Shown here: positions 1 through 39,992 of the stretch, piece by piece
How positions within the stretch are numbered: position 1 is the first letter of the stretch
Layout: every line of letters begins with the position of its first letter
UHGV virus genome: UHGV-0186582
From: a virus
Direction: 5' to 3' (one strand)
DNA length: 39,992 bases
Made by a program: the position numbers and the translations under genes
The notes under the pieces: model-generated
The model's input: the letters and a program-made list of their open reading frames with translations, nothing else
What the model was told of the DNA's origin: nothing
The model's database searches: none

Positions 1-2
1 AG

Positions 3-119
3 CTGACGCAGCCAGAAAACACCCGACTTAACGCTGTGCTGGATTATATTGACGCGGTGACGGCAACAGATACCAGCACCGCACCGGATGTCATCTGGCC
101 TGAACTGCCGGAGGCGTAG
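3..119 (+). CDS. Partial CDS, C-terminal 38 codons of a second tail fibre assembly protein (Tfa'), convergent with tfa
   Basis: Frame 3 reads ...NAVLDYIDAVTATDTSTAPDVIWPELPEA then TAG at 117-119; this mirrors the C-terminus of the minus-strand Tfa (NAWLDYLDALELVDTSSAPDIEWPTPP); 5' end outside window. Confidence 0.5.
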   Translation: MTQPENTRLNAVLDYIDAVTATDTSTAPDVIWPELPEA

Positions 120-534
120 GCCATTCAATATCTGGAGCACTGGAGGTATCAACCAGTTCCAGGGCGTCCAGATAATCCAGCCACGCATTAAACTCCGATT
201 TTTCAGCATCATTAAGGCGTCCAAGTGCCAGCTTTGATGGCCACTGTTTGCCATCAATATAGCCGTTAGCTGCGCTAATACGGGACTGTTTCTCCCTCTC
301 GGCGTTGGTTAATTCTTCCTCCTTCGTTGGCGGTGGCAGTTTTTCCCATGCCGGTAGGCCGTCGCTCCCAGCAACTCGCCGCAACCATTCGGAATTACGG
401 TCCTGTGTGAACTCAAAAAACAAATCATCGGAGACATCAACAATGTCCGATAAATCCCATCCAGCCTTTTCATACAATGGCAGTTCAGGCTTAAAGAAAA
501 ACGCATTGTTTTTGGCGCTATACACATAAGACAT
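91..534 (-). CDS. tfa: Tail fibre assembly protein (Tfa family)
   Basis: 147-aa ORF directly downstream of the tail fibre gene; Tfa-like C-terminal motif. Confidence 0.7.
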   Translation of the reverse strand: MSYVYSAKNNAFFFKPELPLYEKAGWDLSDIVDVSDDLFFEFTQDRNSEWLRRVAGSDGLPAWEKLPPPTKEEELTNAEREKQSRISAANGYIDGKQWPSKLALGRLNDAEKSEFNAWLDYLDALELVDTSSAPDIEWPTPPAVQAR

Positions 535-536
535 GA

Positions 537-1343
537 TTAGTTACCTATCGCAATGTAAAAAACTCTTTCGCTTGCATTGTTTCCGGAATCACCAGAATTG
601 CCAGACCATGCAATATCCATGAAAGTAAAACCGTTTTTGTTGACGCTGTTTTCTCGAAACATTGGCCCAAAAAGCCAGTAGTTTTGAACGTAAGTTTGAC
701 CAAATACGATACCGAAACACTGATTTGGAAACGGTGTAGAAAATACTTTGTCGCCGGTCATAGTTACATAACCGTAACGGAAGTGTATTCCGTTAGGCAT
801 TCCAACGCCGCCTGATGGCAGGCTCCAGGCGCTCATGTCTGGAATTTGGCCCGCCCCAGTGCCCACATCCCTTTTCGCCGCTTCTCCTAAACCAAGGTAT
901 GTGAGAATGTCGGCAATAGTGCTTTTACCGATAATGTCTCGGCCAACAGAAGTTAAATCAGTCTGCGCTGCTTTATCAGTTCCAGTGAAATACGGGAGTT
1001 TATTTGCACCTGTTGCGAGCCCAGCTAATGCCGACAGCGTGGCATCAAGTGCCTGGAAATCCTTCCCAAAAGCGGTTCCCATTTTGGAGATAAAGCCGTT
1101 CAGGTCACCATCATCAAGCACGTCCAGCCCACTTTTGTTGGCTGTGTACTGCGCAAGCGCTGCCGCGATAAAGCTGGCTTGCCGAATAGCTTTGTTGACC
1201 TGTGCGCTGGATGCTTTACCTGCCGTAAACCCTGAAAGCAGAGCCGGAAGTGCTTCCCAGTCAGCTTGTGAGGTGACGTTAGCGTTCGGATCAAGCGCGA
1301 AAGGTTTAAAGTTGTTTATTGCCATTAGAGTATTGTCCCCCAT
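537..1343 (-). CDS. Side tail fibre protein (P2 gpH-like distal part)
   Basis: 268 aa; MAINNFKPFALDPNANV N-terminus and LSALAGLATGANKLPYFTGTD...VGRDIIGKSTIADILTYLGL motif as recalled from P2 H / Stf fibres. Confidence 0.7.
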   Translation of the reverse strand: MGDNTLMAINNFKPFALDPNANVTSQADWEALPALLSGFTAGKASSAQVNKAIRQASFIAAALAQYTANKSGLDVLDDGDLNGFISKMGTAFGKDFQALDATLSALAGLATGANKLPYFTGTDKAAQTDLTSVGRDIIGKSTIADILTYLGLGEAAKRDVGTGAGQIPDMSAWSLPSGGVGMPNGIHFRYGYVTMTGDKVFSTPFPNQCFGIVFGQTYVQNYWLFGPMFRENSVNKNGFTFMDIAWSGNSGDSGNNASERVFYIAIGN

Positions 1344-2005
1344 GCTCCAACATCGAACCCGCCGATGTATTCGTTATCCATATCAAACCCAAAGAATTTA
1401 GAGCCCTCGGATGGTGCTTCTACCGAAGGCGTTTCAACATCACCGGCCCATACGCCAGCTGCTTTAACGGTGAGATAGCCCTGTTTGATAGCGGCAATCA
1501 GTTCAAGAGACACATCAGAAATATCAGTCTCGGGGAATACCCAAACCGATATCGTCATGTCCTGGTTGTCGACGATCTGCATTCGCAGCCCGGAGCCTGC
1601 TGTTGCCGCGTCAAGAATTGCCGGAAGCGAATCATTCCGTCCGTCCCAGTTATTAATCGCAATCTTCGCTTTAAGAATGACACGATAAGTTTTATCGCTG
1701 AGATACATGTATCCTGAATCAGGATCGTATGGTCCCTGCCATACCCCCTGATCATATCCAAGCCCGTCGGTATCCCAGCTGAAATAGACACCTGATATAG
1801 GCTGGCTGACAACACGGCTACGCCCGATCCACAATCCCAGAATGTCAAGTTGCACACCAACCGCAGAGTCAATATCAAATGCAGTAATCAGCCCTCTGGT
1901 GGCAGCCGCAACATCAATAAGCGGCCGGGTCATCAGATCAACATGTGCAAGAAATTTAGGTTTGGTGACGTGGTAGTTCGTGATTAGTTCGGTGTATTTG
2001 CTCAT
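1325..2005 (-). CDS. Tail/baseplate protein (Mu gp48 / YmfQ-like)
   Basis: 226-aa ORF between baseplate J-like gene and tail fibre; assignment by position and family recall. Confidence 0.5.
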   Translation of the reverse strand: MSKYTELITNYHVTKPKFLAHVDLMTRPLIDVAAATRGLITAFDIDSAVGVQLDILGLWIGRSRVVSQPISGVYFSWDTDGLGYDQGVWQGPYDPDSGYMYLSDKTYRVILKAKIAINNWDGRNDSLPAILDAATAGSGLRMQIVDNQDMTISVWVFPETDISDVSLELIAAIKQGYLTVKAAGVWAGDVETPSVEAPSEGSKFFGFDMDNEYIGGFDVGAWGTIL

Positions 2006-3201
2006 GACTCCACCGTTATAACGATATTTTCCGGGGTACAGGACGCAGATTCGTTGTATCTGATATCAATGTTTGATGACGACAAAGCCCCCGGGGATTT
2101 CCCAATCGTCAGTTCCTGAATATCGTAATAGCGTGCATTCCCGCCACTCACCACGCCAAGATTCGCCGGTGAGTAAATGCGACTTAAAAGGACCGAATCA
2201 CCAATCGTCAGACTATTGATATAGTCGGAAATAGCCTGCTGGATCTGCTGCCCTATCTGTGAGGTATAACCCGTAAAAACTTTTAATTTAATCCGGGCAT
2301 AAACAGGCACATCACTGGAACGCGAGAATTTGATTACATGGGGATTGCCGTATTTATCCGGAACCGTAACGGATGTTGTACCGTGAGTGGCTGTCCCCTG
2401 GCCTTTATTCCCTCTGATAGCCTGAGCAATATCCGTCACATCACCGCCATCCACAATTACAGCAACAGAGTGTGGCGGTAACCCGTTGCCGTCCTCCGAA
2501 CCAGTATCGTTTTCATAGAGTTTGTGGCGGGTTACACCGGTAATATTAGAAACAGCACCATCCAGTGCTTCAAATGGGGTTATTGATGGCAACGCAACAC
2601 TTTGCGACTGGCGGATACGTAACTCCGAATCAGTTTCTGCCGGAGTGCCCACAGTGGCTGCAGCAGGATTGGTTACCGAAACCCAGCCACGGGTTGGCGT
2701 ATTAATTTCAGTGATAGTTCCAGCCAGCGCCGCCACTGCGCCACTGACGGAACATGTTGCGGTCACCATCACTGTACCATCCACTCCGACCACCACTGAA
2801 GCAGGCAAACGCCATATCACATTATTACTGTCTTTCACGCTGCCATTAATGATGGTTGTTCCGGTAGTTCCTGTAAGAAGCAAATCAACCGTAGAGTTCG
2901 TCGCGCCTTTACGTGAAATACCATTTATTTTCACGTTACTGGTCAGTGCAGCCCCATAGCCGGTTGCCGGTGAAAAACAGTTGTAGACAGTTATCGCCGT
3001 ATTATTGGCATCATGAATCGCCAGCGCCATCAGAGCCACCATCTGGCCGTCTTTGCTGTCCGGTTCGAGGTAGGCATCACTGCCATAAATCTGCTGAAAA
3101 TAGCTAATCAGGGTGCTGAGTATCGTCTGATAATCAGGCGCACTGATCCCCTCCGCGGTTACCTTTGCAGATAAACCGAGAGAATCAAGGTTCAGAGCCA
3201 T
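2002..3201 (-). CDS. Baseplate J-like protein (Mu gp47-like)
   Basis: 399-aa ORF, overlapping starts/stops with neighbours; position in Mu-like baseplate order. Confidence 0.6.
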   Translation of the reverse strand: MALNLDSLGLSAKVTAEGISAPDYQTILSTLISYFQQIYGSDAYLEPDSKDGQMVALMALAIHDANNTAITVYNCFSPATGYGAALTSNVKINGISRKGATNSTVDLLLTGTTGTTIINGSVKDSNNVIWRLPASVVVGVDGTVMVTATCSVSGAVAALAGTITEINTPTRGWVSVTNPAAATVGTPAETDSELRIRQSQSVALPSITPFEALDGAVSNITGVTRHKLYENDTGSEDGNGLPPHSVAVIVDGGDVTDIAQAIRGNKGQGTATHGTTSVTVPDKYGNPHVIKFSRSSDVPVYARIKLKVFTGYTSQIGQQIQQAISDYINSLTIGDSVLLSRIYSPANLGVVSGGNARYYDIQELTIGKSPGALSSSNIDIRYNESASCTPENIVITVES

Positions 3202-3554
3202 TACGCCTCCGATGTAACAGTCGTTATTCCATAAAGAGTGTCGATTTCAGCGGAAAACATGACACGTCGGGTCGTGGTATCCACCGTCGTATTGAAAGAG
3301 AGGATTGATTTAACGCCCCGCGTTTCGAGGATGCGCTTACGGATCGCCAGGTTGTAGGTTTCCGGCTTCTGCTTACCGAGTACGGACTGGATCCACGGAG
3401 TCCCCTCGGTGGTGTCGAGAAACCATTGCCCATACCACAATTCGAATCGCGTTTTTACCGCCTGCGCCACGGCCTCCGGTGAGTTAATCAGCCAGGTGTC
3501 ATCACCGCTGCCAAAGGTATAATCGCCATCGGCGTCTTCACGTCTGTATCGCAT
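3201..3554 (-). CDS. Baseplate wedge protein (gp25/GPW-like, Mu gp46-like)
   Basis: 117 aa; size and position between spike and J-like gene. Confidence 0.5.
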   Translation of the reverse strand: MRYRREDADGDYTFGSGDDTWLINSPEAVAQAVKTRFELWYGQWFLDTTEGTPWIQSVLGKQKPETYNLAIRKRILETRGVKSILSFNTTVDTTTRRVMFSAEIDTLYGITTVTSEA

Positions 3555-4306
3555 CAGTTCACCCCGTCTGTGTTGCTTCCGCCTCGCTGAACCCCGCCGT
3601 GCGTGTGAGTATCATCAATTGACTTGCCGTTAGCTTTAACGGTACCGATAAACTCGACAGCGCCGGTGATTTTGGATGCAACTCCAGAAGCAACAGACCC
3701 CACCATTCCACCCAGCCAGGACAGTAGCCCGTGAATGGTTACTTTCGCCGAGAAGTCGGCCAGCGGGGTAACTACATCCAGACCGCCAGGCGCTACGATT
3801 TTAATTTTCTGCGTATCCGGATTAAGGTCGATGTACGTACTTCCATCAACACTTCGAAGCTGCGCCGACGTGGTGCTGACATTCTTAATTTTGTTGGGCT
3901 GAGATATTTGACCCACTGAGCAGGTGGCGTCGGACAGGTCATGTATGCGGTCGTCGACAGGTTCCTGCACTCCACCGTTTTGCCAGAAGAAATCAATACA
4001 GCGGTCTTGAAACTTAAGTTCGCACTCATCGCCGGGGCTCACCGGCAACGTTAAAGTAACTCCCCCGGCCGTTGGGAATACCACGGGAACATCCACCAGC
4101 AGCGGGTAAGGTTTTGTCACCCGGTTACCATCGTTATCGATCTCAACGTAACGGATAGCAGGCTGCACAACCGCCGTAACCGCGTCAGAATCGAATGACT
4201 GAATAATGCCAGGCAAAGCGACTCGGATCTGGTTCTTTGTTGTTTCCCGTTCAGATTTGAATGTTTCAGCAAGGTCGCCGCTGCGGGTCTGGTCAGATAC
4301 TGCCAT
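3554..4306 (-). CDS. Baseplate spike / assembly protein V-like (Mu gp45-like)
   Basis: 250 aa; ATG at 4304-4306 with GGAG RBS upstream; position in baseplate cluster. Confidence 0.5.
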   Translation of the reverse strand: MAVSDQTRSGDLAETFKSERETTKNQIRVALPGIIQSFDSDAVTAVVQPAIRYVEIDNDGNRVTKPYPLLVDVPVVFPTAGGVTLTLPVSPGDECELKFQDRCIDFFWQNGGVQEPVDDRIHDLSDATCSVGQISQPNKIKNVSTTSAQLRSVDGSTYIDLNPDTQKIKIVAPGGLDVVTPLADFSAKVTIHGLLSWLGGMVGSVASGVASKITGAVEFIGTVKANGKSIDDTHTHGGVQRGGSNTDGVN

Positions 4307-4320
4307 TTAGTAGGCTCCAG

Positions 4321-4348
4321 AAAGCAAAAAACCCGCCGGGTGGCGGGT
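4321..4348 (-). terminator. Rho-independent terminator closing the inserted cassette
   Basis: Minus strand reads AAACCCGCC-ACCC-GGCGGGTTTTTTGC immediately after the TAA stop (4349-4351) of the 138-aa gene. Confidence 0.6.
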
Positions 4349-4765
4349 TTATGAATCGTAGGTTTTCAATTTTTCGAGTTCATCAGGAGGAAGTTCTATG
4401 AAGGTTTCCTCTGCTAATTTTATCAGCCTGGGAAGCATCGAATCAGCTTGCTGATGAGCGTTTGGGCTGATGATTGCCAATATCTGATAGTGTTCATCGA
4501 TATAAAGATGCTGAGCATATACCAAAAAATTATCACATGTCCGTTCACTCAGAGATGCTTCTGGAGGCCAGGGTTTATCGCCAGGTAGCTTTAAGTGAAT
4601 TTTCCTGATGTTGGCAGCCATCGCATCATAGTTACGTTCAAAACCGCCTAACGAACCAAAACACCAGAACTGGGAACCCTTTGAAATATAATCGGCAAGC
4701 ATTTGAGCATACTTATGTGCTGCAGCTAAATGACGCAATTCTCCCGTTATACTGACTTTTGCCAT
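4349..4765 (-). CDS. YafO-like toxin domain protein (putative mRNA interferase-type toxin)
   Basis: 138 aa; motifs LADYISKG, KIHLKLPGDKPWPP, SERTCDNFLVYAQH, YQILAIISPNAH, LIKLAEETF align with recalled E. coli YafO (TADFISYKRDG, HIHLANENNPFPP, SRTNDEAHLVYCQG, WLLIAILKPEPH, KIGKMAEAF); from memory, not an HMM search. G+C about 40 percent, below flanking tail genes. Confidence 0.5.
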   Translation of the reverse strand: MAKVSITGELRHLAAAHKYAQMLADYISKGSQFWCFGSLGGFERNYDAMAANIRKIHLKLPGDKPWPPEASLSERTCDNFLVYAQHLYIDEHYQILAIISPNAHQQADSMLPRLIKLAEETFIELPPDELEKLKTYDS

Positions 4766-4766
4766 G

Positions 4767-5339
4767 TCACATCCATTTAGGGGCGTCGGCTCCCAGCATC
4801 TTATGCGATGTAGAGATCAGTTCAATAGCCTCTTCACGGGTAACATTATCTGACAAGAGTTCAGCCAGGAAAGGCTGCGATTGCCTAACTTCAGCGGCCA
4901 ACTGAGTTGCAGTGTTCTCGACGGCGGTCAACGCACGAACATATTTGCGTTTTAATGGGCGCAACATTTGCAGATGGCCTTGCCACATAGGGGACCTTTC
5001 CGCTTCAGAGAACATATCCACTAAATGTCCTTTAGCATTTCGGCATGCCTTGGCAAGACCTTCGAGATGGGATAAAAACCCGTCCGGAAGCTCATCAACA
5101 ATGATTCTTCCATTTCGAAAAGCTTCGAGATGAGACATGCCTTCCTTCGCGGTATTTTCGATTTCTTGAGCGCGTGCAGCAATCGCGGTACAACGACGAA
5201 ATGCCTCTTCAGCATCTAATCGTTGTGGCAGTTCACAAGCATTAGAGATCAGGGGTTTGAAAGCACCGTTAACAGCTTCCTGAACCTGATTCATTTGTTG
5301 TGTAATTGTTGCCAGCGCAAATGCGTAGCTAATCGCCAT
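4767..5339 (-). CDS. Hypothetical ~190-aa protein, upstream partner of the YafO-like gene (candidate antitoxin/immunity); no recognised family
   Basis: Stop TGA is 1 nt from the downstream ATG (TGA-C-ATG); likely start is the ATG at 5339 with GAGGG RBS (ORF track starts at TTG 5345); no resemblance to YafN/Phd-type antitoxins that I can see. Confidence 0.5.
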   Translation of the reverse strand: MAISYAFALATITQQMNQVQEAVNGAFKPLISNACELPQRLDAEEAFRRCTAIAARAQEIENTAKEGMSHLEAFRNGRIIVDELPDGFLSHLEGLAKACRNAKGHLVDMFSEAERSPMWQGHLQMLRPLKRKYVRALTAVENTATQLAAEVRQSQPFLAELLSDNVTREEAIELISTSHKMLGADAPKWM

Positions 5340-5352
5340 ACCCAATCCCTCT

Positions 5353-5367
5353 GTCGTTTTAAACGAC
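5353..5367. promoter_or_regulatory. Perfect 15-bp palindrome GTCGTTTTAAACGAC in the AT-rich region upstream of the cassette; candidate operator
   Basis: Read directly; lies just upstream of the RBS of the 190-aa gene inside a 162-bp AT-rich intergenic region (5346-5507). Confidence 0.3.
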
Positions 5368-5507
5368 TATACACCACTTATTCAAAGTTAGCTGAGCGCT
5401 AAAAGTTCGCAAAGTTTAGTGATCATGCAACCACCTAGCAAGCGATAAAAAATCATTATTTAGTGAATGTGAACAAACTCAACACTATGCAGAAATGTAA
5501 CTTTTGG

Positions 5508-5861
5508 TTAACCATCAACCTTTTTACACGGGAAAGAACCGATGATTTTCGGCGCGTCCATGCTGTTCTGCAGTAGCTGAACGTTCAGAAAGCGCGTTTC
5601 GGTACCAGGGCGACGAATGTATTCAAAGCCGTAGTTGTTACCGTCTTTGGCAGGCATGAGGCCCATGTCTGCCTTCATACCGTTGCCGCTACCGAGCGTT
5701 TTAATTTTCTGGGAGGTAACAGTCTCACCATTAATCCTGAACAATGAATCAGGAACCAACTCTAATTTATAACCACCACACTGAAGCGTGACGCCGCCAG
5801 GATTCGCGGCAAATGCCGAACCTGAAAGAAAACAGAGTCCGATAACAATCCACTTTTTCAT
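5508..5861 (-). CDS. Small secreted protein with Sec-type signal peptide; unknown function
   Basis: 117 aa; N-terminus MKKWIVIGLCFLSGSAFA-ANPGG; two Cys in mature part; 2-nt gap to upstream baseplate gene. Confidence 0.5.
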   Translation of the reverse strand: MKKWIVIGLCFLSGSAFAANPGGVTLQCGGYKLELVPDSLFRINGETVTSQKIKTLGSGNGMKADMGLMPAKDGNNYGFEYIRRPGTETRFLNVQLLQNSMDAPKIIGSFPCKKVDG

Positions 5862-5863
5862 TC

Positions 5864-6928
5864 TTATCCTTCCCTCTGCAGAGACGAAGTAGAGCGGAGA
5901 TCCGCCGCGCCGCGCGCTTCACACATCATGTCCATGTACCACGCCTGGCCCCTTGTGTCGCCAGTGTACATAATCCCGCGCACAATATAAACGCCATCTG
6001 TTGCGATGCTGGCAGGCTGCGCCGTGGTGCCGCTGAGCGTGATATTTCCGTCCGTGTTCTGGTCGGTGATCTTCCCACCAGCCATCGCGATATCATTGTT
6101 CGACAGCGCGGTGCGGTACACGGAAGCCTGATCCAGCTGAATAAGCCCGTTAACCCGGATGTTCGGATTAATGAGCGCACGGACGTTTACGCCGTTACCG
6201 ATGGTCTGCTGCGGCATGCCAATAAGCCCGGTAGCACTGTTGAGCACAATCGCTTCGTGAACATATTCGTTATTCGCCACCATCTGGCGCTGACCGTCCA
6301 CGAATTGCCATGTTGCGCCACATTGCCCGGCTACGTTATCCATTAGATGCCGCGTCATGCCAAAGAGCACCCGCCCCCGGGGGAATACAGTAGCAGGCAT
6401 TTCAGGCGTCAGGCCTTCGGTCGCGCCTTTGGCTTCGAAGTCTTTCATCAGCGCACGGTTCACATCAGCGACCGTGTAACCGGCAGCCAGCGTCTGTGAG
6501 GTTATACTGGTGGCAAATGCCAGATCCGTATCTGCTGCCTGAATCAGGACATAGGAATCAATAGGGCTGTCTTTTCCTGTGACCGAGTAGCGAATTTCTC
6601 CGCTGAAAATCAGCCCGTAGTTGCGGCCATCACTCTGGCCCACATCTGCCGCGTCGACTTCGCGCACGGTCCCGACGTCGCTTGCCGCCACCTCAGGCGC
6701 GATACCGTCGTAACCGGCAATCAGCCGCACTTTCGAAAACTCCTGCCCGGTAATTCGGTTCACAGTATCTGCCGAAAGGTTATAAATTTTGATAGTCCCT
6801 ACCCGGGACGCGCTGCTGATGTTGAACCAGTCGATCGTAAAGGTGACTTTGAAATCACTTAGCTCAATTCCCTGACCATTCCCGTCCACAAGCTGCAGCT
6901 CGAAATGTCTCATCCAGTTCTGTGACAT
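5864..6928 (-). CDS. Tail/baseplate hub-like protein (Mu gp44-like position)
   Basis: 354-aa ORF in tail cluster; assignment by position. Confidence 0.45.
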   Translation of the reverse strand: MSQNWMRHFELQLVDGNGQGIELSDFKVTFTIDWFNISSASRVGTIKIYNLSADTVNRITGQEFSKVRLIAGYDGIAPEVAASDVGTVREVDAADVGQSDGRNYGLIFSGEIRYSVTGKDSPIDSYVLIQAADTDLAFATSITSQTLAAGYTVADVNRALMKDFEAKGATEGLTPEMPATVFPRGRVLFGMTRHLMDNVAGQCGATWQFVDGQRQMVANNEYVHEAIVLNSATGLIGMPQQTIGNGVNVRALINPNIRVNGLIQLDQASVYRTALSNNDIAMAGGKITDQNTDGNITLSGTTAQPASIATDGVYIVRGIMYTGDTRGQAWYMDMMCEARGAADLRSTSSLQREG

Positions 6929-6930
6929 GC

Positions 6931-7233
6931 TTACTCCGTTGATACCAGTAAATGACTGCGGCCGCCCAGATCAGTTTTCGTGGGATAATCCTGTGTGTTG
7001 TCATCGCAGACCACCACCAGCTTAAAACCAAGTCCCATACAGGCGTACTGCGCCAGCAGATCAGCGCCAGTGACGAGAGGAATACCGGAGATTACCGGCT
7101 CCCCTCTGTCGTTCTGCAGGTCCATAATCCAGTAAAGATCGCGCCATATGATGCTAATCTGCCAAGTGACACCACCCAGGACGATGCTGAACTGCTGGTT
7201 GTCCGCTGTCAGCGGAATTTCCTGAATTATCAT
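6931..7233 (-). CDS. Hypothetical tail protein
   Basis: 100-aa ORF tightly packed between tail genes. Confidence 0.4.
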   Translation of the reverse strand: MIIQEIPLTADNQQFSIVLGGVTWQISIIWRDLYWIMDLQNDRGEPVISGIPLVTGADLLAQYACMGLGFKLVVVCDDNTQDYPTKTDLGGRSHLLVSTE

Positions 7234-7820
7234 TAGCCGCCTCCCAGTAATGACGCCACGTTACCAGTGATGCTTTTCAGCAGTGAAGTATCTGGAGGCT
7301 TTGTGGTTTTGTTGCCGCTGTTCTGTACCGCCGACGTGCTGGCCCCTTCCTTCATGTTGGTTTTATCCGCGACGGTAATCTGCTGTGTCCGGGAGATAAT
7401 GACCTCCCTCAGGGTGAGGACGGCGGACAGGACGTTTTCGGTTGTCTTGTCCGTCGTCACTTCCAGCGCCCGGATCAACATGTTGCTGTACAGCCGTTTA
7501 CCGGTTACCACATCGAAGGGGATACGGATTTCCTGCAGATCCAGTAGCTCCTGATACGTCTGCTGAGGACTCAGGCCGAGCATGCTGGTAGCCGTCAGAT
7601 TACTGGCAAAATCCAGCAATGCACCGCCACCGGCGAAACCAACCTCCATCACCACTTCTGACGGTTTTTTATAGGCATGATCAGCGACAGCGGCCCCGAC
7701 CTCTACCGGATGCTCTGTTATTTCAAGCATATCTGTATGCTTCTCTGAAATAACAACACTGGGAACAATCATTCCTATTTTTCTGCTCTGCTGATGAAAA
7801 AGTGTAGAGAGAATATCCAC
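7233..7820 (-). CDS. Hypothetical tail protein
   Basis: 195-aa ORF immediately downstream of tape measure gene. Confidence 0.4.
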   Translation of the reverse strand: MDILSTLFHQQSRKIGMIVPSVVISEKHTDMLEITEHPVEVGAAVADHAYKKPSEVVMEVGFAGGGALLDFASNLTATSMLGLSPQQTYQELLDLQEIRIPFDVVTGKRLYSNMLIRALEVTTDKTTENVLSAVLTLREVIISRTQQITVADKTNMKEGASTSAVQNSGNKTTKPPDTSLLKSITGNVASLLGGG

Positions 7821-9829
7821 TAACCCACCCTCACCTGATTACTTCGCATGACCTGAGCATTTGCAGACTGTTGCCGACGTGCAACCTCATTACCGACAGC
7901 GTGCGGATCTCCGCCACCGTAAATGTGGTAAGTATTTTGCTGGTTAACCTCTGTCACTTTGCCACTAATTCCTGCCACGGCAGCCTTATTAATCAGCTCT
8001 CGAGAATAGATATTTCTTCCATTTTCATGCTGGATAATACTGCTCATCAATGCTGACATGGTTTGCGGATCGCTCATATTCAGGGTAGCCCGGGGATCCA
8101 CTCCCAGACGTTGCGATACAGCCCTGATATACGCAGTTGTGTTGTTATTATCAGACGCAGGTGCCCAGGTAGAGATAATTTTCTCCACGCTGTTTATTCC
8201 ACGTCCGGCGTACAACATTAACTGACGAGCAAGAGCCCGTAATCCATCAAAAGCAGTTTCAAATCTGGCAAATCGCCCGCCCGGGCGTTCAAGAGAAGCC
8301 CCTGCCTGACCAGCAAAATTAAGGTTTCCCGGATTGTTATTCCGTTCTCCTCGTTTCGTAGCCTGTGCATATTGTTCCGGCTCATCATCACCAAACCAGC
8401 CGCGTACCGTCCGGCCCACGCTGCGAGGATCGAATCCCCAGTGCTCTTTAATCCAGTCGGCAGTACTGTTAGCGCTGTCTGTAACCATCGGCATCGCTGA
8501 CGGATTTTCGCTGCCCTGATTAAGTATCTGTTTGCTGATGCTGACGGCATCAGCCCAGCGGCCATCTTTGATAGCGTTGAGCAGGTCGGCGATCATGTTC
8601 AGCATTTTGCTGAATTCGCCCATCTGGTCGATGAAGTTGCTGAAATCCCACTTCAGGGACCATGATTTGGGGTCAATATTGAGCAGTTTCGCCAGCGCTT
8701 TCGCCAGTTCATTAACAGACCCTTTCAGGTCACGAACCATCTTCAGCGCGGCATCGACCTCCGGCTTCCACTTACCCCAGTCAATCAGGCTGTCGCCGCC
8801 TTCCTTCCAGGTCTGATAGTCCTCCCACAGAAGGGCAATCCCCGCCGCCAACGCGGTAATGAGGCCAATCGGCGACATCCAGAACGTACTGTTCAGAATG
8901 CGCAGTGCAATCGTCAGCGCGCCAAACAGCGAGATGAGCTCCCGCGTTTGCTTATCCAGCGATTGCCACCAGGTGATAAGGCCTGATGTCCCCTCAATCA
9001 GTCTGAAGAACAACCGCCCGATAATATCCCCGAGCGCCAGAATGCCTTTTATGGCTTTCGTCAGGGTCTGCTCGATACGCGGGAAGTTGTCCAGGATATG
9101 GCGGCGCAGAGTGTCCAGCGAACCCGCAAGCCCACCCGCAAGATTAGAGCCGATTTTGTCACGGGCCATGCCTGCCATCGCGCCAAACTCACGCAGGGAG
9201 GTCATAAATTTGTTGGAGCTTCTGGCCGCCTCGTCAGCATTGAAGCCGATAGCTTTCGCCATTGCGCTGTACTGCCCGGAGAAGCCACCCACACCCCGGC
9301 GCATCGCCATAAGGGTATTTTCGTCAATGCCCAGCATCTGCGCATACTGGTTAGCCCGGTAATACGGCATGCCGCTGAGCTTCTGGCCTACACCTGTAAA
9401 AATAGCGGCCATGTCACGCATGTTACCGCTGGCATCACGGGTCTGTACGCCCAGGCGATTCAGAAAACCTTCTGCACCGGGATTGTTACGAATAAACCGG
9501 GAGAGGCTTTCCAGAGAAGATCGCGCAGCGTCCACGCTGCCGCCAACCTGCGAAACCGCATAGCCAATAGACTGAATTCCCTGGACTGTCGCGCCGGTGC
9601 GCTGTGACGCCCAGTAAAGATTATCCAGGCCGGAGGCAATCTTAGCCGTAAAGGCCACCACAGACAGTGCAGCTCCTTCAACGGACACCCCCATTTTGAT
9701 GACATTTGCAGTTGTACCGGCGAGGACAGAACCGAACTTTTTCGCGCCTGCCTCATCCACACTGAAGCCAAGCGAGACGAGGAAATCTTTAATAGTTTCA
9801 GCGTTCATTATCCTCTCTCCATTTCTCAA
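7820..9829 (-). CDS. Tail tape measure protein
   Basis: 669 aa, long helical/Gly-Ala-rich protein following tail chaperone; ATG overlaps upstream frame stop (ATGA). Confidence 0.75.
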   Translation of the reverse strand: MRNGERIMNAETIKDFLVSLGFSVDEAGAKKFGSVLAGTTANVIKMGVSVEGAALSVVAFTAKIASGLDNLYWASQRTGATVQGIQSIGYAVSQVGGSVDAARSSLESLSRFIRNNPGAEGFLNRLGVQTRDASGNMRDMAAIFTGVGQKLSGMPYYRANQYAQMLGIDENTLMAMRRGVGGFSGQYSAMAKAIGFNADEAARSSNKFMTSLREFGAMAGMARDKIGSNLAGGLAGSLDTLRRHILDNFPRIEQTLTKAIKGILALGDIIGRLFFRLIEGTSGLITWWQSLDKQTRELISLFGALTIALRILNSTFWMSPIGLITALAAGIALLWEDYQTWKEGGDSLIDWGKWKPEVDAALKMVRDLKGSVNELAKALAKLLNIDPKSWSLKWDFSNFIDQMGEFSKMLNMIADLLNAIKDGRWADAVSISKQILNQGSENPSAMPMVTDSANSTADWIKEHWGFDPRSVGRTVRGWFGDDEPEQYAQATKRGERNNNPGNLNFAGQAGASLERPGGRFARFETAFDGLRALARQLMLYAGRGINSVEKIISTWAPASDNNNTTAYIRAVSQRLGVDPRATLNMSDPQTMSALMSSIIQHENGRNIYSRELINKAAVAGISGKVTEVNQQNTYHIYGGGDPHAVGNEVARRQQSANAQVMRSNQVRVG

Positions 9830-10040
9830 TGCGCCGCTGGTTATCCGCTTTTACCGCCAGATGGTCATTCAAGAGAGCAATGTCATACAAATCGACAGAG
9901 CCATCTTTAAGTGCTGTATAGGGAATTAACCCGGCGTCAACCGGATTGAGAAGGTAGGACAGCCCGTCCGGCAGGCTGTTAAACGTCAGCCCTGTTGCAG
10001 GCTCTGTGTCGTGCTGGTAAGGGGTGTAGGCAAAAAATTT
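9826..10040 (-). CDS. -1 frame extension of the tail assembly chaperone (G/GT-like programmed frameshift product)
   Basis: Slippery heptamer A-AAT-TTT (minus strand, plus 10034-10040) about 17 codons before the chaperone stop; the -1 frame stays open ~70 codons to a TGA overlapping the tape measure ATG. Confidence 0.45.
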
Positions 10041-10438
10041 CCCAGTGAATCGGCGACCACCCGCGCCACCAACTGCAGCATGGTTAGCAGGTCGATATCA
10101 TCGAACATCAGCTGACCGCTGTTGAATACCGGCGTCCATCCGTCCATGTGCTTACGTGACACTACGGCCAGGCAAGGATGAATAATCGCGTTGGTATCTT
10201 CTTCAGTCAGGGAAGACAGTTCCTCAGCGATACGCGGGAGCATGGTTTCAAACACCGGTTTTAACTGCTCGAATTTCACGGTGTCGATTTTGCCGTCAGC
10301 AGGCAAACATGAGCGAATGCTCCCGAAATCTGACATCATTCCCGCCAGTACCGGCAGAAGTTTGCGGGTCACTTTCAGCTGGTCAAAAACGCTGAGTTTT
10401 GCCACGCGATATTTCATGCCTTTGATTTCGAATTCCAT
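9986..10438 (-). CDS. Tail assembly chaperone
   Basis: 150-aa ORF between tube and tape measure; slippery site near 3' end. Confidence 0.55.
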   Translation of the reverse strand: MEFEIKGMKYRVAKLSVFDQLKVTRKLLPVLAGMMSDFGSIRSCLPADGKIDTVKFEQLKPVFETMLPRIAEELSSLTEEDTNAIIHPCLAVVSRKHMDGWTPVFNSGQLMFDDIDLLTMLQLVARVVADSLGNFLPTPLTSTTQSLQQG

Positions 10439-10441
10439 GTA

Positions 10442-10882
10442 TTAAAACTCCCCGAGAACCTGGTCAATCTTGCCGCAGTCAAACACCCACGGCATCGTAT
10501 TACCGGTTTTAGCGTTGGCATTATCCGGTTGTTTCTGGAACGCAACACTACGTGCCGTGATGATGTCGCCGCTGACCTTGTTTCGGATCACAATAACGTT
10601 ATTCCCCCATGTGGCAGAAGACTGGCTCTGTGCGTTATACGCCAGCGACAATTTTTTATTTGTCGGTGATGTCTTCAGAAGGTTAACGGTAATCGTCCCG
10701 CTTTTATCTGCATGGAGACTGTGCATCACTTCGCCATCAGCACCGATGGTCATGGTGTTTTTAGGACCGCCCATCGCAACCACAATCCCCTCTTCAGAAC
10801 TTGCAGAACCGTACCCGAGGTCAATCGAACCGGTCGGGCCGGTCAGCGTCGCAGTGACATCCATAAAAGAATAGGTAGACAT
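10442..10882 (-). CDS. Tail tube protein
   Basis: 146 aa, directly after sheath gene. Confidence 0.55.
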   Translation of the reverse strand: MSTYSFMDVTATLTGPTGSIDLGYGSASSEEGIVVAMGGPKNTMTIGADGEVMHSLHADKSGTITVNLLKTSPTNKKLSLAYNAQSQSSATWGNNVIVIRNKVSGDIITARSVAFQKQPDNANAKTGNTMPWVFDCGKIDQVLGEF

Positions 10883-10892
10883 TCACTTCCCC

Positions 10893-12038
10893 TTAGCGAA
10901 CAACGTTAATCTGTACGTCAGCGTAATGAACCGCACCTGCAAGTTTTATTGCAGCCTGAATCACCGGAGCCTTACGGGCTTCACGTTCTGATTGTGCCTG
11001 TTCATCCAGCGGCTGGGCGTATACGTAATAACCTTTGGGCAGTGTGTCACCTGATGACAACTGACCAAGGTCGCCCCCGTTCCATACGCCCGGAGCAATC
11101 AGTCCATTCTGAACGGCCTGATCCAGTGATTTTTCAACACTTGATAACAGTCGGGTAATACCGGCTTCAGTCTGGGGTACTTTCGTGGTGCTGGTATAAA
11201 GCAGGTTATAGAGGTTGGTCTGCACATAATTCTGTAACCAGTCCAGGCCGTGGCGTTCATCAAAGAAATCGCCGTTAGCCATCACTCCCTGCTGGAGGAT
11301 AGCCGTATCATTTTGGTAGTACACGAATACATTGCAGTTTTTTGCATCAAGTGCCGATGCCTGGCTGACTGTCAGTGTTTCATACCCGACACCCGGCTCC
11401 TGCTTAAACTTGAGCGTAATCGCGGTATTACTGCCATTGAAATTAACCGTGAATGCCCGGCCAAATGCAGATAACGCAGCGTATTTATTACCCGATGAAT
11501 ACTGAATAAAACTGCGTGAATATCCGGCGGTTTTCAGTTTTGATGCCAAATCATCGCTGGATGCAGTCTGTAGGCATTTCTCATCGCTTGTCGTAATCGC
11601 CAGAATACGGCTTACAGAAGAGGATTCGATCGCCGCAGCCACTTTCAGCCAGTCTGCATCCGGAATATCTTCATCGCCTGCAATCCCCAGCCCATACCAT
11701 GAAGTATAATCGAGCATGGCATTCACAGCCTGCTCCAGCGTCTCAGGCGTGGCCTGTTCGCTGTCTCCCTTCGTTTTCACCCAACGACCAACAAAAACCT
11801 CCTGAGGTTTCGGTGATTGTGAGAAAAACACCTGCGCAGCTTTATATTCTGGTGATTCCACGCCAAAATCTTTTCCAATATCTTCCGCGGCAGAATAACG
11901 ACGAATGCGCTCACTTACCGGAATGATTGTGGACGGGCCGAGAATGAGTAATGCACCAAAATTTCGCCCTGATGCTGCACGCGGCGACATGATCACATCA
12001 ACATTAACAACGTTTGATACAGGCAAGCCCTGTGCCAT
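10893..12038 (-). CDS. Tail sheath protein
   Basis: 381 aa preceding tube gene; contractile-tail gene order. Confidence 0.6.
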
Positions 12039-12041
12039 AGC

Positions 12042-12608
12042 TTAATCTCCGAAAAAGATGACTGGTGCTTCCACCAGCGATTTAATACCGTACTCGCGCA
12101 CAACCTTCCGGCGCAGACGCACCGTCATATCGTAGCGGCGGACCCATTGCTGATTAATAAGTTCAGGGAAGGGAGTCAGACCTGTGTAATCGCCAAGAGA
12201 CAGCCCCAGCGCATTCAGTGCTGCGTTGTTCTGCGGTACAGATATACCGTCACGAAACCGGGACGCATACACCATCCCAGCCGGACCATAAAACGAAGCC
12301 ATACACTCAATCGTTTCATGCCGCCAGAGCTGAGAGCCATCATCGGTCTGTCTGGTGAATGCCGGACTGTCATCACCTGACCATCCGATAACCCCAAACG
12401 CACACCAGTTCGTTTCAACCGGTAGCAGTGGCGGCTGCTCTTTCTGCCAGCGCGGACGAACCATCCCGGCAGACAGACCGGAAACGTTACGCATCCACTG
12501 GCTTAACAGCCTGTCGAGCGCTTCGTCATAATCCGGATCGCCACTGGTTGGTATTAACCATCCGCGCTCTGTACTGGTGTTATTGCTCAACCGGAGTTCC
12601 CCCATCAA
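12042..12608 (-). CDS. Hypothetical head-tail joining/neck protein
   Basis: 188-aa ORF between head and tail modules. Confidence 0.4.
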   Translation of the reverse strand: MMGELRLSNNTSTERGWLIPTSGDPDYDEALDRLLSQWMRNVSGLSAGMVRPRWQKEQPPLLPVETNWCAFGVIGWSGDDSPAFTRQTDDGSQLWRHETIECMASFYGPAGMVYASRFRDGISVPQNNAALNALGLSLGDYTGLTPFPELINQQWVRRYDMTVRLRRKVVREYGIKSLVEAPVIFFGD

Positions 12609-12969
12609 ACGGCATCAACTCACAATGCGCCTGAACGAATCCGGCCCCATAAGCTGTATACGGGTCGACGAAGGTCACACGATAATCACGGCCCTGATAC
12701 GTCACGATATCGGCATCACGGCCAGTCTGTCCCTGCGTCAGTCGCTCAGTCGTCACAATCAGAATTGCACCACTGATTACCTGCCCTGCCTGCATACGGC
12801 GGTTTTCCAGAGAGCGATCAACAGTTACGACTCCGGCAAACTGCTTTTTAACTTTACTGTCGCTGCCGATCCCGTCCTCATCCACCGTTTGCACTCGGCG
12901 TGTTACCCACAAATTGAAGTCGCAAAAATCGGGGTCAAAAAGCACATCTGTTACATCAAGAGTCGGCAT
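12580..12969 (-). CDS. Hypothetical head-tail adaptor protein
   Basis: 129-aa ORF, overlaps neighbours by short distances. Confidence 0.4.
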   Translation of the reverse strand: MPTLDVTDVLFDPDFCDFNLWVTRRVQTVDEDGIGSDSKVKKQFAGVVTVDRSLENRRMQAGQVISGAILIVTTERLTQGQTGRDADIVTYQGRDYRVTFVDPYTAYGAGFVQAHCELMPFDGGTPVEQ

Positions 12970-13510
12970 TTTTATCCCTCACAACATGGGTAATCGCTCT
13001 GCGATATTGCCCGGTGTCGATTAGCGGTTTCACCAGATCGGTTCCAGGAGACTCACCAGCAGCTCGCCGCGCAAGTTCCGCTTTTGCCCCTTTGCGCCAT
13101 CGACGTGCACGGGCTTCAACAGTGCTGTCAGCAAGCGGCGTAAAGCCGGTAATAGTCATGTAACGCCTGACGCCATTAGCGGCCAGCGTTCCGGCGCGGT
13201 TGAGCGCTCTTTCCGCCCCCGCCGCATTTCCATCAAGCGCAGCCTGCGCCGCTGCTTTGAGCTGCGGCACTGTCTGTCCCTCTACCGATTTAACGCCGGG
13301 GGTCAGGTGCGGGCGTGGGGGGATGTTTTGCGCTGGCGAGCCGTATTCGTTGACGTAACCGATCCCGGCATTACCAAACGGAACATCCTCACGCTCGCTG
13401 TCTGCTTCCGGGATACCCACCAGCACTTCTTTTTTACTGATGGATTTGAGCGCATCCAGAATGGCCTGAGCGTTATCCACCCTCGTTGTTACACCGCTTT
13501 TGAAGCTCAT
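12956..13510 (-). CDS. Hypothetical head completion protein
   Basis: 184-aa ORF in head-tail connector region. Confidence 0.4.
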
Positions 13511-13914
13511 AGCTGGCGACCGCCTGCGCCAAACATCGTGATCAACTGATAAAATTCAGCGCCATATCGGGTGTTATTCCAGAAACCTGCATCAGGATTC
13601 AGCGTCGCGCTGGTGTCATAGCTGACGCTTACCTTGTCAACAGACTTAGAGGATTGAACACCATTGGTTGAACCGCCCGGGCCGCCAACCAGCATTGCCC
13701 GGCTGTCTGCCGCCCATAGCGTCATGTAGTGAGCCACGAACAACCCGGCAAAGTACGGAAACAACTTTTTGCCGGTGACGTTTTCGCTCAGCAGTTCATC
13801 GGCCAGATTCAGACGAAACTGGATTTGCGCTTCGGGATATTTGGCAGGGTCAGCAAACTGCGGGAAGTCGCGGCGAAAATCACTTACCGCTGGCAGACTT
13901 TGATTCTTTGGCAT
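13507..13914 (-). CDS. Hypothetical head protein
   Basis: 135-aa ORF downstream of capsid gene. Confidence 0.4.
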
Positions 13915-14101
13915 TTTTTACCTCGTTACGCGCGTCTGTGGCTTTGCCAACGGATACTTCCGCGTGCGCACGAGTGAACCAGTGCGTGGCAACGTCTTCC
14001 TCCACTGCATGACGGCCTTTAACAAACTCGCGCCGAGAACCGTCGGGAAGCGTGAGCACAAACGGGGTATGTACGTGTATTACTGCATTATTTTTTGCCA
14101 T
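13880..14101 (-). CDS. Small hypothetical head protein
   Basis: Internal ATG ([10 protein letters not shown]...) with AAGGA RBS between capsid stop and next gene; the longer 150-aa track ORF would overlap the capsid gene. Confidence 0.35.
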
Positions 14102-14141
14102 CGGGTCATCCTTAATGGCCCCGCCAGGGGCCATGTGGCTG

Positions 14142-15083
14142 TTAAATGCCATCAACGTACGAAATGGTTTCTTTGTACACTGGCTCGACTGCACCCAGCT
14201 TGCCGTAGTAAGTGACGATCTGATACAGACCGCGATACTGCACCGGCACGCTCTGAAGCGGAACCAGCGGGTAGCGGACGTATTTTTTATCGTTGGTGTA
14301 CGCAACCATGCGATCCTTATCCCCCACACCACGGCCTTTCAGCCATTTAACCGCGCGGATATTCAGCGGAACACCGTTCTGGTGATAGCTGATGGTGTTG
14401 GTCTGAAGGTACGTCAACAGGGACTGGTTACCAGCAGATGAAACGATGATGCTGGACAACAGAGCAAACTGCTCAGGTGGGATCAGCAAATCACTCGGAA
14501 CCACAGAGTAACCGGAAGCGGCCCACGCATCAGACAGCACCTGGTTAATGCTTGCGCGGATTTCGTCCGGTGTTGAGGTTGCCCACGTTTTGGCAGCGTT
14601 GTTGACAGGAACACCGTTCAGGGTAACAAGGCCTTTCAGGTTTAATGCGGAATCGCCAACATACACCTGTTCATCGTTATCCATCTGCCATTTCAGTTGC
14701 ATCCCGTCATACTTCTGCGTATCAATCGGGCGTCCGACCTGCTGAGCAGCCTGCAATTCTATGACCGTCCAGCCAAGCTCCATCCCCCACAGGTTCAGCG
14801 GGTTACCGGATTTGCCGATATCCACGTTCACGCCAGCAATAGCGGTTGAGTCTTTGCCTACCCAGTTTTTGCCATTCGGATTTGCACCAGTACCCGCAGC
14901 GGCGAAGCTGGTATTCGTCCAGCTGGAAATGTCATCTGCGATAGAGACATCTTCACGCAACTGAATATCGCGGGTCCAGGTGTACCCCACCAGTGGCAGG
15001 TTCAGCGTCTGGTCGAGTCGCTCCAGCTCCCCGATGAGAAAGGCACCAGAGCTGTCAACGGTTGCCTGATCAAAAGTAATCAT
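14142..15083 (-). CDS. Major capsid protein
   Basis: 313 aa, position after scaffold/decoration genes. Confidence 0.6.
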   Translation of the reverse strand: MITFDQATVDSSGAFLIGELERLDQTLNLPLVGYTWTRDIQLREDVSIADDISSWTNTSFAAAGTGANPNGKNWVGKDSTAIAGVNVDIGKSGNPLNLWGMELGWTVIELQAAQQVGRPIDTQKYDGMQLKWQMDNDEQVYVGDSALNLKGLVTLNGVPVNNAAKTWATSTPDEIRASINQVLSDAWAASGYSVVPSDLLIPPEQFALLSSIIVSSAGNQSLLTYLQTNTISYHQNGVPLNIRAVKWLKGRGVGDKDRMVAYTNDKKYVRYPLVPLQSVPVQYRGLYQIVTYYGKLGAVEPVYKETISYVDGI

Positions 15084-15094
15084 TCGTCTGTTCC

Positions 15095-15601
15095 TTAAAT
15101 CTTCCAGGAAATTTCTGCATTGCCGTCAGCATCACCGGCACCTGTGAATTCAGCGTTGGTCAGCACCACGTTTTTGCCACTGACTGACGTGGACATGAAT
15201 CCACCCAGCGGCACTTTGATGGATTCATCAGTGGAGACGACAACGTATACCGGGTCGCCTTTTTTGATGGTGCTGGCATCAAAATCAGAACCGAGATTAA
15301 CGGTCACGTAGCCACGCTTCATGGCGTCGCCCGGGAAGTTCTTGCCAGTCCCCACCTGGCGAACCATGTCCGGCTGCGAAGTGGTCGGATAAGGGCGCAC
15401 GTAGATCCCCTTCACCTTGTCTGCGGTATCACCATCTGCCAGCGGCACGAAAAAACCGTCATCATCGTATTTACCAGCCAGGCCATAGGCAGCGAAGGCG
15501 TTATCGGATTTAAGGACCACCGGTTCGACGGTTAAGTCCTGCGGGCGAGAGACAGCCCCGGCAATGCCAACAGGCATCCGGTACAGAAATACATTATTCA
15601 T
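15095..15601 (-). CDS. Head structural protein (possible decoration/cement)
   Basis: 168-aa ORF between scaffold-like and capsid genes. Confidence 0.4.
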   Translation of the reverse strand: MNNVFLYRMPVGIAGAVSRPQDLTVEPVVLKSDNAFAAYGLAGKYDDDGFFVPLADGDTADKVKGIYVRPYPTTSQPDMVRQVGTGKNFPGDAMKRGYVTVNLGSDFDASTIKKGDPVYVVVSTDESIKVPLGGFMSTSVSGKNVVLTNAEFTGAGDADGNAEISWKI

Positions 15602-15604
15602 TTT

Positions 15605-16825
15605 TTACCCTTTACGGTTTGCCCAGAATTCAGCGTTTTGTTTGTTCAGGGAAGCGATACTGGTCATGCCCATGTTTAGGCGCTGTGCATCGCCGGTGGT
15701 GGCGCGGGTGTTTCGCCCTTTGGCAATCTCAGACACGGCATTAAACGCCATGTCGACCGATTGTTTCGGCAATTTGCGGATATCCGCATCACCGACTATC
15801 TGGCGAACCAGCGTTTTGTCAGCAGAAGCCAGAACCTCGCGTTTGAACGCGGTCGGTTTCATCTTACGGCTCAGATCGATACCCGGAACGATAACTTCGG
15901 CACGCCAGGCTGAGTCACCAGTAATCGTGGTTTCCTCTTCATCGTCCTCGCCGTCACCGGTTGGATTATCGTCAGGCTTATTATCGTTATCGCCCGTCGC
16001 ATTTCCTTCCAGCTTAGCCAGCAGGGATTTCAGTAATGTTTTGAGGTCATCATCACTGTCGCCGGTAGGACCTCCGCCCATCTCTGGTGCTTTGTCCGGT
16101 AGTGGTTGCTGCGGGGATAGGTTGATGTTGAGATTAACGCCCTGCGGCAAATCCCCCTCATCTCCTGTAACCGATGCGGGAGCCGACTCCACCAGTTCGT
16201 TCATGGTGTCGGCATCTCCTGTCTTGATGGCTGCACGCATGCGGTTCCACCAGTTTTTCTTTTGATTTGCCATTGTGTCTCTGTCTCCAATTGCACAACG
16301 ATTTCCGGCTCTGCCTTTGGGGACAAGAGCCACATGGTTTCCGGTAATATCGACCTGCTCGGCTTTACCTGGCTCGGTCTGCTCATACTCCGCGTCATAG
16401 CCGCACGACACTTCGCGCAGGCCATCTTCGATAAGCTGAATGGCGCTTTCGTCTTTGACGATAAGGTCAGCCAGCATCAAATCAGACTGCTCACCCGTCC
16501 CGCGCCGGACATTCTGGAGGTGCCCGACAGCAAGCTCTTTCCAGTTCTCGGGATTTACCAGCCGCACATTCCCGTTTTCATCTTCAGGATGCAGGATCGT
16601 GATGCTCATCCCTTCGAATGAGGCAAGCGTGGCCGGATGGAATACCTGCTCAGGAGAACGTGTGACGACTATTTCACCGAACTTATCGGGTTTCAGTTTT
16701 GGCAGGTCATCAGCACCATAGAGCTGCTTACCTGTTCGTCCTATCGGCACGTCTTTGCACAGCAACGAGCCGTCAGCCAGCTGATAGCGGGTTTCCCCCA
16801 GCCGGGTATTGAAAAAATATTTCAT
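15605..16825 (-). CDS. Scaffold / prohead protease-like protein
   Basis: 406 aa with acidic low-complexity C-terminal half (DSDDDL...GDGEDDEEE) typical of scaffolds; position. Confidence 0.5.
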   Translation of the reverse strand: MKYFFNTRLGETRYQLADGSLLCKDVPIGRTGKQLYGADDLPKLKPDKFGEIVVTRSPEQVFHPATLASFEGMSITILHPEDENGNVRLVNPENWKELAVGHLQNVRRGTGEQSDLMLADLIVKDESAIQLIEDGLREVSCGYDAEYEQTEPGKAEQVDITGNHVALVPKGRAGNRCAIGDRDTMANQKKNWWNRMRAAIKTGDADTMNELVESAPASVTGDEGDLPQGVNLNINLSPQQPLPDKAPEMGGGPTGDSDDDLKTLLKSLLAKLEGNATGDNDNKPDDNPTGDGEDDEEETTITGDSAWRAEVIVPGIDLSRKMKPTAFKREVLASADKTLVRQIVGDADIRKLPKQSVDMAFNAVSEIAKGRNTRATTGDAQRLNMGMTSIASLNKQNAEFWANRKG

Positions 16826-16839
16826 GTGTTACCTGCGAT

Positions 16840-17613
16840 TCAGGCGGGATAAGAATGGGAGGAGGGAAAAACGATTTCTTTATAACAGCGACAATTCGGG
16901 AGCTCGCCAGCGTGACCGGTCATGCCATCAAGCGTTGGAGGTTTGCCCCATTCGACAAATTTACCTTCCATTTCCCGATGAGAATGCCTGACGTCACCAT
17001 CTTCGGCTGTACGCCAGATATAACCATTCGAACCAATTGACAGCGCACGTGCCTGATCCAGCGCGCCGGTTGCACGTCCAAGTTCAGTACGGGCAATCAG
17101 GTCAGCTCTGGACTTTGCTATATCACCCGATGCTGCAATTTCTTTAGCAAAATGTTCTGCTCTCCCACCGGTCACAACAGCTTCTATCGCCCGATTCTGG
17201 ATGTCGTACACCCTGTCAGCCGCCTCGAGGGGGAGCGATTTGATGTACTTGACCTGTTCGGCGATGATGGATTGCATCACCTGCCCTGGCGGGGCACTGT
17301 TTACCAGATTGCGTAGCTCACGGCTGATGGTTTTGCTGTGTTTACGCCACTGCTCATCATTCTTGCGCACAATATCGGCGGTAAAGTTTTCCGCGACCTT
17401 TGTCGCCCAGGGGGTGATGATTTCACTGTAGCGTTCCAGCGCCTCAATAATTTCCGTGATACTGTCATTTGAACCATCGTAGTGACCATTTACGATGTCC
17501 CCGACCGCCCGCGCTATCCTGCGTAGGCTGGTTCGATACCGGATTTCCGCCTGACGGTTCCTGCGGTTCGTCATCAGGTTCGCCGATGCCGGGCGGCGCT
17601 TCATCTTCGGCAT
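16840..17613 (-). CDS. Head morphogenesis protein (Mu F / SPP1 gp7-like)
   Basis: 257-aa ORF after portal; 5' end overlaps portal 3' end by ~149 nt, true start uncertain. Confidence 0.5.
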   Translation of the reverse strand: MPKMKRRPASANLMTNRRNRQAEIRYRTSLRRIARAVGDIVNGHYDGSNDSITEIIEALERYSEIITPWATKVAENFTADIVRKNDEQWRKHSKTISRELRNLVNSAPPGQVMQSIIAEQVKYIKSLPLEAADRVYDIQNRAIEAVVTGGRAEHFAKEIAASGDIAKSRADLIARTELGRATGALDQARALSIGSNGYIWRTAEDGDVRHSHREMEGKFVEWGKPPTLDGMTGHAGELPNCRCYKEIVFPSSHSYPA

Positions 17614-18931
17614 TCTCGATGTCCTCGTCGGTAATGGATGCCCCGATGCCGGTTACGTCAGAATTTTCTCGCAAATCAGTCATAGCGGCTTTCAGTGTCA
17701 TCAGACCATCACCCAGCGCTGTACTGATTGCGTTGGTAGTGTTTAACGCCACCGTTGAGCGATCGACATCAGACATTTGCCAGAGCGGGTTAAACTCAAA
17801 CGTGAAATCGTCCGGTAGCGGCTTGCCAAGTTCCGAACGATGCATGATGTCCAGTATCCGCCGCACCGGAAGACGTAAACGTCTCTCCTGCAGCGAGCTT
17901 ACCCGATCGTAATAGTTGGCAAGGTCTGCATCGCCGGTAGAAAATCCTTTCGGGGACTGTCCGAACAACCGCACCAGTGGGATACCAACAGCGCCACTAA
18001 TCTGTTCTGCAAACTGCGAAAGGATGTCATCCAGACCACTGAAGCTGTACTGATGGGTTTCAAACTTATCCCGCGAGTCCATGAGCGTCATGCCTTCATT
18101 GCTCTGGAACTGTCGAATCAGGTCGATATTCTTCAGCAACGCTTCATACGCAGGACCACCAAGTGCGATAAGCTCGCGTAGCTTCTCCACGCTGTAGGTG
18201 CGCAGATGCGCCTTGTAGACCAGCTGCGCCGCGCCGACAGTAGCGCTGTCGAACGCGGTAAGACGATCCCAGATACGCTCTACAACCGACATTCCCCATT
18301 CGTTCTCGGTCATCTTCTGCTGGAATGGCAGCGTGACGCCATCAAAGCGAATCAGACGACTGTGATGAATGCGCCAGGCAGGAATTCCCGTTGCTGTGGT
18401 CACCACATCGTAAAACTCAGGTTTACCCAGGTCCGGCCCCATATCTTTAATGCGGCGGGTCAGCACTGGGTTAATCATCCAGCGGTCGAGCGGGAGAATG
18501 CCCTTAAACTTGCCTTCTCCAATGGTTTCGAGCCGCAGCGGGGTCATTGGTGCCTGCCCCTCGATCATGATGAAGCCGACCGCGCCGCCGTAGAGGCGAG
18601 ACCATTTCAGCACGTCGTTCAGCGCATCCCAGATCTGCAACTCATCAAGTTGTGATTCGAGAATGCCGCGATCTTTTGCATCAATTTCCGAAGTGATGCG
18701 AATGCCTTTGCGGGTCATATCATCCGGGATAGCGTCGACCGCTTCGCCGATGATCCAGGACGAGCGATAGGACCATTCCACCAGCATGCGGTTGCGGCTG
18801 GTGAAGTTAGCCCGGTAGGTCGATGCTGAGTGCTGGTTAGGCGTCTGCATCCCTACGCGGGCGACAAAGTTCTCATAGCCATCAGCGGTGGCCTGCGCAG
18901 TTCTCCGCAGGGCTTGTTTGTTTCGTGCCAT
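17465..18931 (-). CDS. Portal protein
   Basis: 488 aa immediately downstream of large terminase; acidic C-terminus. Confidence 0.7.
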   Translation of the reverse strand: MARNKQALRRTAQATADGYENFVARVGMQTPNQHSASTYRANFTSRNRMLVEWSYRSSWIIGEAVDAIPDDMTRKGIRITSEIDAKDRGILESQLDELQIWDALNDVLKWSRLYGGAVGFIMIEGQAPMTPLRLETIGEGKFKGILPLDRWMINPVLTRRIKDMGPDLGKPEFYDVVTTATGIPAWRIHHSRLIRFDGVTLPFQQKMTENEWGMSVVERIWDRLTAFDSATVGAAQLVYKAHLRTYSVEKLRELIALGGPAYEALLKNIDLIRQFQSNEGMTLMDSRDKFETHQYSFSGLDDILSQFAEQISGAVGIPLVRLFGQSPKGFSTGDADLANYYDRVSSLQERRLRLPVRRILDIMHRSELGKPLPDDFTFEFNPLWQMSDVDRSTVALNTTNAISTALGDGLMTLKAAMTDLRENSDVTGIGASITDEDIENAEDEAPPGIGEPDDEPQEPSGGNPVSNQPTQDSAGGRGHRKWSLRWFK

Positions 18932-20553
18932 CAGGCCTGTCTCCCTAGCAGCTCCCAGATGTTCAGGGCTGAATTCATTGGCGCGTAGCTGATCATCACC
19001 GAGTCGGCGAGGTTCGGCGACTTGGTGCCATCAGGCTGTTTATCAACAACGATTTTCCCCACGCCGTTAATGGAGTAGGTCGGCTGCGACAGCTCGATGA
19101 TGAGTTTGTCTTTGCTCGCCATGGCGCTGCTGATTGAGATGATTTCGTCCGGGTTGTAGGCCATGCCCTCAACCACGGCGCGATAGGTGTTCTGGAAAAG
19201 CTTGCGTAACCACCACCAGCTCTGGGCCTTGGCGTTGGCGAAGAAGTCCTTGTTCAGGCGTGCGGCCTGTCCGTTGTCCCCGCGCACCGCTTCATCGTCC
19301 GGATCAAATACCGCGCCGCTACCACGAAACGGTGTGGCGAGTATTGACGGTCGGCGCGCAGCGTTACGCAGTTCGTTGATGGCGCGTGCATCGCCGCGAA
19401 CGCCAGCGCCCAGGCCGTCCTCGTCGAAGCGAAATTCTTCGAGGTTGTCCTGTTCGCAAAAGCCGAAGACCTTCTCAACGGACTGGTAAATGTCGCTGCC
19501 CACGCCGGACCATTCACGCACGTTCTCCAGAAGGAAGCCGTGACGGGTCGAAAAGGCATTTTTGTCCCGGCCTTCGTCGGCGACGTCCATCGCGCCCAGT
19601 CGCTTGCCCGTTGGCTGAATACCAAGTTTGATATGCGCGTCGACGGCAGCCTGTACCCAGTCGGACGGGATCAGGACGCCTTCCGCAGATGCGCTGTAGT
19701 TCAGGTCAAGTTCCTGCGCCACCACCACCGGATTGTCGATTTTCTCGCACTCCCTGCGATACCACTCTTCATCCTTGCGCGGGTCATCTCGCCAGTGGAA
19801 CGTGAATACTGGTATTTTTCCGCCGTGGCGCTTCTGCGCGAACGGGTTCGCCATGCCATTAACCGAGCTCAGGTCAATACGGCAACGGGTGGTTTGCGAC
19901 AGCGCCGCATCAATCAACAGAGGACGCTGGAGGAATGCAGCTTCATCCACCAGGTAGAGCGTGGTACGGTCACCACGACCGATATTGTCGCCAGCCTCGC
20001 CTTTGATGACCGCGCCAGTATCGGGAAACTCAACGCGCATATACGGCGCATGCTTCTTCTCGTCCCACGAACCACGAAACTCGATGGGCAGTGTTTCCAC
20101 GAACTTTCGCGCCTTCCAGAACAGCGCCTTCGGGTCACCGGTGCTGTCGACGTATTCCTCTTTACGGGAGCCGAAACCGATAACCATTTCTTTGTTGAAG
20201 AGACAAAGCGAGCAGGCCAGTCCGATCGCGGTCCAACTGAGCCCCATTTCACGGGATTTTTCGGTAATACCATTCTCCCGATTACCCCAGCGTTCCATAA
20301 TCCAGTGGATCCACTCCTCCTGCTTAGGGAAGAGTAAAAACGGGATGGTCACCGGCAGGCCATAATCAATATTACGCGGGTCCGTTGTCATGCCCCAGTC
20401 GATGATGAACTGAGCCGGATTGGTTCGGTAAAACTGTTTTAGTGCTGGCAATATTTCAGGATTCTGGCGAATGCGCTGTAGGCGTTCCATCCGCCATTCA
20501 AAAACCATCTGGTAATCAGGATGTTTAAAATCGAAGGGGAATGGTAACGGCAT
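18931..20553 (-). CDS. Terminase large subunit
   Basis: 540 aa; Walker B-like LYLVDEAAF; follows small subunit. Confidence 0.75.
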
Positions 20554-20555
20554 AC

Positions 20556-21110
20556 TTAGCCCATCATTTTTCTATACGCCTCTGCAGCCTGCTCCGGCGT
20601 TAAGTTGGTAATTTCTGTTCTGACTGGTCCTCCATCAGCGCCAGTCACTTCATTTTTGACGTTGTCTTTAAACGCCTGAACAGAAACATGGCGCCCAAGT
20701 AACTCAAGGTTTTTAACCTTATCAGGCCATTTGATTTTCTTCAGAAGTGCGGCGCTATCTGCAGATACCATCTCGACGACATCCATACCCGATAGAGTCG
20801 TTCTCCATACTTTGGGCCAGTCTTTAATCGGCTTCAGTTCGCCATTGGCAAGCAGAATGTCAAGCACGTCCATCTGATCGATTTCAGTCAGCCGTCGCAA
20901 TACATAGGCAGCGTCTATACCTACCTCTTCATTGCGTTCAGCCTTTAGCTCAGCAATGCGATCTGCTATGTCAGGTTTTGACAGGTTCTCGCTACCAGTG
21001 GCGCGAGCAGTTTTCTCGCTGTAACCCGCCCTGATAGCTGCCTGAGTGGCGTTTAAATCTTTCAGGTACTCACGGGCAAACAGCTCTTGTTTGTCTGTGA
21101 GCTTTGCCAT
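20556..21110 (-). CDS. Terminase small subunit
   Basis: 184 aa, N-terminal HTH-like region, directly upstream of TerL. Confidence 0.65.
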
Positions 21111-21405
21111 TGTTGGCTCCGTTTATCCGTTAAAAGGGATATCAGTTAAGTTATCCCGTGTAGGGTATAAGGCATTGTCGAGACCACTCATTGAATGGCC
21201 TCTGCAATAACCGATGTCTTTCCATCAGTCCGCCACCACAAAGAATCTTTTTTGCCATCAGGCAGGAGGTTCATCTTTCAGTGGCTGCCAGTGTTATTTC
21301 CCCACTTACTGGCTTGGGTTGTTTCGCTGTACTGCCGTTAATTAGTGACCAGAAATTAACTCCGGTTTCATTATCAAGCCCACCCGTAGATGGGCTTTGG
21401 AATGG

Positions 21406-21924
21406 TCACTTTGGCAGTCCGGGGATCGATATTTGCGCCTGCTGCTCAAGCCTTTTGATTCTTGCTATGAGTTGCGGTTTTTTGATCCTGCCCCAGCGGT
21501 TCAGCAAGCGTCCTGACATACTGGCAACATCCTTTTCCTTCATGAACTCCAGCATTAACTCGTTGTGCTCTCTTTGGTATGAGTGAGCCATCTCCATCAG
21601 CCTGTCACGCATCCAATTAAATGCTTTGATAAACGCCTCTTTGATGGCGGCAGCTTTTTTGCCGGTAAACGACATGATGATGTACATCGCACCGTCTTTG
21701 GAAATTTCATATTCAACATACTGATTACCCTTGTGTTCATAGGTAACCCGCGAAAAGTTGCTGGTTAGAAATTCATCCGAACAGTCTAGCTTTTCGATTT
21801 TCTGAATGATGTGGTGATGCTGCTTGTCGAAGTAAGCTGCTACCTTGCGGGAGGTTGTGATCACGCGATCACCAGAAACAACCACCATGTCCCGGAAATC
21901 GAGATTAGCCAATTGATGATTCAT
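21406..21924 (-). CDS. rha: Rha-family phage regulatory protein
   Basis: N-terminal motif VVVSGDRVITTSRKVAAYFDKQHHHIIQKIEKL matches recalled Rha signature; lies between lysis and terminase as in P22-like phages. Confidence 0.5.
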   Translation of the reverse strand: MNHQLANLDFRDMVVVSGDRVITTSRKVAAYFDKQHHHIIQKIEKLDCSDEFLTSNFSRVTYEHKGNQYVEYEISKDGAMYIIMSFTGKKAAAIKEAFIKAFNWMRDRLMEMAHSYQREHNELMLEFMKEKDVASMSGRLLNRWGRIKKPQLIARIKRLEQQAQISIPGLPK

Positions 21925-22071
21925 AGCGTCTTACCTTTTAGAAAGATGAGCCTGTTCGCACAGAAAAGCCGTCCCCGAGATGGTCGCCACCATATACGGC
22001 AATTCTCAGGCTCAGCTTTCTGAAAGACTCGGGATTGTTACGCGCTGCGATGCGCTGTTTACTGCAGATGT

Positions 22072-22094
22072 AAAAAAGCCCCGCGAATGCGAGG
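22072..22094 (-). terminator. Rho-independent terminator downstream of the lysis cassette
   Basis: Minus strand CCTCGC-ATTC-GCGGGG followed by CTTTTTTAC. Confidence 0.45.
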
Positions 22095-22269
22095 CTAAAT
22101 CCTGGTGTTTGTGATGACTGGCTCTTATCTCAACGCAGCCCCTTACCGCGCGCCATATGCTTAACTTCAAGCATCAGCAATGAGATGTTTAATCTGGATT
22201 CACTCCAGAAGTGATCACCACCCTGTCTACAGAGCCAGATGTGAAGGATGATGAATAGAATTATCGCTA

Positions 22270-22737
22270 TCATCGAAGGCATTGCGTCCTGATGTATTCC
22301 TGAAGCGTTCTCAGTGCTGTTTGGTCGCGGATAATTCCGTCCCGGATACCGAGAACGTTTCGTCCAGCAACTGGAGAGAGTTCGACGGTGGCATCATTGC
22401 CCATGCCGGAGGCGCTGGAGGCTTCGGCTGAGGATGGCACAGGGCATTTTCCTTTGACGAGCACCCTGCCACCATTATCAAGCTTGCGACGAAGAGCATC
22501 ATTTTCAGCTTTCGCATCAGCTAACTCCTTCGTGTATTTTGCATCGAGCGCAGCAACATCACGCTGACGCATCTGCATGTCAGTAATTGCCGCGTTCGCC
22601 AGCTTCAGTTCTCTGACATTTTTGTCGCGCTGGGCTTTGTAGGTAATGGCATTATCACGGTAATGATTAACAGCCCATGAAAGGCAGACAATGATGCAGA
22701 TAACCAGAGCGGAGATAATCGCGGTGACCCTGCTCAT
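22270..22737 (-). CDS. Rz: Spanin inner-membrane subunit Rz
   Basis: N-terminal half near-identical to lambda Rz ([40 protein letters not shown]...); C-terminal half diverges. Confidence 0.8.
22311..22517 (-). CDS. Rz1: Spanin outer-membrane lipoprotein Rz1 (embedded in Rz, +1 frame)
   Basis: [19 protein letters not shown] lipobox and proline-rich [11 protein letters not shown]; embedded in Rz as in lambda. Confidence 0.7.
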
Positions 22738-23210
22738 ACCTCAATCTCTCTGACCGTTCCGCCTGCTTCTTTGAATTTTGCTATCAGGCTGTCAGCCTTA
22801 TGCTCGAACTGACCATAACCAGCGCCAGGCAGTGAAGCCCAGATATTGCTGCAACGGTCGATAGCCTGACGAATATCACCGCGATCAATCATCGGTAAAG
22901 CGCCACGTTCTTTAATCTGTTGCAGTGCCACGGCGTCCTGGCTTTTCGGAGAGAAGTCTTTCAGGCCAAGCTGCTTGCGGTAGGCATCCCACCAACGGGA
23001 AAGAAGCTGGTAGCGTCCTGCTGCTGTTGATTTGAGTTTGGGGTTTAGCGTGACAAGTTTGCGAGGGTGATCGGAGTAATCAGTGAACAGTTCGCCACCG
23101 ACAATAACATCATAACCATGATTTCTGGTTTTCTGCCGTCCGTTATCAGTTCCCTCCGACCACGCCAGCATATCGAGGAACGCCTTACGTTGATTATTGA
23201 TTTCCACCAT
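22734..23210 (-). CDS. R: Endolysin R (lytic transglycosylase)
   Basis: 158 aa, essentially lambda R sequence ([42 protein letters not shown]...). Confidence 0.9.
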
Positions 23211-23517
23211 CTTCTACTCCGGCTTTTTTAGCAGCGAAGCGTTTGATAAGCGAACCAATCGAGTCAGTACCGATGTAGCCGATGAAAACGCTCGTTATAT
23301 AAGCGAGATTGCTACTTAGTCCGGCGAAGTCGAGAAGGTCACGAATGAACCAGGCGATAATGGCGCACATCGTTGCGTCGATTACTGTTTTTGTAAACGC
23401 ACCGCCATTATATCTGCCGCGAAGGTACGCCATTGCAAACGCAAGGATTGCCCCGATGCCTTGTTCCTTTGCCGCGAGAATGGCGGCTAACAGGTCATGT
23501 TTTTCTGGCATCTTCAT
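23194..23517 (-). CDS. S: Holin/antiholin S (S107/S105 dual start)
   Basis: 107 aa, near-identical to lambda S including MKM dual-start N-terminus; upstream DNA also matches lambda. Confidence 0.9.
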
Positions 23518-23953
23518 GTCTTACCCCCAATAAGGGGATTTGCTCTATTTAATTAGGAATAAGGTCGATTACTGATAGAACAAATCCAGGCTACTGTGTT
23601 TAGTAATCAGATTTGTTCGTGACCGATATGCACGAGCAAAACGGCAGGAGGTTGTTAGCGCAACCTCTTGCTACCCGCTTTCACGAAGGTCATGTGTAGA
23701 AGTCCGCAGCGTAACTATCACCGATGAATTCATGATAGCCAGTGGCTACGGCTCAGTTTGGATTGTGGCGACCGGTGCTGATCTCCGGTTTGCTGCAACT
23801 GCCTACAGCGGGCTACGTGGCCACACCGAATCCAGCGAAAGATTCTTGCCCTTACACATCAGCCTGTGCATTCACCACAACGATAAGAGCACTGCGCGGC
23901 ACCTTTCACCAATTCCGCGAGGTCTGCGGGTTCAATGCTCTTACCTGTTGTGC

Positions 23954-23998
23954 AAATAAAAAAGCCACCGTTGCAACTTAAGAGTCACTAACGGCAGC
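23954..23998 (-). terminator. tR'-like rho-independent terminator of the short late leader transcript
   Basis: Minus strand GCTGCCGTT...AACGGTGGC stem (with G-U pairs) followed by TTTTTTATTT; downstream sequence recalled as matching lambda tR' flank. Confidence 0.45.
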
Positions 23999-24008
23999 TT
24001 ACCTTCTA

Positions 24009-24038
24009 ATTATGGCTAAATGGCTAATTGCATGTCAA
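24009..24038 (-). promoter_or_regulatory. Late promoter pR' candidate (TTGACA-18 bp-CATAAT) overlapping the 3' end of the Q-like gene
   Basis: -35 TTGACA (rc of 24033-24038) and -10 CATAAT (rc of 24009-24014) read on minus strand; stop of upstream gene at 24016-24018. Confidence 0.45.
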
Positions 24039-24534
24039 GGCTTTTAACAGCAACATGCTTAACTTTCTCAACACGTTTACGCATTTTGAAAGCATTTTGC
24101 ATCGGCTGGTATAAAACAAATAATGACGCTTTCAGGATGTCGTCAATTTCGTTTCTACAGGTTGCCAGTGAAGGTTTTCTCCATCCCTCGCCACCACGTC
24201 CACACATCTTGCGTGGCTTTGCAGTCGCGTGATAGTAGGATGCAATTGCTCGCTTAGATGAACCATGAGCGTAGTAGCTGAGGAGGATGCTAAAGGCTTT
24301 CTTGTCAATGTACATGACGGAATCGACGACCTGAGAAATCAACATTCCATCATCATCATTACACATTGGCCTTGTCATAACTCTTCCCGGCTCTACGCTC
24401 TCCATGAACTTCGCTATTACGCTGCTCATGCGCTTTTCCAGGCGGCCTGAATAAACCCATGCGCCCCACAGTTCAAGCCAGCCATTCAGCCAATCGTGCT
24501 GTTCTTTGGTGAGGTTTAGTTCTCTTATGCTCAT
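24016..24534 (-). CDS. Late-gene antiterminator Q-like protein (non-lambda type)
   Basis: 172-aa ORF between ninH and the pR'/lysis region; not similar to lambda Q as recalled; assignment by position and promoter context. Confidence 0.5.
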   Translation of the reverse strand: MSIRELNLTKEQHDWLNGWLELWGAWVYSGRLEKRMSSVIAKFMESVEPGRVMTRPMCNDDDGMLISQVVDSVMYIDKKAFSILLSYYAHGSSKRAIASYYHATAKPRKMCGRGGEGWRKPSLATCRNEIDDILKASLFVLYQPMQNAFKMRKRVEKVKHVAVKSLDMQLAI

Positions 24535-24719
24535 CGTCTTCCCCTCTTGCCCTGTTTGACCATCAGGACGCCGTTAACTATTACGTGACGCTCGCCTTTG
24601 CTGTCTCGTTTGTACTTGAGCACTGTTCCTCTTGCGCAGGAAAGCATCCTTGCCACTTCGGTCTGATTGCCTCGTGTCTGGATAAGAAGCTCTGGTATCG
24701 TTTGAATTGTGGCGTTCAT
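24531..24719 (-). CDS. ninH: NinH
   Basis: 62 aa; IPELLIQTRGNQTEVARMLSCARGTVLKY resembles lambda NinH (IPDMLVEAYGNQTEVARRLKCSRGTVRKY). Confidence 0.7.
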   Translation of the reverse strand: MNATIQTIPELLIQTRGNQTEVARMLSCARGTVLKYKRDSKGERHVIVNGVLMVKQGKRGRR

Positions 24720-25078
24720 ACGCTCTCCAGTTCGGTGATTTTTATTCCAAGCCTTCCGCCTGGTACTTTCACGCCACGAATTACGCGAATGTCATCGAAT
24801 TGCTCGTCGTCTTCCGCAAATCCGGCGTGGATAAGGGAGTCGAGTAAACCTTTCAGGATGTTGTCGAGGTCGCGGCGGCGGGAGTCTGGAACGTCTGCGA
24901 TGACTTTGATGCGGAGTCGTGATTTGGTGAAAATGTCTAACTTAAGTTGGCGGATGATTTGCTGAACGTCTTTTCGGTATTTCTGGCCTTTATCGCTGAT
25001 GTAGTATTGACTCCCCCGTCTTCGCCAGTAGGTATTCAGCGACGGCGGGTATGGAAGCACAAACTGATATTCGTTCAT
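24716..25078 (-). CDS. rusA: Holliday junction resolvase RusA
   Basis: 120 aa; LPYPPSLNTYW...DRRRRDLDNI...GGRL motifs as in RusA. Confidence 0.75.
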   Translation of the reverse strand: MNEYQFVLPYPPSLNTYWRRRGSQYYISDKGQKYRKDVQQIIRQLKLDIFTKSRLRIKVIADVPDSRRRDLDNILKGLLDSLIHAGFAEDDEQFDDIRVIRGVKVPGGRLGIKITELESV

Positions 25079-25353
25079 TGGACAAACACCCTCCCATTGT
25101 TAACCAATTTTTTAAGGGTAAGCACAATGGCCCGATCCATTTCAGCCCTTCGCTCTTCCCTGCTCATATCTCTCCCATTATCAATTCTTGAATGACAATC
25201 AACACATAGCGCAGCAGTAAGGCAATCATCTACTTTAATCCCAACCCCCTTCCCTTCATTTCTGTGAGCGGCCTGAACTCCGTATCTTCCGCAAAGAACG
25301 CAAAATTCAATATCCCTGACTGCCTGAAGCCATTTTTTGCTTCTAAACATCAA
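25075..25353 (-). CDS. YbcO-like (DUF1364) Cys/His-motif protein, putative nuclease
   Basis: 92 aa with CVLCGRYGVQAAHRN ... CVDCHSRID pattern. Confidence 0.45.
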   Translation of the reverse strand: MMFRSKKWLQAVRDIEFCVLCGRYGVQAAHRNEGKGVGIKVDDCLTAALCVDCHSRIDNGRDMSREERRAEMDRAIVLTLKKLVNNGRVFVQ

Positions 25354-25852
25354 TCCCCTCCAAAAAACGTCGGTACGCTGATTTGTTTTTTATGTTGCAC
25401 ACTGTCTGCGCACAAACACCAAATTCTTTGGCTATATCTCTGTATTTGCCTTTTGATTTATATATTGATTTCACTTGTTCTGGCGTTAGTTTGCAGAAGT
25501 GATGATTAAACCCATGAACAAGCAATCCGGAATCAAATCCATGTTTCGCATTTTCTGTTCGCGTTACCCACTCAAGATTTTCAACTTTATTATTAAGTTT
25601 ATTTCCATCCTTGTGATTAACTTCCGGTTTGCCATCTGGGTTATCAATAAATACTTCTGCAACAATTCTGTGAACCATTTTATATGATGGTCTTTTCCCG
25701 CCACCTGGATACAGACCGACAAATGCATATCCTCCTGGTTTAATGCCATGAGATAATTTTTTTGATTTACGGCATGAAATGATGTCTCCATTTTCATTTA
25801 CTTTATATATACCCTCAAAGCCGGGGATATCTTTTTCTTTAACATCACTCAT
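25343..25852 (-). CDS. Free-standing HNH homing endonuclease (NUMOD4 + HNH_3 motifs)
   Basis: 169 aa; GFEGIYKVNENGDI (NUMOD4-like) and HKDGNKLNNKVENLEW (HNH); gene is visibly AT-rich; start overlaps ninF stop (ATGAGTGA). Confidence 0.75.
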   Translation of the reverse strand: MSDVKEKDIPGFEGIYKVNENGDIISCRKSKKLSHGIKPGGYAFVGLYPGGGKRPSYKMVHRIVAEVFIDNPDGKPEVNHKDGNKLNNKVENLEWVTRTENAKHGFDSGLLVHGFNHHFCKLTPEQVKSIYKSKGKYRDIAKEFGVCAQTVCNIKNKSAYRRFLEGIDV

Positions 25853-26015
25853 CGTCTTCTTCCTCGTACATTGAGCTATTCGGATCGCTCATCAGTTCTG
25901 CGCAGCAGTGCTCACACACGTTAACTTCCAGCACATGCAGCTTTTGACCGCAATTAGCGCACGTTAAAGCCCGCTCGACGCTTTCTTGTTCGTAACTTCG
26001 ATTTGGGTCAATCAC
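25845..26015 (-). CDS. ninF: NinF
   Basis: 56 aa below ORF-track cutoff; GTG start; (V)[55 protein letters not shown] near-identical to recalled lambda NinF. Confidence 0.7.
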
Positions 26016-26194
26016 CTTGTTTTCCTCGCACGTTCTCTAAGCCACCGGATATCCCACAGGTGAGCCGTGTAGTTGAAGGTTTTTACGTCAGATTCTTTTG
26101 GGATTGGCTTGCGTTTATTTCTGGAGCGTTTCGTTGGAAGGTATTTGCAGTTTTCGCAGATTATGTCGGTAATACTTCGTCGCTGTCGTCTCAT
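26012..26194 (-). CDS. ninE: NinE
   Basis: 60 aa from internal ATG overlapping methyltransferase stop (ATGA); [52 protein letters not shown] matches recalled lambda NinE. Confidence 0.75.
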
Positions 26195-26720
26195 GCCGCC
26201 CTCCTGACGCCCTGCCCGATCGCCATCAATGCCGCTTTGGATACGGTAGTAAACATCCGTCGAGGACTGATGAACGGTCGCCAAATCAGCAGCATGGAAC
26301 CTTTGCTGTTTCCCTTCTTCTCCAGCCCTGTCGATGGTTCGATAAAATTAATCCGTCCATCAGTGATAATACGAACTTCGTCAACACTCTCCAGAGCCTT
26401 GCTGAACCATCCGACAGACATATCCTCTGGCACAAGCATCACTACCGTCTGTCGCTGTTGTATGCACTGCTCAGCGGCTTTTTCCACCCACGGCCTGATA
26501 TTGCTGTACGGTGGGTTATTCCAGATTGCACCGTGGCTTACCCACTCAGAATTGAGCGCGTCGTCGGCCTCAGTTAGCCAGTGAGCGCACAGAGCATTTT
26601 TGTCGCTCGCTGCCGAATCCAGCCAGAATCCAAACTCAATATCCAGTGCATCAAAAAGCCAAAGCGGCGTTCGCCAGCAGTCCTTGTCGTGTGCTGGCGT
26701 ATTTGATTTGATAGTCACTC
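26191..26720 (-). CDS. Phage N6-adenine DNA methyltransferase (Dam-like, NPPY motif)
   Basis: [13 protein letters not shown]...WNNPPYSN motifs; probable start is GTG at 26720 overlapping ninB stop with AAGGAG RBS (track ORF extends to TTG 26754). Confidence 0.7.
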
Positions 26721-27140
26721 TACTTGCCTCTCCTTTAGATCCCGGTACTCGCAATTATCAGGAATGGTTAGTCGTAATCCCTTCTGATGCGCCCACTGGT
26801 CAATATCGGTCAGATATTTGTGCATATCTCCAATATCAAGCTGACGTGTTGATTTAACGCATCGTGTAATATTAAAAATCGTCACCCTTTTAGCCGGACA
26901 AAATATATCTTTCAGCCACTCATGAACCTCTTCAGGCGTGAAGTTTTCAGCAGAAGCAGCAGATAACTGTGCGGCTATTTCTGCATTCCACATCCACAGC
27001 AGATTGTTTTGTGACAATGTACGCTTTTCACGGTACTCAGATATTTTGATTCGCCAGCGTTTGCCAGTAGAGAGGATTTGTTTCAGAACTAACCAGAATT
27101 GTGATTTATTGGTTTCGTGCAGAATGAAATCATTCATCAT
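26715..27140 (-). CDS. ninB: NinB-family recombination protein (Orf-like)
   Basis: 141 aa; RTLSQNNLLWMW motif resembles lambda NinB RSLDQNRKLWACL; first gene after tR2-like terminator. Confidence 0.55.
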   Translation of the reverse strand: MMNDFILHETNKSQFWLVLKQILSTGKRWRIKISEYREKRTLSQNNLLWMWNAEIAAQLSAASAENFTPEEVHEWLKDIFCPAKRVTIFNITRCVKSTRQLDIGDMHKYLTDIDQWAHQKGLRLTIPDNCEYRDLKERQVE

Positions 27141-27357
27141 CAGTCATCAAATCTAATTGCTGGATAATTCTGTCACACTGAAAATCATTATCGATTTTAA
27201 CCAACCGGCGAAGAACGCGGTCACGCGGATAGATACGTGGCTTAGGGGCGTTTTTCTGTCTCTCGCCAGTCGGAAGTCTGGAAGCAGACCAGTACCGCTT
27301 TGCACGACCAATGTTCTCCTGAAAGTCGGCGCGGACAAGCTCAGTCATCGAACTCAT
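27130..27357 (-). CDS. Hypothetical small protein
   Basis: 75-aa ORF just downstream of tR2-like terminator. Confidence 0.35.
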   Translation of the reverse strand: MSSMTELVRADFQENIGRAKRYWSASRLPTGERQKNAPKPRIYPRDRVLRRLVKIDNDFQCDRIIQQLDLMTDDE

Positions 27358-27384
27358 TTCTTAAAGCCTCCAATTACCCTCCCC

Positions 27385-27417
27385 CAAATAAAAAGGCCTG
27401 CGATTACCAGCAGGCCT
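27385..27417 (-). terminator. tR2-like rho-independent terminator between ren and nin region
   Basis: Minus strand AGGCCTGC-TGGTAATC-GCAGGCCT followed by TTTTTATTT; 8-bp perfect stem. Confidence 0.6.
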
Positions 27418-27442
27418 GTTATTAGCTCAGTGATGTAGATGG

Positions 27443-27733
27443 TCATTGCCTTACCTCCATAAGCGCCCTATTAATAAACGCCGTCATTGGATTTGCACAT
27501 CCCCACCCCGTACCATCTGGATTTCTTTTAATTGGCTCCTTCTTCACTTTGCGTTTTGCATAAATAACCGTCTTCCACTTACGCTCAACAACACTCAAAT
27601 ACCCTTGTTTCACCATATGCCTTGCTGCTTGAGCGATTCTGTTATTTGGTATTCCGGTAATCAGAGCTAATTCATGTGGGGAGAATTGTTCATGAGTTTT
27701 CAGATATTCCAGGATGATTTCTTTTCCAGTCAC
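27443..27733 (-). CDS. ren: Ren-like protein
   Basis: 96 aa; MTGKEIILEYLKTHEQFSPHELALITG resembles lambda Ren MTGKEAIIHYLGTHNSF... Confidence 0.6.
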   Translation of the reverse strand: MTGKEIILEYLKTHEQFSPHELALITGIPNNRIAQAARHMVKQGYLSVVERKWKTVIYAKRKVKKEPIKRNPDGTGWGCANPMTAFINRALMEVRQ

Positions 27734-28575
27734 GATCTGCTCCTGTAACTATCCCATGTAAACGCAAGGGTGCATCCGCCGCCATCATTCATCCTGTCAA
27801 TAACACGCTCACCAATGAATGCAGACAGTTCATCTTTGCTCTGGTTGCTAATCAGGATTGTTGGCTTCATGCGCTCGTAGCGGGTGTTGATGATTTCGAA
27901 CATGATCATCTTTTCCGCCTCGCTTCCAAACTGCACACCAACCTCATCGATAATTAGCAGGTCAGGTTTAGTGAACTGTCGGATCACTTCATCCTCTGTG
28001 CGGGTGGAGTTTTTCGACCATGTTGATTTATATTCTCTGGCAATTTTCAGCGCCGTTGTGAAAATAGCTGAGCTTTGATGTTCCGTAATTGCGTGCCGGG
28101 CGATAGCCAGTGCAAGATGATTCTTTCCAGTACCAGGCTTTCCACACATAACCAGCCCACCGCCTTTCTGTAACCTCTCAGGCCATTTGCTGGCGTATGC
28201 CTGACACACCCTGAGCACTCTCTTTGCATCGTCGTTGACTGGCTCGTAGTTCTGTAGTGTGCAACCCTTGAATCGTTCAGGAATATCAAGATTATTCAAC
28301 AGAAACTCGACATTGCGCTTACGTGATTCCTCGTCGCTTTTACTCTTCTCCGCCTGTAGCAGAATAAGCTCATCTCTCATGCATTCCGGGCATTCGCTAG
28401 GTCTTGAGGCAAACTTAATTGGCCCAGTCGAGTAACGGTTACGCTGCTCAAACTCACCATGTTTTTCACAGATGCCAGTGCCAATTTCTACAGCTGTATG
28501 CTCGATAGCAATTGGCGGAGAACTCAATTCTGCAAGTTTTTTCTCCAGTTGGGAGATCTTTTCATCCAGCGTCAT
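27730..28575 (-). CDS. Replication helicase loader, DnaC-like AAA+ ATPase (P-function analogue)
   Basis: Walker A GKPGTGKNHLA and Walker B LLIIDEVG; start taken as ATG 28575 with AGGAG RBS overlapping O stop. Confidence 0.75.
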   Translation of the reverse strand: MTLDEKISQLEKKLAELSSPPIAIEHTAVEIGTGICEKHGEFEQRNRYSTGPIKFASRPSECPECMRDELILLQAEKSKSDEESRKRNVEFLLNNLDIPERFKGCTLQNYEPVNDDAKRVLRVCQAYASKWPERLQKGGGLVMCGKPGTGKNHLALAIARHAITEHQSSAIFTTALKIAREYKSTWSKNSTRTEDEVIRQFTKPDLLIIDEVGVQFGSEAEKMIMFEIINTRYERMKPTILISNQSKDELSAFIGERVIDRMNDGGGCTLAFTWDSYRSRS

Positions 28576-28577
28576 GT

Positions 28578-29423
28578 TCACTCCTGCGCCCATGAAGGCA
28601 TTTCAGTTTGCCCGTAATCTTTGGCGGCAAAGTTTTCCTGCATAGCTCGCTGCTGCGGCCTCGGTTGAGATTTCCCCTTTGGAGTCTTGGGCTCAAAAAT
28701 CCCCTGCCAACCACTGGCGATGCTCTGGTTTATAATTTCTTCAGGTGTATATCCCTTCTCCAGACTTCTGCTTAGAACGTTGATAGCCTGAGTAATACTT
28801 TGCTTAGACTTGATCGACTTACCTATCTCCTTGCGATAGGTAACCCACGACAACCATGTTTCTGCTGATAACCAATCAGGCAACTCTGTTTCTAGCGGGT
28901 CGAACTTCTGAGAAACTTTTTTGGGGGATATAGGGGGTTTATTAATATTTTCTTTTGTCTTTAAAGAATGTCTTTTGTGTGTCTCTAACTTCGAGACATT
29001 GAGTGTCTCTAATTTGGAGACATTTTTTGTCTCTAACTTCGAGACAAAGTTGCTAACTTGGAGACACTTGCTGAATTGCCACGCAGATACCTCACTGTTT
29101 ACACCGATTTGATTTCCATCCATAAACAGGCAATTCATTGAAATCAGTTCTTTTTTAGCCTTGTTAACATTCTGCCTTGACAGTCCTGTTAACTGAGCAA
29201 TTTGCTCATCGGCTATTCGATCTGTTTTCTTATTGAACCCATATGTTTTCCGGACGTAGGCCAGCATAACTTTCAACTGGCGAGCGGTTAAATCGGCACT
29301 TGCGATAGCTTCCAGCAGCTCGTTAGCGAATCTGGTGTAACCATCATCGATATCAGCCACTCTTAGCTCCTGTTCGGCAAAGTTACCTCTGCCGAAGTTG
29401 AGTATTTTTGCTGTATTTGTCAT
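28578..29423 (-). CDS. Replication initiator O-like protein (contains ori iterons)
   Basis: 281 aa; N-terminal HTH-like region; repeated VSKLET peptide units encoded by the iterons. Confidence 0.75.
   Translation of the reverse strand: MTNTAKILNFGRGNFAEQELRVADIDDGYTRFANELLEAIASADLTARQLKVMLAYVRKTYGFNKKTDRIADEQIAQLTGLSRQNVNKAKKELISMNCLFMDGNQIGVNSEVSAWQFSKCLQVSNFVSKLETKNVSKLETLNVSKLETHKRHSLKTKENINKPPISPKKVSQKFDPLETELPDWLSAETWLSWVTYRKEIGKSIKSKQSITQAINVLSRSLEKGYTPEEIINQSIASGWQGIFEPKTPKGKSQPRPQQRAMQENFAAKDYGQTEMPSWAQE
28980..29066. repeat. Origin iterons: ~4 copies of TGTCTC-N7-GAGACA at 24-bp periodicity, flanked by AT-rich DNA
   Basis: TGTCTCTAACTTCGAGACA at 28980 and 29028, TGTCTCTAATTTGGAGACA at 29004, degenerate copy near 29050; AT-rich stretch 28925-28978. 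Confidence 0.7.
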
Positions 29424-29457
29424 AATGACTCCTGTGGATTGATCCAGTCTTTCTACA

Positions 29458-29736
29458 TCAGGCCTCGAAGAATTCGCCGTTCTTCGGGGCTTTTTCTTTT
29501 GTCAGCATTCTGGCTACTTTCTTAGCCAGTTCCGCCAACTCCTCGTCTTCAACACCCCATTCAAGAACAGCCAGAAGCATGGCCATCTTTGGGATAAAGC
29601 TGTCTTTCCATCGCGAAATTTGCGATTCATTAATCCCTAACGCGTCGGCAACCTTTCGCTGACCACGTACAGCAATTCGATTCAGGATGTTGCTTGTAAT
29701 TGCATTCGCTTTCTTGCGAGTACTTGTAAGTTCCAT
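29458..29736 (-). CDS. cII: CII-like transcriptional activator
   Basis: 92 aa; ESQISRWKDSFIPKMAMLLAVLEWGV closely matches lambda CII KSQISRWKRDWIPKFSMLLAVLEWGV. Confidence 0.8.
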   Translation of the reverse strand: MELTSTRKKANAITSNILNRIAVRGQRKVADALGINESQISRWKDSFIPKMAMLLAVLEWGVEDEELAELAKKVARMLTKEKAPKNGEFFEA

Positions 29737-29784
29737 ATGTAAGTATTTCCTTAACTAATAAGAAGTTATGCGCATCAACTTATG

Positions 29785-29827
29785 CGCGTTGTATTCCCGC
29801 ATTTCGGCGGGAATGAGGACCATGACT
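29785..29827 (-). promoter_or_regulatory. nutR: boxA (GCTCTTTAACA) and boxB hairpin (TCCCGC-CGAAAT-GCGGGA) between cro and cII
   Basis: Read on minus strand; boxB 29785-29802, boxA 29817-29827. Confidence 0.5.
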
Positions 29828-29844
29828 GTTAAAGAGCAATTTGC

Positions 29845-30030
29845 TTATGCCGCTTTGCGGTAAGCGCTTTCTTGATACTTCAGGGCGCCAGCTGTAACGA
29901 CTTCCAGTCGATAGGCGTCTTTCTCTGGGATGACTTCCTTCCACTGAGAGACTGCTGCGTCGCTAATGCCTAACGCTTTAGCTACAGCACGCTGGGTTCC
30001 GAAGTGGTCGATAACATCTTTCTTGTACAT
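29845..30030 (-). CDS. cro: Cro repressor (P22 type)
   Basis: 61 aa MYKKDVIDHFGTQRAVAKALGISDAAVSQWKEVIPEKDAYRLEVVTAGALKYQ matches recalled P22 Cro. Confidence 0.85.
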   Translation of the reverse strand: MYKKDVIDHFGTQRAVAKALGISDAAVSQWKEVIPEKDAYRLEVVTAGALKYQESAYRKAA

Positions 30031-30044
30031 AGACTCGCTCCGAA

Positions 30045-30110
30045 ATTAAAGAACACTTAAATTATCAACTAAAGGAATCTTAAGTCAAGTTTATTTAAGA
30101 TGTCTTAACT
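30045..30110. promoter_or_regulatory. OR region: three P22-type 18-bp operators with divergent PR (minus) and PRM (plus)
   Basis: ATTAAAGAACACTTAAAT (30045-30062), ACTAAAGGAATCTTAAGT (30068-30085), ATTTAAGATGTCTTAACT (30093-30110) vs recalled consensus ATTTAAGATATCTTAAAT; PR -35 TTGACT / -10 GATAAT on minus strand (30061-30088). Confidence 0.6.
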
Positions 30111-30761
30111 ATGAAAACTCAATTGATGGGAGAGCGCATTCGCGCTCGGAGAAAAGAACTCAAGATCAGGCAGGCCGCACTTGGAAAGATGGTCGGCGTG
30201 TCTAATGTTGCCATATCTCAGTGGGAACGCTCTGAGACAGAGCCAAATGGAGAGAATCTTCTCGCCCTGGCTAATGCGTTGAAGTGTTCCCCTGACTATC
30301 TGATGAAAGGAGAGGAAAGTCTTTCAAACATTGCCTATCACAGTAGGCATGATCCAAGAGGGTCATTCCCTCTGATTAGCTGGGTGAGCGCAGGGTGCTG
30401 GATGGAAGCTGTAGAACCATATCATAAGCGTGCAATAGATAACTGGTACGATACAACCGTAGACTGTTCAGAAGATTCGTTTTGGTTGGACGTGAAGGGA
30501 GACTCAATGACGGCTCCAGCCGGTCTCAGTATCCCTGAAGGAATGATAATACTCGTCGATCCTGAAGTAGAGCCGCGTAACGGGAAACTTGTAGTTGCAA
30601 AGCTCGAAGGAGAAAACGAGGCAACTTTCAAGAAGTTAGTTATTGATGCAGGCAGGAAGTTTCTAAAACCACTTAACCCACAATATCCGATGATCGAGAT
30701 CAACGGAAACTGCAAAATCATCGGCGTAGTTGTCGATGCAAAACTAGCAAACCTTCCATAA
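30111..30761 (+). CDS. c2: C2 repressor (P22 type, LexA-like autocleaving)
   Basis: 216 aa; MKTQLMGERIRARRKELKIRQAALGKMVGVSNVAISQWERSETEPNGENLLAL... matches recalled P22 C2. Confidence 0.9.
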   Translation: MKTQLMGERIRARRKELKIRQAALGKMVGVSNVAISQWERSETEPNGENLLALANALKCSPDYLMKGEESLSNIAYHSRHDPRGSFPLISWVSAGCWMEAVEPYHKRAIDNWYDTTVDCSEDSFWLDVKGDSMTAPAGLSIPEGMIILVDPEVEPRNGKLVVAKLEGENEATFKKLVIDAGRKFLKPLNPQYPMIEINGNCKIIGVVVDAKLANLP

Positions 30762-30783
30762 GGGGGCATTCGCCCCTTTTTTT
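30762..30783 (+). terminator. Rho-independent terminator after c2
   Basis: GGGGC-ATTC-GCCCC followed by seven T. Confidence 0.5.
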
Positions 30784-30851
30784 ATTTCCTTTAAAAATCA
30801 AAGCTAAACTTAAGTTACGAAAGAAAATTTAAGTTTTCTTCAAAAATACTC

Positions 30852-30880
30852 TTGACCATTAATTAAAGAGATCTTAAATT
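30852..30880 (+). promoter_or_regulatory. pL candidate with overlapping OL operator
   Basis: -35 TTGACC (30852-30857), 17-bp spacer, -10 TAAATT; operator-like ATTAAAGAGATCTTAAAT (30862-30879). Confidence 0.4.
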
Positions 30881-30926
30881 TAAGCCATCAGCAGGAAGCT
30901 GGTAGCCAAACGGAACAGATTGGCAG

Positions 30927-30967
30927 GCTCTTTAACATTGATGGGATTGTCCCGCCGAAATGCGGGA
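30927..30967 (+). promoter_or_regulatory. nutL: boxA (GCTCTTTAA) and boxB hairpin identical to nutR
   Basis: boxA 30927-30935; boxB TCCCGC-CGAAAT-GCGGGA at 30950-30967. Confidence 0.5.
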
Positions 30968-31074
30968 ACCAAAGAGTAGTTGGCTTTGGGGTGATGTGAA
31001 GTGCAGCTGCACGACGGCAACCGGAAGATAAGCACCCGGCGCGTCACCGCCAAAGTCAATCATCGGAGGTCAAC

Positions 31075-31347
31075 ATGACAGTAGTCATTACATATCTGGC
31101 TGACGATAACGCCAGAAATCGCCGCAGAGCACGCAGACAGGCTCAACGTGAACAGGCAATGCAAGAGCAGCGACTGGCGCGAAAAATTGCGCTAAAGCTC
31201 TCTGGTTGCGTCAGAGCAGATAAAGCAGCATCACTCGGAAGCATTCGCTGCAAGAAGGCAGATGAATGCAGTGGAAGTATTTGCCTGCCAAACGTAGCCA
31301 TTTACGCGGCAGGCTACAGGAAATCCAAACAGCTGACAGCAAGATGA
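31075..31347 (+). CDS. N-like transcription antiterminator (P22 gene 24-like)
   Basis: 90 aa; arginine-rich motif NARNRRRARRQAQ; C-terminus LPNVAIYAAGYRKSKQLTAR resembles recalled P22 gp24; GGAGG RBS. Confidence 0.65.
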   Translation: MTVVITYLADDNARNRRRARRQAQREQAMQEQRLARKIALKLSGCVRADKAASLGSIRCKKADECSGSICLPNVAIYAAGYRKSKQLTAR

Positions 31348-31364
31348 CTTGTGTTGGTCGCCAG

Positions 31365-31410
31365 AAAATGAAATTAGGCAGCAAACCACTTATTTGAGGT
31401 GAAATATGGA
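31365..31410. repeat. Repeat A copy 1 (~46 bp, second copy at 32505-32550, one mismatch)
   Basis: AAAATGAAATTAGGCAGCAAACCACTTATTTGAGGTGA(A/G)ATATGGA read in both places. Confidence 0.8.
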
Positions 31411-31573
31411 AATTGAAATACCAGACAGCTTCGACCCTGAATGGCAAGCAATGATGCTTCGCCAGTTAGCTGGGAACATTGAGGCACTTAAAAATCGAGA
31501 AGATGAACCTGACGAACTACTTATCGACTGCGAGGAAATTATCGAATCTCTTCGCGAATATTCAGGATTTTAA
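31406..31573 (+). CDS. Small acidic hypothetical protein (55 aa)
   Basis: ATG inside repeat A copy 1; MEIEIPDSFDPEWQAMMLRQLAGNIEALKNREDEPDELLIDCEEIIESLREYSGF; below ORF-track cutoff. Confidence 0.3.
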   Translation: MEIEIPDSFDPEWQAMMLRQLAGNIEALKNREDEPDELLIDCEEIIESLREYSGF

Positions 31574-31598
31574 GGCCGAATAGTCGGCCTTTATTTTT
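31574..31598 (+). terminator. Rho-independent terminator (tL1-like)
   Basis: GGCCGA-ATAG-TCGGCC followed by TTTATTTTT. Confidence 0.5.
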
Positions 31599-31615
31599 GG
31601 CATAAACAACAGAGG
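31586..31615. repeat. Repeat B copy 1 (30 bp exact, second copy 32821-32850)
   Basis: GGCCTTTATTTTTGGCATAAACAACAGAGG identical at both sites, each ending in the AGAGG RBS of a paralogous gene. Confidence 0.85.
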
Positions 31616-31620
31616 TGGAT

Positions 31621-31881
31621 ATGACCGTAGAAAGAATGAAAAGGCCGTGGAGTGTTGTTGGCACTGGATTCAACGATGATGGTGTTTATGTCACGTTTGA
31701 CGATACAACCATACATCGAGGTGATTTGAGATTGATGGAGGCAGCTCCTGATTTGCTTGAAGCTCTGCAAGCGATGCTAAACAAGGCATACAAGCAAAGC
31801 TGGAATGACCATTATCCTGATGAAGTATCGAAAGCACTGTCAGCAATTAGCAAAGCTATTGGTGAAGATTATTACGATTGA
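31621..31881 (+). CDS. Hypothetical protein, paralogue of 32856-33152
   Basis: Shares AAPDLLEALQ...AISKA.G motif with second copy; ATG 31621 after repeat-B RBS. Confidence 0.5.
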   Translation: MTVERMKRPWSVVGTGFNDDGVYVTFDDTTIHRGDLRLMEAAPDLLEALQAMLNKAYKQSWNDHYPDEVSKALSAISKAIGEDYYD

Positions 31882-31886
31882 GGTTA

Positions 31887-32156
31887 ATGATGAAATTCAA
31901 ATTGAACGATGAAGTTAAATGGTCAAGCTCATCAAACGGTGTAACGAAGGTAAAAATCGGGTTTATCGTCGAGGTGATTCCTCCTGGTGTCAACGTAAAA
32001 AAATTCGAACTAGGCCGTCTGCTAGATGCACCTGGCCTTCCGAGGAAAGAAGAGAGCTATATAGTTTGTGTAGGTCCAAGACCCGGATCTCGTGCCAAGC
32101 CAAAATATTACTGGCCGCGAGTTAATAACCTGCGTCACTTACACGATGACAAATAG
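31887..32156 (+). CDS. Hypothetical protein
   Basis: ATGATG start with GAGG RBS; ~90 aa. Confidence 0.45.
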   Translation: MMKFKLNDEVKWSSSSNGVTKVKIGFIVEVIPPGVNVKKFELGRLLDAPGLPRKEESYIVCVGPRPGSRAKPKYYWPRVNNLRHLHDDK

Positions 32157-32504
32157 AAGTGAGTATCCTTGTTTTACTTTTCCAGCTTATTACGATTGAG
32201 GAGAGACGGAAATGATAGATGGGAAATCTGTGAAGATATTTGACGAGCAAGCTACACTGCCTTGATTTTATGTTAGGGATATTTCTTCGTTCTATGACGA
32301 ACCAACATTTGATATTTTATTTGTCGATGATGATGGTATATGTCGGTATTCGAACGATATTTTTAATTCAGAGTAAGAAGCCATCAATTACGCAGAGAAA
32401 TGCAATGCCAAAACAGCCGACTATGAACGCTGGGATTACTGCAAACATAATCGCTGGATTCTGACTCAACACATTGAAGCCAAATCCTCCTAGCTCGCAA
32501 TCAC

Positions 32505-32550
32505 AAAATGAAATTAGGCAGCAAACCACTTATTTGAGGTGAGATATGGA
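32505..32550. repeat. Repeat A copy 2
   Basis: See copy 1. Confidence 0.8.
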
Positions 32551-32615
32551 AGAAGAATTTGAAGAGTTCGAAGAGCATCCGCAGGATGTGATGGAACAAT
32601 ACCAGGACTATCCGT

Positions 32616-32816
32616 ATGACTACGACTATTGATACAAATCAATGGTGTGGACAATTCAAGCGATGCAATGGATGCAAGCTGCAATCGGAATACATGGTTA
32701 AGCCTGAAGAAATATTTCCTGTAATGGAAGATGGGAAATATGTCGATAAATGGGCAATACGAACGACGGCAATGATTGCCAGAGAACTTGGTAAACAGAA
32801 TAACAAGGCTGCCTGA
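32616..32816 (+). CDS. Hypothetical small protein (Cys-motif CGQFKRCNGC)
   Basis: 66-aa ORF; its start overlaps a 28-codon acidic mini-ORF (32546-32632) so the true coding unit is uncertain. Confidence 0.35.
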   Translation: MTTTIDTNQWCGQFKRCNGCKLQSEYMVKPEEIFPVMEDGKYVDKWAIRTTAMIARELGKQNNKAA

Positions 32817-32820
32817 TGGT

Positions 32821-32850
32821 GGCCTTTATTTTTGGCATAAACAACAGAGG
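32821..32850. repeat. Repeat B copy 2
   Basis: See copy 1. Confidence 0.85.
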
Positions 32851-32855
32851 ATAAC

Positions 32856-33152
32856 ATGGAATTTAAAGGTACTGAAGGCAAGTGGGAAATAATGATGGAT
32901 GGCGATGAGATTAAAATAATCCAGGCAGACTCACTTGAAAATGGCGCAGGCTGGCGTTCGTATATTGCAATCTGTGAGGAAGTTCAATGTATTGAAGATG
33001 CCAATCTAATAGCGGCAGCACCTGACCTTCTCGAAGCACTTCAGTTATTACTTAAGCAATCCAAAAATAGAACAACGACAACATATCCAGAATGGTATGG
33101 AGCTGTTAATAAAGGTCTTGCAGCAATCAGCAAGGCTCTGGGAGGTGAATGA
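32856..33152 (+). CDS. Hypothetical protein, paralogue of 31621-31881
   Basis: 98 aa; IAAAPDLLEALQLL...AAISKALGGE. Confidence 0.5.
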   Translation: MEFKGTEGKWEIMMDGDEIKIIQADSLENGAGWRSYIAICEEVQCIEDANLIAAAPDLLEALQLLLKQSKNRTTTTYPEWYGAVNKGLAAISKALGGE

Positions 33153-33352
33153 TGTGCGAGTTTTATGAAGCAGATATCAAACGCCCAGAAATGGCAAGTG
33201 ATGCGACATTACGTGATTACTTCGCGGCAAAGGCTATGCAAGCAATGATTAGCAATCCATCGATTATCGATAATGATTCTGATGGAGTTGTTAATTATGC
33301 AGCAAGCGCTGCATATAAGTTTGCAGACGCAATGCTCAAAGCTCGCGAATAA
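33149..33352 (+). CDS. Hypothetical protein
   Basis: 67 aa, ATGA overlap with upstream stop. Confidence 0.45.
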   Translation: MMCEFYEADIKRPEMASDATLRDYFAAKAMQAMISNPSIIDNDSDGVVNYAASAAYKFADAMLKARE

Positions 33353-33451
33353 GCACTGTGTATTCATTCCAACGAGTGAATACACGGAGCAATGTCGCTC
33401 GTAACTAAACAGGAGCCGACTTGTTCTGATTATTGGAAATCTTCTTTGCCC

Positions 33452-33478
33452 TCCGATGTGGGGGGCCTTTTTATATGC
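33452..33478 (+). terminator. Possible terminator-like hairpin
   Basis: CCCTCC-GATGT-GGGGGG followed by CCTTTTTAT. Confidence 0.3.
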
Positions 33479-33538
33479 ATACCAATAACGCTTCACTCGA
33501 GGCGTTTTCGTTATGCAATCAAACAGAAGGAGCATCCT

Positions 33539-33709
33539 ATGCAACAGTTCGCTATTGCAGGGGCGGCATCGGTTCGCCCTTTCAACCCGATTTTATCGGT
33601 ACAGCATTCACGAAAAAACATTTTAACCGGAGCAGACTTTAAACAACCAAGAATGAAAAGTTTGCTCGAAAAGCTTTGGGATATTTTGAAACAACAAGGC
33701 CGTCCATGA
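33539..33709 (+). CDS. CIII-like protein (FtsH inhibitor family)
   Basis: 56 aa; MQQFAIAG... and ...LWDILKQQGRP resemble lambda CIII MQYAIAG...LIDILNQPGVP; AGGAG RBS. Confidence 0.45.
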   Translation: MQQFAIAGAASVRPFNPILSVQHSRKNILTGADFKQPRMKSLLEKLWDILKQQGRP

Positions 33710-33864
33710 GTTTTACAGATAACTGGTCAGACGAAGAATTCATTCGTCAGATGAAAGAATTAATCGGTAACGAAGGAGATATTCATGTCACTTGCAACCA
33801 CAGTGAAGGAGAGCAAGTTACAGAGACGCATGTACACGCAGAAAGCTCTCTGGTATCGCCATAA
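33706..33864 (+). CDS. Hypothetical small protein (kil position)
   Basis: 52 aa from ATG overlapping cIII-like stop. Confidence 0.3.
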   Translation: MSFTDNWSDEEFIRQMKELIGNEGDIHVTCNHSEGEQVTETHVHAESSLVSP

Positions 33865-33965
33865 TGGCGACCGCGAAGGAATGCGGGTATGCCTTAATTT
33901 GTCCCGAGTCGAAGTATTAAATCAGCGTTATTTCCTTGGGTCATGTCCATTCTGAGAACAATCAT

Positions 33966-34571
33966 ATGAGCAAAGAATTTTACGCAAGACTGGCAGTTAT
34001 TCAGGAAAATCTGAACGCGCCCAAGAATCAGTACAACTCATTCGGTAAATATAAATACAGAAGCTGCGAAGACATTCTTGAAGGCGTTAAGCCGTTACTG
34101 AATGGTCTGTTTTTATCAATCAGCGATGAAGTTGTGTTGATTGGTGATCGGTATTACGTGAAAGCCACGGCAACTATTACCGATGGCGAAAACAGTCATA
34201 CGGCAACCGCTCTTGCACGAGAGGAAGAAAGCAAGAAAGGAATGGATTCTGCACAAGTTACTGGAGCTACAAGCTCTTATGCACGCAAGTATTGCCTCAA
34301 TGGTTTGTTCGGCATTGATGATGCGAAAGATGCAGATACAGACGAGCATAAACATCAGCAGAACGCAGCAGCAAAGCAATCAAAACCATCACCTACATCT
34401 GAACAGGTTCTAAAAGCATTCACTGACGCAGCAATGCAGAAAAACACCGTAGAAGAGCTTAAACAGGCGTTCGCCAAAGCGTGGAAGATGCTCGAAGGCA
34501 CACCGGAGCAGCACAAAGCGCAGGACGTTTACAACATCAGACGAGATGAATTAGAAGGAGCGGCTGCTTAA
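33966..34571 (+). CDS. erf: Erf single-strand annealing recombinase (P22 Erf-like)
   Basis: MSKEFYARLAVIQENLNAPKNQYNSFGKYKYRSCEDILEGVKPLL... matches recalled P22 Erf; start taken at ATG 33966. Confidence 0.8.
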   Translation: MSKEFYARLAVIQENLNAPKNQYNSFGKYKYRSCEDILEGVKPLLNGLFLSISDEVVLIGDRYYVKATATITDGENSHTATALAREEESKKGMDSAQVTGATSSYARKYCLNGLFGIDDAKDADTDEHKHQQNAAAKQSKPSPTSEQVLKAFTDAAMQKNTVEELKQAFAKAWKMLEGTPEQHKAQDVYNIRRDELEGAAA

Positions 34572-34951
34572 TGGCACATTCGATTACTGTAAGACTAAAC
34601 AAGCCCGTAAGAGAGTTTCAGGCCGGGGAAAATATCGGATTCAACATCCGTGCTGGCGTTCAGTATTACGATCGCCAGACAAAAAAGAAAGAATGGACAA
34701 ACTACAGCGCCGTTGTATTTGCCAAGCCGGGAGCGCAAGCGGATTACTACCGTAGTGTTCTTGTTGAAGGTGGAATTGTGGAAATTACCGGAGAAAACAT
34801 CAGGGTTGATGTTTATCAGGGGCAAAATGGTCAATCAATCACTCTTGAATTACTGAATGCAAAGATTGGATTTGCAGCTTCAGGAAATGGCCAGCAGCAA
34901 AGTAGCAATCATCAAAATCATCCTGAATACGACGATTCAATTCCCTTCTAG
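34571..34951 (+). CDS. Single-stranded DNA-binding protein (SSB-like)
   Basis: 126 aa ending YDDSIPF, like the E. coli SSB acidic tip DDDIPF. Confidence 0.6.
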   Translation: MAHSITVRLNKPVREFQAGENIGFNIRAGVQYYDRQTKKKEWTNYSAVVFAKPGAQADYYRSVLVEGGIVEITGENIRVDVYQGQNGQSITLELLNAKIGFAASGNGQQQSSNHQNHPEYDDSIPF

Positions 34952-34974
34952 ATTAGCAAAATAAGGCTCCCATT

Positions 34975-35271
34975 ATGCCAGCGCCTCTGTATGGTGCGGA
35001 TGACCCGCGCAACTGCTCCGGTAGCTCCAAGGCGGAGGTGCTGGAAAATATCAAAAACAATTTCGACACGTTTATCGATCTGCCACCAGAAACAAAAGCA
35101 GAACGGATGTACCGACGCGATATACAACTCGCGTTAAAAGATGAGAAGGACCGAACAAACGAAACAGCAATGAGACCGTTGCGAAAAGCGACAATAGACA
35201 AATTCCCTGAATATATCGACCCGCGCCTGCGTAATTACCGCTCACGCTATGGCGCTATCAGTAATGACTGA
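34975..35271 (+). CDS. Hypothetical protein; possible Abc2-like anti-RecBCD (size/position only)
   Basis: 98 aa directly downstream of erf/ssb. Confidence 0.35.
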
Positions 35272-35281
35272 GGAATTTACC

Positions 35282-35446
35282 ATGAGAGGACTTGCATACA
35301 ATCCCGGCATTCTTCCGGCAGAAATGATTATTCGCCAACGCGTAAAGCCAATGCCATCGAGAGAGGAATTGCTTAAGAGAAAGAGTTTCGGTTCTGTTAA
35401 TGACAACAAATATCTGAATGCGATGTGGCGGAGTGGGAAGAAATGA
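35282..35446 (+). CDS. Hypothetical small protein
   Basis: 54 aa from ATG 35282 with GAGGAA RBS. Confidence 0.35.
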
Positions 35447-35880
35447 AACAAATATCACTAATTGAGATGGATGGTTTTCTGAAAGGTAAATGCATCCCAC
35501 GAGATTTAAAGGTTAACGAAACAAATGCTGAATATCTGGTGCGTAAATTTGCTGAAGCTGAGGCCAAGTGCGCGGCACTGGCGGTGGAGAATGCGGGAAT
35601 AAAGTCTGCAATTCCTCAACTACGGGATATTGATGCTGACAATGACAATATGGATGACGTATCTCTTGCTGAAGACTTCGGATTCAATCATGCAATAGAA
35701 CGGATGAGGAGACAGATACCTGAAACCCCAGCCACCGATGCTTTTCTGGCTGAAGTACGGGCGCAGGGCGTGGAGATGGCTATGGAGCATATGCAGTCGA
35801 GCGGTTCGTTAACATTTGGAGATTGCTACATATCACTTAACGAGTTCGCCGCCCAGCTTCGTAAAGGAGGCAACCAGTGA
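35443..35880 (+). CDS. Hypothetical protein
   Basis: ATG 35443 overlaps upstream stop (ATGA). Confidence 0.45.
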
Positions 35881-36422
35881 GTGTAACGGTTGAAAAGATT
35901 GATGTGTTGTCATTCGTTATAACCGGTGCAGAGCGACTAGATCCGGTTCGAGTGATGATTGAAAACTACGAACCTGGTAAGGGAAGAATCACCATCACCT
36001 GCTACGGAAAAGCGTGGACTGCGGCTTGGTTTGCTATGGGCGGTGATGATGTGCAGACGTTCATTAAGCGGGTCAGCAACGAGTATCTAATCGGCTATTT
36101 CGACCCTCAACTGCGAAGCACGGTCGACGATGACAACGATGCAAATCTGCTTTTCGTGAAGTCAGAAATCATAAAGTTACGAAGAGAGAGAGAAATCGAC
36201 GCGGTACAGGCTCGCGAAATGTGGGACGAGGCGGAAAACGCCGATGACGTAAAAGAAAGCTGCTGTTGTTTCGGTGTCGGTAACAAACTGCTGAATCTCT
36301 TTGGTGATGATCCGTGGTATGCAGACTGGCCAACGGCACCAAACCCGAAATACCAGTATCTGGAACGCGTACTTAATGCAGTGAGAGACGGTCTTAAGCA
36401 AATAGAGAAGGTGGAACTATGA
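35877..36422 (+). CDS. Hypothetical protein
   Basis: 181 aa, GTG start overlapping upstream stop. Confidence 0.45.
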   Translation: MSVTVEKIDVLSFVITGAERLDPVRVMIENYEPGKGRITITCYGKAWTAAWFAMGGDDVQTFIKRVSNEYLIGYFDPQLRSTVDDDNDANLLFVKSEIIKLRREREIDAVQAREMWDEAENADDVKESCCCFGVGNKLLNLFGDDPWYADWPTAPNPKYQYLERVLNAVRDGLKQIEKVEL

Positions 36423-36718
36423 CTGTATGTCTTATTGATAAACGTCGACGTGGGCAACAAATACCATCTGTTGAAATGCCGAATCACACATGGTTTTGCG
36501 TACTTGATATCGATGGTATGGATACGTTGGTTGACACTCGTCATTACTGCGATACCGCAACAGCTACTCCGGCGAAAGCAAAGAAAATGGCTGCTCTGAT
36601 AGAAAACTGGACTCCACCTGATGGTTGGTGCAATGGGAATGATCGGGATTGGCACGAAAAAATGAAGGGCTATATCTGCGATTTTTTACGTAAATGCAAC
36701 GGATTCAGGGTGATGTGA
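36419..36718 (+). CDS. Hypothetical Cys-rich protein
   Basis: 99 aa, ATGA overlap. Confidence 0.4.
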   Translation: MTVCLIDKRRRGQQIPSVEMPNHTWFCVLDIDGMDTLVDTRHYCDTATATPAKAKKMAALIENWTPPDGWCNGNDRDWHEKMKGYICDFLRKCNGFRVM

Positions 36719-36719
36719 C

Positions 36720-37319
36720 ATGAGCAAGATTGACTATCAGGCACTGCGTGAGGCGGCGCAGAACGCGAAAGATTTAGGTGGGATTAAGAATTACAAGCGA
36801 GGCGAGCAAGCTGTTGCCGAATTTGAGTCCTTGATAACGCCACACATTGTGCTGGCGCTTCTGGATGAACGGGAAAGGAACCAGCAATACATCAAATCAC
36901 GCGACCAGGAGAACGAGGATATTGCGCTTACGGTTGGGAGGCTGCGCGTTAAGCTGGAAGGCAAAGACAGCAAAATAGCCAATCTTACCGCCGAACGCGA
37001 TGCTCTTCGTGAAGGTGAGATGGGCGACGCTAGGCATAGCAACACACGGGCCGCAGCTGATATCTACTTCCAACTGGTCGAGGAGTGCGAAATTCCTGCT
37101 GGCGGATCTCTGGTCGAGTACGTTGACGATATGCGCGAGAAGCTGGAAGCCGCAGAGAAGCGAATCGCTGAACTGGAAGCGAAGCTCGATAGCGCAGATA
37201 AATTGCAAGATAGCGCATTTCGTCATGGTCTTCAGCATGGCTTCAGTTTAGGTCAAACGGATAATCAGGCTGGATTTGAAGAGTGCTTATCTGCCTATGG
37301 CACCGGTAAAGGAGAGTGA
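36720..37319 (+). CDS. Ead/Ea22-like coiled-coil protein
   Basis: 199 aa with heptad-like central region; family recalled from lambdoid ea regions. Confidence 0.45.
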   Translation: MSKIDYQALREAAQNAKDLGGIKNYKRGEQAVAEFESLITPHIVLALLDERERNQQYIKSRDQENEDIALTVGRLRVKLEGKDSKIANLTAERDALREGEMGDARHSNTRAAADIYFQLVEECEIPAGGSLVEYVDDMREKLEAAEKRIAELEAKLDSADKLQDSAFRHGLQHGFSLGQTDNQAGFEECLSAYGTGKGE

Positions 37320-37594
37320 ATGTGAAAAATTATCTCAGCAATTTAGCCAGCATGCTTCAGGGGATTGCAGGTGTCATTTCAGACGGCGAGCGGGTGCAGA
37401 AAGAGTGCCCTGCGCACTTAAAGTCAGCACTACTCGAGGCTTCTCACGCGCTAGATGGTCAATCGGTCAGGGTCAATTATCCGCCTAATGGAAAGCCTGA
37501 AATTGTTAATGCCCGCGGACACCATCGACCGCTTACCTTCCGGGAACGAGTGGCAATCCGCTTACTTGGTGGCAGGACGGAGATTCGCCCATGA
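37316..37594 (+). CDS. Hypothetical protein
   Basis: 92 aa, GTG start with AGGAG RBS. Confidence 0.4.
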   Translation: MNVKNYLSNLASMLQGIAGVISDGERVQKECPAHLKSALLEASHALDGQSVRVNYPPNGKPEIVNARGHHRPLTFRERVAIRLLGGRTEIRP

Positions 37595-38418
37595 GCACTA
37601 TTACCAGAGAACTGGCAAAGCTGTTCAGAAAAATTACGAATTCTGAAATTGATGCGGAGGGTAACGCTCATGTTGTTTTATCTCCTGCTGATAGCCTCCT
37701 GATTAATAATGCGCGTATCGCGCTGGCATCGCTCGAAGCGGAGCCTGTGGCGTGGGCGCACAGATTAATCAACAAGCGTAACGGAGTCGTTCACCCTTGG
37801 GTTTACGGTAGCGCAGAGGCGTGTCCAAGCGAGGGGGATATCTTCAATATTGAGGTAATGCCGCTTTACACCGCCCCGCCAGCGCCGGTATCTGTGCCCG
37901 CTGCGATGGAAATTGATGATGACTTTGACAGCGCGTTTGAACACGGAAAAGCTGTCGGCTGGAACGCCTATCGCGCCGCCATGCTTCAGGCCGAACCTGC
38001 AAGTAATCATGAAGAGTTGCCGCTTGATTATCTCCAAGGTCAAAAAGATGGTCTTGAATGGGCTGCGCAGCTTGCAGAAGCAAATCACCCACAAACTGGC
38101 GACTGGCTTTACGATGACCCGCTGGAGCTGGCTAAAGCTATCAGAAAAGGTCCTGACATGCCCGAATTCGATGGACCAACTCCGGTAACTCCGGATGGTT
38201 GGATAAGCTGTAGTGAGCGAATGCCAGAAATGGGCCAGAACGTGCTTATTTCGGTGAATTTCGATAGCTCTCTGGTTGAACCGCTAATATGCTCCGCACG
38301 CTATACCGGAAGCACATTTCGGCGCGGAGATGCAACGATTAAGCCGGGTAATGGTATTGAGCAAGCAACTCACTGGATGCCGCTACCGGAACCGCCGCAG
38401 GAGGTAAACCGTGGCTAA
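37591..38418 (+). CDS. DUF551-domain protein
   Basis: C-terminal ...ATHWMPLPEPP motif typical of DUF551. Confidence 0.5.
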   Translation: MSTITRELAKLFRKITNSEIDAEGNAHVVLSPADSLLINNARIALASLEAEPVAWAHRLINKRNGVVHPWVYGSAEACPSEGDIFNIEVMPLYTAPPAPVSVPAAMEIDDDFDSAFEHGKAVGWNAYRAAMLQAEPASNHEELPLDYLQGQKDGLEWAAQLAEANHPQTGDWLYDDPLELAKAIRKGPDMPEFDGPTPVTPDGWISCSERMPEMGQNVLISVNFDSSLVEPLICSARYTGSTFRRGDATIKPGNGIEQATHWMPLPEPPQEVNRG

Positions 38419-38518
38419 CCTGCAACTTGCCGTTAAAGGTGAATAACAATCCTCGCATTCGCGGGGATTTCTTTTATCTGAACTCGCTACGGCGGGTTTT
38501 GTTTTATGGAGATGATAA

Positions 38519-38686
38519 ATGCACTTTCGAGTCACAGGTGAATGGAATGGAGAACCATTCAACAGGGTTATCGAAGCAGAGGACTTCAACGACTGCTATG
38601 ACCACTGGATGATATGGGCGCAGATAGCGCATGCAGACGTAACCAATATTCGAATTGAAGAACTGAAAGAACACAAAACCGCCTGA
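38519..38686 (+). CDS. Hypothetical small protein (55 aa)
   Basis: ATG with GGAG RBS; below ORF-track cutoff. Confidence 0.3.
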   Translation: MHFRVTGEWNGEPFNRVIEAEDFNDCYDHWMIWAQIAHADVTNIRIEELKEHKTA

Positions 38687-38698
38687 TGGCGGTTTTTT
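38675..38698. terminator. Symmetric (potentially bidirectional) rho-independent terminator before xis
   Basis: AAAACCGCC-TGAT-GGCGGTTTTTT. Confidence 0.5.
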
Positions 38699-38725
38699 CT
38701 TGCGTGTAATTGCGGAGACTTTGCG

Positions 38726-38944
38726 ATGTACTTGACACTTCAGGAGTGGAACGCACGCCAGCGGCGCCCAAGAAGCCTTGAAACAGTGCGTCGATGGGTA
38801 CGCGAATGCAGGATATTCCCTCCTCCGGTTAAGGATGGAAGAGAGTATCTGTTCCACGAATCAGCGGTAAAGGTTGACTTAAATCGACCAGTAACAGGTA
38901 GCCTTTTGAAGAGGATCAGAAATGGGAAGAAGGCGAAGTCATGA
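38726..38944 (+). CDS. xis: Excisionase Xis (lambda type)
   Basis: 72 aa MYLTLQEWNARQRRPRSLETVRRWVRECRIFPPPVKDGREYLFHESAVKVDL... matches recalled lambda Xis. Confidence 0.9.
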   Translation: MYLTLQEWNARQRRPRSLETVRRWVRECRIFPPPVKDGREYLFHESAVKVDLNRPVTGSLLKRIRNGKKAKS

Positions 38945-39992
38945 GCGCCGGGATTTACCCCCTAACCTTTATATAAGAAACAATGGATATTACTGCTACA
39001 GGGACCCAAGGACGGGTAAAGAGTTCGGATTAGGCAGAGACAGGAGGATAGCAATTACTGAAGCAATACAGGCAAACATTGAGTTATTTTCAGGACACAA
39101 ACACAAGCCTCTGACAGCGAGAATCAACAGTGATAATTCCGTTACGTTACATTCATGGCTTGATCGCTACGAAAAAATCCTCGCCAGCAGAGGAATCAAG
39201 CAGAAGACACTCATAAATTACATGAGCAAAATTAAAGCAATAAGGAGGGGGCTGCCTGATGCTCCACTTGAAGACATCACCACAAAAGAAATTGCGGCAA
39301 TGCTCAATGGATACATAGACGAGGGCAAGGCGGCATCAGCCAAGTTAATCAGATCAACACTGAGCGATGCATTCCGAGAGGCAATAGCTGAAGGCCATAT
39401 AACAACAAACCCTGTCGCTGCCACTCGCGCAGCAAAATCAGAGGTAAGGAGATCAAGACTTACGGCTGACGAATACCTGAAAATTTATCAAGCAGCAGAA
39501 TCATCACCATGTTGGCTCAGACTTGCAATGGAACTGGCTGTTGTTACCGGGCAACGAGTTGGTGATTTATGCGAAATGAAGTGGTCTGATATCGTAGATG
39601 GATATCTTTATGTCGAGCAAAGCAAAACAGGCGTAAAAATTGCCATCCCTACAACATTGCATGTTGATGCTCTCGGGATATCAATGAAGGAAACACTTGA
39701 TAAATGCAAAGAGATTCTTGGCGGAGAAACCATAATTGCATCTACTCGTCGTGAACCGCTTTCATCCGGCACAGTATCAAGGTATTTTATGCGCGCACGA
39801 AAAGCATCAGGTCTTTCCTTCGAAGGGGATCCGCCTACCTTTCACGAGTTGCGCAGTTTGTCTGCAAGACTCTATGAGAAGCAGATAAGCGATAAGTTTG
39901 CTCAACATCTTCTCGGGCATAAGTCGGACACCATGGCATCACAGTATCGTGATGACAGAGGCAGGGAGTGGGACAAAATTGAAATCAAATAA
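38922..39992 (+). CDS. int: Tyrosine integrase Int (lambda type)
   Basis: 356 aa, near-identical to recalled lambda Int, C-terminal catalytic region with HELRSL...HLLGH...Y. Confidence 0.95.
   Translation: MGRRRSHERRDLPPNLYIRNNGYYCYRDPRTGKEFGLGRDRRIAITEAIQANIELFSGHKHKPLTARINSDNSVTLHSWLDRYEKILASRGIKQKTLINYMSKIKAIRRGLPDAPLEDITTKEIAAMLNGYIDEGKAASAKLIRSTLSDAFREAIAEGHITTNPVAATRAAKSEVRRSRLTADEYLKIYQAAESSPCWLRLAMELAVVTGQRVGDLCEMKWSDIVDGYLYVEQSKTGVKIAIPTTLHVDALGISMKETLDKCKEILGGETIIASTRREPLSSGTVSRYFMRARKASGLSFEGDPPTFHELRSLSARLYEKQISDKFAQHLLGHKSDTMASQYRDDRGREWDKIEIK

Follow-up and report, generated by a model that had tools for sequence, protein, structure and literature searches.

A convergent tfa pair and a split fibre gene at the edge of an E. 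coli prophage point to a Din-family invertible segment

At the left edge of a 39,992-bp stretch of viral DNA (UHGV virus genome UHGV-0186582, the whole of which we call the window), two tail-fibre assembly (tfa) genes run into each other tail to tail, and one of them is cut off by the edge itself. An initial annotation took this pair as the signature of a Gin/Pin/Cin-type invertible segment, raising the question of whether the window holds part of a tail-fibre switch and what should stand beyond position 1. A crossover site, the architecture of related loci and the occurrence of the same segment in both orientations all support that reading, and we consider it very probable that window positions 1-907 make up ~48%, the right-hand part, of an invertible tail-fibre segment of the Din family (Gin/Cin/Pin/Hin-type) in an E. 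coli prophage. The mechanism is already known at textbook level, and the module is very common in E. coli.

Converging chaperone genes in a Brunovirus-like phage

The plus strand at 3-119 translates as LTQPENTRLNAVLDYIDAVTATDTSTAPDVIWPELPEA followed by a stop codon, and these 38 residues align to the end of the Pfam Caudo_TAP profile (PF02413, positions 95-131 of 131; E 4.3e-10, 40.3 bits, with a curated cut-off of 22.1 bits), as expected of the C-terminus of a second Tfa-like protein. The fragment (tfa', 1-119, plus strand, last 38 codons and stop, frame from base 3) is identical at 35 of 38 residues (92%) to the C-terminus of the 200-aa annotated TfaE of E. coli EH10-18-47; extended by 40 nt from an identical ENA contig, the tfa' end matches that of E. 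coli ECONIH5 and FAM21845 at 159 of 159 nt. Facing it on the minus strand, the ORF at 91-534 encodes a complete 147-aa Caudo_TAP protein (E 9.4e-25, 87.7 bits, above the curated cut-off). This is tfa in its expressed orientation, an analogue of Mu U and YfdK by both its domain and the annotation of its relatives, and we place both genes inside the invertible segment. The tfa' stop codon, at 117-119, falls within the final codons of the minus-strand tfa, so that the overlap of 91-119 is as originally described, 29 nt long.

An identical 29-nt overlap is annotated throughout the related loci. Of 5426 complete E. coli genomes, 2336 (43%) contain window positions 1-125 at 80% identity or more, and 18 contain them at 100% identity, with two annotated tail-fibre assembly genes spanning the equivalent of 1-125 in all matches listed and up to seven such cassettes in a single E. 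coli genome. The convergent, overlapping tfa pair, one of the defining traits of Din segments, is thus confirmed as a real feature, far above chance. The pair also contains an imperfect inverted repeat of 28 nt (28-55 and 164-191, 79% complementary), present likewise in related locus L001, which arises because both genes encode the same C-terminal motif, LDYIDA or LDYLDA, on opposite strands.

The window as a whole is a nearly complete temperate phage with the chassis of a SEN34-like (Brunovirus-like) myovirus and a lambda-type integrase. Read along the minus strand from 6928 towards 91, its genes are a baseplate hub-like protein (5864-6928), a YafO-toxin moron pair (4349-5345), the spike (3554-4306), a 117-aa sheath-initiator-like protein (3201-3554), Baseplate_J (2002-3201), DUF2612/wedge-1 (1325-2005), the 262-aa tail fibre (537-1325) and tfa. 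Farther right lie an antiterminator Q (24016-24534), an S24 repressor (30111-30761), an ERF recombinase (33936-34571) and, on the plus strand, an integrase with Arm-binding and Phage_integrase domains (38922-39992) whose stop codon ends on the window's last base; a tRNA scan found none. Positions 1148-23192, which span the tail, head and terminase genes through to the lysis genes, match the induced E. coli phages vB_EcoM-611R5 and vB_EcoM-606R2 at 94.6% identity over 71% of a 25-kb query, and positions 891-20571 match Salmonella phage SEN34 (genus Brunovirus) at 82% DNA identity over 66% of the query. An identical integrase protein adjoins ybhC (pectinesterase) in many E. coli chromosomes, including that of O157:H7 EC4115 (CP001164), which would make E. 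coli the host and att-lambda the integration site. The integrase protein is listed in 25,569 blocks of the sequence collection.

A crossover site within the fibre gene

Inside the fibre gene, at 882-907, lies a Gin/Pin-type crossover site of 26 bp, TTCTCCTAAACCAAGGTATGTGAGAA. Its layout, TTCTCCTAAACC-AA-GGTATGTGAGAA, consists of two inverted 12-bp half-sites flanking an AA/TT core at 894-895, which is the dyad with a 2-bp core that characterizes Din segments. The half-sites match TTCTCNNAAACC at 10/10 and 9/10 positions, a score of 19/20; at the laxer threshold of 14, shuffled windows average 0.16 hits. No other place in the 39,992 bp resembles the site at three or fewer mismatches (expected number, 0.00). 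As a check on the search, the relaxed half-site pattern TTNTCNNAAACC, applied with no constraint on the core, picks out exactly two places in the G region of phage Mu, TTATCCAAAACCTCGGTTTACAGGAA and TTCCTGTAAACCGAGGTTTTGGATAA, which are gixL and gixR at the two annotated boundaries of the G segment. The initial annotation had pointed to 1200-1343 as a place to search for a 26-bp site; it was right that one exists in the window and wrong about the place, as the scan of the entire window found no crossover site in that interval and the actual one lies 300-450 nt deeper in the fibre gene.

The site divides the fibre gene into a constant and a variable part, with the boundary at 894/895. The constant N-terminal part, Sc (896-1325, minus strand), lies outside the invertible segment, and the variable C-terminal part, Sv (537-893, minus strand), is fused to it within the segment. 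In the fibre reading frame the site encodes LTYLGLGE, with the core TT at positions 2-3 of a leucine codon, and the codon phase at the core is identical in the alternative exons of related loci L001 and L003. Protein alignment places the break at the same point: conservation among Brunovirus-like fibres, that of SEN34 among them, extends over residues 1-148, and the sequences are unrelated beyond LGLGE. At the DNA level, megablast homology begins at 879-889 for most E. coli relatives, at 891 for SEN34 and at 881 for Yersinia phage YP3. For a range of E. coli, Salmonella and Yersinia phages, similarity to the window is interrupted at 881-898, at the crossover site; matches to the cassette, in turn, terminate at 895-900. 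The Sc DNA is 94.9% identical to Sc of ECONIH5, where it is joined to another exon, and the Sv sequence recurs in four other genomes (L010-L013, discussed below) as a silent ORF that lacks an N-terminus and adjoins a recombinase gene. The C-terminus of Sv has a weak similarity to a gp53-like domain (Pfam PF21882, E 3e-4, under the cut-off).

The fibre gene starts with the ATG at 1325 and has a product of 262 aa according to the gene call on an identical contig. The list of ORFs also gives an ATG at 1343, and an exact protein look-up of the resulting 268-aa ORF found no record because the called gene is the shorter one. A scan of 1-2200 for promoters and terminators found nothing above shuffled expectation, which fits read-through from a late operon and is uninformative by itself. 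In the fibre gene of SEN34 (L008, 2463-2488), one half-site, TTCTCACATACC, and a TT core lie at the constant/variable boundary, and may be the relic or the precursor of a crossover site.

The missing half of the segment and its two orientations

The left flank of this particular prophage is accessible for a short distance. Window 1-8534 recurs at 100% identity in the 65.9-kb ENA contig k119_106715 (L004/L040), which reaches 40 nt farther left than position 1 before it ends and lengthens the Tfa' fragment to 52 residues; for the invertase, partner site and alternative exon of this prophage, we therefore rely on what we infer. A Logan contig from ERR260203 (L041), which matches window 866-3100 at 100% identity, breaks off 16 nt beyond the crossover site. 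Both contigs came to light through look-ups of the Tfa and DUF2612 proteins. Among GTDB species-representative genomes, a scan for an exact 50-mer had no hits, and none of 23 IMG/VR contigs with an exact 50-mer is the source of the window, as they share with it only positions 1-190 and 856-909. Both contig ends fall at the borders of these two blocks, which are shared by many prophages. We rejected the contig ends as proof of inversion, since branching of the assembly graph at repeats explains them equally well; they may stem from repeats or from mixed orientations, and are compatible with inversion heterogeneity. SEN34 was rejected as a model for the left flank, as it is without the module.

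Related E. coli loci with enough flanking sequence all carry the missing pieces beyond tfa': an alternative fibre exon without an N-terminus, a partner site in inverted orientation and a gene for a serine invertase, as the initial annotation had anticipated. In APEC37 and PEC122, which have the window's chassis integrated at a tRNA-Arg gene beside intS, the order is recombinase, alternative fibre exon, tfa', convergent tfa, fibre, DUF2612 and Baseplate_J, and the gene order in vB_EcoM-611R5 is the same. The alternative exon is annotated in APEC37 and PEC122 as ‘phage tail protein, missing N-terminus’, the recombinase in PEC122 as pinE. Each related locus with enough sequence contains two sites and no more, in inverted orientation and 1.77-1.91 kb from each other; the first is in the fibre gene and the second 55-80 nt from the recombinase gene. 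The alternative exon encodes a phage tail-collar domain. The 23 IMG/VR contigs, examined separately, agree with this layout: the window's first 50 nt are preceded, wherever the flank suffices, by a TT-core site at a distance of 953-1019 nt and followed by an AA-core site at ~880-1090 nt, and the eight contigs in which both outer flanks can be read all have a serine recombinase gene next to one of the sites.

The recombinases of the relatives possess Resolvase and HTH_7 domains with the invariant Ser9 and the other catalytic-core residues. They form two clades, 72-77% and ~50% identical to Mu Gin, and the PinE protein that adjoins the window-type cassette matches the solved structure of Gin (PDB 3UJ3) with E 4.4e-93. 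Most are full-length, and three are defective, being truncated to 315 nt in L007 and frameshifted in L011 and L015. Both clades (L001, L010 and L012 as opposed to L002, L003, L013 and L014) adjoin the same kind of cassette with the same inner half-site. The outer half-site beside the recombinase scores 5-8/10 and is much less conserved than the half-site in the fibre gene.

If the segment inverts, the same cassette should occur in either orientation between conserved flanks, and this is what we find among different genomes. Five complete genomes contain the window half-cassette (1-898), at 95.5-96.7% identity. The copy in EH10-18-47 (L003) is 96.7% identical and occupies the expressed position, like that in the window; in MLI104K1, TL20, 23CRST032 and 07B21CPO001 (L010-L013) the half-cassette is silent and directly beside the recombinase gene, and a tfa' of the window-edge type is expressed downstream of a full-length fibre. 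Comparison of L003 with L011 by blastn reveals colinear flanks (87.8% identity on the pin side, 96.5% on the Sc/ymfQ side) around an internal 1.83 kb that is reversed. The alignments overlap at L003 5055-5074 and 6881-6900, placing the breakpoints inside both 26-bp sites, and we read this rearrangement, at the level of sequence, as the footprint of a site-specific inversion.

When L001 and L003 are inverted in silico at the core dinucleotides, the resulting fibres are uninterrupted and in frame, and end in ...NIAFNYIVRAA. The expressed fibre of ECONIH5 (L015) has this same ending. ECONIH5 combines the window's chassis with a tfa' in the expressed position that matches the tfa' end at 159/159 nt, and therefore illustrates how the window prophage would appear in its other orientation. 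Inversion of the fibre segments of e14, Mu and P2-like prophages has been measured directly in E. coli cultures (PMC4272514), and tail fibre and tfa genes are enriched among programmed inversions across bacteria (PMC9881135).

A two-state switch, its rivals and the exchange of its parts

These observations suggest a model for how the locus works. Late transcription of the minus strand would proceed leftwards from the baseplate genes into the fibre gene, whose constant part (1325-896) is joined at 882-907 to Sv (893-537) and followed by the chaperone gene tfa (534-91). The tfa' gene and the alternative exon, Sv', would stay silent because they have no start and no promoter. A serine invertase encoded just outside the segment would pair 882-907 with an inverted partner site, predicted to lie ~950-1020 nt beyond the left end of the window, and cut at the central AA/TT, flipping ~1.84-1.90 kb. 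Inversion would fuse Sc in frame to Sv', with its tail-collar-type tip, and bring tfa' into expression, and this swap of fibre tips would presumably alter receptor and host specificity. In this copy of the segment, we infer that the invertase and partner site are intact, that the reaction is Fis- and enhancer-dependent, and that switching alters the host range. The enhancer would be expected in the 5' part of the invertase gene, outside the window, where coding constraint would confound any sequence conservation among relatives. Past the contig end, ~1.0 kb of segment and an invertase gene of ~0.56 kb should follow. The model accounts for the mosaic fibre tip of this prophage and for the breakage of assemblies at the segment, and it predicts a phage able to present two alternative receptor-binding tips. 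It would also mean that genes called ‘hypothetical protein’ or ‘phage tail protein, missing N-terminus’ beside recombinases are silent fibre exons, not pseudogenes.

With its 26-bp dyad site, its fibre gene split at that site, its convergent chaperone genes and its occurrence in both orientations, the switch is a two-state one that groups with the Mu G, e14 P and P1 C systems. In the Mu G segment (Gin/gix; S-U versus S'-U'), too, the constant part of the fibre lies outside and two opposed C-terminal parts lie inside, each followed by its own Caudo_TAP chaperone gene, with the chaperone genes convergent, the 26-bp dyad sites built of TTNTCNNAAACC half-sites, and the serine invertase gene immediately outside one site. 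The two differ in size (3 kb in Mu, ~1.85 kb here), in the core of the site (GA/TC in gix, AA/TT here) and in the junction of the chaperone genes, as U and U' are 28 nt apart in Mu whereas the tfa genes here overlap by 29 nt. Their fibres and chassis are unrelated, the chassis here having a Brunovirus-like baseplate with DUF2612/wedge-1. The e14 P segment of E. coli K-12 (PinE, stfE/tfaE/ycfK) is closer in scale at ~1.8 kb; the invertase by the same cassette is annotated pinE and the second chaperone tfaE, and the window half-cassette is 96.7% identical in a prophage of this kind (L003). However, in e14 and the prophages with Mu/SfV-like tails the constant fibre part and the baseplate genes upstream of the site are of another tail type, YmfQ/gp46/V, in contrast to DUF2612/Baseplate_J/spike here, and homology between e14-type prophages and the window ends at the crossover site.

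The P1 C segment (Cin/cix), p15B Min and the multi-inversion systems of P2-like prophages share with the window the recombinase family and the logic of a fibre tip with its chaperone. In the P2-like prophage L013, where the window cassette is silent, tail protein I and a tail-collar fibre are followed by recombinase, sheath and tube. Unlike these systems, the window has a single site, and the relatives built on its chassis are simple switches with two sites rather than shufflon-like arrays. Some IMG/VR contigs are more complex. Among those sharing the tfa' 3' end, four crossover-like sites are present in L022, three sites together with two recombinase genes in L026, and sites spaced 2.6 kb apart in L029; in L038 the tfa' end is duplicated in direct orientation, its two copies 1834 nt apart within a site-to-site span of 3.7 kb. 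These four contigs may represent shufflon-like multi-inversion systems. SEN34 is like the window in the N-terminal part of its fibre, constant up to ...ADILTYLG, and in the gene order of its baseplate, tail and head, but it lacks an invertase, has a single fibre and a single tfa, and at the corresponding position retains only one good half-site. Since SEN34 is the type phage for this chassis, the module is optional in the Brunovirus-like group.

Three other readings of the locus deserve consideration. The frame at 3-119 spans only 38 codons and is cut at the window edge, as a chance open frame might be; the Caudo_TAP match above the curated cut-off and the 92-100% identity to the ends of annotated full-length tfa genes refute this, leaving it a negligible probability. 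Alternatively, unrelated tail modules or prophages might abut here by chance, or the assembly might be chimeric, with no inversion system involved at all. The identical contig stops inside tfa', whose 3' end is a repeat found in 2336 genomes, and misassembly at such a repeat is conceivable. Yet the 29-nt overlapping junction occurs in thousands of complete, closed E. coli chromosomes, the crossover site lies where it is expected in the fibre gene, and in every locus with enough flank tfa' is followed by fibre exon, site and invertase and by no foreign tail genes. The closed-chromosome junctions, together with the inversion between L003 and L011, effectively refute this reading, which we regard as extremely improbable.

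A reading closer to our own is that the segment is a fossil, in which the invertase has been lost, truncated or frameshifted and the fibre is locked as Sc-Sv/tfa unless another Din invertase acts in trans. The defective recombinases beside related cassettes in L007, L011 and L015 show that such decay occurs, and the public contig ends before the position at which this copy's invertase should lie. On the other hand, most relatives have full-length recombinases with all invariant catalytic residues, and the window's own crossover site, with a score of 19/20, is an almost perfect dyad. The invertases Gin, Cin, Pin and Hin complement one another, so loss of the invertase in cis need not lock the segment, and in E. 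coli genomes with up to seven cassettes invertases acting in trans are conceivable. A locked switch therefore seems to us rather unlikely, although far from negligible, and we favour an invertible segment as the reading of positions 1-907.

Beyond inversion, parts of the segment may also move between phages. Homology of unrelated cassettes to the window stops at ~184-190, near the inverted repeat at 28-55 and 164-191, and the conserved block thus looks like a second recombination joint at which half-cassettes are exchanged. Exchange of modules at such joints has long been proposed for Din systems, and the presence of the same cassette in Mu/e14-like-tail and P2-like prophages agrees with the modular exchange of fibre tips, itself known for many years. 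We give about even chances to the idea that half-cassettes, each a fibre tip with the N-terminal part of tfa (~190-856), are swapped as units among three unrelated contractile-tail chassis, the Brunovirus-like, Mu/e14/SfV-like and P2-like ones, with the crossover site and the overlapping tfa 3' ends as the joints. If this is true, the breaks in the assemblies, one inside tfa' and one 16 nt beyond the site, would reflect a segment that switches actively in a gut community.

A further variable spot lies within the tail operon, between the spike and hub genes. The moron pair at 4349-5345 (minus strand) comprises a YafO-family toxin of 138 aa (Pfam E 4e-17) and, upstream of it, a 192-aa ORF for which a Pfam search gave no match. 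APEC37 has the same YafO pair, and PEC122 and vB_EcoM-611R5 carry other genes there, so that this position appears to be a variable insertion hot-spot inside the operon. At the same hot-spot, a 117-aa ORF (5508-5861, minus strand) that has no Pfam match begins with a signal-peptide-like N-terminus, MKKWIVIGLCFLSGSAFA, and its product may be a secreted or envelope moron protein.

Follow-up and report, generated by a model that had tools for sequence, protein, structure and literature searches.

Block-wise mosaicism in a probable near-complete lambdoid prophage with a predicted SEN34-type contractile tail

Introduction

Block-wise mosaicism is a classic and well-documented evolutionary route of the lambdoid phages. 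The DNA analyzed in this study is a stretch of 39,992 nt (hereafter, the window), which very probably represents a temperate lambdoid prophage of the E. coli type, almost complete and from the E. coli/Shigella phage gene pool.

The closest sibling was a prophage of E. coli PSS-04 (NZ_AP027666.1, about 3.513-3.553 Mb), which aligned over 69.5% of the window; similar prophages exist among RefSeq E. coli genomes. It shares the virion module (93.6-97.8%), the YafO moron (99.5%), the terS, the P22-type c2/cro/nut/N block (99.3%), and erf/abc2. In contrast, it has another integrase, adjoining a tRNA-Thr gene and proA, a DnaB-type helicase in place of a DnaC-like loader, another Q (207 aa), tRNA genes upstream of S, and an additional HNH gene before terS.

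Head, tail, and baseplate genes collinear with those of the window are also found in Salmonella phage SEN34 (Brunovirus; 76-84% DNA identity) and in the E. coli myoviruses vB_EcoM-611R5, 606R2, 683R1, and 689R2 (90-95% for 611R5 and relatives over the virion module). SEN34 couples the same virion module to a lambda-like early region and showed a myovirus morphology by electron microscopy (PMC5261728). It differs from the window in its exo/bet/gam genes, lambda-P-type replication, integrase, and immunity, and 611R5 in an early region that is non-lambdoid and encodes a DNA polymerase and a helicase; both carry other genes in the moron slot and another N-terminal part of TerS.

The P22-like podoviruses of E. 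coli CUS-3, N7, JEP4, and Sf101, and phage Dewey, are 98-99% identical to the window in the blocks for immunity, nut, N, replication, and nin, and share the boxB pair, the erf/abc2 module, and, in CUS-3, a phage-21-type (Q21) Q. However, they have another virion module and, except for JEP4, other integrases; CUS-3, N7, JEP4, and Sf101 belong to Lederbergvirus and have virion genes of the P22 short-tailed type, with an immI (mnt/arc/ant) region in CUS-3 and N7 as well.

Among the classical phages, lambda follows the same overall gene order and has near-identical copies of int, xis, S, R, ral, and ninE/ninF, along with the tR2 island, but aligned with only 10.8% of the window by blastn (8.7% at an identity of at least 95%); the window has a different type of immunity, N, replication loader, Q, and every virion gene, and its tail is predicted to be contractile. 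P22 has a repressor, Cro, and operators of the same immC type, its C1 has a homologue in the window, and its Erf and Abc2 families are shared; its boxB loops differ, however, immI is absent from the window, and none of the replication, Q, int, and virion genes is the same. Points in common between Mu and the window are a tail that is contractile in broad terms, a wedge protein with Baseplate_J, a minor head protein with a Mu-F domain, and a tail-fibre cassette, probably invertible, that includes a gix-like site. However, the Mu sheath, tube, chaperone, hub, spike, and wedge proteins come from other families, and the window has no transposition genes.

Results

Overall architecture

The window begins at the tail-fibre end and closes with the int stop codon, in reverse orientation relative to the lambda map, and includes a single lambdoid gene set in the correct order with no function duplicated. 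It is an ordinary mosaic in which each gene block is already present in other known phages: the blocks match different known lambdoid phages, at 92-99% identity each, and homology breaks off sharply between them. Eleven reference phages combined aligned with 90% of the window (79% at an identity of at least 90%), and the ~10% left unmatched came from portions of the tail fibre, of the small-ORF region 31412-32501, and of 35557-37158. Plotted along the window, identity was bimodal against each reference, and the comparison with lambda and P22 by BLAST clearly departed from a uniform, moderate identity to one phage. The module-level exchange proposed in a sequence-only reading of this DNA was hence supported.

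Immunity, nut sites, and N

29458-30761, both strands: immunity region, 99.1% to CUS-3
29458-29736, minus: c1/cII-like gene, P22 C1 homologue
29837-29827 and 29811-29796, minus: boxA and boxB of nutR, within the immunity region
29845-30030, minus: cro
30045-30110: OR1-3
30111-30761, plus: c2 repressor
30798-30879, plus: OL/pL
30927-30937 and 30951-30966, plus: boxA and boxB of nutL
31075-31347, plus: N antiterminator (N_peptide family PF25694), 36% to P22 gp24

The P22 type claimed for C2, Cro, and the operators was recovered: protein identity to P22 was 92% for C2, whose N-terminal helix-turn-helix stretch is identical, 95% for Cro, and 86% for C1, while 63 of 66 nt matched in the OR block, as defined by the annotation of the P22 record, and 71 of 82 nt in the OL block. 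P22 aligned with 11.2% of the window, in c1-cro-c2-OL and erf, mostly at 70-90% identity (9.4% of the window). CUS-3 was 99.1% identical over 29733-31060 and N7 98.9% over 27379-31266, which spans replication, immunity, and N. The boxA and the 16-nt boxB are identical between nutL and nutR, and the same boxB pair occurs in N7, CUS-3, JEP4, and PSS-04.

Replication, nin region, and Q

27443-29423, minus: replication module (Phage_rep_O and IstB_IS21 in Pfam), 98.9% to N7, including a Ren-like/MarR-like protein
27730-28593, minus: DnaC/IstB-like helicase loader (IstB_IS21)
28578-29423, minus: O-like initiator (Phage_rep_O), N-terminus 58% to lambda O
28975-29069, minus: four iterons, spaced roughly 24 bp
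27379-27461, minus: conserved island with a tR2-like intrinsic terminator (hairpin 27417-27394; terminator scan and fold)
24531-27357, minus: nin region with NinH, RusA, two HNH-type genes, NinF, NinE, Dam methylase, NinB-like, and DUF7301 (Pfam, tblastn)
24016-24534, minus: phage-21-type Q antiterminator (PDB Q21 entries 6JNX and 6P18, E 1.7e-90)
24038-24009, minus: pR'-like promoter (promoter scan)
about 24000-23962, minus: tR' hairpin and U-run (fold -22.9 kcal/mol, z -3.1)

As had been proposed, the replication, Q, and structural genes are of neither the lambda nor the P22 type. Dewey was 99.0% identical over 24530-28637, from nin to replication, compared with 95.6% for lambda over ninE-ninF (25850-26187). 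At the protein level, NinF was 92.7% and NinE 90.3% identical to lambda, and NinE was slightly nearer to P22 (92.4%). The phage-21-type Q is found beside its own promoter and terminator.

Lysis, early-left genes, and integration

22270-23517, minus: lysis cassette
23194-23517, minus: S, 99.1% to lambda
22734-23210, minus: R, 98.7% to lambda
22270-22737, minus: chimeric Rz, N-terminal part lambda, remainder divergent
21406-21924, minus: Rha-family regulator (Phage_pRha and ORF11CD3 in Pfam), 45% aa identity to P22 Rha
31406-38612, plus: early-left accessory and recombination genes, including small ORFs and Ead/Ea22, DUF7739, and DUF551 proteins; a patchwork of 92-99% matches to Sf101, PDP110P2, CUS-3, Dewey, and JEP4
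32616-32816, plus: ral
33392-33709, plus, 3' part: cIII
33936-34571, plus: erf
34571-34951, plus: SSB-like protein
34975-35271, plus: abc2
38726-38944, plus: lambda-type xis
38922-39992, plus: lambda-type int

Besides ninE-ninF, lambda DNA was found by blastn in three blocks: 22489-23767 (96.0%; S, R, and 5' Rz), 32521-32848 (96.3%; ral), and 38443-39992 (97.7%; orf55, xis, and int). The near-identity to lambda attributed to the products of int, xis, S, and R was confirmed, with 99.2% for Int and 98.6% for Xis. However, the lysis block was the only one with lambda as the single best match among the 11 references; for int-xis, JEP4, PDP110P2, and lambda were equally good (~97.7-97.9%). In Rz, 82 of the first 83 residues are as in lambda and the sequence diverges beyond, with a joint near 22489-22508; by position mapping to lambda, this joint, at codon ~84, is the start of Rz1. 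The rha gene sits in the leader between the lysis genes and terS, a region typical of P22-like phages, and 21102-21348 was 98% identical to Sf101 and CUS-3. Erf belongs to the P22 family as claimed, but Erf (74.6%) and Abc2 (62%) have clearly diverged from P22. The final base of the window is the end of the int stop codon, and attP/attL therefore lies outside the window.

Positions of the joints

The ends of BLAST alignments place joints only to ~10-20 bp. At this resolution, 53 breakpoint clusters had a median distance of 25 bp to an ORF boundary, compared with about 90 bp for random positions, and 55% were within 30 bp of one (20% expected; the observed value was reached in 0 of 5000 randomisations). 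Joints are thus enriched at ORF boundaries of all kinds rather than at control elements in particular.

Homologous recombination confined to conserved intergenic control elements (tR2, nut, pR'), which would serve as dedicated boundary sequences, is an unlikely, though not negligible, account of the joints as a whole. It fits the tR2 island well: across comparisons this island measured 68-83 bp, with identities of 92.8% to lambda (40553-40634), 92.6% to P22 (34673-34740), 100% to JEP4, 97% to Sf101, and 98.6% to PSS-04, and its flanks were non-homologous on both sides in each. Similarly, P22 homology stops between boxA and boxB of nutL, and in the CUS-3 record 'boundary sequences' are marked behind cI, behind Q, and ahead of S. 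Of the control elements named in the sequence-only reading, nutL and the tR2 island hence coincide with junctions. In contrast, the lambda lysis block begins about 200 bp downstream of tR' and not at pR', most clusters fall at ordinary ORF boundaries with no recognisable control element, and several joints are intragenic: Rz (22508), terS (20744), N (31266), Ea22 (36849-37159), and the DUF551 protein (37990/38228). Random joints filtered by selection fit the pattern equally well.

Virion module

12580-21110, minus: neck and head genes (Pfam and PHROG), including a cement protein, a DUF2213 protein, and a Mu-F-domain minor head protein
20556-21110, minus: TerS (Pfam/PHROG)
18931-20553, minus: TerL (Pfam/PHROG)
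17465-18931, minus: portal (Pfam/PHROG)
14142-15083, minus: major capsid protein (PDB Pam3 capsid 8HDT)
12042-12608, minus: tail terminator (Phage_tail_terminator_9)
10893-12038, minus: sheath (DUF3383; PDB XM1 7KH1, E 9.5e-41, and Pam3 8HDR)
10442-10882, minus: tube (KPP10_Orf10; PDB Pam3 8HDR)
9986-10438, minus: tail assembly chaperone (Phage_TAC_15)
7820-9829, minus: tape measure (PhageMin_Tail)
1325-7820, minus: baseplate genes (Pfam, PHROG): DUF2612, Baseplate_J, wedge, spike (N-terminal domain and Apex motif), hub (E217_GP41-like), plug (Pam3_gp18), and Dit-like
4329-5482, minus: two-gene moron in the baseplate operon
5482-5455, minus: moron promoter-like site
4767-5345, minus: 192-aa moron protein without assigned function
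4349-4765, minus: moron YafO-family toxin (PF13957, E 4e-17)
4350-4329, minus: moron terminator
537-1343, minus: tail fibre (Caudo_TAP and Gp53-like_C in Pfam over 91-1343)
91-534, minus: tail-fibre assembly protein (same Pfam matches)
1-119, plus: second tail-fibre assembly gene, 3' end only, truncated at the window edge (frame-3 translation ending in DVIWPELPEA and a stop)
883-908: candidate Hin/Gin-type crossover site TTCTCCTAAACCAAGGTATGTGAGAA, resembling Mu gix and two 611R5 sites

Over 8761-20744 the window was 94.7% identical to 611R5, and over 8761-21103 93.6% to PSS-04; the baseplate region was 90-92% and 96-98% identical, respectively. The moron, with its own promoter-like site and terminator, has a GC content below its surroundings. 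In the phage collection its DNA had no match beyond 50 bp belonging to the neighbouring spike gene, and it was found in the same context in 37 complete E. coli genomes. The second assembly gene is convergent with the first, positions 3-235 match 611R5 in the opposite orientation to the remaining tail genes, and a DNA invertase lies downstream in 611R5. The convergent gene at the window edge suggests an invertible tail-fibre cassette.

The tail is predicted to be contractile, of the SEN34 (Brunovirus)/XM1/Pam3/E217 type and not Mu-like. Mu DNA aligned nowhere in the window by blastn; by tblastn, the tail proteins of the window had no match in Mu except for a generic tail-fibre assembly protein, which also matches lambda, and its head proteins none beyond a weak one for TerL. 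Of nine Mu tail proteins scanned, Baseplate_J was the only Pfam family shared with the window, and the families of the Mu sheath, tube, gp41, N, P, gp45, gp46, and gp48 were absent from it. Published Mu structures exist; the PDB sequence matches of the sheath, tube, capsid, and wedge included XM1, Pam3, and E217 chains and none named Mu.

The earlier description of a Mu-like tail was hence not upheld, and a literal three-donor hybrid of lambda (int/xis/nin/lysis), P22 (immunity and recombination), and a Mu-like phage (tail) appears highly improbable. The lambda-identical Int, Xis, S, and R, the P22-like C2, Cro, and operators, the Mu-F and Baseplate_J proteins, the gix-like site, and a 38% identity of the tail-fibre assembly protein to Mu U' would agree with such a hybrid. 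Against it, besides the Mu comparisons, the immunity block was only about 82% identical to P22 but 99% to CUS-3 and N7, and the nin block was likewise closer to Dewey than to lambda. Lambda and P22 are rarely the nearest relatives, and these block-by-block matches indicate that lambda and P22 were probably not the direct donors.

Continuity of the assembly

The complete arrangement was absent from every phage record and complete E. coli genome searched, so that the exact combination depends on one assembly; a chimeric join, whether of reads from several prophages in the same genome or between two neighbouring ones, is nevertheless the least credible reading, given the single, correctly ordered gene set and given that most joints seen against any one reference are bridged by continuous homology in an independent genome (8761-21103, tape-measure gene to terS start, in PSS-04; 21363-24533, rha, lysis, and Q, in JEP4; 24530-28637 in Dewey; 27379-31266 in N7).

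Discussion

The explanation strongly favoured here is a near-complete temperate mosaic lambdoid prophage built by recombination among phages and prophages. The blocks, their identities, and the location of the joints were observed directly, and from them we infer the origin by recombination; from homology we also infer the inducibility, morphology, immunity, and attachment site of the prophage. Its life cycle would use a lambda-type Int/Xis for integration and excision, a P22-immC-type C2/Cro switch acting on OR and OL, and an N antiterminator acting at two nut sites with the same boxA and boxB. Replication would depend on an O-type initiator with its own iterons and a DnaC-like loader, and late expression on a phage-21-type Q acting at a compact pR'/tR'. 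Lysis would proceed through a lambda-type holin and endolysin and a chimeric spanin, and the virion module would form a contractile-tailed particle of the SEN34 (Brunovirus)/XM1/Pam3 type.

The patchwork probably arose through repeated recombination among co-resident phages and prophages. The joints that survive would lie mainly where genes or domains meet, and in a few short islands of conserved sequence (tR2, boxA). They would leave interacting partners linked, so that the repressor stays with its operators, N with its two boxB sites, Q with pR', and the C-terminus of Rz with Rz1.

Gene content and similarity to lambda and P22

An ORF map, tblastn searches against lambda, P22, and Mu, and Pfam and PHROG scans showed that the window carries a single, complete set of lambdoid genes, ordered in the reverse of the lambda map:

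From 91, minus strand: in order, tail-fibre assembly and fibre, baseplate, tape measure, chaperone, tube, sheath, neck, and head genes
To 30030, minus strand, continued: portal, TerL, TerS, Rha, Rz/R/S, Q, nin genes, replication, c1, and cro
From 30111, plus strand: in order, c2, N, ral, cIII, erf, abc2, ea-type genes, xis, and int

The ORF map, homology, and Pfam matches recovered the lambda-like order of int-xis, early left, immunity, early right/replication, nin, Q, lysis, and virion genes. Both site-specific recombination proteins of lambda, Int and Xis, were present. The last base of the window is the int stop codon, and the attachment site lies beyond the window. Neither an Rfam scan at gathering thresholds nor a tRNA scan gave a match in the window.

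When the whole window was compared with lambda and P22, identity was bimodal, so a uniform moderate identity to one phage was absent. In blastn, lambda aligned to 10.8% of the window, nearly all at 95% identity or more, and P22 aligned to 11.2%, mostly at 70-90%. The stretches at 95% DNA identity or more are an indirect sign that the phage may be able to form viable hybrids with lambda. The main blocks were as follows:

22489-23767: lambda block, S, R, and the 5' part of Rz (96.0% identity)
25850-26187: lambda block, ninE-ninF (95.6% identity)
27379-27461: lambda-matching island of 83 bp
29416-30943: P22 block, c1-cro-c2-OL (81.9% identity)
32521-32848: lambda block, ral (96.3% identity)
38443-39992: lambda block, orf55-xis-int (97.7% identity)

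An earlier sequence-only reading had described Int, Xis, S, R, NinE, and NinF as near-identical to lambda. The tblastn comparison bore this out for the first four proteins, with identities of 99.2%, 98.6%, 99.1%, and 98.7%, respectively; NinF (92.7%) and NinE (90.3%) were also near lambda, but NinE was closer to P22 (92.4%). Ral shared 95.5% protein identity with lambda. The same reading's assignment of C2, Cro, the operators, and Erf to the P22 type held, with protein identities of 91.7% for C2, 95.1% for Cro, and 74.6% for Erf (78.9% for erf DNA). Identity to P22 was 85.9% for C1 and 62% for Abc2.

Virion module and tail type

Across approximately 900-21100, the virion module was 90-95% identical to the E. 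coli myoviruses vB_EcoM-611R5 (hereafter 611R5), 606R2, 683R1, and 689R2, and 76-84% identical to Salmonella phage SEN34 of the genus Brunovirus. Collinearity extended over 1092-20744 with 611R5 and over 891-20594 with SEN34. The Pfam families of the module included a DUF3383 sheath, a KPP10_Orf10 tube, Phage_TAC_15, a Dit-like protein, a Pam3_gp18 plug, an E217_GP41-like hub, Baseplate_J, DUF2612, XM1_gp53/cement, DUF2213, and Phage_portal_3. Sequence matches in the PDB included XM1 (7KH1), Pam3 (8HDR, 8HDT, and 7YFZ), and E217 (8ENV); no chain named as Mu was among the sheath, tube, capsid, and wedge matches, though Mu virion structures exist.

The tail had previously been called Mu-like, a label that was rejected. 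No DNA alignment to Mu was obtained anywhere in the window by blastn, and tblastn against Mu gave no relevant match. As a control, Pfam was run on the Mu proteins, where L, M, gp41, N, P, gp45, gp46, and gp48 fell into other families: L and M were PF04984/PF17482 and PF10618, and the Mu-family sheath (Phage_sheath_1) and tube (Tail_tube, PF10618) were not found in the window. The Mu baseplate set of DNA_circ_N (N), GpP hub, Gp45 spike, GP46, and Gp48 was likewise not found there by Pfam or PHROG. Baseplate_J alone was common to both, and this family is widespread in contractile-tailed phages. The remaining features reminiscent of Mu were generic: a Mu-F domain, a probable invertible fibre cassette, and a tail-fibre assembly protein with a match to that of lambda as well. 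The predicted tail is thus labelled a SEN34/Brunovirus-type (XM1/Pam3-like) contractile tail in place of Mu-like. SEN34 has a lambda-like genome and Myoviridae morphology, and it is the one relative whose particle has been seen by electron microscopy (PMC5261728).

The small terminase subunit TerS (20556-21110, minus strand, Terminase_2-type) differed from that of 611R5 in its N-terminal 120 residues. Its N-terminal 53 residues were 43% identical to an unannotated P22 reading frame upstream of orf80 (P22 40750-41006), with 76% identity in the adjoining DNA. P22 may carry, near orf80, a relic of another terS 5' end.

At the fibre end, the left edge of the window cuts a second tail-fibre assembly gene (1-119, plus strand) that is convergent with the gene at 91-534 on the minus strand. 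A 26-bp gix/pix-like site, TTCTCCTAAACCAAGGTATGTGAGAA, was located at 883-908 inside the fibre gene, and the distal segment was in the opposite orientation to that of 611R5, which carries an invertase. The site together with the flipped orientation suggests an invertible fibre cassette, and this end is probably a host-range cassette of that kind. The candidate crossover site had no match in 611R5 at three mismatches or fewer; a relaxed motif search of that phage gave two related sites flanking its invertible region. The second gix-like site and the invertase would fall to the left of window position 1.

A two-gene cassette in the baseplate operon

The baseplate operon included a moron, a two-gene cassette at 4329-5482:

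4349-4765, minus strand: YafO-family toxin gene
4767-5345, minus strand: unannotated ORF of 192 aa, directly upstream of the YafO-family gene

The cassette has a promoter-like site at 5482-5455, a strong terminator at 4350-4329, and lower local GC. In NCBIfam the YafO match was sub-threshold. The 192-aa ORF matched PHROG 35514 only, with no match in Pfam, NCBIfam, or PADLOC, and a PADLOC search of the moron and the early genes of unknown function found nothing. In SEN34, the slot of the YafO-like gene is taken by gp21, which is equal to it in length but unrelated. The cassette DNA had no match in 50,697 phage records save for 50 bp of the adjoining spike gene, yet 37 complete E. coli genomes have it with the same surroundings. 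It is conceivable, if rather unlikely, that the cassette is a toxin-antitoxin system of a non-canonical type, or an anti-phage/addiction module, that the prophage lineage has spread, with the 192-aa partner as a new kind of antitoxin.

Immunity, antitermination, and replication

Homologues of C2 and Cro flank a 66-nt block in which 63 of the 66 positions are identical to the annotated P22 OR1-3, and the OL block was identical to P22 at 71 of 82 nt. Residues 17-52 of C2 and 58 of the 61 residues of Cro were identical to P22, leaving both recognition regions unchanged. Promoters of the pR and pL types were found, giving a CI/Cro-type switch with divergent promoters and tripartite operators. Judged by sequence, the repressor, Cro, and operators are all of the P22 immC type, and within that type the block is assigned to the CUS-3/N7 lineage. 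A tblastn comparison with P22 gave no homologue of mnt, arc, or ant, the antirepressor (immI) region of its bipartite immunity; the window has only a Rha-family gene.

The N protein belongs to the N_peptide family and shares only 36% identity with P22 gp24. Both nutL and nutR consist of a boxA, GCTCTTTAACA, followed by an identical 16-nt boxB hairpin, CCCGCCGAAATGCGGG, and the same pair occurs in N7, CUS-3, JEP4, and the prophage of E. coli PSS-04. The boxB of the window is unlike both P22 boxB loops, and its stem resembles P22 nutR. A description of the nutR boxB as wholly foreign was accordingly softened: the CCGC/GCGG stem is common to both, with a loop of GAAAT versus GACAAC.

The replication, Q, and structural genes had been described as of types other than those of lambda and P22, which was confirmed by a phage-21-type Q, a SEN34-type virion, and a DnaC/IstB-like helicase loader. 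The assignment of Q to the phage-21 type follows its matches to PDB 6JNX and 6P18 (E ~1e-90), where the first 102 residues are nearly identical and the C-terminal 60 are more diverged. A near-consensus promoter at 24038-24009 overlaps the end of Q and is followed by a strong hairpin with a U-run. The predicted antitermination set thus comprises both N/nut and Q/pR'.

The replication initiator is of the O family, with an N-terminus 58% identical to lambda O. Four iterons with the core TGTCTCTAACTTCGAGACA, spaced by approximately 24 bp, lie at 28975-29069 inside the O-like gene and are presumed to be the origin. Their sequence presumably differs from that of the lambda iteron.

Nearest relatives

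By homology, lambda and P22 are mostly not the closest relatives of the window. Eleven reference phages (including N7, CUS-3, Dewey, JEP4, Sf101, PDP110P2, 611R5, and lambda) jointly aligned to 90% of it, with 79% at 90% identity or more. The region 27379-31266, covering replication, c1, cro, c2, nutL, and the 5' part of N, was 98.9% identical to E. coli phage N7, and 29733-31060 was 99.1% identical to CUS-3. From ninH through the helicase loader (24530-28637), identity to phage Dewey was 99.0%. The erf/abc2 genes were 92-94% identical to CUS-3, Sf101, and PDP110P2, and for int-xis the matches to JEP4, PDP110P2, and lambda were equally good. Among the eleven references, the lysis block was the only one with lambda as its single best match.

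The nearest overall relative found was the PSS-04 prophage (NZ_AP027666.1), which aligned to 69.5% of the window. Its immunity block, YafO cassette, terS, and virion module correspond to those of the window, whereas its integrase, replication module, and Q are different. The whole arrangement was absent from every phage record and complete E. coli genome searched: phage records covered at most 42% of the early half, and complete E. coli genomes at most 57% of 15001-39992 at one place. The window prophage is a new combination of modules already known.

Two HNH-type genes lie between ninF and rusA (25075-25852, minus strand), one with HNH_3 and NUMOD4 matches and the other with a weak, sub-threshold DUF968/YbcO-like match; both occur in Dewey at 99% identity, and they are probably homing-endonuclease cargo. 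A stretch of approximately 650 bp (31878-32464, plus strand) contains two short ORFs (92 and 74 aa) and matched none of the listed phages at the megablast level; the 74-aa ORF had no Pfam or PHROG family. Additionally, positions 2400-18900 of Wanchaivirus PDP110P2 (OZ035745.1) aligned with the myovirus-type structural module of the window at approximately 64-75% identity. The named species of that genus are HK106 and mEp234, which are siphoviruses. The early region may be the sole basis of the PDP110P2 genus label.

Joints and origin of the mosaic

Breakpoints in the region 20.5-40 kb were collected by pooling the ends of BLAST alignments of at least 88% identity and at least 100 bp to the eleven references. 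For the resulting 53 clusters, the median distance to the closest ORF boundary was 25 bp, compared with approximately 90 bp for random positions, and 55% were within 30 bp of a boundary, compared with 20% expected; neither value was reached in any of 5,000 randomisations.

The proposal that joints fall at intergenic control elements was upheld in part. At nutL, P22 homology stops between boxA and boxB. A tR2-like terminator island of 68-83 bp was 92-100% identical to lambda, P22, JEP4, Sf101, and PSS-04, with both flanks unrelated, and the CUS-3 record annotates 'boundary sequences' at comparable positions. However, the lambda-like lysis block does not begin at pR'; its start lies approximately 200 bp beyond tR' in the downstream direction and approximately 250 bp ahead of S, and several joints are intragenic. 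For example, Rz (22270-22737, minus strand) is a clean chimera, matching lambda at 82 of its first 83 residues and diverging thereafter. Position mapping to lambda placed this joint where the embedded Rz1 begins, which suggests that a single exchange replaced Rz1 along with the C-terminal part of Rz. Similarly, N diverges from N7 after approximately codon 64, and joints were also found inside terS (against 611R5), Ea22, and a DUF551 protein. The joints depend on the reference: against CUS-3, collinearity holds all the way from Rz to rusA, and the Q-S joint is absent.

The blocks and the positions of the joints are observed; the patchwork itself would have been built up as lambdoid phages and prophages sharing a host recombined time and again, with surviving genomes becoming richer in joints that leave genes and their interacting partners whole. 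Conserved short islands may have served as the homologous crossover points; joints formed at random and then filtered by selection fit the data equally well. An assembly artefact is unlikely, as most joints against any one reference fall within a stretch that is homologous without a break to some independent genome, and the window has no duplicated functions.

Lambdoid mosaicism has long been described, in the modular theory and in the genome papers on HK97/HK022 and HK620 (cited in PMC5261728; also PMC9836094). The window is another example of this pervasive mosaicism and adds nothing to the textbook account of lambdoid modular evolution. Within it, interacting parts appear to have been inherited as sets: both boxB sites accompany N, pR'/tR' accompanies Q, and Rz1 accompanies the C-terminus of Rz. 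Its significance lies in little beyond correct annotation, where the predicted assignments become a SEN34/Brunovirus-type myovirus virion, a P22-type immC of the CUS-3/N7 lineage, and a Q of the phage-21 type.

Follow-up and report, generated by a model that had tools for sequence, protein, structure and literature searches.

The baseplate operon of the virus genome UHGV-0186582 carries, in a variable slot, a two-gene cassette that is probably a moron of the abortive-infection or (type II-like) toxin-antitoxin kind, whose antitoxin would belong to a new, non-canonical family. In the window, which is the whole stretch of 39,992 nucleotides that was analyzed, this cassette combines a toxin gene of the YafO family with an upstream gene for a 190-aa protein that is most likely the antidote of the toxin; the pair probably serves in phage defence or as an addiction module. 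The toxicity, its neutralization and the role in defence are inferred from the anatomy of the cassette and from what is known of the toxin family. As is typical of type II systems, the two genes are adjacent, co-directional, tightly spaced and inherited together, with the putative antitoxin first; against the type II norm, the partner is large and has no DNA-binding domain.

Organization of the cassette

The cassette lies on the minus strand, where the partner gene (4767..5339), coding for an all-helical protein of an uncharacterized family with a putative role as antitoxin or immunity protein and possibly as sensor, is followed by the toxin gene (4349..4765), coding for a putative mRNA endoribonuclease of 138 aa with a RelE/BECR fold, and then by an intrinsic terminator (4329..4350). 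The stop codon of the partner and the start codon of the toxin form the junction TGA-C-ATG, with a gap of 1 nt. The mechanically predicted open reading frame of the partner is slightly longer (4767..5345, TTG start, 192 aa), but translation almost certainly starts at the ATG at 5339, which gives 190 aa, because every homologue starts with MAISYAF and RefSeq also calls a protein of 190 aa. The terminator stem (4350..4329) is built of 9 bp, including six G-C pairs, and has a loop of 4 nt and a T-run behind it; it shares 2 nt with the TAA stop of the toxin gene and lies 15 nt ahead of the ribosome-binding region of the spike gene. Its centroid hairpin has a free energy of -15.6 kcal/mol (z = -2.96 versus shuffles). 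The AT-rich upstream region, the gene of about 190 codons, the 1-nt coupling to the 138-aa gene and the terminator overlapping the stop, all described in the initial annotation, are thus found as it had placed them. The G+C content of the cassette is 44.5% (41.7% in the toxin gene, 47.8% in the partner gene and 36.4% in the 162-bp upstream spacer), versus 50.0% and 52.3% in the flanking tail genes. It is therefore lower than in the flanks, as had been claimed, but the drop of 5-8 points is modest.

The slot in the baseplate operon

The host element is an E. coli prophage, a SEN34-like myovirus with lambdoid regulation. The description of its tail cluster as Mu-like was imprecise, given that the cluster is SEN34/Brunovirus-like with a spike of the phi92 gp138 type. 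The downstream boundary of the slot is this baseplate spike gene (3554..4306, minus strand), which is recognized by PF18352 (E = 1e-35) and the Apex motif. The upstream boundary, outside the cassette, is the gene of a secreted 117-aa protein (5508..5861, minus strand) with the signal peptide MKKWIVIGLCFLSGSAFA and a match to phrog_3443 (E = 1e-46). The location of the cassette between the hub side and the spike thus holds, with the qualification that the gene of the secreted protein intervenes between the hub gene and the cassette.

The secreted-protein gene is kept in SEN34, YP3, 606R2 and E. coli prophages regardless of the cargo. The slot itself holds unrelated cargo, and no 190-aa protein, in SEN34, YP3 and vB_EcoM-606R2 and in the majority of this lineage's E. 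coli prophages, so that the comparison of related prophages, which had been suggested as a check, does reveal different inserts at this position. Eight alternative cargo proteins of the slot gave no convincing match in PADLOC and Pfam, the best being HEPN_IX (E = 0.009) and a single DUF4282. In SEN34-like prophages of E. coli, the junction between hub and spike is a cargo hotspot with several more uncharacterized one- or two-gene units. Together with a conserved promoter of its own (see below), the terminator and the lower G+C content, the presence of other cargo in related phages agrees with the moron layout that was first proposed for the cassette.

The element also codes for a Q-type late antiterminator (24016..24534, minus strand; PF06530 Phage_antitermQ, E = 8e-26) that is co-oriented with the late genes. 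Following the read-through model drawn from lambda biology, Q-driven late transcription would run past the terminator of the cassette and on into the genes of spike and baseplate.

The YafO-family toxin

The 138-aa protein matches the Pfam family PF13957 with E = 4e-17 and 62.6 bits (cut-off 25) over residues 35-120, which correspond to profile positions 12-98 of 101, and the same domain is present in all 28 full-length homologues. The predicted fold is confidently RelE/HigB-like (BECR-type alpha-beta). The assignment to YafO that the initial annotation made by motif recall is thereby borne out both by the profile and by the structural model. The identity to K-12 YafO is 25%, with H57, R75, T76, H104 and E119 invariant across the members of the clade, K-12 YafO included. 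In the NCBIfam equivalog model of K-12 YafO (PRK09885) the protein reaches 31.4 bits, far below the cut-off of 153. On these sequence criteria it is a member of the YafO family and not an orthologue of the K-12 protein. RefSeq already names it "type II toxin-antitoxin system YafO family toxin", and the identity of the toxin is therefore not new.

The toxins of this clade are acidic, with a pI of 5.2-6.5, which is unusual for toxins that bind ribosomes or RNA. YafO has no entry in the PDB, and its catalytic residues are without structural definition. From its family, the protein would be expected to arrest growth through the cleavage of mRNA, perhaps in association with the ribosome.

The upstream partner

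The 190-aa protein gave no match in Pfam, NCBIfam, PADLOC or the PDB, in line with the earlier description of the upstream gene as unrecognized. The only family it matches is phrog_35514, which is of "unknown function" and has no tail category, and RefSeq labels it "hypothetical protein". The family consists of 54 clusters, all from Enterobacterales, and an HMM search of 1.84 billion representatives retrieved 13 proteins, every one belonging to the family itself. A relationship with YafN is not seen: BLASTP against K-12 YafN returns E = 0.34, and the PhdYeFM domain of Pfam was found in none of 10 diverse members of the family. It had been noted that the upstream gene shows no YafN/Phd-like features and is about twice the size of a typical type II antitoxin gene, and both observations stand.

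Structure prediction, another of the checks suggested at the outset, gives an AF2 model with a pLDDT of 76, in which four helices of about 30 residues form a bundle and the last 40 residues are of low confidence. The structural matches of this model are generic helical bundles only, and the fold consequently yields no functional clue. Residues W119, H179 and W189 are invariant in the family, and the latter two fall in the low-pLDDT C-terminus, which carries the motif S-H-x3-G-x3-P-K-W. No DNA-binding domain (RHH, HTH, Phd/YefM or AbrB) was found in the partner with Pfam and NCBIfam. Given the conserved tail of low confidence and the lack of such a domain, just one half of the usual antitoxin features, the toxin-binding tail, is plausibly present.

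Putative promoter and leader of the cassette

Comparison across loci reveals a putative promoter of the cassette's own on the minus strand, with the -35 element TTGCTA at 5436..5441, recognized by its conservation between loci, and the -10 element TAAACT at 5413..5418, for which columns T90, A91, A93, C94 and T95 are invariant in alignment A7. The pattern TTG(C/A)NN, a non-conserved spacer of 17 nt (18 nt once) and TA(A/C)ACT occurs 70-100 nt 5' of the partner ATG at 10 loci from different phage contexts. By this consensus-type match, TTGCTA-17-TAAACT would be a sigma-70-type promoter belonging to the cassette. Such a promoter and leader were not found upstream of the pairs of CUS-3, Hafnia and the Salmonella P22-like prophage. 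A generic promoter scan had chosen another site, TTGAGT-16-AATAAT (5482..5455), which was rejected given that the cross-locus alignment shows that it is not conserved.

Two short palindromes were found in the leader by eye and with RNAalifold; a search of the upstream region with a repeat tool returned no operator-like inverted repeats. The first, HP1 (TTAGC-N5-GCTAA, 5388..5402, minus strand), lies about +10 to +25 from the inferred transcription start, just 3' of the conserved -10 element. RNAalifold predicts for it a helix of 5 bp with one compensatory change, UA to CG, in the locus of the Flyfo siphovirus, and palindromes of other sequence occupy the same position in the Pantoea and Serratia loci. 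HP1 could be an operator or, equally, an RNA hairpin forming a 5' stem-loop. The second, HP2 (GTCGTTT-A-AAACGAC, 5353..5367, minus strand), adjoins the ribosome-binding site, with the Shine-Dalgarno sequence AGAGGGA (5346..5352, minus strand) directly after it. Its helix of 6 bp is retained in all five sequences, and the two A-to-G changes in Klebsiella produce U-G wobble pairs, which makes an RNA helix likelier than a DNA palindrome. In the 190-bp upstream region no ToxI-like tandem repeats were found, merely two short two-copy direct repeats, and scans of the window region and of four related loci with Rfam gave no family, with sub-threshold noise alone. The leaders of Pantoea and Serratia end in a terminator-like hairpin followed by a U-run.

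Linkage, co-evolution and mobility

At all of the intact loci inspected, the gene directly upstream of the PF13957 gene codes for the partner or for a protein homologous to it (down to 18-25% identity), and the spacing ranges from an overlap of 16 nt to a gap of 3 nt. Both genes are full length in 37 of the 37 E. coli genomes that have the pair, and at a remnant locus where the partner is truncated the toxin is lost too. In one Logan contig the partner is frameshifted (128 + 73 aa) next to an intact toxin, which could be an assembly error or could mean that a full-length partner is dispensable.

The pair is found in at least eight unrelated insertion contexts. These include a myovirus baseplate operon in E. 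coli and a separate second one in Salmonella, siphovirus tail clusters (Pantoea, Serratia and the Flyfo siphovirus), the P22-like immI region beside mnt (CUS-3 and Salmonella), the P2-like gpA-portal (gpA-gpQ) hotspot in Hafnia, the lambdoid nin region in Klebsiella and a non-phage chromosomal site in Pectobacterium. Carriage by a plasmid is limited to a single 41.7-kb record from Shigella, which is probably of the same phage lineage.

The pairwise identities of partner and toxin are correlated (r = 0.97, n = 105). The partner is less conserved than the toxin in 97% of the comparisons, with a mean identity of 37% versus 51%, and an antitoxin that diverges faster than its toxin is the usual pattern. 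Both genes are under purifying selection, with pN/pS values of 0.13 and 0.11 for the E. coli pair that diverges most. When the window is compared with strain STEC1587, the synonymous divergence is 0.57 for the spike gene and 0.015-0.023 for the cassette, that is, about 25-35 times lower, and by this measure the cassette moves laterally among diverged prophages.

Alternative explanations

The toxin and a neutralizing partner might serve prophage addiction or stabilization through post-segregational killing, or selfish hitch-hiking, and not anti-phage defence. It is established that classical type II modules of mobile elements act as addiction systems, and the spread of the cassette among diverged prophages is the behavior of a selfish unit; the non-phage chromosomal site in Pectobacterium and the lack of a PADLOC match point in the same direction. 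Nonetheless, this explanation is rather unlikely, given that a chromosomally integrated prophage is seldom lost by segregation and that the pair recurs in slots known or suspected to serve superinfection exclusion or defence (P2 gpA-gpQ, P22 immI and tail-operon morons). It may be noted that roles in addiction and in defence are not mutually exclusive. It is less probable still that the 190-aa protein is an accessory factor, such as a regulator, sensor, chaperone or co-effector, with the toxin being curbed by other means, for example by a structured leader RNA in a type III-like manner or by an intrinsically low activity. The unusual size of the partner and its lack of an antitoxin-like domain would fit such a role, as would the frameshifted partner beside an intact toxin in one contig and the conserved structured leader ahead of the pair, which in Pantoea and Serratia could, from its terminator-like end, be a discrete small RNA. 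However, the leader has no ToxI-like tandem repeats and no Rfam match and is not conserved in sequence across the family, whereas the protein partner is present at every intact locus. Furthermore, the geometry of the coupling, the faster evolution of the upstream gene and the correlated divergence are traits of a cognate antitoxin.

An identity to K-12 YafO of only 25%, a score of 31 versus 153 bits in the equivalog model, the acidic pI of the clade and the catalytic residues that lack structural definition, with no PDB entry for YafO, could be taken to mean that the YafO-like protein has lost its catalytic activity or been repurposed and that the pair is unrelated to toxicity, for instance modulating host or phage translation or contributing otherwise to lysogenic conversion. 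This is very improbable, given that K-12 YafO and all members of the clade share His57, Arg75, His104 and Glu119, that purifying selection is strong and the RelE-like fold is predicted confidently, and that a harmless protein would hardly explain the strict retention of the partner. The initial annotation had itself raised the possibility that the 190-aa protein is a conserved tail component, and a structural or assembly function in the tail or baseplate, with the toxin gene as the sole insert, was considered. It is effectively refuted by the variability of the slot and by the non-tail contexts into which the protein follows the toxin: the protein is lacking in SEN34, YP3 and vB_EcoM-606R2 and in the greater part of the E. 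coli prophages of this lineage, it accompanies the toxin in regions of the P22-like immI, P2-like early and lambdoid nin types and in a bacterial chromosome, and its PHROG is of unknown function and outside the tail category, leaving just the position in the baseplate operon and the co-orientation with the tail genes in favor of such a function.

Proposed mechanism and significance

As a toxin-antitoxin or abortive-infection moron, the cassette would operate in the lysogen from its own promoter, whose short bicistronic transcript would stop at the intrinsic terminator. The helical 190-aa protein would be translated first, and the YafO-family RNase would follow by coupling at TGA-C-ATG. The partner would bind and neutralize the toxin, the likeliest contact being the poorly ordered but conserved S-H-x3-G-x3-P-K-W segment at the C-terminus, after the four-helix bundle. 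Should the supply or the integrity of the partner drop, free toxin would cut mRNA and arrest translation; possible triggers are an infecting phage that shuts off its host, a phage product that acts on the helical domain, and loss of the prophage. The outcome would be an aborted infection or the killing of cured cells. During lytic growth of the prophage itself, Q-antiterminated late transcription would pass the terminator, so that the spike and baseplate genes would still be expressed, and the partner would be co-expressed.

Experiments have validated the P2 gpA-gpQ locus as a hotspot of anti-phage systems, and such hotspots also carry cargo that is not related to defence (PMC9122126). A more specific proposal, put forward tentatively, is that the helical proteins of about 190-200 aa form a new family of sensor-antitoxins, in which the bundle may sense a phage product or be the target of phage-induced proteolysis while the S-H…P-K-W tail clamps a YafO-type RNase. 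In that case the pair would be an unrecognized abortive-infection system, traded through cargo hotspots by temperate phages with five or more architectures (SEN34-like, P2-like, P22-like, lambdoid and siphoviral). No family in PADLOC-DB v2.0.0 matched the toxin or the partner at E <= 1, and in the literature on YafO together with defence, hotspots, NetFlax and novel antitoxins no characterization or test of this pair was found.

Prophage "YafO toxins" have repeatedly been described as orphans without YafN, for instance in Pectobacterium parmentieri (PMC6192338), and among the partner clusters of E. coli YafO 92% are unclassified, with a bulk survey calling most partners "novel" (PMC10790755). 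A conserved and co-evolving partner family would explain these YafO "orphans" and establish a new family of antitoxins that belongs to a known toxin. Given that several phage types carry it in slots with a validated or suspected anti-phage role, the cassette is a compact and testable candidate defence system of about 1.1 kb including the native promoter, and it is missing from current defence catalogues, as checked in PADLOC-DB v2.0.0. The practical consequence is modest, as a family is added but the principle is not new.

Comparison with known systems

The closest characterized relative is the YafN-YafO pair of K-12 (dinB-yafN-yafO-yafP), with which the cassette shares the toxin family PF13957, the invariant His, Arg and Glu residues, the RelE-like fold and the order of antitoxin before toxin, with a gap of 2 nt in K-12 and of 1 nt in the cassette. 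The cassette toxin differs from K-12 YafO in being only 25% identical, failing the equivalog model and having a C-terminal extension of 19 residues, and the partner is an all-helical protein of 190 aa without a Phd/YefM-type domain, whereas YafN has 97 aa. The setting is also different, since the K-12 pair belongs to the SOS-regulated dinB operon and the cassette lies as a moron in a prophage, with a terminator and a putative promoter of its own.

A similar unit is system #123, "YafO_toxin", which has 24 occurrences in Table S5B of the catalogue of the P2 gpA-gpQ hotspot by Rousset et al. 2022 and is apparently listed there without a functional test (PMC9122126). It is, like the cassette, a two-gene unit in a phage cargo hotspot, with a hypothetical protein of about 197 aa upstream of a YafO-family toxin. 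This toxin is 34% identical to that of the cassette (E = 2e-24) and shorter, with 126 aa. The C-terminus of its partner (…LIRSEHKKLGLKDPTF) is similar to the S-H-x3-G-x3-P-K-W motif, but the homology has weak support and is confined to the ~57 residues at the end (hhalign E = 0.003 at a probability of 9%). The N-terminus of that partner resembles a signal or hydrophobic segment, and both the phage family and the slot differ from those of the cassette.

Toxins of the RelE/ParE superfamily also occur in phage defence with non-canonical or sensor antitoxins, as in the HigB-containing TAC and the Panacea/DUF4065 systems (PMC11980606). In common with these, the cassette has an RNase of the BECR/RelE fold, a dedicated protein partner, mobile carriage and a proposed abortive-infection logic; it differs in having neither a gene for a SecB-like chaperone nor DUF4065, and in a partner family that is restricted to Enterobacterales. 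From type III systems of the ToxIN kind it is set apart by the absence of tandem RNA repeats and of an Rfam match, and by a toxin with a RelE fold that is not ToxN/AbiQ-like.

Morons were reportedly conceived (Hendrix/Juhala) as promoter-gene-terminator units placed between the late genes of lambdoid phages. The cassette resembles these classical morons in its own promoter and terminator, its deviant G+C content, its absence from close relatives and its position between two tail genes, in a prophage with a Q-antiterminated late operon. It differs from them in having two genes, a toxin and its partner, as cargo and in recurring, together with its promoter, in a number of phage types that are unrelated.

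Organization of the gene pair and its regulatory region

Three ORFs that do not look structural lie on the minus strand between the baseplate-hub gene (5864..6928, minus) upstream and the spike gene (3554..4306, minus) downstream: one for a secreted protein of 117 aa (5508..5861), one for the putative antitoxin, hereafter the partner (4767..5345), and one for a YafO-family toxin of 138 aa (4349..4765). The mechanical ORF of the partner has 192 aa, but its real start is taken as the ATG at 5339, because all homologues begin with MAISYAF and the RefSeq length is 190 aa. A single base separates the TGA of the partner from the ATG of the toxin, and a 9-bp G+C-rich terminator hairpin followed by a T-run (4350..4329, minus; folding energy z = -2.96 versus shuffles) overlaps the final two bases of the toxin TAA stop. 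The initial annotation had described the ORFs, the one-base junction and the terminator over the stop accurately. It had also claimed a marked drop in G+C content; the cassette (4321-5507) is indeed poorer in G+C than the flanking tail genes (44.5% versus 50.0% and 52.3%), but the difference is moderate rather than marked. Within the cassette, the values are 41.7% for the toxin gene, 47.8% for the partner gene and 36.4% for the 162-bp upstream spacer.

When upstream regions from different phages were aligned, a putative promoter was seen to accompany the pair (TTG(C/A)NN, a non-conserved spacer of 17 nt, and TA(A/C)ACT), located 70-100 nt before the partner ATG in 10 loci. This conservation places the predicted -35 and -10 elements at 5441..5436 and 5418..5413 (minus). 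The leader contains two hairpins or palindromes, one at 5402..5388 (minus) with one compensatory change, and one at 5367..5353 (minus), directly before the Shine-Dalgarno sequence, with two U-G-preserving changes. In the Pantoea/Serratia siphovirus loci, the promoter and hairpin are followed by a canonical terminator-like hairpin with a U-run (L005 4930-4990, L006 4950-4985, L009 3385-3410, and the same region of L012) that ends just 12-25 nt before the partner start codon, and that may serve to attenuate transcription or may define a separate small RNA of ~60-80 nt. The window leader has a hairpin at the matching position, without the U-run. Given that a Q antiterminator gene is present (24016..24534, minus), late lytic transcription would be expected, by analogy with lambda, to continue past the terminator of the cassette and into the spike gene.

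The toxin and its partner

The toxin matches Pfam YafO_toxin with 62.6 bits (E = 4e-17; cut-off 25), and in 37 complete E. coli genomes RefSeq/PGAP names it 'type II toxin-antitoxin system YafO family toxin'; its assignment is therefore correct but not new. It is only 25% identical to K-12 YafO and scores 31 bits against the NCBIfam equivalog of that protein, far under the threshold of 153. Residues H57, R75, T76, H104, and E119 are unchanged in K-12 YafO and in all aligned clade members. The search for a solved YafO structure found none, and AlphaFold gives a model of very high confidence (pLDDT 94.9) from an alignment of 25 homologues. The clade of the window (with loci L005, L006, L009, L012, and L017) has acidic toxins (pI 5.2-6.5) and near-neutral partners, and the CUS-3/Pectobacterium/Salmonella clade (L016, L018, L023) has toxins of the usual basic kind (pI ~9.7) and acidic partners (pI ~5.0).

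The partner has no match in Pfam, NCBIfam, PADLOC or PDB sequences and no similarity to YafN, its sole PHROG match being PHROG 35514, 'unknown function'. Searching 5.8 billion proteins through a word index gave 36 clusters, all from Enterobacterales and all 'hypothetical'; scanning the full set of 1.84 billion representatives with an HMM gave just 13 proteins, and a profile including distant members gave 54 clusters, again from Enterobacterales only. AlphaFold (pLDDT 76) predicts four helices of ~30 residues each (3-31, 43-75, 88-115, and 123-154), followed by 40 C-terminal residues of low confidence, and structure searches returned only generic helical bundles. W119, H179, and W189 are invariant family-wide, and the C-terminus carries the motif S/N-H-x3-G-x3-P-K/x-W.

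Linkage of the two genes

All intact loci inspected have a PF13957 gene directly downstream of the partner or of a homologue with identity as low as 18-25%. The pair is found between the tail chaperone and tape measure of siphovirus tail clusters (Pantoea, an enterobacterium, Serratia), 3' of the tape measure in the Flyfo siphovirus, adjoining mnt in the P22-like immI region of phage CUS-3 and a Salmonella prophage, between gpA/methylase and portal in a Hafnia P2-like prophage, in a second myovirus baseplate type in Salmonella, in a Klebsiella lambdoid nin region, and on the Pectobacterium chromosome, where an ABC transporter and gcvP flank it. Each of the 37 E. coli genomes with the pair has both genes complete, and in a decayed locus with a truncated partner the toxin is lost too. 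The sole counter-example, which is unverified, is a Logan contig (SRR27871428_107898; L029 2119-3108) with an intact toxin and a partner frameshifted into ORFs of 128 and 73 aa; the split is due to misassembly, or else the fragment from the C-terminus, with the S-H…W motif, suffices to neutralise. In PLSDB, the only 'plasmid' encoding the partner (97.4% identity) is NZ_CP012733.1 (11340-11909) of Shigella flexneri, non-mobilizable, and its size of 41.7 kb points to the same prophage lineage in excised or episomal form, or to a wrongly assigned contig.

Across 15 natural pairs, the identities of the partners correlate with those of the toxins (r = 0.97), and in 97% of comparisons conservation is lower for the partner (mean identity 37% versus 51%). 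Both genes are under purifying selection (pN/pS 0.13 and 0.11 in the most divergent E. coli comparison). Linkage and divergence of this kind are typical of cognate genes that evolve in concert, with the upstream one in the role of antitoxin.

The cargo slot

In related phages the secreted protein of ~115 aa and the spike are kept while the genes between them differ: a 170-aa protein in vB_EcoM-606R2, a 266-aa protein in Yersinia phage YP3, a 138-aa membrane protein in SEN34, a DUF4282 protein, overlapping gene pairs in E. coli E2348/69 (256 + 131 aa; L024 4318-5470) and strain LB858871 (243 + 142 aa; L025 4318-5477), and a stretch without genes in IAI1. Unannotated cargo between hub and spike was likewise located at L002 2368-2880, L003 2435-3235, L004 1898-2314, and L027 4313-4552. 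The two overlapping pairs gave no Pfam or PADLOC match except a marginal HEPN_IX (E = 0.009); they could be additional toxin/immunity or defence modules. The spike lineage occurs in ~249 complete E. coli genomes and the cassette in 37. Between the window and STEC1587 the synonymous divergence is 0.015-0.023 in the cassette versus 0.57 in the adjacent spike, indicating that the cassette was swapped recently among diverged prophages. The unit qualifies as a moron.

The 117-aa protein, whose gene is the upstream boundary of the slot, has a clear signal peptide (MKKWIVIGLCFLSGSAFA/ANPGG) within a baseplate operon. It matches phrog_3443, and one RefSeq record calls it 'STY1065/STY2022 family phage-derived protein'. 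SEN34, YP3, 606R2, and all E. coli prophages examined share a conserved C-terminal half of this protein, and the N-terminal half varies, as does the total length (77-154 aa). Another insertion of a typical accessory kind is the gene for a Rha-family regulator (21406..21924, minus; Phage_pRha and ORF11CD3 domains), which lies between the terminase genes and those for lysis. The window is related to the PSS-04 prophage in a mosaic fashion, and numerous short stretches of its early region are replaced by non-homologous sequence.

Proposed function and relation to known systems

We class the cassette as a moron of the type II-like toxin-antitoxin or abortive-infection kind whose putative antitoxin is non-canonical. 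The initial finding is real, and its reading as a possible toxin-immunity or abortive-infection module was right. We consider it likely that the partner neutralises the YafO-type RNase by direct binding, with its conserved, disordered C-terminal tail probably making the contact; translational coupling would fix the proportion of partner to toxin. If the partner were lost or inactivated, the toxin would be released to cleave mRNA and thereby halt translation. We are less sure of the biological role than of this molecular part. Abortive-infection defence is favoured by the places where the cassette recurs: moron slots of tail operons, P22 immI, and the P2 gpA-gpQ locus, an anti-phage hotspot validated by experiment (PMC9122126). 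Addiction or plain selfish spread is the main alternative, and it is compatible with a defence role. The large helical domain of the partner could act as a sensor, which is the most far-reaching reading of these data and less likely than not.

YafO toxins have been tied to Phd-type and unknown 'guilt-by-association' antitoxins, with none on phages (Leplae et al. 2011, PMC3141249); a 2023 E. coli survey gave 13 YafO partner clusters, just 8% of them known (PMC10790755), and YafO without YafN was reported in Pectobacterium prophages (PMC6192338). Literature searches found no paper in which the partner family was characterised or such a pair tested. The toxin is already known and annotated; new here are the partner family, the finding that the two genes are strictly linked, the conservation of promoter and leader, and the distribution over hotspots of multiple phages. 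The cassette is a good and cheap target for experiment, although specialists are unlikely to be surprised. Canonical antitoxins have DNA-binding domains, whereas this partner has a large helical domain instead. A similar two-gene unit, the 'YafO_toxin' system #123, is listed for the P2 hotspot by Rousset et al. 2022 (PMC9122126), with 24 occurrences; the toxins of the two systems share 34% identity, and the likeness of its 197-aa partner to ours is confined to the C-terminus.

Follow-up and report, generated by a model that had tools for sequence, protein, structure and literature searches.

A putative private promoter and a leader with two predicted RNA stem-loops upstream of a mobile YafO-family toxin cassette in a temperate myovirus

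Background

Autoregulation through operator palindromes is the norm for type II toxin-antitoxin systems, and such palindromes are known from the relBE, phd-doc and ccdAB operons. In the virus genome UHGV-0186582, a perfect 15-bp palindrome lies in a 162-bp intergenic region directly upstream of a two-gene toxin-antitoxin cassette, which raises the question of whether this palindrome is an operator as well. A sequence-only reading of this DNA (39,992 nucleotides, the window in what follows) had noted that it looks like an operator for autoregulation of the cassette.

Here we compare the cassette with its homologues in other phages and in bacterial genomes. Our analysis leads us to regard the region (5346-5507), with fair confidence, as carrying the promoter that belongs to this mobile cassette, together with its 5' leader. 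The palindrome, judged from its evolution in the homologues, is better understood as encoding an RNA stem-loop directly next to the ribosome-binding site than as a repressor site. The explanation as a whole, namely a private promoter and leader, RNA stem-loops that act after transcription, and a palindrome that is an RNA stem, we hold to be rather probable. Two readings in which the cassette proteins act on the palindrome, either as DNA or as RNA, and a third in which the palindrome has no function, are weighed below where the evidence bears on them.

Genomic setting of the region

The genes around the region all lie on the minus strand. They belong to a temperate myovirus of the SEN34-like (Brunovirus-type) kind and form its tail and baseplate module. 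In the order of transcription, the features of this module and of the cassette are:

7820-9829, minus strand: tape measure gene
7233-7820, minus strand: gene for a Dit-like protein
6931-7233, minus strand: plug gene
5864-6928, minus strand: hub gene
5508-5861, minus strand: 117-aa phrog_3443 gene
5346-5507, minus strand: intergenic region, from the phrog_3443 stop (5508) to the start of the 190-aa gene; putative cargo-specific promoter and leader of the cassette
4767-5339, minus strand: 190-aa gene, putative antitoxin (phrog_35514, without a Pfam family), ATG at 5339
4349-4765, minus strand: 138-aa YafO-family toxin gene, ATG 1 nt after the upstream TGA
4329-4350, minus strand: GC-rich hairpin followed by a T-run, terminator-like, closing the cargo slot and common to SEN34 and 606R2
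3554-4306, minus strand: spike gene

The GC content of the intergenic region is 36.4% compared with 49.3% for the whole window, which places it in the lowest 1.8% of all 162-nt windows; the earlier description of the region as AT-rich is therefore correct. The 117-aa phrog_3443 protein has an N-terminal segment that, judged by eye, is signal-peptide-like. In E. coli relatives the homology breaks inside the phrog_3443 gene (window 5669-5753) while the intergenic region and the cassette stay at least 96% identical, which indicates that this gene is mosaic.

A YafO-family toxin with an all-helical partner

The two genes of the cassette are separated by a single base (TGA-C-ATG). The product of the second gene matches the Pfam family YafO_toxin (PF13957) with 62.6 bits against a cutoff of 25 (E 4e-17), so that the proposed toxin-antitoxin nature of the cassette is supported on the toxin side. 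The YafO family, whose toxins are endoribonucleases, has been reviewed (PMC11980606, PMC8546651). The toxin scores only 31 bits against the NCBIfam equivalog model PRK09885, for which the cutoff is 153, and by this measure is not an orthologue of the E. coli K-12 YafO.

The start of the 190-aa protein is ATG 5339, and not TTG 5345, as comparison with homologues indicates. The family to which this protein belongs comprises 36 clusters with 46-99% identity, is restricted to Enterobacterales and carries no annotation. A YafO-family gene lies directly downstream of the 190-aa gene in all 13 loci that have gene calls, and is intact (138 aa) in 12 of them. In the remaining locus, L019, the YafO gene is split into ORFs of 53 and 80 aa (3133-3491), and the stem-loop next to the Shine-Dalgarno sequence is different in sequence and lies 11 nt further from it; this locus may represent a decaying cassette.

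Searches of Pfam, NCBIfam, PADLOC and PDB sequences returned no match for the 190-aa protein. In particular, a DNA-binding domain of the RHH, HTH, AbrB or Phd/YefM type was not found by Pfam, NCBIfam, PDB sequence or AlphaFold model, nor was an antitoxin domain of the YafN (Phd/YefM) type by Pfam, NCBIfam or the AlphaFold model. The model, built with 25 homologues, consists of four long helices and a short C-terminal helix (pLDDT 73, pTM 0.68), and fold searches with it recovered generic helical bundles only. The protein is slightly acidic, with a pI of 5.98. Its N-terminal 40 residues are the most conserved part, also in lineages where the stem-loop at the position of the palindrome is entirely different.

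The yafN-yafO pair of E. coli K-12 is part of the LexA-controlled dinB-yafNOP operon and uses YafN. The cassette resembles this pair in carrying a Pfam YafO_toxin and in the tightly coupled order of antitoxin followed by toxin. It differs from it in that the toxin is not the K-12 orthologue, the partner is an unrelated all-helical protein of 190 aa instead of YafN, and the cassette has a predicted promoter of its own (see below). In addition, no LexA box (CTG-N10-CAG) of the kind found in dinB-yafNOP was seen when the sequence was read by eye. As far as components are concerned, the cassette and the K-12 system have only the toxin family in common.

The cassette as cargo in a tail operon

The phages SEN34 and vB_EcoM-606R2 have a backbone in common with the window up to the stop codon of phrog_3443, and the match resumes at the hairpin AACCCGCCACCCGGCGGGTTTTTTGC in front of the spike gene (from 4350). 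Between these shared flanks both phages carry other genes with almost no spacer, and region 5346-5507 is absent. The absence of this spacer from relatives with other cargo, together with a promoter that is kept in every homologue of the cassette, upholds the view that the region controls the two-gene cassette. The interval from phrog_3443 to the spike gene (window 4329-5507; L001 4008-4486; L002 2419-2991) is a cargo slot, which is occupied by the YafO cassette here, by a 138-aa phrog_13160 protein in SEN34 and by a 170-aa phrog_19013 protein in vB_EcoM-606R2. The right-hand boundary is the same for all three cargos, namely the GC-rich hairpin with its T-run.

Extra genes that sit with their own promoter and terminator between the late genes of lambdoid and other temperate phages are known as morons (the concept of Hendrix and Juhala). 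Like morons, the cassette is inserted between conserved tail genes that adjoin each other, across shared flanks, in SEN34 and vB_EcoM-606R2 apart from the other cargo found there; it has its own promoter-like element of the sigma-70 type, which is predicted and is conserved in all homologues; it is followed by a terminator-like hairpin (4350-4329; 9 bp, GC-rich, with a T-run); and its GC content (45%) is below that of the hub and spike genes (53-55%). Unlike in morons, the downstream hairpin belongs to the backbone shared by the relatives and not to the cargo, and what is carried is a toxin-antitoxin pair behind a conserved, structured leader. Our comparison of these genomes suggests that the cassette is a moron that occupies the slot between hub and spike in the tail operon of a SEN34-like myovirus. 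Moron promoters followed by a structured leader are, as a kind of element, well known; literature searches found no studies of the cassette itself.

The cassette is found in a variety of contexts. The YafO pair occurs in the hub-spike slot of related myoviruses, and the cassette, preceded by a leader of the same kind, follows a siphovirus tape-measure gene in one setting and a tail-tube/YdaY module in another. It is also found near AntA and baseplate genes and, again with such a leader, beside the type I restriction gene hsdR in Serratia. Such a spread is the behaviour of a moron or of a defence-island cassette. The intergenic region is present in 37 of 5,426 complete E. coli genomes at an identity of at least 98.8%, and the cassette is also present in several other Enterobacterales and their phages.

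Two of these occurrences deserve separate description. In Serratia (L007/L008, ~2390-2420; 3747 onward), where the cassette adjoins the hsdR gene, what is left of the 3' end of phage phrog_3443 (…GATTGCGTGAAGGTGAAGTGA) still precedes the cassette promoter, and for this reason the Serratia cassette probably came from the phage slot. The 190-aa gene is also found, with 97% identity, in the Shigella flexneri entry NZ_CP012733.1 (41,686 bp, filed as a plasmid). This entry has the size of a complete phage genome of the present type and may be an episomal or excised prophage.

A conserved promoter upstream of the cassette

The upstream regions of the homologous cassettes, 30 of them distinct (28 + 2), were aligned. 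The elements that can be placed between the phrog_3443 gene and the start codon at 5339 are:

5442-5456, minus strand: T-rich tract ATGATTTTTTATCGC just upstream of the -35 hexamer; TTTTT-yrC-TTGC is common to lineages that differ further upstream
5436-5441, minus strand: -35 hexamer TTGCTA, conserved across the upstream regions
5413-5418, minus strand: -10 hexamer TAAACT, after a 17-nt spacer, conserved across the upstream regions
5405-5408, minus strand: predicted transcription start, most likely A5406, from promoter geometry (7 nt after the -10 hexamer)
5388-5402, minus strand: stem-loop 1 (HP1), UUAGC-GCUCA-GCUAA, 5'-proximal in the predicted transcript
5368-5387, minus strand: AU-rich single-stranded linker with a semi-conserved GTGG/GTAG box
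5353-5367, minus strand: stem-loop 2 (HP2), GUCGUU-UAA-AACGAC, the palindrome of the sequence-only reading; ends 1 nt before the Shine-Dalgarno sequence
5347-5351, minus strand: Shine-Dalgarno sequence GAGGG, 7 nt before the ATG

The pattern TTGNNN-N17/18-TANA[AC]T occurs in each of the 30 distinct upstream regions, and its position is equivalent throughout; for L062, in which a second, more distal match exists, the proximal one was taken. The distance from this element to the ATG is 103-110 nt, except in L012 (132) and in L019 and L087 (118). In the homologues it takes the form TTGCyn or TTGAAG, followed after 17 (rarely 18) nt by TAAACT, TACACT or TAGAAT. The hexamers are invariant or nearly so, with positions T1, A2, A4, C5 and T6 of the -10 hexamer invariant in groups 1 and 2, and the spacers are unrelated in sequence between homologues. 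The column of A5406 is an invariant A in 19 sequences. Homology among cassettes from different contexts begins at about 5442-5456, and most lineages have a T-rich tract before the -35 hexamer, which is possibly UP-element-like in function.

These data point to a conserved sigma-70-type promoter of moderate strength, TTGCTA-17-TAAACT at 5441-5413. Its geometry suggests that transcription starts near A5406, which would give a leader of about 66 nt. The element scores 8/12 against the consensus, just under the threshold of our promoter scan, which is why both the scan and the sequence-only reading missed it. The -35/-10 pair that the sequence-only reading could not place convincingly can be placed by the comparison of homologues.

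The consensus scan itself returned a single site, compared with 2.4 in shuffled sequences, which is not significant. This site, TTGAGT-16-AATAAT (5482-5455, minus strand), was rejected as its -35 hexamer reads CTGAGT in the closest divergent relatives. The hexamer TATAGT (5371-5366), which overlaps the palindrome, was likewise rejected as a -10 element: it has neither a -35 hexamer nor an extended -10, and it is not conserved beyond the E. coli and Salmonella lineages.

As the 117-aa gene is not followed by a terminator ahead of the cassette, transcription of the late operon from upstream probably also reads through into the cassette. A further observation concerns Dam sites. A GATC occurs in the promoter spacer of the window (5421-5424), and GATC is found inside the promoter in four lineages, at differing positions (the window; L004/L047; L009/L014/L019/L049; L017). 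At the GATC density of the window, about 0.07 sites would be expected per 29-nt promoter. A methylation-sensitive expression of the cassette promoter is possible.

Two stem-loops in the leader

The palindrome GTCGTTTTAAACGAC at 5353-5367 reads GTCGTTT-T-AAACGAC, with 7-nt arms around one central base. It is a perfect 15-bp palindrome, as had been reported, and on the coding (minus) strand a single base separates it from GAGGG. As RNA, it can form a stem of no more than 6 bp, closed by a 3-nt loop.

Taken by itself, the palindrome is within the range of chance. The window contains 9 perfect inverted repeats (arms of at least 7 nt, spacers of 0-3 nt) compared with 10.7 +/- 3.7 in dinucleotide shuffles, and a shuffled 162-nt region holds such a repeat 4.9% of the time. 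In addition, the folding energies of the two hairpins are weak (-3.9 and, for HP2, -4.2 kcal/mol), and the leader as a whole folds no better than shuffled sequences (z = 0.05). All of this would agree with a palindrome that is a functionless chance feature of AT-rich intergenic DNA, in which only the promoter and the ribosome-binding site matter. Chance, however, gives no account of the conservation: the stem-loop at the HP2 position is kept down to ~56-60% antitoxin identity while the loops and the flanking linker diverge, and HP2 has undergone at least 8 pair-state changes of which none disrupts a core pair. We consider this reading very improbable. What marks the palindrome as a real feature is that homologous cassettes in other phages and genera have a stem-loop at the corresponding position.

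HP1 is conserved as a paired element. The five pairs of its core are paired in 19 of 19 sequences, with replacement of G:C by U:A in three sequences, of U:A by C:G, and with several U·G pairs. Its covariation score is 0.173 compared with 0.086 in shuffles (0 of 500 shuffles reach 0.173), the fraction of paired cells drops from 72% to 26-38% when the partner is slid, and RNAalifold predicts HP1 independently.

In HP2, all cells are paired (100%) in 11 co-linear sequences, and three of the six pairs alternate between U:A and U·G. The sequences L009, L014 and L049 have GUCGA/UCGAC, in which a U:A pair is flipped to A:U. In L004 and L005 the arms read GTCGTT/AGCGGC, which breaks the symmetry of the DNA, although U·G pairs maintain the stem in the RNA. 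Between the invariant GTCG and CGAC lie 5, 6, 7 or 8 nt, depending on the lineage. In L019 and L087 HP2 is replaced by an unrelated stem, AAGGUC/GGCCUU, and in a Pantoea-type group (L006, L012, L020, L062) by a GC-rich hairpin followed by a U-tract.

The Pantoea-type cassettes are the most divergent, with 46-52% antitoxin identity, and in them the strong replacement hairpin lies between the promoter and the Shine-Dalgarno sequence (L006 ~3951-3980, L012 ~2452-2480, and the corresponding positions of L020 and L062). Its sequence resembles an intrinsic terminator, which suggests an attenuator or a leader RNA of ~60 nt.

Pair-state changes in both stems were counted by parsimony on a neighbour-joining tree of the antitoxin gene. 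MAFFT and covariance-model alignments mis-register the short-stem lineages L014, L049 and L019, and their HP2 states were entered by hand; the structural alignment of HP2 is hand-made for four lineages. By this count, the two stems have undergone at least 14 changes, of which 3 are compensatory double changes and 11 are one-sided. On the coding strand, every one-sided change produces a U·G pair, and an A·C pair is never the outcome. If one-sided transitions gave either outcome equally, such a result would be expected about 5 times in 10,000, a value to be read with the relatedness of the stem sequences and the small number of independent events in mind. The antisense strand of HP2 has no stable fold (dG 0) in L004, L005 and L058-L059, where the sense strand has energies of -3.6 to -5.2 kcal/mol. 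Pairing has thus been kept by compensatory and wobble changes on the transcribed strand, and the pattern of substitutions argues that it is preserved only in the coding-strand RNA. With a start near 5406, as predicted, or with read-through from the late operon, both stem-loops would lie within the transcript.

In addition to the pairing, the motifs GTCG and CGAC/CGGC are conserved in sequence, which leaves room for a sequence-specific partner, either a protein or an RNA. Rfam has no match in 5346-5507, even at E <= 10. RNAalifold on 19 sequences also pairs CUUUG (5410-5414, within or after the -10 hexamer) with CAGAG (5349-5353, the end of HP2 and the Shine-Dalgarno sequence). This pairing is possible only in read-through transcripts from upstream, and would mask the Shine-Dalgarno sequence in them.

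Operator or RNA stem

According to the usual scheme for type II systems, the 190-aa protein, with or without YafO, would bind the double-stranded palindrome at 5353-5367 as a dimer and repress transcription, in this case as a roadblock beyond the start site. The near-invariance of GTCG...CGAC across groups 1 and 2 fits this scheme, and compensatory changes in both arms are also expected of co-evolving half-sites. A novel helical protein, moreover, could bind DNA in a manner that fold searches miss. Like the operators of relBE, phd-doc and ccdAB, the palindrome is an inverted repeat upstream of an antitoxin-toxin operon, with compensatory changes in both arms.

The likeness does not extend further. 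Unlike those operators, the repeat of the cassette adjoins the ribosome-binding site and lies downstream of the promoter, ~40-54 nt from the predicted start and 46 nt from the predicted -10 hexamer, and does not overlap the -35 or -10 element. Half-site spacing is not fixed, and the range of 5 to 8 nt is one that a hairpin would tolerate and a dimeric DNA-binding protein would not; in L004 and L005, symmetry is lost (4 of 6 positions). The one-sided changes favour one strand in 11 of 11 cases, a strand-specific tolerance of wobble for which protein-DNA binding gives no reason. The unrelated hairpins of L019/L087 and of the Pantoea-type lineages occur together with a conserved N-terminus of the 190-aa protein, and this protein, slightly acidic, has no DNA-binding fold that we could detect. 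Thus, overlap with the promoter core (in itself a prediction), symmetric half-sites at a fixed spacing and a DNA-binding domain, all of which mark a type II operator, are not found here. We consider autoregulation at this palindrome unlikely, and the claim that it serves as an operator is one that the comparison of homologues does not support.

A variant of the operator scheme places the protein on the upstream palindrome, TTAGC-N5-GCTAA (5402-5388), which lies at about +5 to +19 and has a constant spacing in groups 1 and 2. As a candidate DNA operator, HP1 is better than the palindrome that was originally proposed. The two palindromes are unrelated in sequence, which again speaks against the operator scheme, and neither motif has a further copy in the window, so that the prophage gives no sign of a site for a phage-wide regulator.

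Possible role of the leader

If the two palindromes are RNA stems, as we prefer to read them, the leader has a parallel in the 5' UTR of ompA. The ompA stabiliser, studied in the Belasco laboratory, has one stem-loop at the very 5' end and another hairpin ahead of the ribosome-binding site, with an AU-rich single strand between them. The cassette leader likewise has a 5'-proximal hairpin, an AU-rich linker and a second hairpin just upstream of the Shine-Dalgarno sequence. It differs from the ompA leader in being much shorter (~66 nt), in its weaker hairpins and in having a 5' end that is predicted. The two leaders have no sequence similarity, the cassette leader matches no Rfam family, and a stabilising effect is proposed here by analogy only.

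In the mechanism that we propose, transcription would begin near A5406, with HP1 near the 5' end and HP2 abutting the Shine-Dalgarno sequence. Both hairpins would work at the post-transcriptional level, in the manner of ompA-like 5' hairpins: RppH and RNase E would be kept from the 5' end of the message, whether primary or processed, and the 5' edge of the ribosome-binding site would be defined. The result would be a steady, low expression of the cassette in the lysogen, whatever operon receives the cassette. A role of the hairpins in mRNA stability or translation is, in our view, a tentative proposal. With a start at A5406, about 4 unpaired nt would precede HP1, which is borderline for protection of the 5' end.

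A more specific version, in which the hairpin keeps the Shine-Dalgarno sequence open, was rejected as a general effect: the mean unpaired probability of the Shine-Dalgarno sequence and start codon is 0.43 in native leaders compared with 0.42 in shuffled leaders (25 leaders). It is higher only in the window's own lineage, at 0.63 compared with 0.40 for shuffled leaders.

An alternative at the RNA level is that the hairpin next to the Shine-Dalgarno sequence binds the 190-aa protein, its complex with the toxin or the YafO RNase, and in this way controls the translation or cleavage of its own mRNA. Such autoregulation would replace the missing DNA-binding function. YafO-type toxins are RNA-binding enzymes (PMC11980606, PMC8546651), the hairpin directly adjoins the Shine-Dalgarno sequence, and the antitoxin has no recognisable DNA-binding fold. 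The constraint on substitutions at the level of the sense-strand RNA would also fit, as would the conservation of the GUCG/CGAC stem in sequence and not in pairing alone. The 190-aa protein, however, is not basic (pI 5.98) and has no RNA-binding fold, and in the Pantoea-type lineages the HP2 position is taken by a completely different, terminator-like hairpin. We know of no precedent for autoregulation at the RNA level in a YafO system, and we give this alternative little credence. The broader idea behind it, that control has moved from DNA to RNA and that the hairpin is the site at which the partner, the complex or YafO acts on its own mRNA, starts from an all-helical partner without a nucleic-acid-binding fold and from a conserved two-hairpin leader that is absent from Rfam; it, too, strikes us as a long shot. 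If it were true, the cassette would be a type II-like toxin-antitoxin system regulated after transcription, and the HP2 position of the Pantoea-type lineages would be an attenuator resembling an intrinsic terminator.

Conclusions

A palindrome that precedes a toxin-antitoxin operon need not be an operator, and for this cassette the comparative evidence favours an RNA stem. A map of its control elements is now available, with a promoter, a predicted start and two stem-loops. The cassette also brings to light an uncharacterised partner family for YafO toxins, which rides in the tail-module slots of phages and beside restriction systems, a setting that is typical of anti-phage or exclusion functions.

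Follow-up and report, generated by a model that had tools for sequence, protein, structure and literature searches.

Background

The Cor proteins of phages phi80, N15 and T1 and the Llp protein of T5 are small exported lipoproteins that bring about exclusion; their genes lie among or next to tail or receptor-binding genes. T1 and T5 express them in the course of lytic growth, and their action in the envelope stops superinfection as well as the loss of progeny on debris. Spackle (gp61.3) of phage T4 is a disulfide-containing protein of roughly 100 aa, made with a signal peptide; in the periplasm it inhibits the tail-spike lysozyme, targeting the tail tip after penetration. For phage HK97, gp15 is an exclusion protein encoded by a non-structural moron gene located among tail genes, and blocks DNA entry by phages of the same type (Cumby et al. 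2012, PMC3430355); it is an inner-membrane protein, encoded by an independent transcription unit that is expressed from the prophage.

The gene described here lies on the minus strand at 5508..5861 of the virus genome UHGV-0186582 (the whole 39,992-nt stretch that was analysed is called the window), inside a baseplate gene cluster. Very probably, it encodes a Sec-exported periplasmic beta-barrel of ~10.7 kDa that is not part of the virion, an old, hub-linked passenger of the contractile-tail operons of Enterobacterales that is probably made late. The explanation as a whole, in which this exported tail-operon passenger would act in phage exclusion or progeny protection, is offered tentatively. 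As with Cor and Llp, the product is a small exported protein from a tail-gene region, and two distant relatives (P0140 and P0161) are also lipoproteins; unlike Cor and Llp, to which it has no sequence relationship, the window allele carries a signal peptidase I site and not a lipobox, and its gene is linked to the hub and not to a receptor-binding protein, with alleles uncoupled from fibre type. The window protein resembles Spackle in its small size, signal peptide and probable disulfide, but Spackle is helical whereas the window protein is a predicted beta-barrel, and both the presence and the alleles of the window gene are independent of the type of tape-measure lysin. Like HK97 gp15, the gene is non-structural and embedded in a tail cluster; its product differs in being a predicted soluble periplasmic protein, and a promoter of its own was not found. 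PliC, MliC and PhiA are set apart by the lack of a Pfam MliC match and of the conserved inhibitory loop motifs in the window protein, by a structural likeness that is no better than that to avidins or designed barrels, and by a negative co-occurrence test of the window gene with the tape-measure lysin. By these comparisons, the exported protein is outside the Cor/Llp, Spackle and HK97 gp15 families, and its likeness to them is one of analogy.

Results and discussion

The gene, its family and its place in the tail operon

All genes of the tail cluster lie on the minus strand, in the order sheath (10893-12038), tube (10442-10882), chaperone (9986-10438), tape-measure protein (7820-9829), Dit-like protein (7233-7820), plug (Pam3 gp18-like, 6931-7233) and baseplate hub (5864..6928), followed by the exported-protein gene and then, beyond the stretch discussed below as a cargo hotspot, by the central spike (3554..4306), which forms the downstream limit of the hub-spike junction, the sheath initiator (3201-3554), Baseplate J (2002-3201), a second wedge protein (1325-2005) and the fibre (537-1343). 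The hub, the constant upstream neighbour of the gene, matches phrog_196 ('baseplate hub', E 2e-88), and its score for Pfam E217_GP41 is under the cut-off of that model. Between the hub stop codon (TAA, 5864-5866) and the ATG of the exported-protein gene (5859-5861; stop codon at 5508-5510) there is a 2-nt gap, as the earlier note had correctly placed the 117-aa ORF, albeit with no strand given, and a Shine-Dalgarno sequence, GGGAAGGA (5867..5874, minus strand), lies inside the last hub codons.

A search of a large protein collection returned 389 homologs of the 117-aa protein at E<=1e-3 (best 5e-69), and between alleles the synonymous sites are saturated (dS) and dN/dS (omega) is 0.04-0.14 over the conserved part, residues 44-114. 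Judged from this kind of sequence evidence, the ORF is a real gene, well beyond chance. The identical sequence is recorded as DAY59659.1 from a Caudoviricetes MAG, the 90% cluster of the protein takes in Q8Z7T9 of S. Typhi ('Secreted protein'), and residues 9-116 match positions 6-114 of the 115-position profile phrog_3443, a full-length match with an E value of 9.8e-47. RefSeq gives the name 'STY1065/STY2022 family phage-derived protein' to a 71%-identical E. coli TUM1880 protein in the same position. By sequence, the exported protein belongs to phrog_3443, for which STY1065/STY2022 is probably the RefSeq name and which includes Q8Z7T9; this family is uncharacterised: Pfam, the NCBIfam release searched and PADLOC gave zero matches, a profile search of PDB sequences with the family gave chance matches only, and functional or virion-proteomic data were not found in the library searched for STY1065, STY2022, neighbouring locus tags, SEN34 and Brunovirus. 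An HMM search of 1.84 billion proteins matched 45 clusters, all told. Giant repetitive proteins that also scored (P0122, P0152, P0160 and P0162, E down to 3e-36) were set aside on inspection as compositional or repeat artefacts. GenBank annotation of two phages, SEN34 (SEN34_20, L001 5109-5342) and ST340-VIM1phi10.1 (L004 5088-5321), calls a 78-aa protein from an internal methionine; these annotations drop the signal peptide, and the full ORF begins right behind the hub.

Export signals

The N-terminus of the window protein has the layout MKK / WIVIGLCFLSGS / AFA|A, with a mature start at ANPGG, so that the signal peptide comprises residues 1-18 (MKKWIVIGLCFLSGSAFA, 5808..5861, minus strand), with a signal peptidase I cut predicted after AFA, and leaves a mature domain of 99 aa (5511..5807, minus strand; ~10.7 kDa, pI ~9). 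When 128 family members were passed through a heuristic test for the n-h-c arrangement and the -3,-1 rule, a strongly hydrophobic N-terminal core was seen in 125/128, and a cleavage motif with small residues at -3 and -1, ahead of the first conserved cysteine, in 126/128; the members that failed this heuristic were mostly truncated gene calls. In alignments the N-terminal sequence drifts across the family, while the charged start, the hydrophobic core and the cleavage motif are kept. Two cysteines of the mature part, as first noted from the window sequence, are C28 (5778-5780) and C112 (5526-5528; both minus strand), and both are invariant across the family; a third, C10, lies within the signal peptide.

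The window allele is without a lipobox (pattern sought: [LVI][ASTVI][GAS]C), reading IGLC with L at -1. A lipobox is present in the distant relatives P0140 (292 aa, LSGC) and P0161 (265 aa, VSC), both of which combine an extra N-terminal domain with the C-terminal domain common to the family, and the P0140 gene begins one base past a hub gene. Alleles with FSAC or LFSC possibly carry a lipobox too. Since a lipobox is incompatible with building into a virion that is assembled in the cytoplasm, the two lipoprotein relatives argue against a structural role. The reading of the gene product as an exported protein with a Sec signal peptide is therefore borne out, by the heuristic in 125-126 of the 128 homologs and by the lipobox in P0140 and P0161. 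A gene conserved in all related modules with no signal peptide, which the earlier note had put forward as the case against its reading, was not encountered, the signal peptide being present in every case.

A predicted two-faced barrel

AlphaFold predicts, with good confidence, a small beta-barrel of about eight strands, avidin/calycin-like in the predicted model, for which structure comparison found generic barrels and not a specific relative. In this model C28 is on the first strand and C112 on the last, and because first and last strands adjoin in such barrels, a C28-C112 disulfide that closes the barrel is probable. Sequence conservation is unevenly spread along the chain, with near-invariant loops at residues 36-49, 69-75 and 98-105 (INGETVTSQK, MPAKDGNNYG and QNSMDAPK) and hypervariable segments, with indels, at residues 19-35, 57-60 and 84-89. 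If the strands run in order, we infer a barrel with two faces, in which the variable segments would lie at one end and the near-invariant loops at the other.

A fixed neighbour of the hub, not a baseplate part

Two sets of loci were compared: 88 loci (eight taken from annotated records of phages or E. coli, plus 80 from IMG/VR whose hubs are at least 97% identical), and 39 loci from GTDB species-representative genomes, all from Enterobacterales bar one probable contaminant. A full-length homolog stands directly 3' of the hub in 84/88 loci of the first set, and within 100 nt of the hub in 33/39 loci of the second, where hubs are 50-97% identical. It is the first gene after the hub in SEN34 (Brunovirus), Mulock, YP3 and vB_EcoM-683R1, and two Klebsiella prophage-derived phages have a homolog of 30-32% identity that is still first behind the hub. 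In five GTDB loci the spike follows immediately behind the exported-protein gene, from which the order hub, exported protein, spike looks to be the basal layout. A marine metagenomic relative has the order plug, exported protein, hub, spike, with the gene still beside the hub. The contig of L194 (CACSKA010000001.1, labelled Chryseobacterium sp. 18061) has a hub 92% identical to the enterobacterial one, and is probably a case of contamination or mislabelling.

Constant adjacency to the hub together with translational coupling, kept even in the marine relative with its other gene order, is what would be expected of a true part of the baseplate or tail tip, or of a factor in its assembly, whose hydrophobic N-terminus stays uncleaved. 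We regard this as scarcely credible, as it is contradicted by a canonical, drifting n-h-c signal peptide, lipobox variants and a conserved cysteine pair, by an unrelated protein that stands in its place in sister phages with hubs 97-99% identical, and by the absence of the gene from related modules. The gene is absent, and hub and spike are immediate neighbours, in Bordetella IFTN9, Acinetobacter AbTJ and Ralstonia PY059YO380, and the Pam3 baseplate, whose composition has been determined, is described as consisting of gp18-20 and gp22-24 only (PMC11633184). That more distant, non-enterobacterial modules, Pam3 included, are without the gene indicates that the exported protein is dispensable for this baseplate architecture; export signals, absence from related modules and non-homologous replacement jointly contradict a structural role. 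On these sequence comparisons it is very improbable that the protein belongs to the baseplate, in agreement with what had been proposed from the window alone, and a gene with a signal peptide that lies in a baseplate cluster ought not to receive a structural annotation.

Expression

A consensus scan of the minus strand over 5862-7400 found no promoter-like site, and a scan behind the exported-protein gene found no terminator. The best promoter match upstream of any allele reaches 8 or 9 of 12 positions; for the window gene and all close alleles, the best match within 200 nt upstream is 8/12, equal to background, as 118 out of 400 randomly drawn stretches of 200 nt score as high. A Shine-Dalgarno sequence lies at the hub end in every allele. 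Translation is probably coupled to that of the hub, and the gene, to judge from its sequence context, is probably co-transcribed with the late tail genes and made late, since with neither promoter nor terminator found it would be made together with the late tail proteins. For the same reason, a gene without its own promoter may not be made in lysogens, where classical exclusion acts.

Both marks of a moron, a promoter and terminator of its own and a sporadic presence, are lacking in the exported-protein gene. The earlier suggestion of a sporadic cargo moron thus has to be given up, in view of the 84/88 and 33/39 loci, the missing promoter and terminator, and the retention of the gene across hub identities of 50-97%.

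Late co-expression, inferred from the operon structure, and a periplasmic location would also suit an accessory factor of lysis or egress, which might tune envelope breakdown or its timing. We consider such a role improbable, because a complete canonical lysis cassette is found elsewhere (22270-23517, with an S-type holin at 23194-23517, a 158-aa ORF at 22734-23210 and Rz at 22270-22737), related modules manage without the gene, and allelic diversification is unexpected for a lysis helper. The 158-aa ORF, for which a Pfam match was not found, is taken as the endolysin because it lies between holin and Rz.

Old alleles exchanged within a short patch

The exported-protein gene is the most divergent of the module, with a mean pairwise identity of 75%, against 98% for the hub, 98% for the sheath initiator, 97% for Dit, 96% for the plug and 90% for both the tape-measure protein and the spike. 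Even in loci with hubs 97-99% identical, it is 55-96% identical to the window copy. About six discrete, deeply diverged alleles can be recognised, with synonymous sites saturated between them; on this sequence evidence the alleles are old. Comparison of L022 with the window gives ~100% identity over 7268-5949 and again over 5471-3552, and only 50-65% over ~5950-5590. By sequence, a patch of ~350 bp is replaced here between phages that are otherwise ~100% identical, as would result from local recombination. The allele-swap patch (5590..5950, minus strand) covers the last ~10 hub codons and approximately residues 1-90 of the exported protein, and the last ~10 hub residues co-vary perfectly with the allele. 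As the same hub-end stretch also encodes the Shine-Dalgarno sequence, hitch-hiking is the simplest explanation of the co-variation between hub tail and allele.

Differing alleles can also meet in one host. Four copies at 47-60% identity occur in Pantoea stewartii and two in Yersinia pekkanenii, and such divergent alleles within polylysogens may simply reflect prophages that are generally divergent. Similarly, allele turnover could be a by-product of the adjoining recombination hotspot.

In some phages the slot is filled by an unrelated exported protein of 153 aa, found in L008, L077, L087 and L040 (frameshifted), as well as in Hafnia phage yong1 and a Trabulsiella genome. This 153-154-aa replacement (L008 3565-4029, minus strand; L087 5068-5526; L092 3574-4029; L219 2544-2999) has its own signal peptide and two cysteines, and sits behind hubs that are 97-99% identical in sister phages. 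A 17-codon 3' remnant of the original gene is left in L008 and in the Trabulsiella locus (L219). Pfam, PHROG and PDB matches to the replacement protein were not found, and homology between the exported protein and the 153-aa family was rejected (hhalign probability 2%, with signal peptides alone aligning). The GenBank start of the 153-aa copy in Hafnia yong1 is internal, and the signal peptide is missed. Burkholderia phage Magia has a third unrelated exported protein at the junction, gp21 (L094 3457-3828, minus strand; 123 aa, clear signal peptide, phrog_38062), whose gene lies precisely at the boundary of hub and spike but is read from the other strand.

The YafO cassette and the cargo hotspot

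Downstream of the exported-protein gene, the stretch 4307-5507 is a cargo hotspot, in which at least 12 alternative cassettes are found behind near-identical hubs (L009-L088). These include a HEPN-like protein of 123-142 aa with either of two partners of ~250 aa, a 79-aa membrane protein, a 100+190-aa pair and, in some phages, a 245-aa exported protein that PHROG labels 'superinfection exclusion Sie-like' (phrog_8545). In the window the hotspot is occupied by a YafO moron, a separate unit at 4329..5507 on the minus strand, which consists of a promoter-like site (5455-5482), a 192-aa gene (phrog_35514, 4767-5345), a gene for a 138-aa YafO-family toxin (4349-4765; Pfam YafO_toxin, E 4e-17) and a strong intrinsic terminator (4329-4350), all on that strand. 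The toxin is preceded by the 192-aa phrog_35514 protein and not by a YafN-like antitoxin, and PADLOC gave zero matches for either of the two proteins.

With its own promoter-like site and terminator, the YafO cassette has the hallmark of a moron. The pair of 192-aa and YafO genes is lower in GC and occurs in 11 of the 88 loci, where the adjoining exported-protein gene (or the gene that replaces it) comes in at least five different alleles. From its own signals and its sporadic presence across alleles it follows that the cassette and the exported-protein gene are independent, and the proposal that gene and toxin cassette may share one accessory island is not upheld. Whatever the function of the exported protein, the hub-spike junction of these 'minimal' myophage modules is made up of a fixed slot, in which old alleles of an exported protein are found, and of a free cargo hotspot behind it. 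As the hotspot cargo comprises toxin-antitoxin and defence-like genes, this two-part layout should be useful for prophage annotation and for defence-gene mining.

Proximity to a hotspot with at least 12 alternative cassettes, along with export, an avidin/calycin-like barrel of the kind typical of small-ligand binders, and a family member outside any tail module, could speak for a lysogenic-conversion or host-fitness factor, i.e. a periplasmic ligand- or protein-binding barrel that helps the bacterium (in stress, nutrition or dealings with its host) and is unconnected with phage entry. The member concerned, P0163 (L180 2651-2995, 114 aa), is distant but has the signal peptide and both cysteines, and the Rep3_N and NikA-like genes on its contig make this apparently a plasmid. 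We nevertheless find a host-fitness role unlikely, in that promoter and terminator were not found, translation is coupled to that of a late structural gene, and the gene is kept with the hub across 50-97% hub identity, whereas true junction cargo is sporadic.

Proposed role in competition between phages

Our preferred reading, in which the protein would be an envelope binding protein in superinfection exclusion and/or progeny protection, is possible, though at low confidence, with Cor, Llp and Spackle as its closest analogies. The exported barrel would bind in the envelope and interfere once phages with the same type of tail have reached the periplasmic stage of infection, with the outcome that superinfection would be excluded from the producing cell and/or that progeny would not be wasted on lysing cells. 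The near-invariant end of the barrel would hold a conserved partner, and the hypervariable end would be represented by the ~six old alleles, moved by recombination between otherwise identical phages. Envelope location, linkage to the tail tip, reshuffled alleles, exported replacements and a Sie-like neighbour are together best accommodated by a periplasmic binding protein in phage-phage competition, through exclusion after adsorption and/or protection of progeny. The divergence, discrete alleles, swap patch and mixed polylysogens, all sequence patterns, suggest and are consistent with an arms race. Likeness to known exclusion proteins was not found with Pfam, NCBIfam and PADLOC or in the fold comparison.

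The alleles were also compared with the other variable parts of the module. Among 58 loci (L097-L176) whose remaining baseplate is 90-98% identical, fibres fall into 47 types at 85% identity, and coupling of allele to fibre type was not found: six of the eight fibre types that recur carry differing alleles. Receptor masking tied to the fibre was rejected, as there was no co-inheritance of allele with fibre type among these 58 loci. Coupling of alleles to spike or tape-measure types was likewise not found. With alleles uncoupled from spike, tape-measure and fibre types, no cognate phage target is apparent. A narrower version, in which the barrel would bind the incoming tail tip after penetration and the gene would be a new kind of periplasmic, allele-specific exclusion determinant of contractile-tail phages, with the hub C-terminal tail as a conceivable target and the swap patch as a self-contained lock-and-key cassette, strikes us as improbable; if it were true, the patch would set 'exclusion groups' among otherwise identical prophages.

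Should exclusion prove to be the function, this would be an unrecognised and very common family of hundreds of sequence clusters, present in prophages of E. coli, Salmonella (including Typhi), Klebsiella, Yersinia, Photorhabdus, Serratia and Pantoea. Whether a related temperate phage gains entry to a cell would then depend on it, with consequences for prophage ecology, for the choice of therapy phages, and for tailocin and phage engineering.

A periplasmic target on the incoming tail is also central to a reading in which the protein, in the manner of Spackle or PliC, would inhibit the peptidoglycan hydrolase domain that the tape-measure protein carries. The C-terminus of the window tape-measure protein (7823-8422, minus strand) is indeed endolysin-like (7q47_A, E 2e-14), and this C-terminal hydrolase domain is modular, with an SLT domain at the same place in L089 and Hafnia yong1. 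Inhibition of this lysin is a poor fit and held to be rather improbable: alleles do not follow tape-measure types, SEN34 and YP3 have kept the exported-protein gene despite replacement of the central lysin segment of the domain, and Bordetella IFTN9 has the window-type lysin domain without the gene. The window-type tape-measure lysin is also seen in the 1295-aa Gp29 chain, 9vvp_L.

What the first reader, a model, noticed from the sequence alone, without database searches (positions are those of the whole stretch)
9826..10438. Programmed -1 frameshift candidate in the tail assembly chaperone
A slippery heptamer A-AAT-TTT sits ~17 codons before the chaperone stop, and the -1 frame from that point is open for ~70 codons across the entire chaperone-tape measure gap, ending in a TGA that overlaps the tape measure ATG. 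This reproduces the conserved G/GT arrangement of long-tailed phages and explains the otherwise gene-free 156-bp gap.
Basis: partly seen in the sequence, partly recalled or inferred. Interest (0 to 1): 0.4.

Follow-up and report, generated by a model that had tools for sequence, protein, structure and literature searches.

The report
Tail chaperone -1 frameshift site confirmed
The gap between a prophage's tail chaperone gene and its tape measure gene encodes the second half of a longer chaperone, almost certainly made when ribosomes slip back one base; this is an ordinary, well-known phage arrangement that most database records for this lineage do not annotate.

Summary
All genes here are on the minus strand. 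The 150-aa tail assembly chaperone (10438..9986, Pfam Phage_TAC_15) lies between the tube gene and the tape measure gene. The -1 frame then stays open for 78 codons. It matches Pfam DUF6889 (8.8e-20) and ends at TGA 9800..9798, 8 nt past the tape measure ATG (9808).

In about 140 related loci (chaperone identity 47-99%) the extension is in the -1 frame at the same junction, apart from three altered or truncated loci. The "gap" is under purifying selection only in that frame (pN/pS 0.33 against about 1.4). T_TTT_TTN is invariant in 93 unique sequences. Most -1 ORFs have no usable start codon. No conserved downstream RNA structure was found.

GenBank records for Klebsiella phage Mulock and Burkholderia phage Magia already annotate the homologous frameshift product. 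RefSeq instead calls a 54-aa CTG-start "DUF6889 family protein". This is a new member of a known kind, of low interest beyond correcting annotation.

The parts
10893..12038 (-). Tail sheath gene (381 aa)
   Evidence: Pfam DUF3383/E217_gp31_N 1.1e-100; phrog_205 tail sheath 2.3e-135
10442..10882 (-). Tail tube gene (146 aa), immediately upstream of the chaperone
   Evidence: Pfam PF11681 (KPP10_Orf10 / Phage_Tube_PhiTE) 8.8e-61
9986..10438 (-). Tail assembly chaperone, frame-0 product (G-like, 150 aa including a variable 15-residue tail after the slip site)
   Evidence: Pfam Phage_TAC_15 2.9e-32; phrog_1688 2.5e-65. MLQLVARVVADSLGNFL is invariant and the tail after it is variable.
10031..10043 (-).
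   Evidence: Unique in the window. Of 93 unique relatives, T_TTT_TTN is kept in 93, A_AAT_TTT in 88 and G_GGA_AAT in 85. Asn is always AAT (or another NNT codon), Phe135 is always TTT and the next codon is always TTN, whereas other Phe codons in the gene are about 50:50 TTT/TTC.
9798..10037 (-). -1 frame extension (T-like part of the fusion; 78 sense codons after Phe135, plus stop TGA 9800..9798). The fusion is 213 aa.
   Evidence: Translation. tblastn finds it in the -1 frame at the same junction in about 140 loci. pN/pS is 0.33 in this frame against 1.4 in the other two in the gap, and 0.53 against 1.33 in the overlap.
9807..9923 (-). DUF6889 domain (fusion residues 173-211)
   Evidence: Pfam PF21829 8.8e-20; phrog_4364 1.3e-22 over residues 161-213. 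RefSeq annotates window 9962..9798 as a 54-aa CTG-start 'DUF6889 family protein'.
9812..9820 (-). Shine-Dalgarno-like GGAGAGAGG of the tape measure gene, embedded in the end of the -1 extension
   Evidence: Read directly from the sequence. Conserved in relatives.
7820..9808 (-). Tape measure protein gene (662 aa from ATG 9808) with a C-terminal lytic transglycosylase-like region
   Evidence: phrog_2276 6.2e-282; Pfam PhageMin_Tail below threshold. Annotated as tape measure or lytic transglycosylase in relatives.

Best explanation
This is a lambda G/GT-type (P2 E/E+E'-type) programmed -1 ribosomal frameshift in the tail assembly chaperone gene of a SEN34-like (Brunovirus-like) temperate myovirus prophage of Escherichia coli.

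Most ribosomes translate the 150-aa chaperone and stop at 9986. A minority slip back one nucleotide on the run GGGAAATTTTTTG (10043..10031). They continue for 78 codons in the -1 frame and make a 213-aa fusion whose C-terminal part is the DUF6889 domain. They terminate at TGA 9800..9798, just inside the tape measure gene.

By analogy with lambda gpG/gpGT, both products would coat the tape measure protein through the shared N-terminal domain, and the -1-encoded domain would recruit the tube protein. The slippery sequence would set a fixed ratio of the two products.

Shown here: the coding capacity, the frame relationship, the conserved slippery run, frame-specific purifying selection, the absence of a usable start codon in most -1 ORFs, and physical linkage of the two domains in other lineages.

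Inferred: that ribosomes actually shift, which heptamer they use, the efficiency, and what the DUF6889 domain binds. A shift on G_GGA_AAT or A_AAT_TTT would give ...GNFFAY..., and a shift on T_TTT_TTG would give ...GNFLAY....
For: - Gene order is sheath, tube, chaperone (Phage_TAC_15), gap, tape measure.
- The -1 extension matches DUF6889 at 8.8e-20 and phrog_4364 at 1.3e-22.
- The extension abuts chaperone residue 135 in the -1 frame in about 140 loci at 47-99% chaperone identity. The exceptions are L004, L035 and a truncated locus.
- The -1 ORF runs 77-83 codons in nearly all, and in most it ends 8 nt past the tape measure ATG.
- Nei-Gojobori pN/pS in the gap is 0.33 in the -1 frame against 1.44 and 1.40 in the other frames. 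In the overlap it is 0.53 (-1 frame) against 1.33 (chaperone frame).
- T_TTT_TTN is invariant in 93 of 93 unique sequences, and synonymous sites of the preceding codons are frozen.
- 29 of 97 unique -1 ORFs have no ATG at all. 86 of 97 have no start codon with an SD-like motif upstream.
- The SLPDG motif, upstream of RefSeq's called CTG start, is conserved.
- Distant phages keep at least one of the three heptamer positions even without a T run: C_CCT_TTT in Magia and BgManors32, and G_GGA_AAT in Bordetella IFTN9.
- Single-ORF Phage_TAC_15 + DUF6889 proteins of about 200 aa exist in distant lineages. One contig carries a short chaperone gene and a long chaperone-DUF6889 gene in tandem.
- A T7 variant contig encodes exactly the predicted ...GNFFAY... 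fusion.
- Mulock and Magia GenBank records annotate a 'tape measure chaperone frameshift product' at the homologous site.
- P2 frameshifts at TTTTTTG without a downstream structure (PMC3091744).
Against: - There is no protein-level or reporter evidence for this phage or any close relative.
- No stimulatory RNA structure was found. Downstream folding z-scores are -0.34 and +0.28, and RNAalifold found no conserved pairs. Efficiency may therefore be low. Lambda and P2 also lack such structures.
- U_UU.U_UU.G is not in the top-efficiency class in E. coli reporter assays (PMC4066793).
- The shift codon is ambiguous among three heptamers.
- The function of the DUF6889 domain rests on analogy only. 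The AlphaFold model of the C-terminal part was poor and found no structural match.
Confidence: 0.9

Rival explanations
1. The DUF6889 region is an independent small gene, as RefSeq annotates it (a 54-aa product from CTG at 9962). It would be translated by its own initiation and not joined to the chaperone.
For: RefSeq/PGAP annotates a standalone 'DUF6889 family protein'. Databases hold many 40-90-aa DUF6889 mini-ORFs, some named 'NTP pyrophosphohydrolase'.
Against: - The window's -1 ORF has no ATG or GTG. Its only start-type codons are two TTG, at codons +48 and +54 and inside the domain. PGAP has to invoke CTG.
- 86 of 97 unique -1 ORFs lack any start codon with an SD-like motif, and the position of the first ATG is not conserved.
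- Purifying selection in the -1 frame starts at the slip site, upstream of any proposed start.
- The slippery run is frozen at synonymous sites, which independent initiation would not require.
- The domain is covalently fused to the chaperone in distant lineages.
Confidence: 0.04
2. The fusion is made by transcriptional slippage. RNA polymerase would add one extra U in the T6 run, giving an mRNA subpopulation that encodes the fusion in frame, rather than ribosomes slipping.
For: The site contains a homopolymeric T6 run (T7 in five unique relatives). One assembled contig carries T7 and encodes the fusion in frame. Heptanucleotide A and U runs are noted as prone to transcriptional slippage (PMC4066793).
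Against: - Efficient bacterial transcriptional slippage generally needs longer runs of about 8-9 or more (my own knowledge, not tested here).
- Homologous systems in Magia and BgManors32 (CCCTTTTA), Bordetella IFTN9 (GGGAAATAC) and Acinetobacter AbTJ (GGGAAATTTTA) have no long run, yet keep a correctly phased heptamer.
- The phase of the run relative to frame 0 is invariant. Ribosomal slippage needs this phasing and polymerase slippage does not.
Confidence: 0.05
3. The open -1 frame is a chance ORF, or the decaying remnant of a once-fused gene, and the gap is non-coding.
For: A 78-codon open frame has a chance probability of roughly (61/64)^78, about 2%, at any one place. Heptamers occur at chance frequency in the window.
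Against: The Pfam and PHROG matches, conservation of the frame, length and stop position in about 140 loci, and pN/pS of 0.33 specific to that frame all argue against it.
Confidence: 0.01

Closest known systems
Bacteriophage lambda gpG/gpGT programmed -1 frameshift (Levin 1993; Xu, Hendrix and Duda 2004, 2013, 2014, as summarised in PMC5009743)
   Same: The chaperone gene lies directly upstream of the tape measure gene. [quoted passage not shown] One of the three heptamers here (G_GGA_AAT) resembles lambda's G_GGA_AAG.
   Different: - There is no detected sequence-family relationship: the window protein matches Phage_TAC_15 and DUF6889, and no other Pfam family matched.
- This is a myovirus (sheath plus tube) rather than a siphovirus.
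- The A-site codon of the lambda-like heptamer is AAT (Asn), not AAG (Lys).
- Three heptamers overlap.
Bacteriophage P2 E / E+E' frameshift at TTTTTTG (Christie 2002, cited in PMC3091744)
   Same: The heptamer T_TTT_TTG is identical, the virion is a contractile-tail phage, the gene lies between tube and tape measure, and no downstream hairpin is present.
   Different: The chaperone is larger (150/213 aa against 91/142 aa) and did not match the P2 GpE Pfam family. P2 has a single heptamer, whereas here it is embedded in a 13-nt triple site.
Klebsiella phage Mulock (MN098327) CPT_Mulock_014/015 and Burkholderia phage Magia (MT701587) CPT_Magia_015/016, annotated 'tape measure chaperone frameshift product'
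   Same: These are true homologues (about 59% and 30% identity to the fusion) with the same gene order. Mulock has the identical GGGAAATTTTTTG run. The joined CDS is already in GenBank.
   Different: Those are annotations without experiments, and the Mulock paper does not mention the frameshift. Magia uses C_CCT_TTT only. The window's own lineage (SEN34, YP3, vB_EcoM-606R2, E. coli prophages) is not annotated this way.

Membership tests
G/GT-type tail assembly chaperone with programmed frameshift (Xu et al. 2004 criteria) | The gene pair lies between the major tail/tube gene and the tape measure gene | tested here: met
   Tube 10882..10442, chaperone 10438..9986, extension to 9798, tape measure from 9808
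G/GT-type tail assembly chaperone with programmed frameshift (Xu et al. 2004 criteria) | The second ORF overlaps the 3' end of the first in the -1 frame and lacks its own start | tested here: met
   The -1 frame opens 21 codons before the site and runs 78 codons after it. The window has no ATG or GTG in it, and 86 of 97 relatives have no SD-linked start.
G/GT-type tail assembly chaperone with programmed frameshift (Xu et al. 2004 criteria) | A phased slippery X_XXY_YYZ sequence in the overlap, conserved in relatives | tested here: met
   There are three overlapping heptamers. T_TTT_TTN is kept in 93 of 93 unique sequences, A_AAT_TTT in 88 and G_GGA_AAT in 85. Distant phages keep at least one.
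G/GT-type tail assembly chaperone with programmed frameshift (Xu et al. 2004 criteria) | The extension is a real coding sequence (selection in the shifted frame) | tested here: met
   pN/pS is 0.33 in the -1 frame against about 1.4 in the other frames. DUF6889 and phrog_4364 match.
G/GT-type tail assembly chaperone with programmed frameshift (Xu et al. 2004 criteria) | Both the short and the fused product are made in a fixed ratio, both are needed for tail assembly, and both are absent from virions | not testable with these tools
   This needs proteomics, western blots and genetics. Indirect support comes from in-frame fusions and tandem short and long genes in other lineages.
Pfam Phage_TAC_15 (PF21822) | Score above the gathering threshold (22 bits) | tested here: met
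   112.3 bits, E = 2.9e-32, residues 7-138
Pfam DUF6889 (PF21829) | Score above the gathering threshold (23.9 bits) | tested here: met
   70.6 bits, E = 8.8e-20, fusion residues 173-211
P2 GpE / E+E' protein family | Sequence homology to P2 gpE | tested here: not met
   A Pfam scan at E <= 0.01 returned only Phage_TAC_15 and DUF6889. Only the heptamer and the gene position are shared.
Tail assembly chaperone fold (structural) | Structural similarity of the N-terminal domain to solved chaperone structures | tested here: inconclusive
   The AlphaFold2 model had mean pLDDT 57.9. Foldseek against PDB gave no hit with E <= 0.001, and phmmer against PDB gave no hit.

The most novel reading that the evidence does not exclude
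The 13-nt run may be a composite slip site. Three consecutive phased heptamers would each give ribosomes an independent chance to shift, setting a robust frameshift level without any RNA stimulator. It would yield two fusion isoforms, ...GNFFAY... and ...GNFLAY.... Across the wider Phage_TAC_15/DUF6889 family the active heptamer has moved among the three adjacent positions. In some high-GC lineages the frameshift appears to have been replaced by an in-frame fusion, or by separate short and long genes.
Probability: 0.3. Interest if true: 0.35.

Novelty: new member of a known kind. Interest (0 to 1): 0.2.

Why it matters
The main value is for annotation.

- It assigns a role to Pfam DUF6889 and phrog_4364 (currently "unknown function") as the frameshift-encoded C-terminal domain of Phage_TAC_15 chaperones.
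- RefSeq's 54-aa CTG-start "DUF6889 family protein", and the older "NTP pyrophosphohydrolase" names, are most likely fragments of a 213-aa fusion.
- The prophage region (at 60% identity or more) is present in 342 of 5,426 complete E. coli genomes, so the correction would apply widely.
- The unannotated 177-nt gap in SEN34, YP3 and the vB_EcoM phages should carry a joined CDS.

Biologically it adds one more conserved example of the G/GT paradigm in a lambda-like myovirus. It also offers a tidy comparative series (three alternative heptamers, in-frame fusions, duplicated genes) for studying how the ratio of the two products is set.

Tried and rejected
- **Downstream stimulatory RNA.** I folded 114 nt and 56 nt after the site (z = -0.34 and +0.28) and ran RNAalifold on 21 diverse relatives (2 trivial pairs, no covariation). 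No conserved structure was found. Pseudoknots were not tested.
- **Upstream SD-like stimulator.** Synonymous-site entropy upstream (codons -10 to -4) is ordinary and no conserved GGAGG-like motif is present. Rejected.
- **Structure.** The AlphaFold2 model of the fusion homologue P0001 with 18 sequences gave mean pLDDT 57.9, with the C-terminal part below 50. Foldseek against PDB gave nothing significant, and phmmer against PDB gave nothing. A combined MAFFT alignment of full-length proteins and DUF6889 fragments was misaligned and was not used.
- **NCBIfam.** No model matches either part.
- **Literature.** No paper in the library mentions DUF6889 or Phage_TAC_15. The SEN34 and Mulock papers do not mention a frameshift. 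Christie 2002 is not held.
- **Second candidate.** I considered a second frameshift candidate in the window, the Dam gene with G_GGA_AAC at 26314. I rejected it because the -1 ORF has an internal ATG, apparently preceded by an SD.
Full report
**1. What is in the sequence**

The genes in this part of the window are on the minus strand. Reading that strand gives this order:
- a 381-aa tail sheath gene, 12038..10893 (Pfam DUF3383/E217_gp31_N, phrog_205);
- a 146-aa tube gene, 10882..10442 (PF11681);
- a 150-aa ORF, 10438..9986, that matches Pfam Phage_TAC_15 (2.9e-32) and phrog_1688 "tail assembly chaperone" (2.5e-65);
- a stretch with no called gene;
- a 662-aa tape measure protein from ATG 9808 to 7820 (phrog_2276, 6.2e-282), followed by a Dit-like protein.

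The ORF finder starts the tape measure at an in-frame TTG at 9829. However, the ATG at 9808 is preceded by GGAGAGAGG, and it is the start annotated in relatives. This leaves a 177-nt gap there too.

**2. Checking the observation**

The run GGGAAATTTTTTG occurs once in the window, at 10043..10031. In the chaperone frame it reads G GGA AAT TTT TTG. It overlaps two others: G_GGA_AAT (10043..10037) and T_TTT_TTG (10037..10031).

The -1 frame reads GKFFAYTPYQHDTEPATGLTFNSLPDGLSYLLNPVDAGLIPYTALKDGSVDLYDIALLNDHLAVKADNQRRIEKWREDNER*. It is open for 78 codons after Phe135 and stops at TGA 9800..9798.

The predicted fusion is 213 aa, not ~205. Taken alone, heptamers are not remarkable. The window's ORFs of 120 aa or more hold 42 in-frame heptamers against about 51 expected. 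Only the chaperone site combines a heptamer with a long -1 frame that runs past the stop in a real gene context.

**3. Is the -1 frame coding?**

Yes. The fusion's C-terminal part matches Pfam DUF6889 (8.8e-20, residues 173-211) and phrog_4364 (1.3e-22).

I collected several sets of relatives:
- 60 prophage loci from one-genome-per-species bacterial genomes, nearly all Enterobacterales, with 47-92% chaperone identity;
- 80 IMG/VR viral contigs;
- three annotated phages: vB_EcoM-606R2, Yersinia YP3 and Salmonella SEN34.

tblastn with the chaperone (residues 1-135) and with the extension placed the extension in the -1 frame, abutting residue 135 with a one-nucleotide overlap, in every locus but three. 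The exceptions are a T7 variant (L004), one locus with a broken extension (L035) and one truncated contig. The -1 ORF after the site is 77-83 codons in nearly all, and in most it ends 8 nt past the tape measure ATG.

Nei-Gojobori estimates over 64 unique sequences gave these pN/pS values:

| Region | -1 frame | Chaperone frame | Third frame |
|---|---|---|---|
| Gap | 0.33 | 1.44 | 1.40 |
| 15-codon overlap | 0.53 | 1.33 | 0.83 |

Translation in the -1 frame therefore begins at the slippery run, and the frame-0 tail after the site is essentially unconstrained. The protein alignment agrees: MLQLVARVVADSLGNFL is invariant and is followed by a variable tail.

**4. The slippery site**

Among 93 unique sequences the T at the third position of codon 134, TTT at codon 135 and TT at the start of codon 136 never change. 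The two other conserved Phe codons examined in the gene are about 50:50 TTT/TTC. Heptamer retention is as follows:

| Heptamer | Kept in |
|---|---|
| T_TTT_TTN | 93 of 93 |
| A_AAT_TTT | 88 of 93 |
| G_GGA_AAT | 85 of 93 |

Taken alone, this favours T_TTT_TTG, the heptamer at which phage P2 makes E+E', also without a downstream structure (PMC3091744).

More distant phage homologues (30-40% identity) tell a broader story:
- Acinetobacter AbTJ has G_GGA_AAT and A_AAT_TTT.
- Bordetella IFTN9 has only G_GGA_AAT.
- Providencia PSTCR3 has only T_TTT_TTT.
- Ralstonia PY059YO380 has G_GGT_TTT and T_TTT_TTC.

Each lineage keeps at least one of three adjacent positions. E. coli reporter data place H_HH.U_UU.Y heptamers, which include A_AA.U_UU.U, among the most efficient. 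U_UU.U_UU.G is not in that class (PMC4066793).

The window therefore carries all three candidates, and which one is used cannot be decided from sequence. The two possible products differ by one residue, ...GNFFAY... or ...GNFLAY....

**5. Stimulators**

No significant or conserved RNA structure follows the site, and no conserved SD-like element precedes it. This resembles lambda and P2.

**6. Rival explanations**

- **Independent initiation.** RefSeq annotates window 9962..9798 as a 54-aa "DUF6889 family protein" that starts at CTG. Other records-63-aa fragments "NTP pyrophosphohydrolase". The window's -1 ORF has no ATG or GTG. Of 97 unique -1 ORFs, 29 have no ATG and 86 have no start codon with an SD-like motif. 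Conserved coding sequence, for example SLPDG, lies upstream of the RefSeq start.
- **Transcriptional slippage on T6.** This cannot be excluded by computation. It does not explain the invariant phase of the run, or the homologues that have a heptamer but no homopolymer run.
- **Chance or gene decay.** This is excluded by the results in section 3.

**7. Independent support for a covalent fusion**

A search of 1.84 billion representative proteins with the extension found mostly 40-90-aa mini-ORFs. It also found several single-ORF proteins of about 200 aa with Phage_TAC_15 at the N-terminus and DUF6889 at the C-terminus. Two were checked at the DNA level:
- L148 carries a genuine in-frame fusion.
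- L149 carries a 170-aa chaperone gene followed by a separate 202-aa chaperone-DUF6889 gene.

These are alternative genetic routes to the same pair of products. One Logan contig (L004) has T7 instead of T6 and encodes exactly the predicted ...GNFFAY... fusion. It may be a homopolymer error or a mutant.

**8. Comparison with what is known**

This works like lambda G/GT and P2 E/E+E' (PMC5009743; PMC3091744). By sequence family it belongs to Phage_TAC_15/DUF6889, not to the P2 GpE family. GenBank records of Klebsiella phage Mulock (identical 13-nt run) and Burkholderia phage Magia already carry a joined "tape measure chaperone frameshift product" CDS at the homologous place. The Mulock paper does not discuss it, and no paper in the library mentions DUF6889.

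The window's own lineage is not annotated this way. That lineage comprises SEN34/Brunovirus, YP3, the vB_EcoM phages, and the prophage region found (at 60% identity or more) in 342 of 5,426 complete E. coli genomes.

**9. Verdict**

The finding is correct in substance, with minor numerical corrections. It is an ordinary and expected feature of long-tailed phages, so it is a new member of a known kind. Its practical value is to correct annotation and to give DUF6889 a role. Structure prediction added nothing. Confidence that a -1 frameshifted fusion is made is about 0.9. Which heptamer is used, and how efficiently, remains open.

Noticed in passing
window 9798-9962 (minus); L147 399-563: RefSeq/PGAP annotates the end of the -1 extension as a standalone 54-aa 'DUF6889 family protein' starting at a CTG codon. 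Older NCBI records name 50-63-aa fragments of the same region 'NTP pyrophosphohydrolase'. Both look like annotation artefacts of the unrecognised frameshift. The surrounding prophage region (at 60% identity or more) is present in 342 of 5,426 complete E. coli genomes.
   Followed up: yes
L004 2475-2492 (Logan SRR23924998 contig): A close relative has T7 instead of T6 in the slippery run, giving an in-frame 213-aa chaperone-DUF6889 ORF (P0001, a cluster of 16 member sequences). It could be a homopolymer sequencing error, a GT-only mutant prophage, or RNA-derived reads. The library type could not be checked.
   Followed up: partly
L149 108-1238; L148 1038-2452: In high-GC metagenomic contigs the frameshift appears to be replaced. 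L149 has a 170-aa Phage_TAC_15 gene followed by a separate 202-aa TAC-DUF6889 gene. L148 has a single in-frame 208-aa fusion followed directly by a Dit-like gene, with no tape measure gene in between.
   Followed up: partly
P0121 (201 aa): This is a chimeric protein with an NAD_binding_7 (siroheme synthase-like) N-terminus fused to a DUF6889 C-terminus that is 98% identical to the window's extension. It is probably a misassembly or a gene call across a prophage junction.
   Followed up: no
P0137 (1857 aa), P0156 (3661 aa), P0171 (1218 aa): Very large proteins contain 6-9 repeated weak matches (31-37% identity) to residues ~3-57 of the extension. Their nature is unexplained.
   Followed up: no
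window 26012-26754 (minus): The Dam methyltransferase gene (26754..26191, Pfam Dam 1.2e-64) has an in-frame G_GGA_AAC heptamer at 26314, and its -1 frame runs 59 codons past its stop. The -1 ORF contains an internal ATG. From its translation (RQEGGM) that ATG appears to follow a GGAGG-like SD. It looks like an independent small downstream gene rather than a frameshift.
   Followed up: partly
L035 2878-3113; L048 2860-3630: Two relatives deviate. In L035 (Enterobacter sp. R1) the extension is interrupted after 38 codons and continues in another frame, suggesting a decaying prophage. In L048 (Izhakiella australiensis) the -1 frame runs 257 codons, apparently reading into the tape measure region.
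   Followed up: no
window 7820-9808 (minus): The C-terminal third of the tape measure protein matches endolysin and transglycosylase PHROGs (phrog_873, phrog_7182), and RefSeq names it 'lytic transglycosylase catalytic'. This suggests a tape measure with a built-in peptidoglycan hydrolase domain.
   Followed up: no
window 9798-9820 (minus): The tape measure gene's Shine-Dalgarno sequence and its first three codons lie inside the end of the -1 extension. Frameshifted ribosomes therefore terminate 8 nt after the tape measure ATG, whereas unshifted ribosomes stop 177 nt upstream. Possible translational coupling between the fusion product and the tape measure was not examined.
   Followed up: no

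Follow-up and report, generated by a model that had tools for sequence, protein, structure and literature searches.

The portal and MuF genes of a late phage head module most probably share a genuine out-of-frame, dual-coding overlap, with MuF, the second of the two structural genes, started independently at ATG 17613. The window, which is the whole 39,992-nucleotide stretch of virus genome UHGV-0186582 that was analyzed, comes from a SEN34-like (Brunovirus-like) E. coli prophage. The assignment rests on comparison of the window with related phage and prophage loci. The MuF start codon and its Shine-Dalgarno sequence are conserved inside the portal gene, and the nucleotides shared by the two genes bear the marks of selection in both frames.

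Head module and geometry of the overlap

The late head module lies on the minus strand in the order large terminase, portal, MuF, DUF2213 and DUF2184 capsid (Table 1). The portal matches its Pfam family with a score of 352 bits against a cut-off of 33.8, and the domain ends at residue 402. PGAP labels a sequence identical to the portal as a DUF1073 protein. The portal is also similar to solved dodecameric portals, namely Pam3 8hds (E = 2.5e-35), 9l01, 9jlf and 8fvh, in alignments that stop at or before residue 452 and leave the C-terminal tail uncovered. MuF matches Phage_Mu_F over residues 137-243 with 64.4 bits against a cut-off of 29.6 (E = 2e-17), and the phrog_324 "head morphogenesis" profile spans MuF residues 6-255 (E = 5.6e-91). 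PMC5576092 lists a position right after the portal gene, within the head/packaging module, as a criterion for the family, and this is where the MuF gene of the window is found. The same module encodes a DUF2184 protein, whose family is major-capsid-like, and contains a gene that PGAP calls "structural cement protein Gp24".

A solved structure was sought for the MuF relatives and none was found. An AlphaFold2 model of MuF built from a 22-sequence alignment had a mean pLDDT of 53, with values below 50 for residues 1-129, and placed a low-confidence helix at residues 10-42. Because the model confidence is low, AlphaFold lends the MuF N-terminus no structural support.

The region is 97% identical to four E. 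coli phages, vB_EcoM-606R2 among them, 87% identical to Citrobacter phage Omnitron, 86% to Salmonella phage SEN34 (genus Brunovirus) and 80% to Hafnia phage yong1. The junction is 100% identical in a prophage of E. coli O8:H8 16F5M1D1, and it occurs at an identity of at least 80% in 337 of 5,426 complete E. coli genomes.

The junctions on either side are tight, with a 1-nt overlap between terminase and portal and a 14-nt gap after MuF; the portal/MuF junction is the exception in the operon. A sequence-only reading of the window had the head gene overlapping the portal 3' end by about 149 nt, and the coordinates of the two ORFs bear this out. The figure includes the portal stop TGA at 17465-17467. 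The shared stretch encodes MuF residues 1-50 together with portal residues 440-488, which means that the last 49 portal codons and the stop fall within the MuF gene. Overlaps of 110 and 149 nt had already been drawn here by PGAP and by Prodigal-type callers.

The MuF frame has an upstream stop at 17655, followed by canonical starts at ATG 17613, ATG 17604 and ATG 17574. When every candidate was listed, no canonical in-frame start was found between ATG 17574 and GTG 17370. The canonical starts closest to the portal stop lie 107 nt upstream (17574) and 95 nt downstream (17370) of it, which confirms the earlier remark that no in-frame ATG, GTG or TTG is near this stop. In its vicinity the MuF frame offers just ATT, ATC and CTG codons, such as ATT 17448. 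One predicted MuF-frame peptide encoded upstream of 17448 is AVGDIVNGHYDGSNDSITEIIEALER; the predicted N-terminus from ATG 17613 reads (M)PKMK..., and the predicted portal C-terminus reads ...LRWFK.

The deposited lengths of the MuF gene conflict, at 257, 244, 202 and 176 aa. The 257-aa version is that of the ENA/Logan gene calls. The 244-aa version is the PGAP call on an identical sequence; it starts at ATG 17574, implying the 110-nt overlap, and many NCBI homologues of MuF are likewise called at 244 or 245 aa. The 202-aa version is found in SEN34 and yong1, where the gene is started at the ATG equivalent to 17448, and the 176-aa version is that of ON470579, started at the GTG equivalent to 17370.

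Table 1. Features of the portal/MuF junction and neighboring head genes in the window
Feature	Coordinates	Strand	Remarks
Large terminase gene	18931..20553	-	
Portal gene, 488 aa	17465..18931	-	PF06381 Phage_portal_3/DUF1073, E = 3.6e-105
MuF/SPP1 gp7-like head morphogenesis (minor head) gene, longest ORF 257 aa	16840..17613	-	PF04233
DUF2213 protein gene	15605..16825	-	
Predicted portal/MuF dual-coding overlap, 149 nt	17465..17613	-	MuF frame is +1 relative to portal frame
Shine-Dalgarno sequence GAGGA	17622..17626	-	8 nt upstream of MuF ATG
Best-supported MuF start ATG	17611..17613	-	Conserved codon and Shine-Dalgarno sequence
Alternative ATG (MuF Met14)	17572..17574	-	PGAP start; unconserved beyond close relatives
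Portal D-S codons (GAT AGC)	17513..17518	-	Formed via MuF Ile33 rare codon ATA and last base of codon 32
Portal C-terminal L-R-W-F-K codons	17468..17482	-	Lie over frozen synonymous sites of MuF Tyr45-Asp46-Gly47
ATT (MuF Ile56)	17446..17448	-	ATG in SEN34, Omnitron and yong1, annotated there as the start; internal codon in the window
GTG (MuF Val82)	17368..17370	-	First canonical in-frame start after the portal stop

Conservation of the overlap and the MuF start

Eighty prophage loci with MuF identities of 44-88% were taken from one-genome-per-species contigs. The usable set held 82 loci, made up of the window, four phages and 77 genomes (prophages), with MuF identities of 44-98% among the relatives; a locus from Apirhabdus (L024), in which MuF is frameshifted, was excluded from the counts. 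The portal stop and the MuF frame of each locus were located relative to the codon aligned with ATG 17613. The overlap measured 134-179 nt in 76 of the 82 loci, a count that overstates the number of independent events because the loci are phylogenetically related. The frame relation was identical throughout, and the portal stop position was constant to within a few codons in the 76 loci. Loci that keep the overlap range over the Enterobacterales and Burkholderiales and include Pandoraea, Cupriavidus and Ralstonia. Overlaps of 17-92 nt were found in the six most distant loci (Ochrobactrum, Chelatococcus, Chitiniphilus, an Oxalobacter MAG, a marine gammaproteobacterial MAG and Alkanindiges), because the portal tail is shorter there. 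These distributions indicate an overlap that is far beyond chance.

The window and all 81 relatives counted encode portal and MuF as two distinct ORFs that differ in frame. A sequencing error or a pseudogene as the source of the frame relation was rejected because the +1 relation was present in 81/81 of these relatives.

Several patterns bear on whether the MuF frame is coding inside the overlap. This frame is open from the 17613-equivalent ATG in five close genomes. Across the stretch RQAEIRYRTSLRxIARAVGDIVxGxYDGSNDS, the differences between close genomes are silent for MuF but change portal residues. MuF residues ~20-50 are also conserved in homologues of 60-70% identity from Xenorhabdus, Pantoea, Morganella, Arsenophonus and Providencia. 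Codon-class variation was computed on 18 non-redundant gap-free loci. Upstream of the overlap, variation was 0.54 at portal position 3 and 0.17 and 0.11 at positions 1 and 2. In nucleotides 60-148 of the overlap, the peak was at MuF position 3 (0.34 versus 0.15 and 0.11), and this value was well under the 0.53 of the MuF-only region. In the first 60 nt the peak was at portal position 3 (0.44 versus 0.34 and 0.27), and therefore MuF residues 1-19 are weakly constrained. Taken together, the comparisons indicate that the upstream part of the MuF ORF is truly coding.

An alternative is that the overlap is an annotation artifact. MuF would then start at or beyond the portal stop, from a non-canonical codon such as ATT 17448 (ATG in relatives) or from GTG 17370, possibly through re-initiation by terminating ribosomes. 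Large overlaps annotated in prokaryotes often turn out to be mispredictions, and the SEN34, yong1 and ON470579 entries begin at the equivalents of these two codons. The window, however, has ATT and not ATG at 17448, with no Shine-Dalgarno sequence before it. In more than 70 loci the 50-55 residues before this codon are preserved at the protein level, with codon periodicity in the MuF frame; every relative has that frame open from the M1 codon onward, and the phrog_324 alignment begins at residue 6. Both ATT 17448 and GTG 17370 were rejected as MuF starts, since either would lose conserved residues. Classical termination-reinitiation of the ATGA/TAATG type is unsupported because it requires a start beside the stop, and no downstream start is present within a few nucleotides of the portal stop. 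On this evidence, it is scarcely credible that MuF begins at or beyond the portal stop.

The codon aligned with ATG 17613 is ATG in 65 and GTG in 3 of the 82 loci (68/82 together). At a spacing of exactly 8 nt, GAGGA or AAGGA precedes this codon in 60 of the 68 ATG/GTG loci, and GGAG or AGGA does so in 6 further loci (66 in total). Six Photorhabdus loci have GCG or AAG in place of the ATG and carry GAAGA where the others have GAGGA. The start codon and the Shine-Dalgarno sequence thus co-vary, because both are altered in the same six loci, and wherever the ATG is missing the motif is missing too. The combination of ATG and GAGGA at 17613 is kept down to about 48% identity.

The two start signals are written into a conserved part of the portal. 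GAGGA sits in portal codons D-E-D of a conserved ITDEDI motif, and both signals lie within ITDEDI-NA. The Glu codon of ITDEDI is GAG in 42/47 loci compared with a background of 51%; the 5/47 loci with GAA are all Photorhabdus, and none of them has ATG at the aligned position. The portal Asn or Asp codon that gives the "AT" of the start is AAT in 35/35 and GAT in 17/17 cases, compared with backgrounds of 34% and 49%, respectively. The comparative evidence favors 17613 as the MuF start, with a predicted product of 257 aa. The shorter calls would cut off conserved residues, and ATG 17604 (Met4) was rejected because this codon is unconserved.

The overlap could be real with MuF beginning at ATG 17574 (Met14), which would give a 244-aa protein and a 110-nt overlap. 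This is the PGAP choice on an identical sequence and the length assigned to many NCBI homologues, close relatives have TTG or ATG at MuF position 13 or 14, and the weak constraint on residues 1-19, with portal-type periodicity in the first 60 nt, also speaks for it. Many loci, however, have no start codon at position 13 or 14, and the sequence upstream of ATG 17574, ggcatcggcgaacctgATG, has no Shine-Dalgarno-like motif. The ATG and GAGGA of 17613 are conserved and co-vary, and the portal synonymous positions that create both are fixed. A MuF start at ATG 17574 is unlikely, although this codon may serve as a main or additional start; a small share is left to the PGAP start because the first 60 nt of the overlap are loosely constrained in the MuF frame. 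For annotation, the comparative evidence picks one start among the four or more deposited, and the shorter calls lose conserved residues.

The sequence-only reading had offered a genuine overlap, a non-canonical start or a re-initiation event. The first of these is upheld by the conserved, co-varying ATG 17613 and Shine-Dalgarno sequence and by some 50 MuF residues conserved across genera. The other two lack support: a start at ATT 17448 would remove conserved residues, and re-initiation has no start beside the stop.

Selection on the portal tail, and tests for frameshifting

The portal tail consists of a variable, acidic, proline-rich low-complexity linker followed by a short conserved end, ..PxSNxPTxDS....LRWF. 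It lies past both the Pfam portal domain and the solved-portal alignments, its linker is variable and of low complexity, and the most distant loci have shorter tails. These properties would fit a tail that is a nonfunctional chance run-on into MuF, in which case the MuF frame alone would be selected in the overlap. The codon choices of MuF and the state of the portal frame argue against this explanation.

Synonymous divergence was calculated from pairs encoding the same amino acid. It was 0.41 over MuF residues 20-50 and 0.57-0.65 in all later blocks. Divergence was near zero at MuF positions 32, 33, 45 and 46, with values of 0.02 and 0.04 at positions 32 and 33 versus ~0.6 elsewhere. Residue Ile33 of MuF is encoded by an invariant rare Ile codon, ATA. 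Tyr45 is TAC in 62/62 loci, Asp46 is GAT in 60/62 and Gly47 is GGT in 60/70, and the backgrounds for these codons are 60%, 51% and 30%. The frozen MuF codon choices at positions 32, 33 and 45-47 spell the portal DS and LRWF motifs and avoid TGA in the portal frame. Third positions elsewhere are near saturation in the same set of related loci.

Stop avoidance was assessed by a recoding simulation in which the MuF overlap residues were recoded synonymously with each locus's own codon usage. Across loci, the share of trials in which the recoded portal frame was open as far as the observed stop had a median of 5% and a mean of 8%, meaning that it was closed in ~95%. The portal frame is actually open in 55/55 non-redundant loci, although these are related and do not count as independent trials. 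The portal stop, moreover, is held within a few codons in 76 loci, as described above. A chance run-on is very improbable given the frozen sites, the open frames and the fixed stop. The data indicate that the portal and MuF frames are both under purifying selection in the overlap, which is true dual coding and which the sequence-only reading had not foreseen for the portal frame. The invariant nucleotides could in principle serve some function at the level of the nucleic acid.

A programmed +1 ribosomal frameshift in the overlap could produce a portal-MuF fusion, either besides a separate MuF or replacing it. MuF is read in the +1 frame with respect to the portal, and portal-MuF fusions occur in other phages (phrog_2662). 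CCC-G sites are prone to +1 slippage in principle, and the window carries one (GCG CCG CCC GGC). The CCC codon is, however, replaced by CCA or CCG in relatives, and a search of the aligned loci for a conserved slippery or shift-prone site within the overlap found none. Variation in the first 60 nt of the overlap affects all three codon positions, the portal frame is selected right to its own stop, a conserved ATG and a conserved Shine-Dalgarno sequence serve MuF separately, and no fused ORF was present among the 120 closest homologues.

No conserved RNA structure was found either. RNAalifold gave a consensus energy of -0.88 kcal/mol with no supporting covariation for the region from -80 to +40 around the MuF start (20 loci) and -4.89 kcal/mol with a positive covariation term for the whole overlap (11 loci). 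Single-sequence folds vary from locus to locus. A role for conserved RNA structure in masking the MuF ribosome-binding site or in promoting frameshifting was rejected on these consensus energies and the absence of supporting covariation. Programmed frameshifting is characterized by a shift site, a stimulatory structure and a downstream gene with no independent start; the overlap has no conserved shift site and no conserved structure, and its downstream gene has an independent start. A frameshifted fusion in this phage is highly improbable, though marginally less so than a start beyond the portal stop.

Expression, origin and comparison with known systems

In the preferred reading, a genuine overlap with an independent MuF start, ribosomes would initiate MuF at ATG 17613 via the GAGGA inside the portal ITDEDI-NA codons, 149 nt before the portal stop. 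Portal translation would run on through the variable linker into the conserved tail. Read in the +1 frame, the same nucleotides would specify the basic MuF N-terminus and the first helix predicted for the protein (..RQAEIRYRTSLRxIAxAVGDIVxGxYDGS). MuF synthesis is probably coupled to portal synthesis and held lower, because the MuF start site lies where portal-translating ribosomes pass. Lower synthesis would suit a low-copy portal-associated protein.

The long portal tail was probably laid over a pre-existing MuF N-terminus by overprinting, with the DS and LRWF motifs acquired later. We infer this order from the distribution of the two ends: all loci have the MuF N-terminus, while in the most distant ones the portal tails are shorter, with overlaps of just 17-92 nt. 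The overlap also raises the hypothesis of a functional link between the portal C-terminal LRWF tail and the N-terminus of MuF. A more specific idea, which we regard as speculative and only slightly more probable than the PGAP start, is that the co-encoded portal tail (DS...LRWF) and the basic, helical N-terminus of MuF touch in the virion and that the overlap acts as a genetic lock. Such a lock would keep co-adapted partners and their expression ratio together through the mosaic recombination of temperate phages. In a rarer variant of the contact model, some ribosomes may also shift +1 and make a portal-MuF fusion.

In tailed dsDNA phages, long overlaps between different frames are uncommon and are frequently set aside as mispredictions. 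The junction described here is conserved from Enterobacterales to Burkholderiales, bears clear signs of selection in each frame and has a ribosome-binding site embedded in a conserved portal motif. It would be a convenient natural model for overprinting that extends an existing protein and for an overlap that limits codon choice. A search of the literature on portal/MuF junctions, SEN34 and phage gene overlaps found no description of a long portal/MuF overlap, and the same literature yielded no proteomic or ribosome-profiling data for this phage group.

The order of the two genes is the same in SPP1 (gp6/gp7) and Mu (gpH/gpF), where a MuF gene of the same PF04233 family directly follows the portal gene. 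The portal of the window belongs to PF06381 (DUF1073), whereas the SPP1 and Mu portals belong to other families. The pair in the window shares ~150 nt out of frame; the comparison with SPP1 and Mu covers gene order and families. Another case in which portal and MuF functions are closely tied at the genetic level is phrog_2662, a "portal protein" profile of 717 positions in which MuF residues 17-249 align at positions 487-709, in the C-terminal third. The members of phrog_2662 are portal-MuF fusions, whereas the window and its relatives have two separate ORFs in different frames.

Overlapping frames in a late structural operon that are conserved in many phages are also known from programmed frameshift pairs such as the lambda G/GT tail chaperones and T7 10A/10B. 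Those pairs need a conserved slippery site, and their downstream frame has no start of its own. The portal/MuF overlap, in contrast, has no conserved shift site, a +1 relation and a downstream gene with a conserved Shine-Dalgarno sequence and ATG.

The phiX174 D/E and A/B/K genes, lambda Rz/Rz1 and the MS2 L gene are likewise cases in which two frames of one stretch of nucleic acid are translated and selection retains each product. Overprinted frames are typically younger, of low complexity and disordered, and the portal tail similarly looks younger, is of low complexity and is probably disordered. The phiX174-type cases have a gene embedded within a gene, whereas the overlap here is a terminal one between two long structural genes. 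No new protein arises from it; a C-terminal tail of ~45 residues is added to an existing portal. The overlap is of a known type, an out-of-frame terminal gene overlap with dual coding, and the two proteins are ordinary members of PF06381 and PF04233.

MuF translation starts

The conserved MuF ATG is missing from six Photorhabdus spp. prophage loci (L072, L074, L075, L077, L078 and L081), which have GCG or AAG in its place. The upstream GAGGA Shine-Dalgarno motif is also lost in these loci and is replaced by GAAGA. A TTG two codons upstream is the sole start candidate in the six loci, and it has no obvious Shine-Dalgarno sequence. MuF initiation in these loci must either follow a different mode or be weak.

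Public deposits conflict on the MuF start. Four starts, giving proteins of 257, 244, 202 and 176 aa, are used across records that include ON470579, NC_028699, NC_073022 and NZ_AP019856, and database clusters of 149 aa are also present. SEN34 and yong1 carry the 202-aa version, which begins at an internal Met whose equivalent in the window is Ile (ATT).

Positions of the features discussed
Feature	Coordinates	Strand	Remark
MuF gene, window	16840-17613	(-)	four public starts
Ile codon ATT, window	17448	(-)	equivalent of 202-aa start
Terminase stop/portal ATG, window	18931		TGATG
Large terminase ORF, window	18931..20553		
Apparent head/tail ORF overlaps, window	13880-14332; 12042-12608 / 12580-12969	(-)	mechanical ORF list
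Photorhabdus spp. loci (six)	around locus position 3001		MuF start differs
MuF homologue, L024	locus ~3001-3770		frameshift

Other gene junctions in the window

The terminase large subunit stop codon and the portal ATG share a single base, which is the usual tight coupling and contrasts with the 149 nt shared by portal and MuF. No Pfam family matched the large terminase ORF at E ≤ 0.01. The mechanical ORF list contains more apparent overlaps of ~29-190 nt between head and tail genes. The ORFs involved include maximal ORFs with GTG or TTG starts, and these overlaps probably reflect starts drawn too far upstream and are not genuine.

Frameshifted MuF and possible other portal pairings

The MuF homologue of the Apirhabdus apintestini prophage (L024, CP138906) carries a frameshift. 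Its tblastn match is 770 nt long, which is not divisible by three, and residues 68-257 are read in the portal frame directly past the portal stop. The probable reading of this arrangement is prophage decay or a faulty assembly; a portal-MuF fusion is disfavored.

MuF homologues were also found in Pantoea stewartii (L029) and an Acidobacteriota MAG (L084), with no portal resembling that of the window detected upstream at E ≤ 1e-5. These two genes may be partnered with a different portal type. Profile alignments indicate that other phage groups have proteins in which portal and MuF are fused, because MuF residues 17-249 align to positions 487-709 of phrog_2662 ('portal protein', 717 profile positions) and the window portal matches several PHROGs named 'minor head protein and DNA pilot'.
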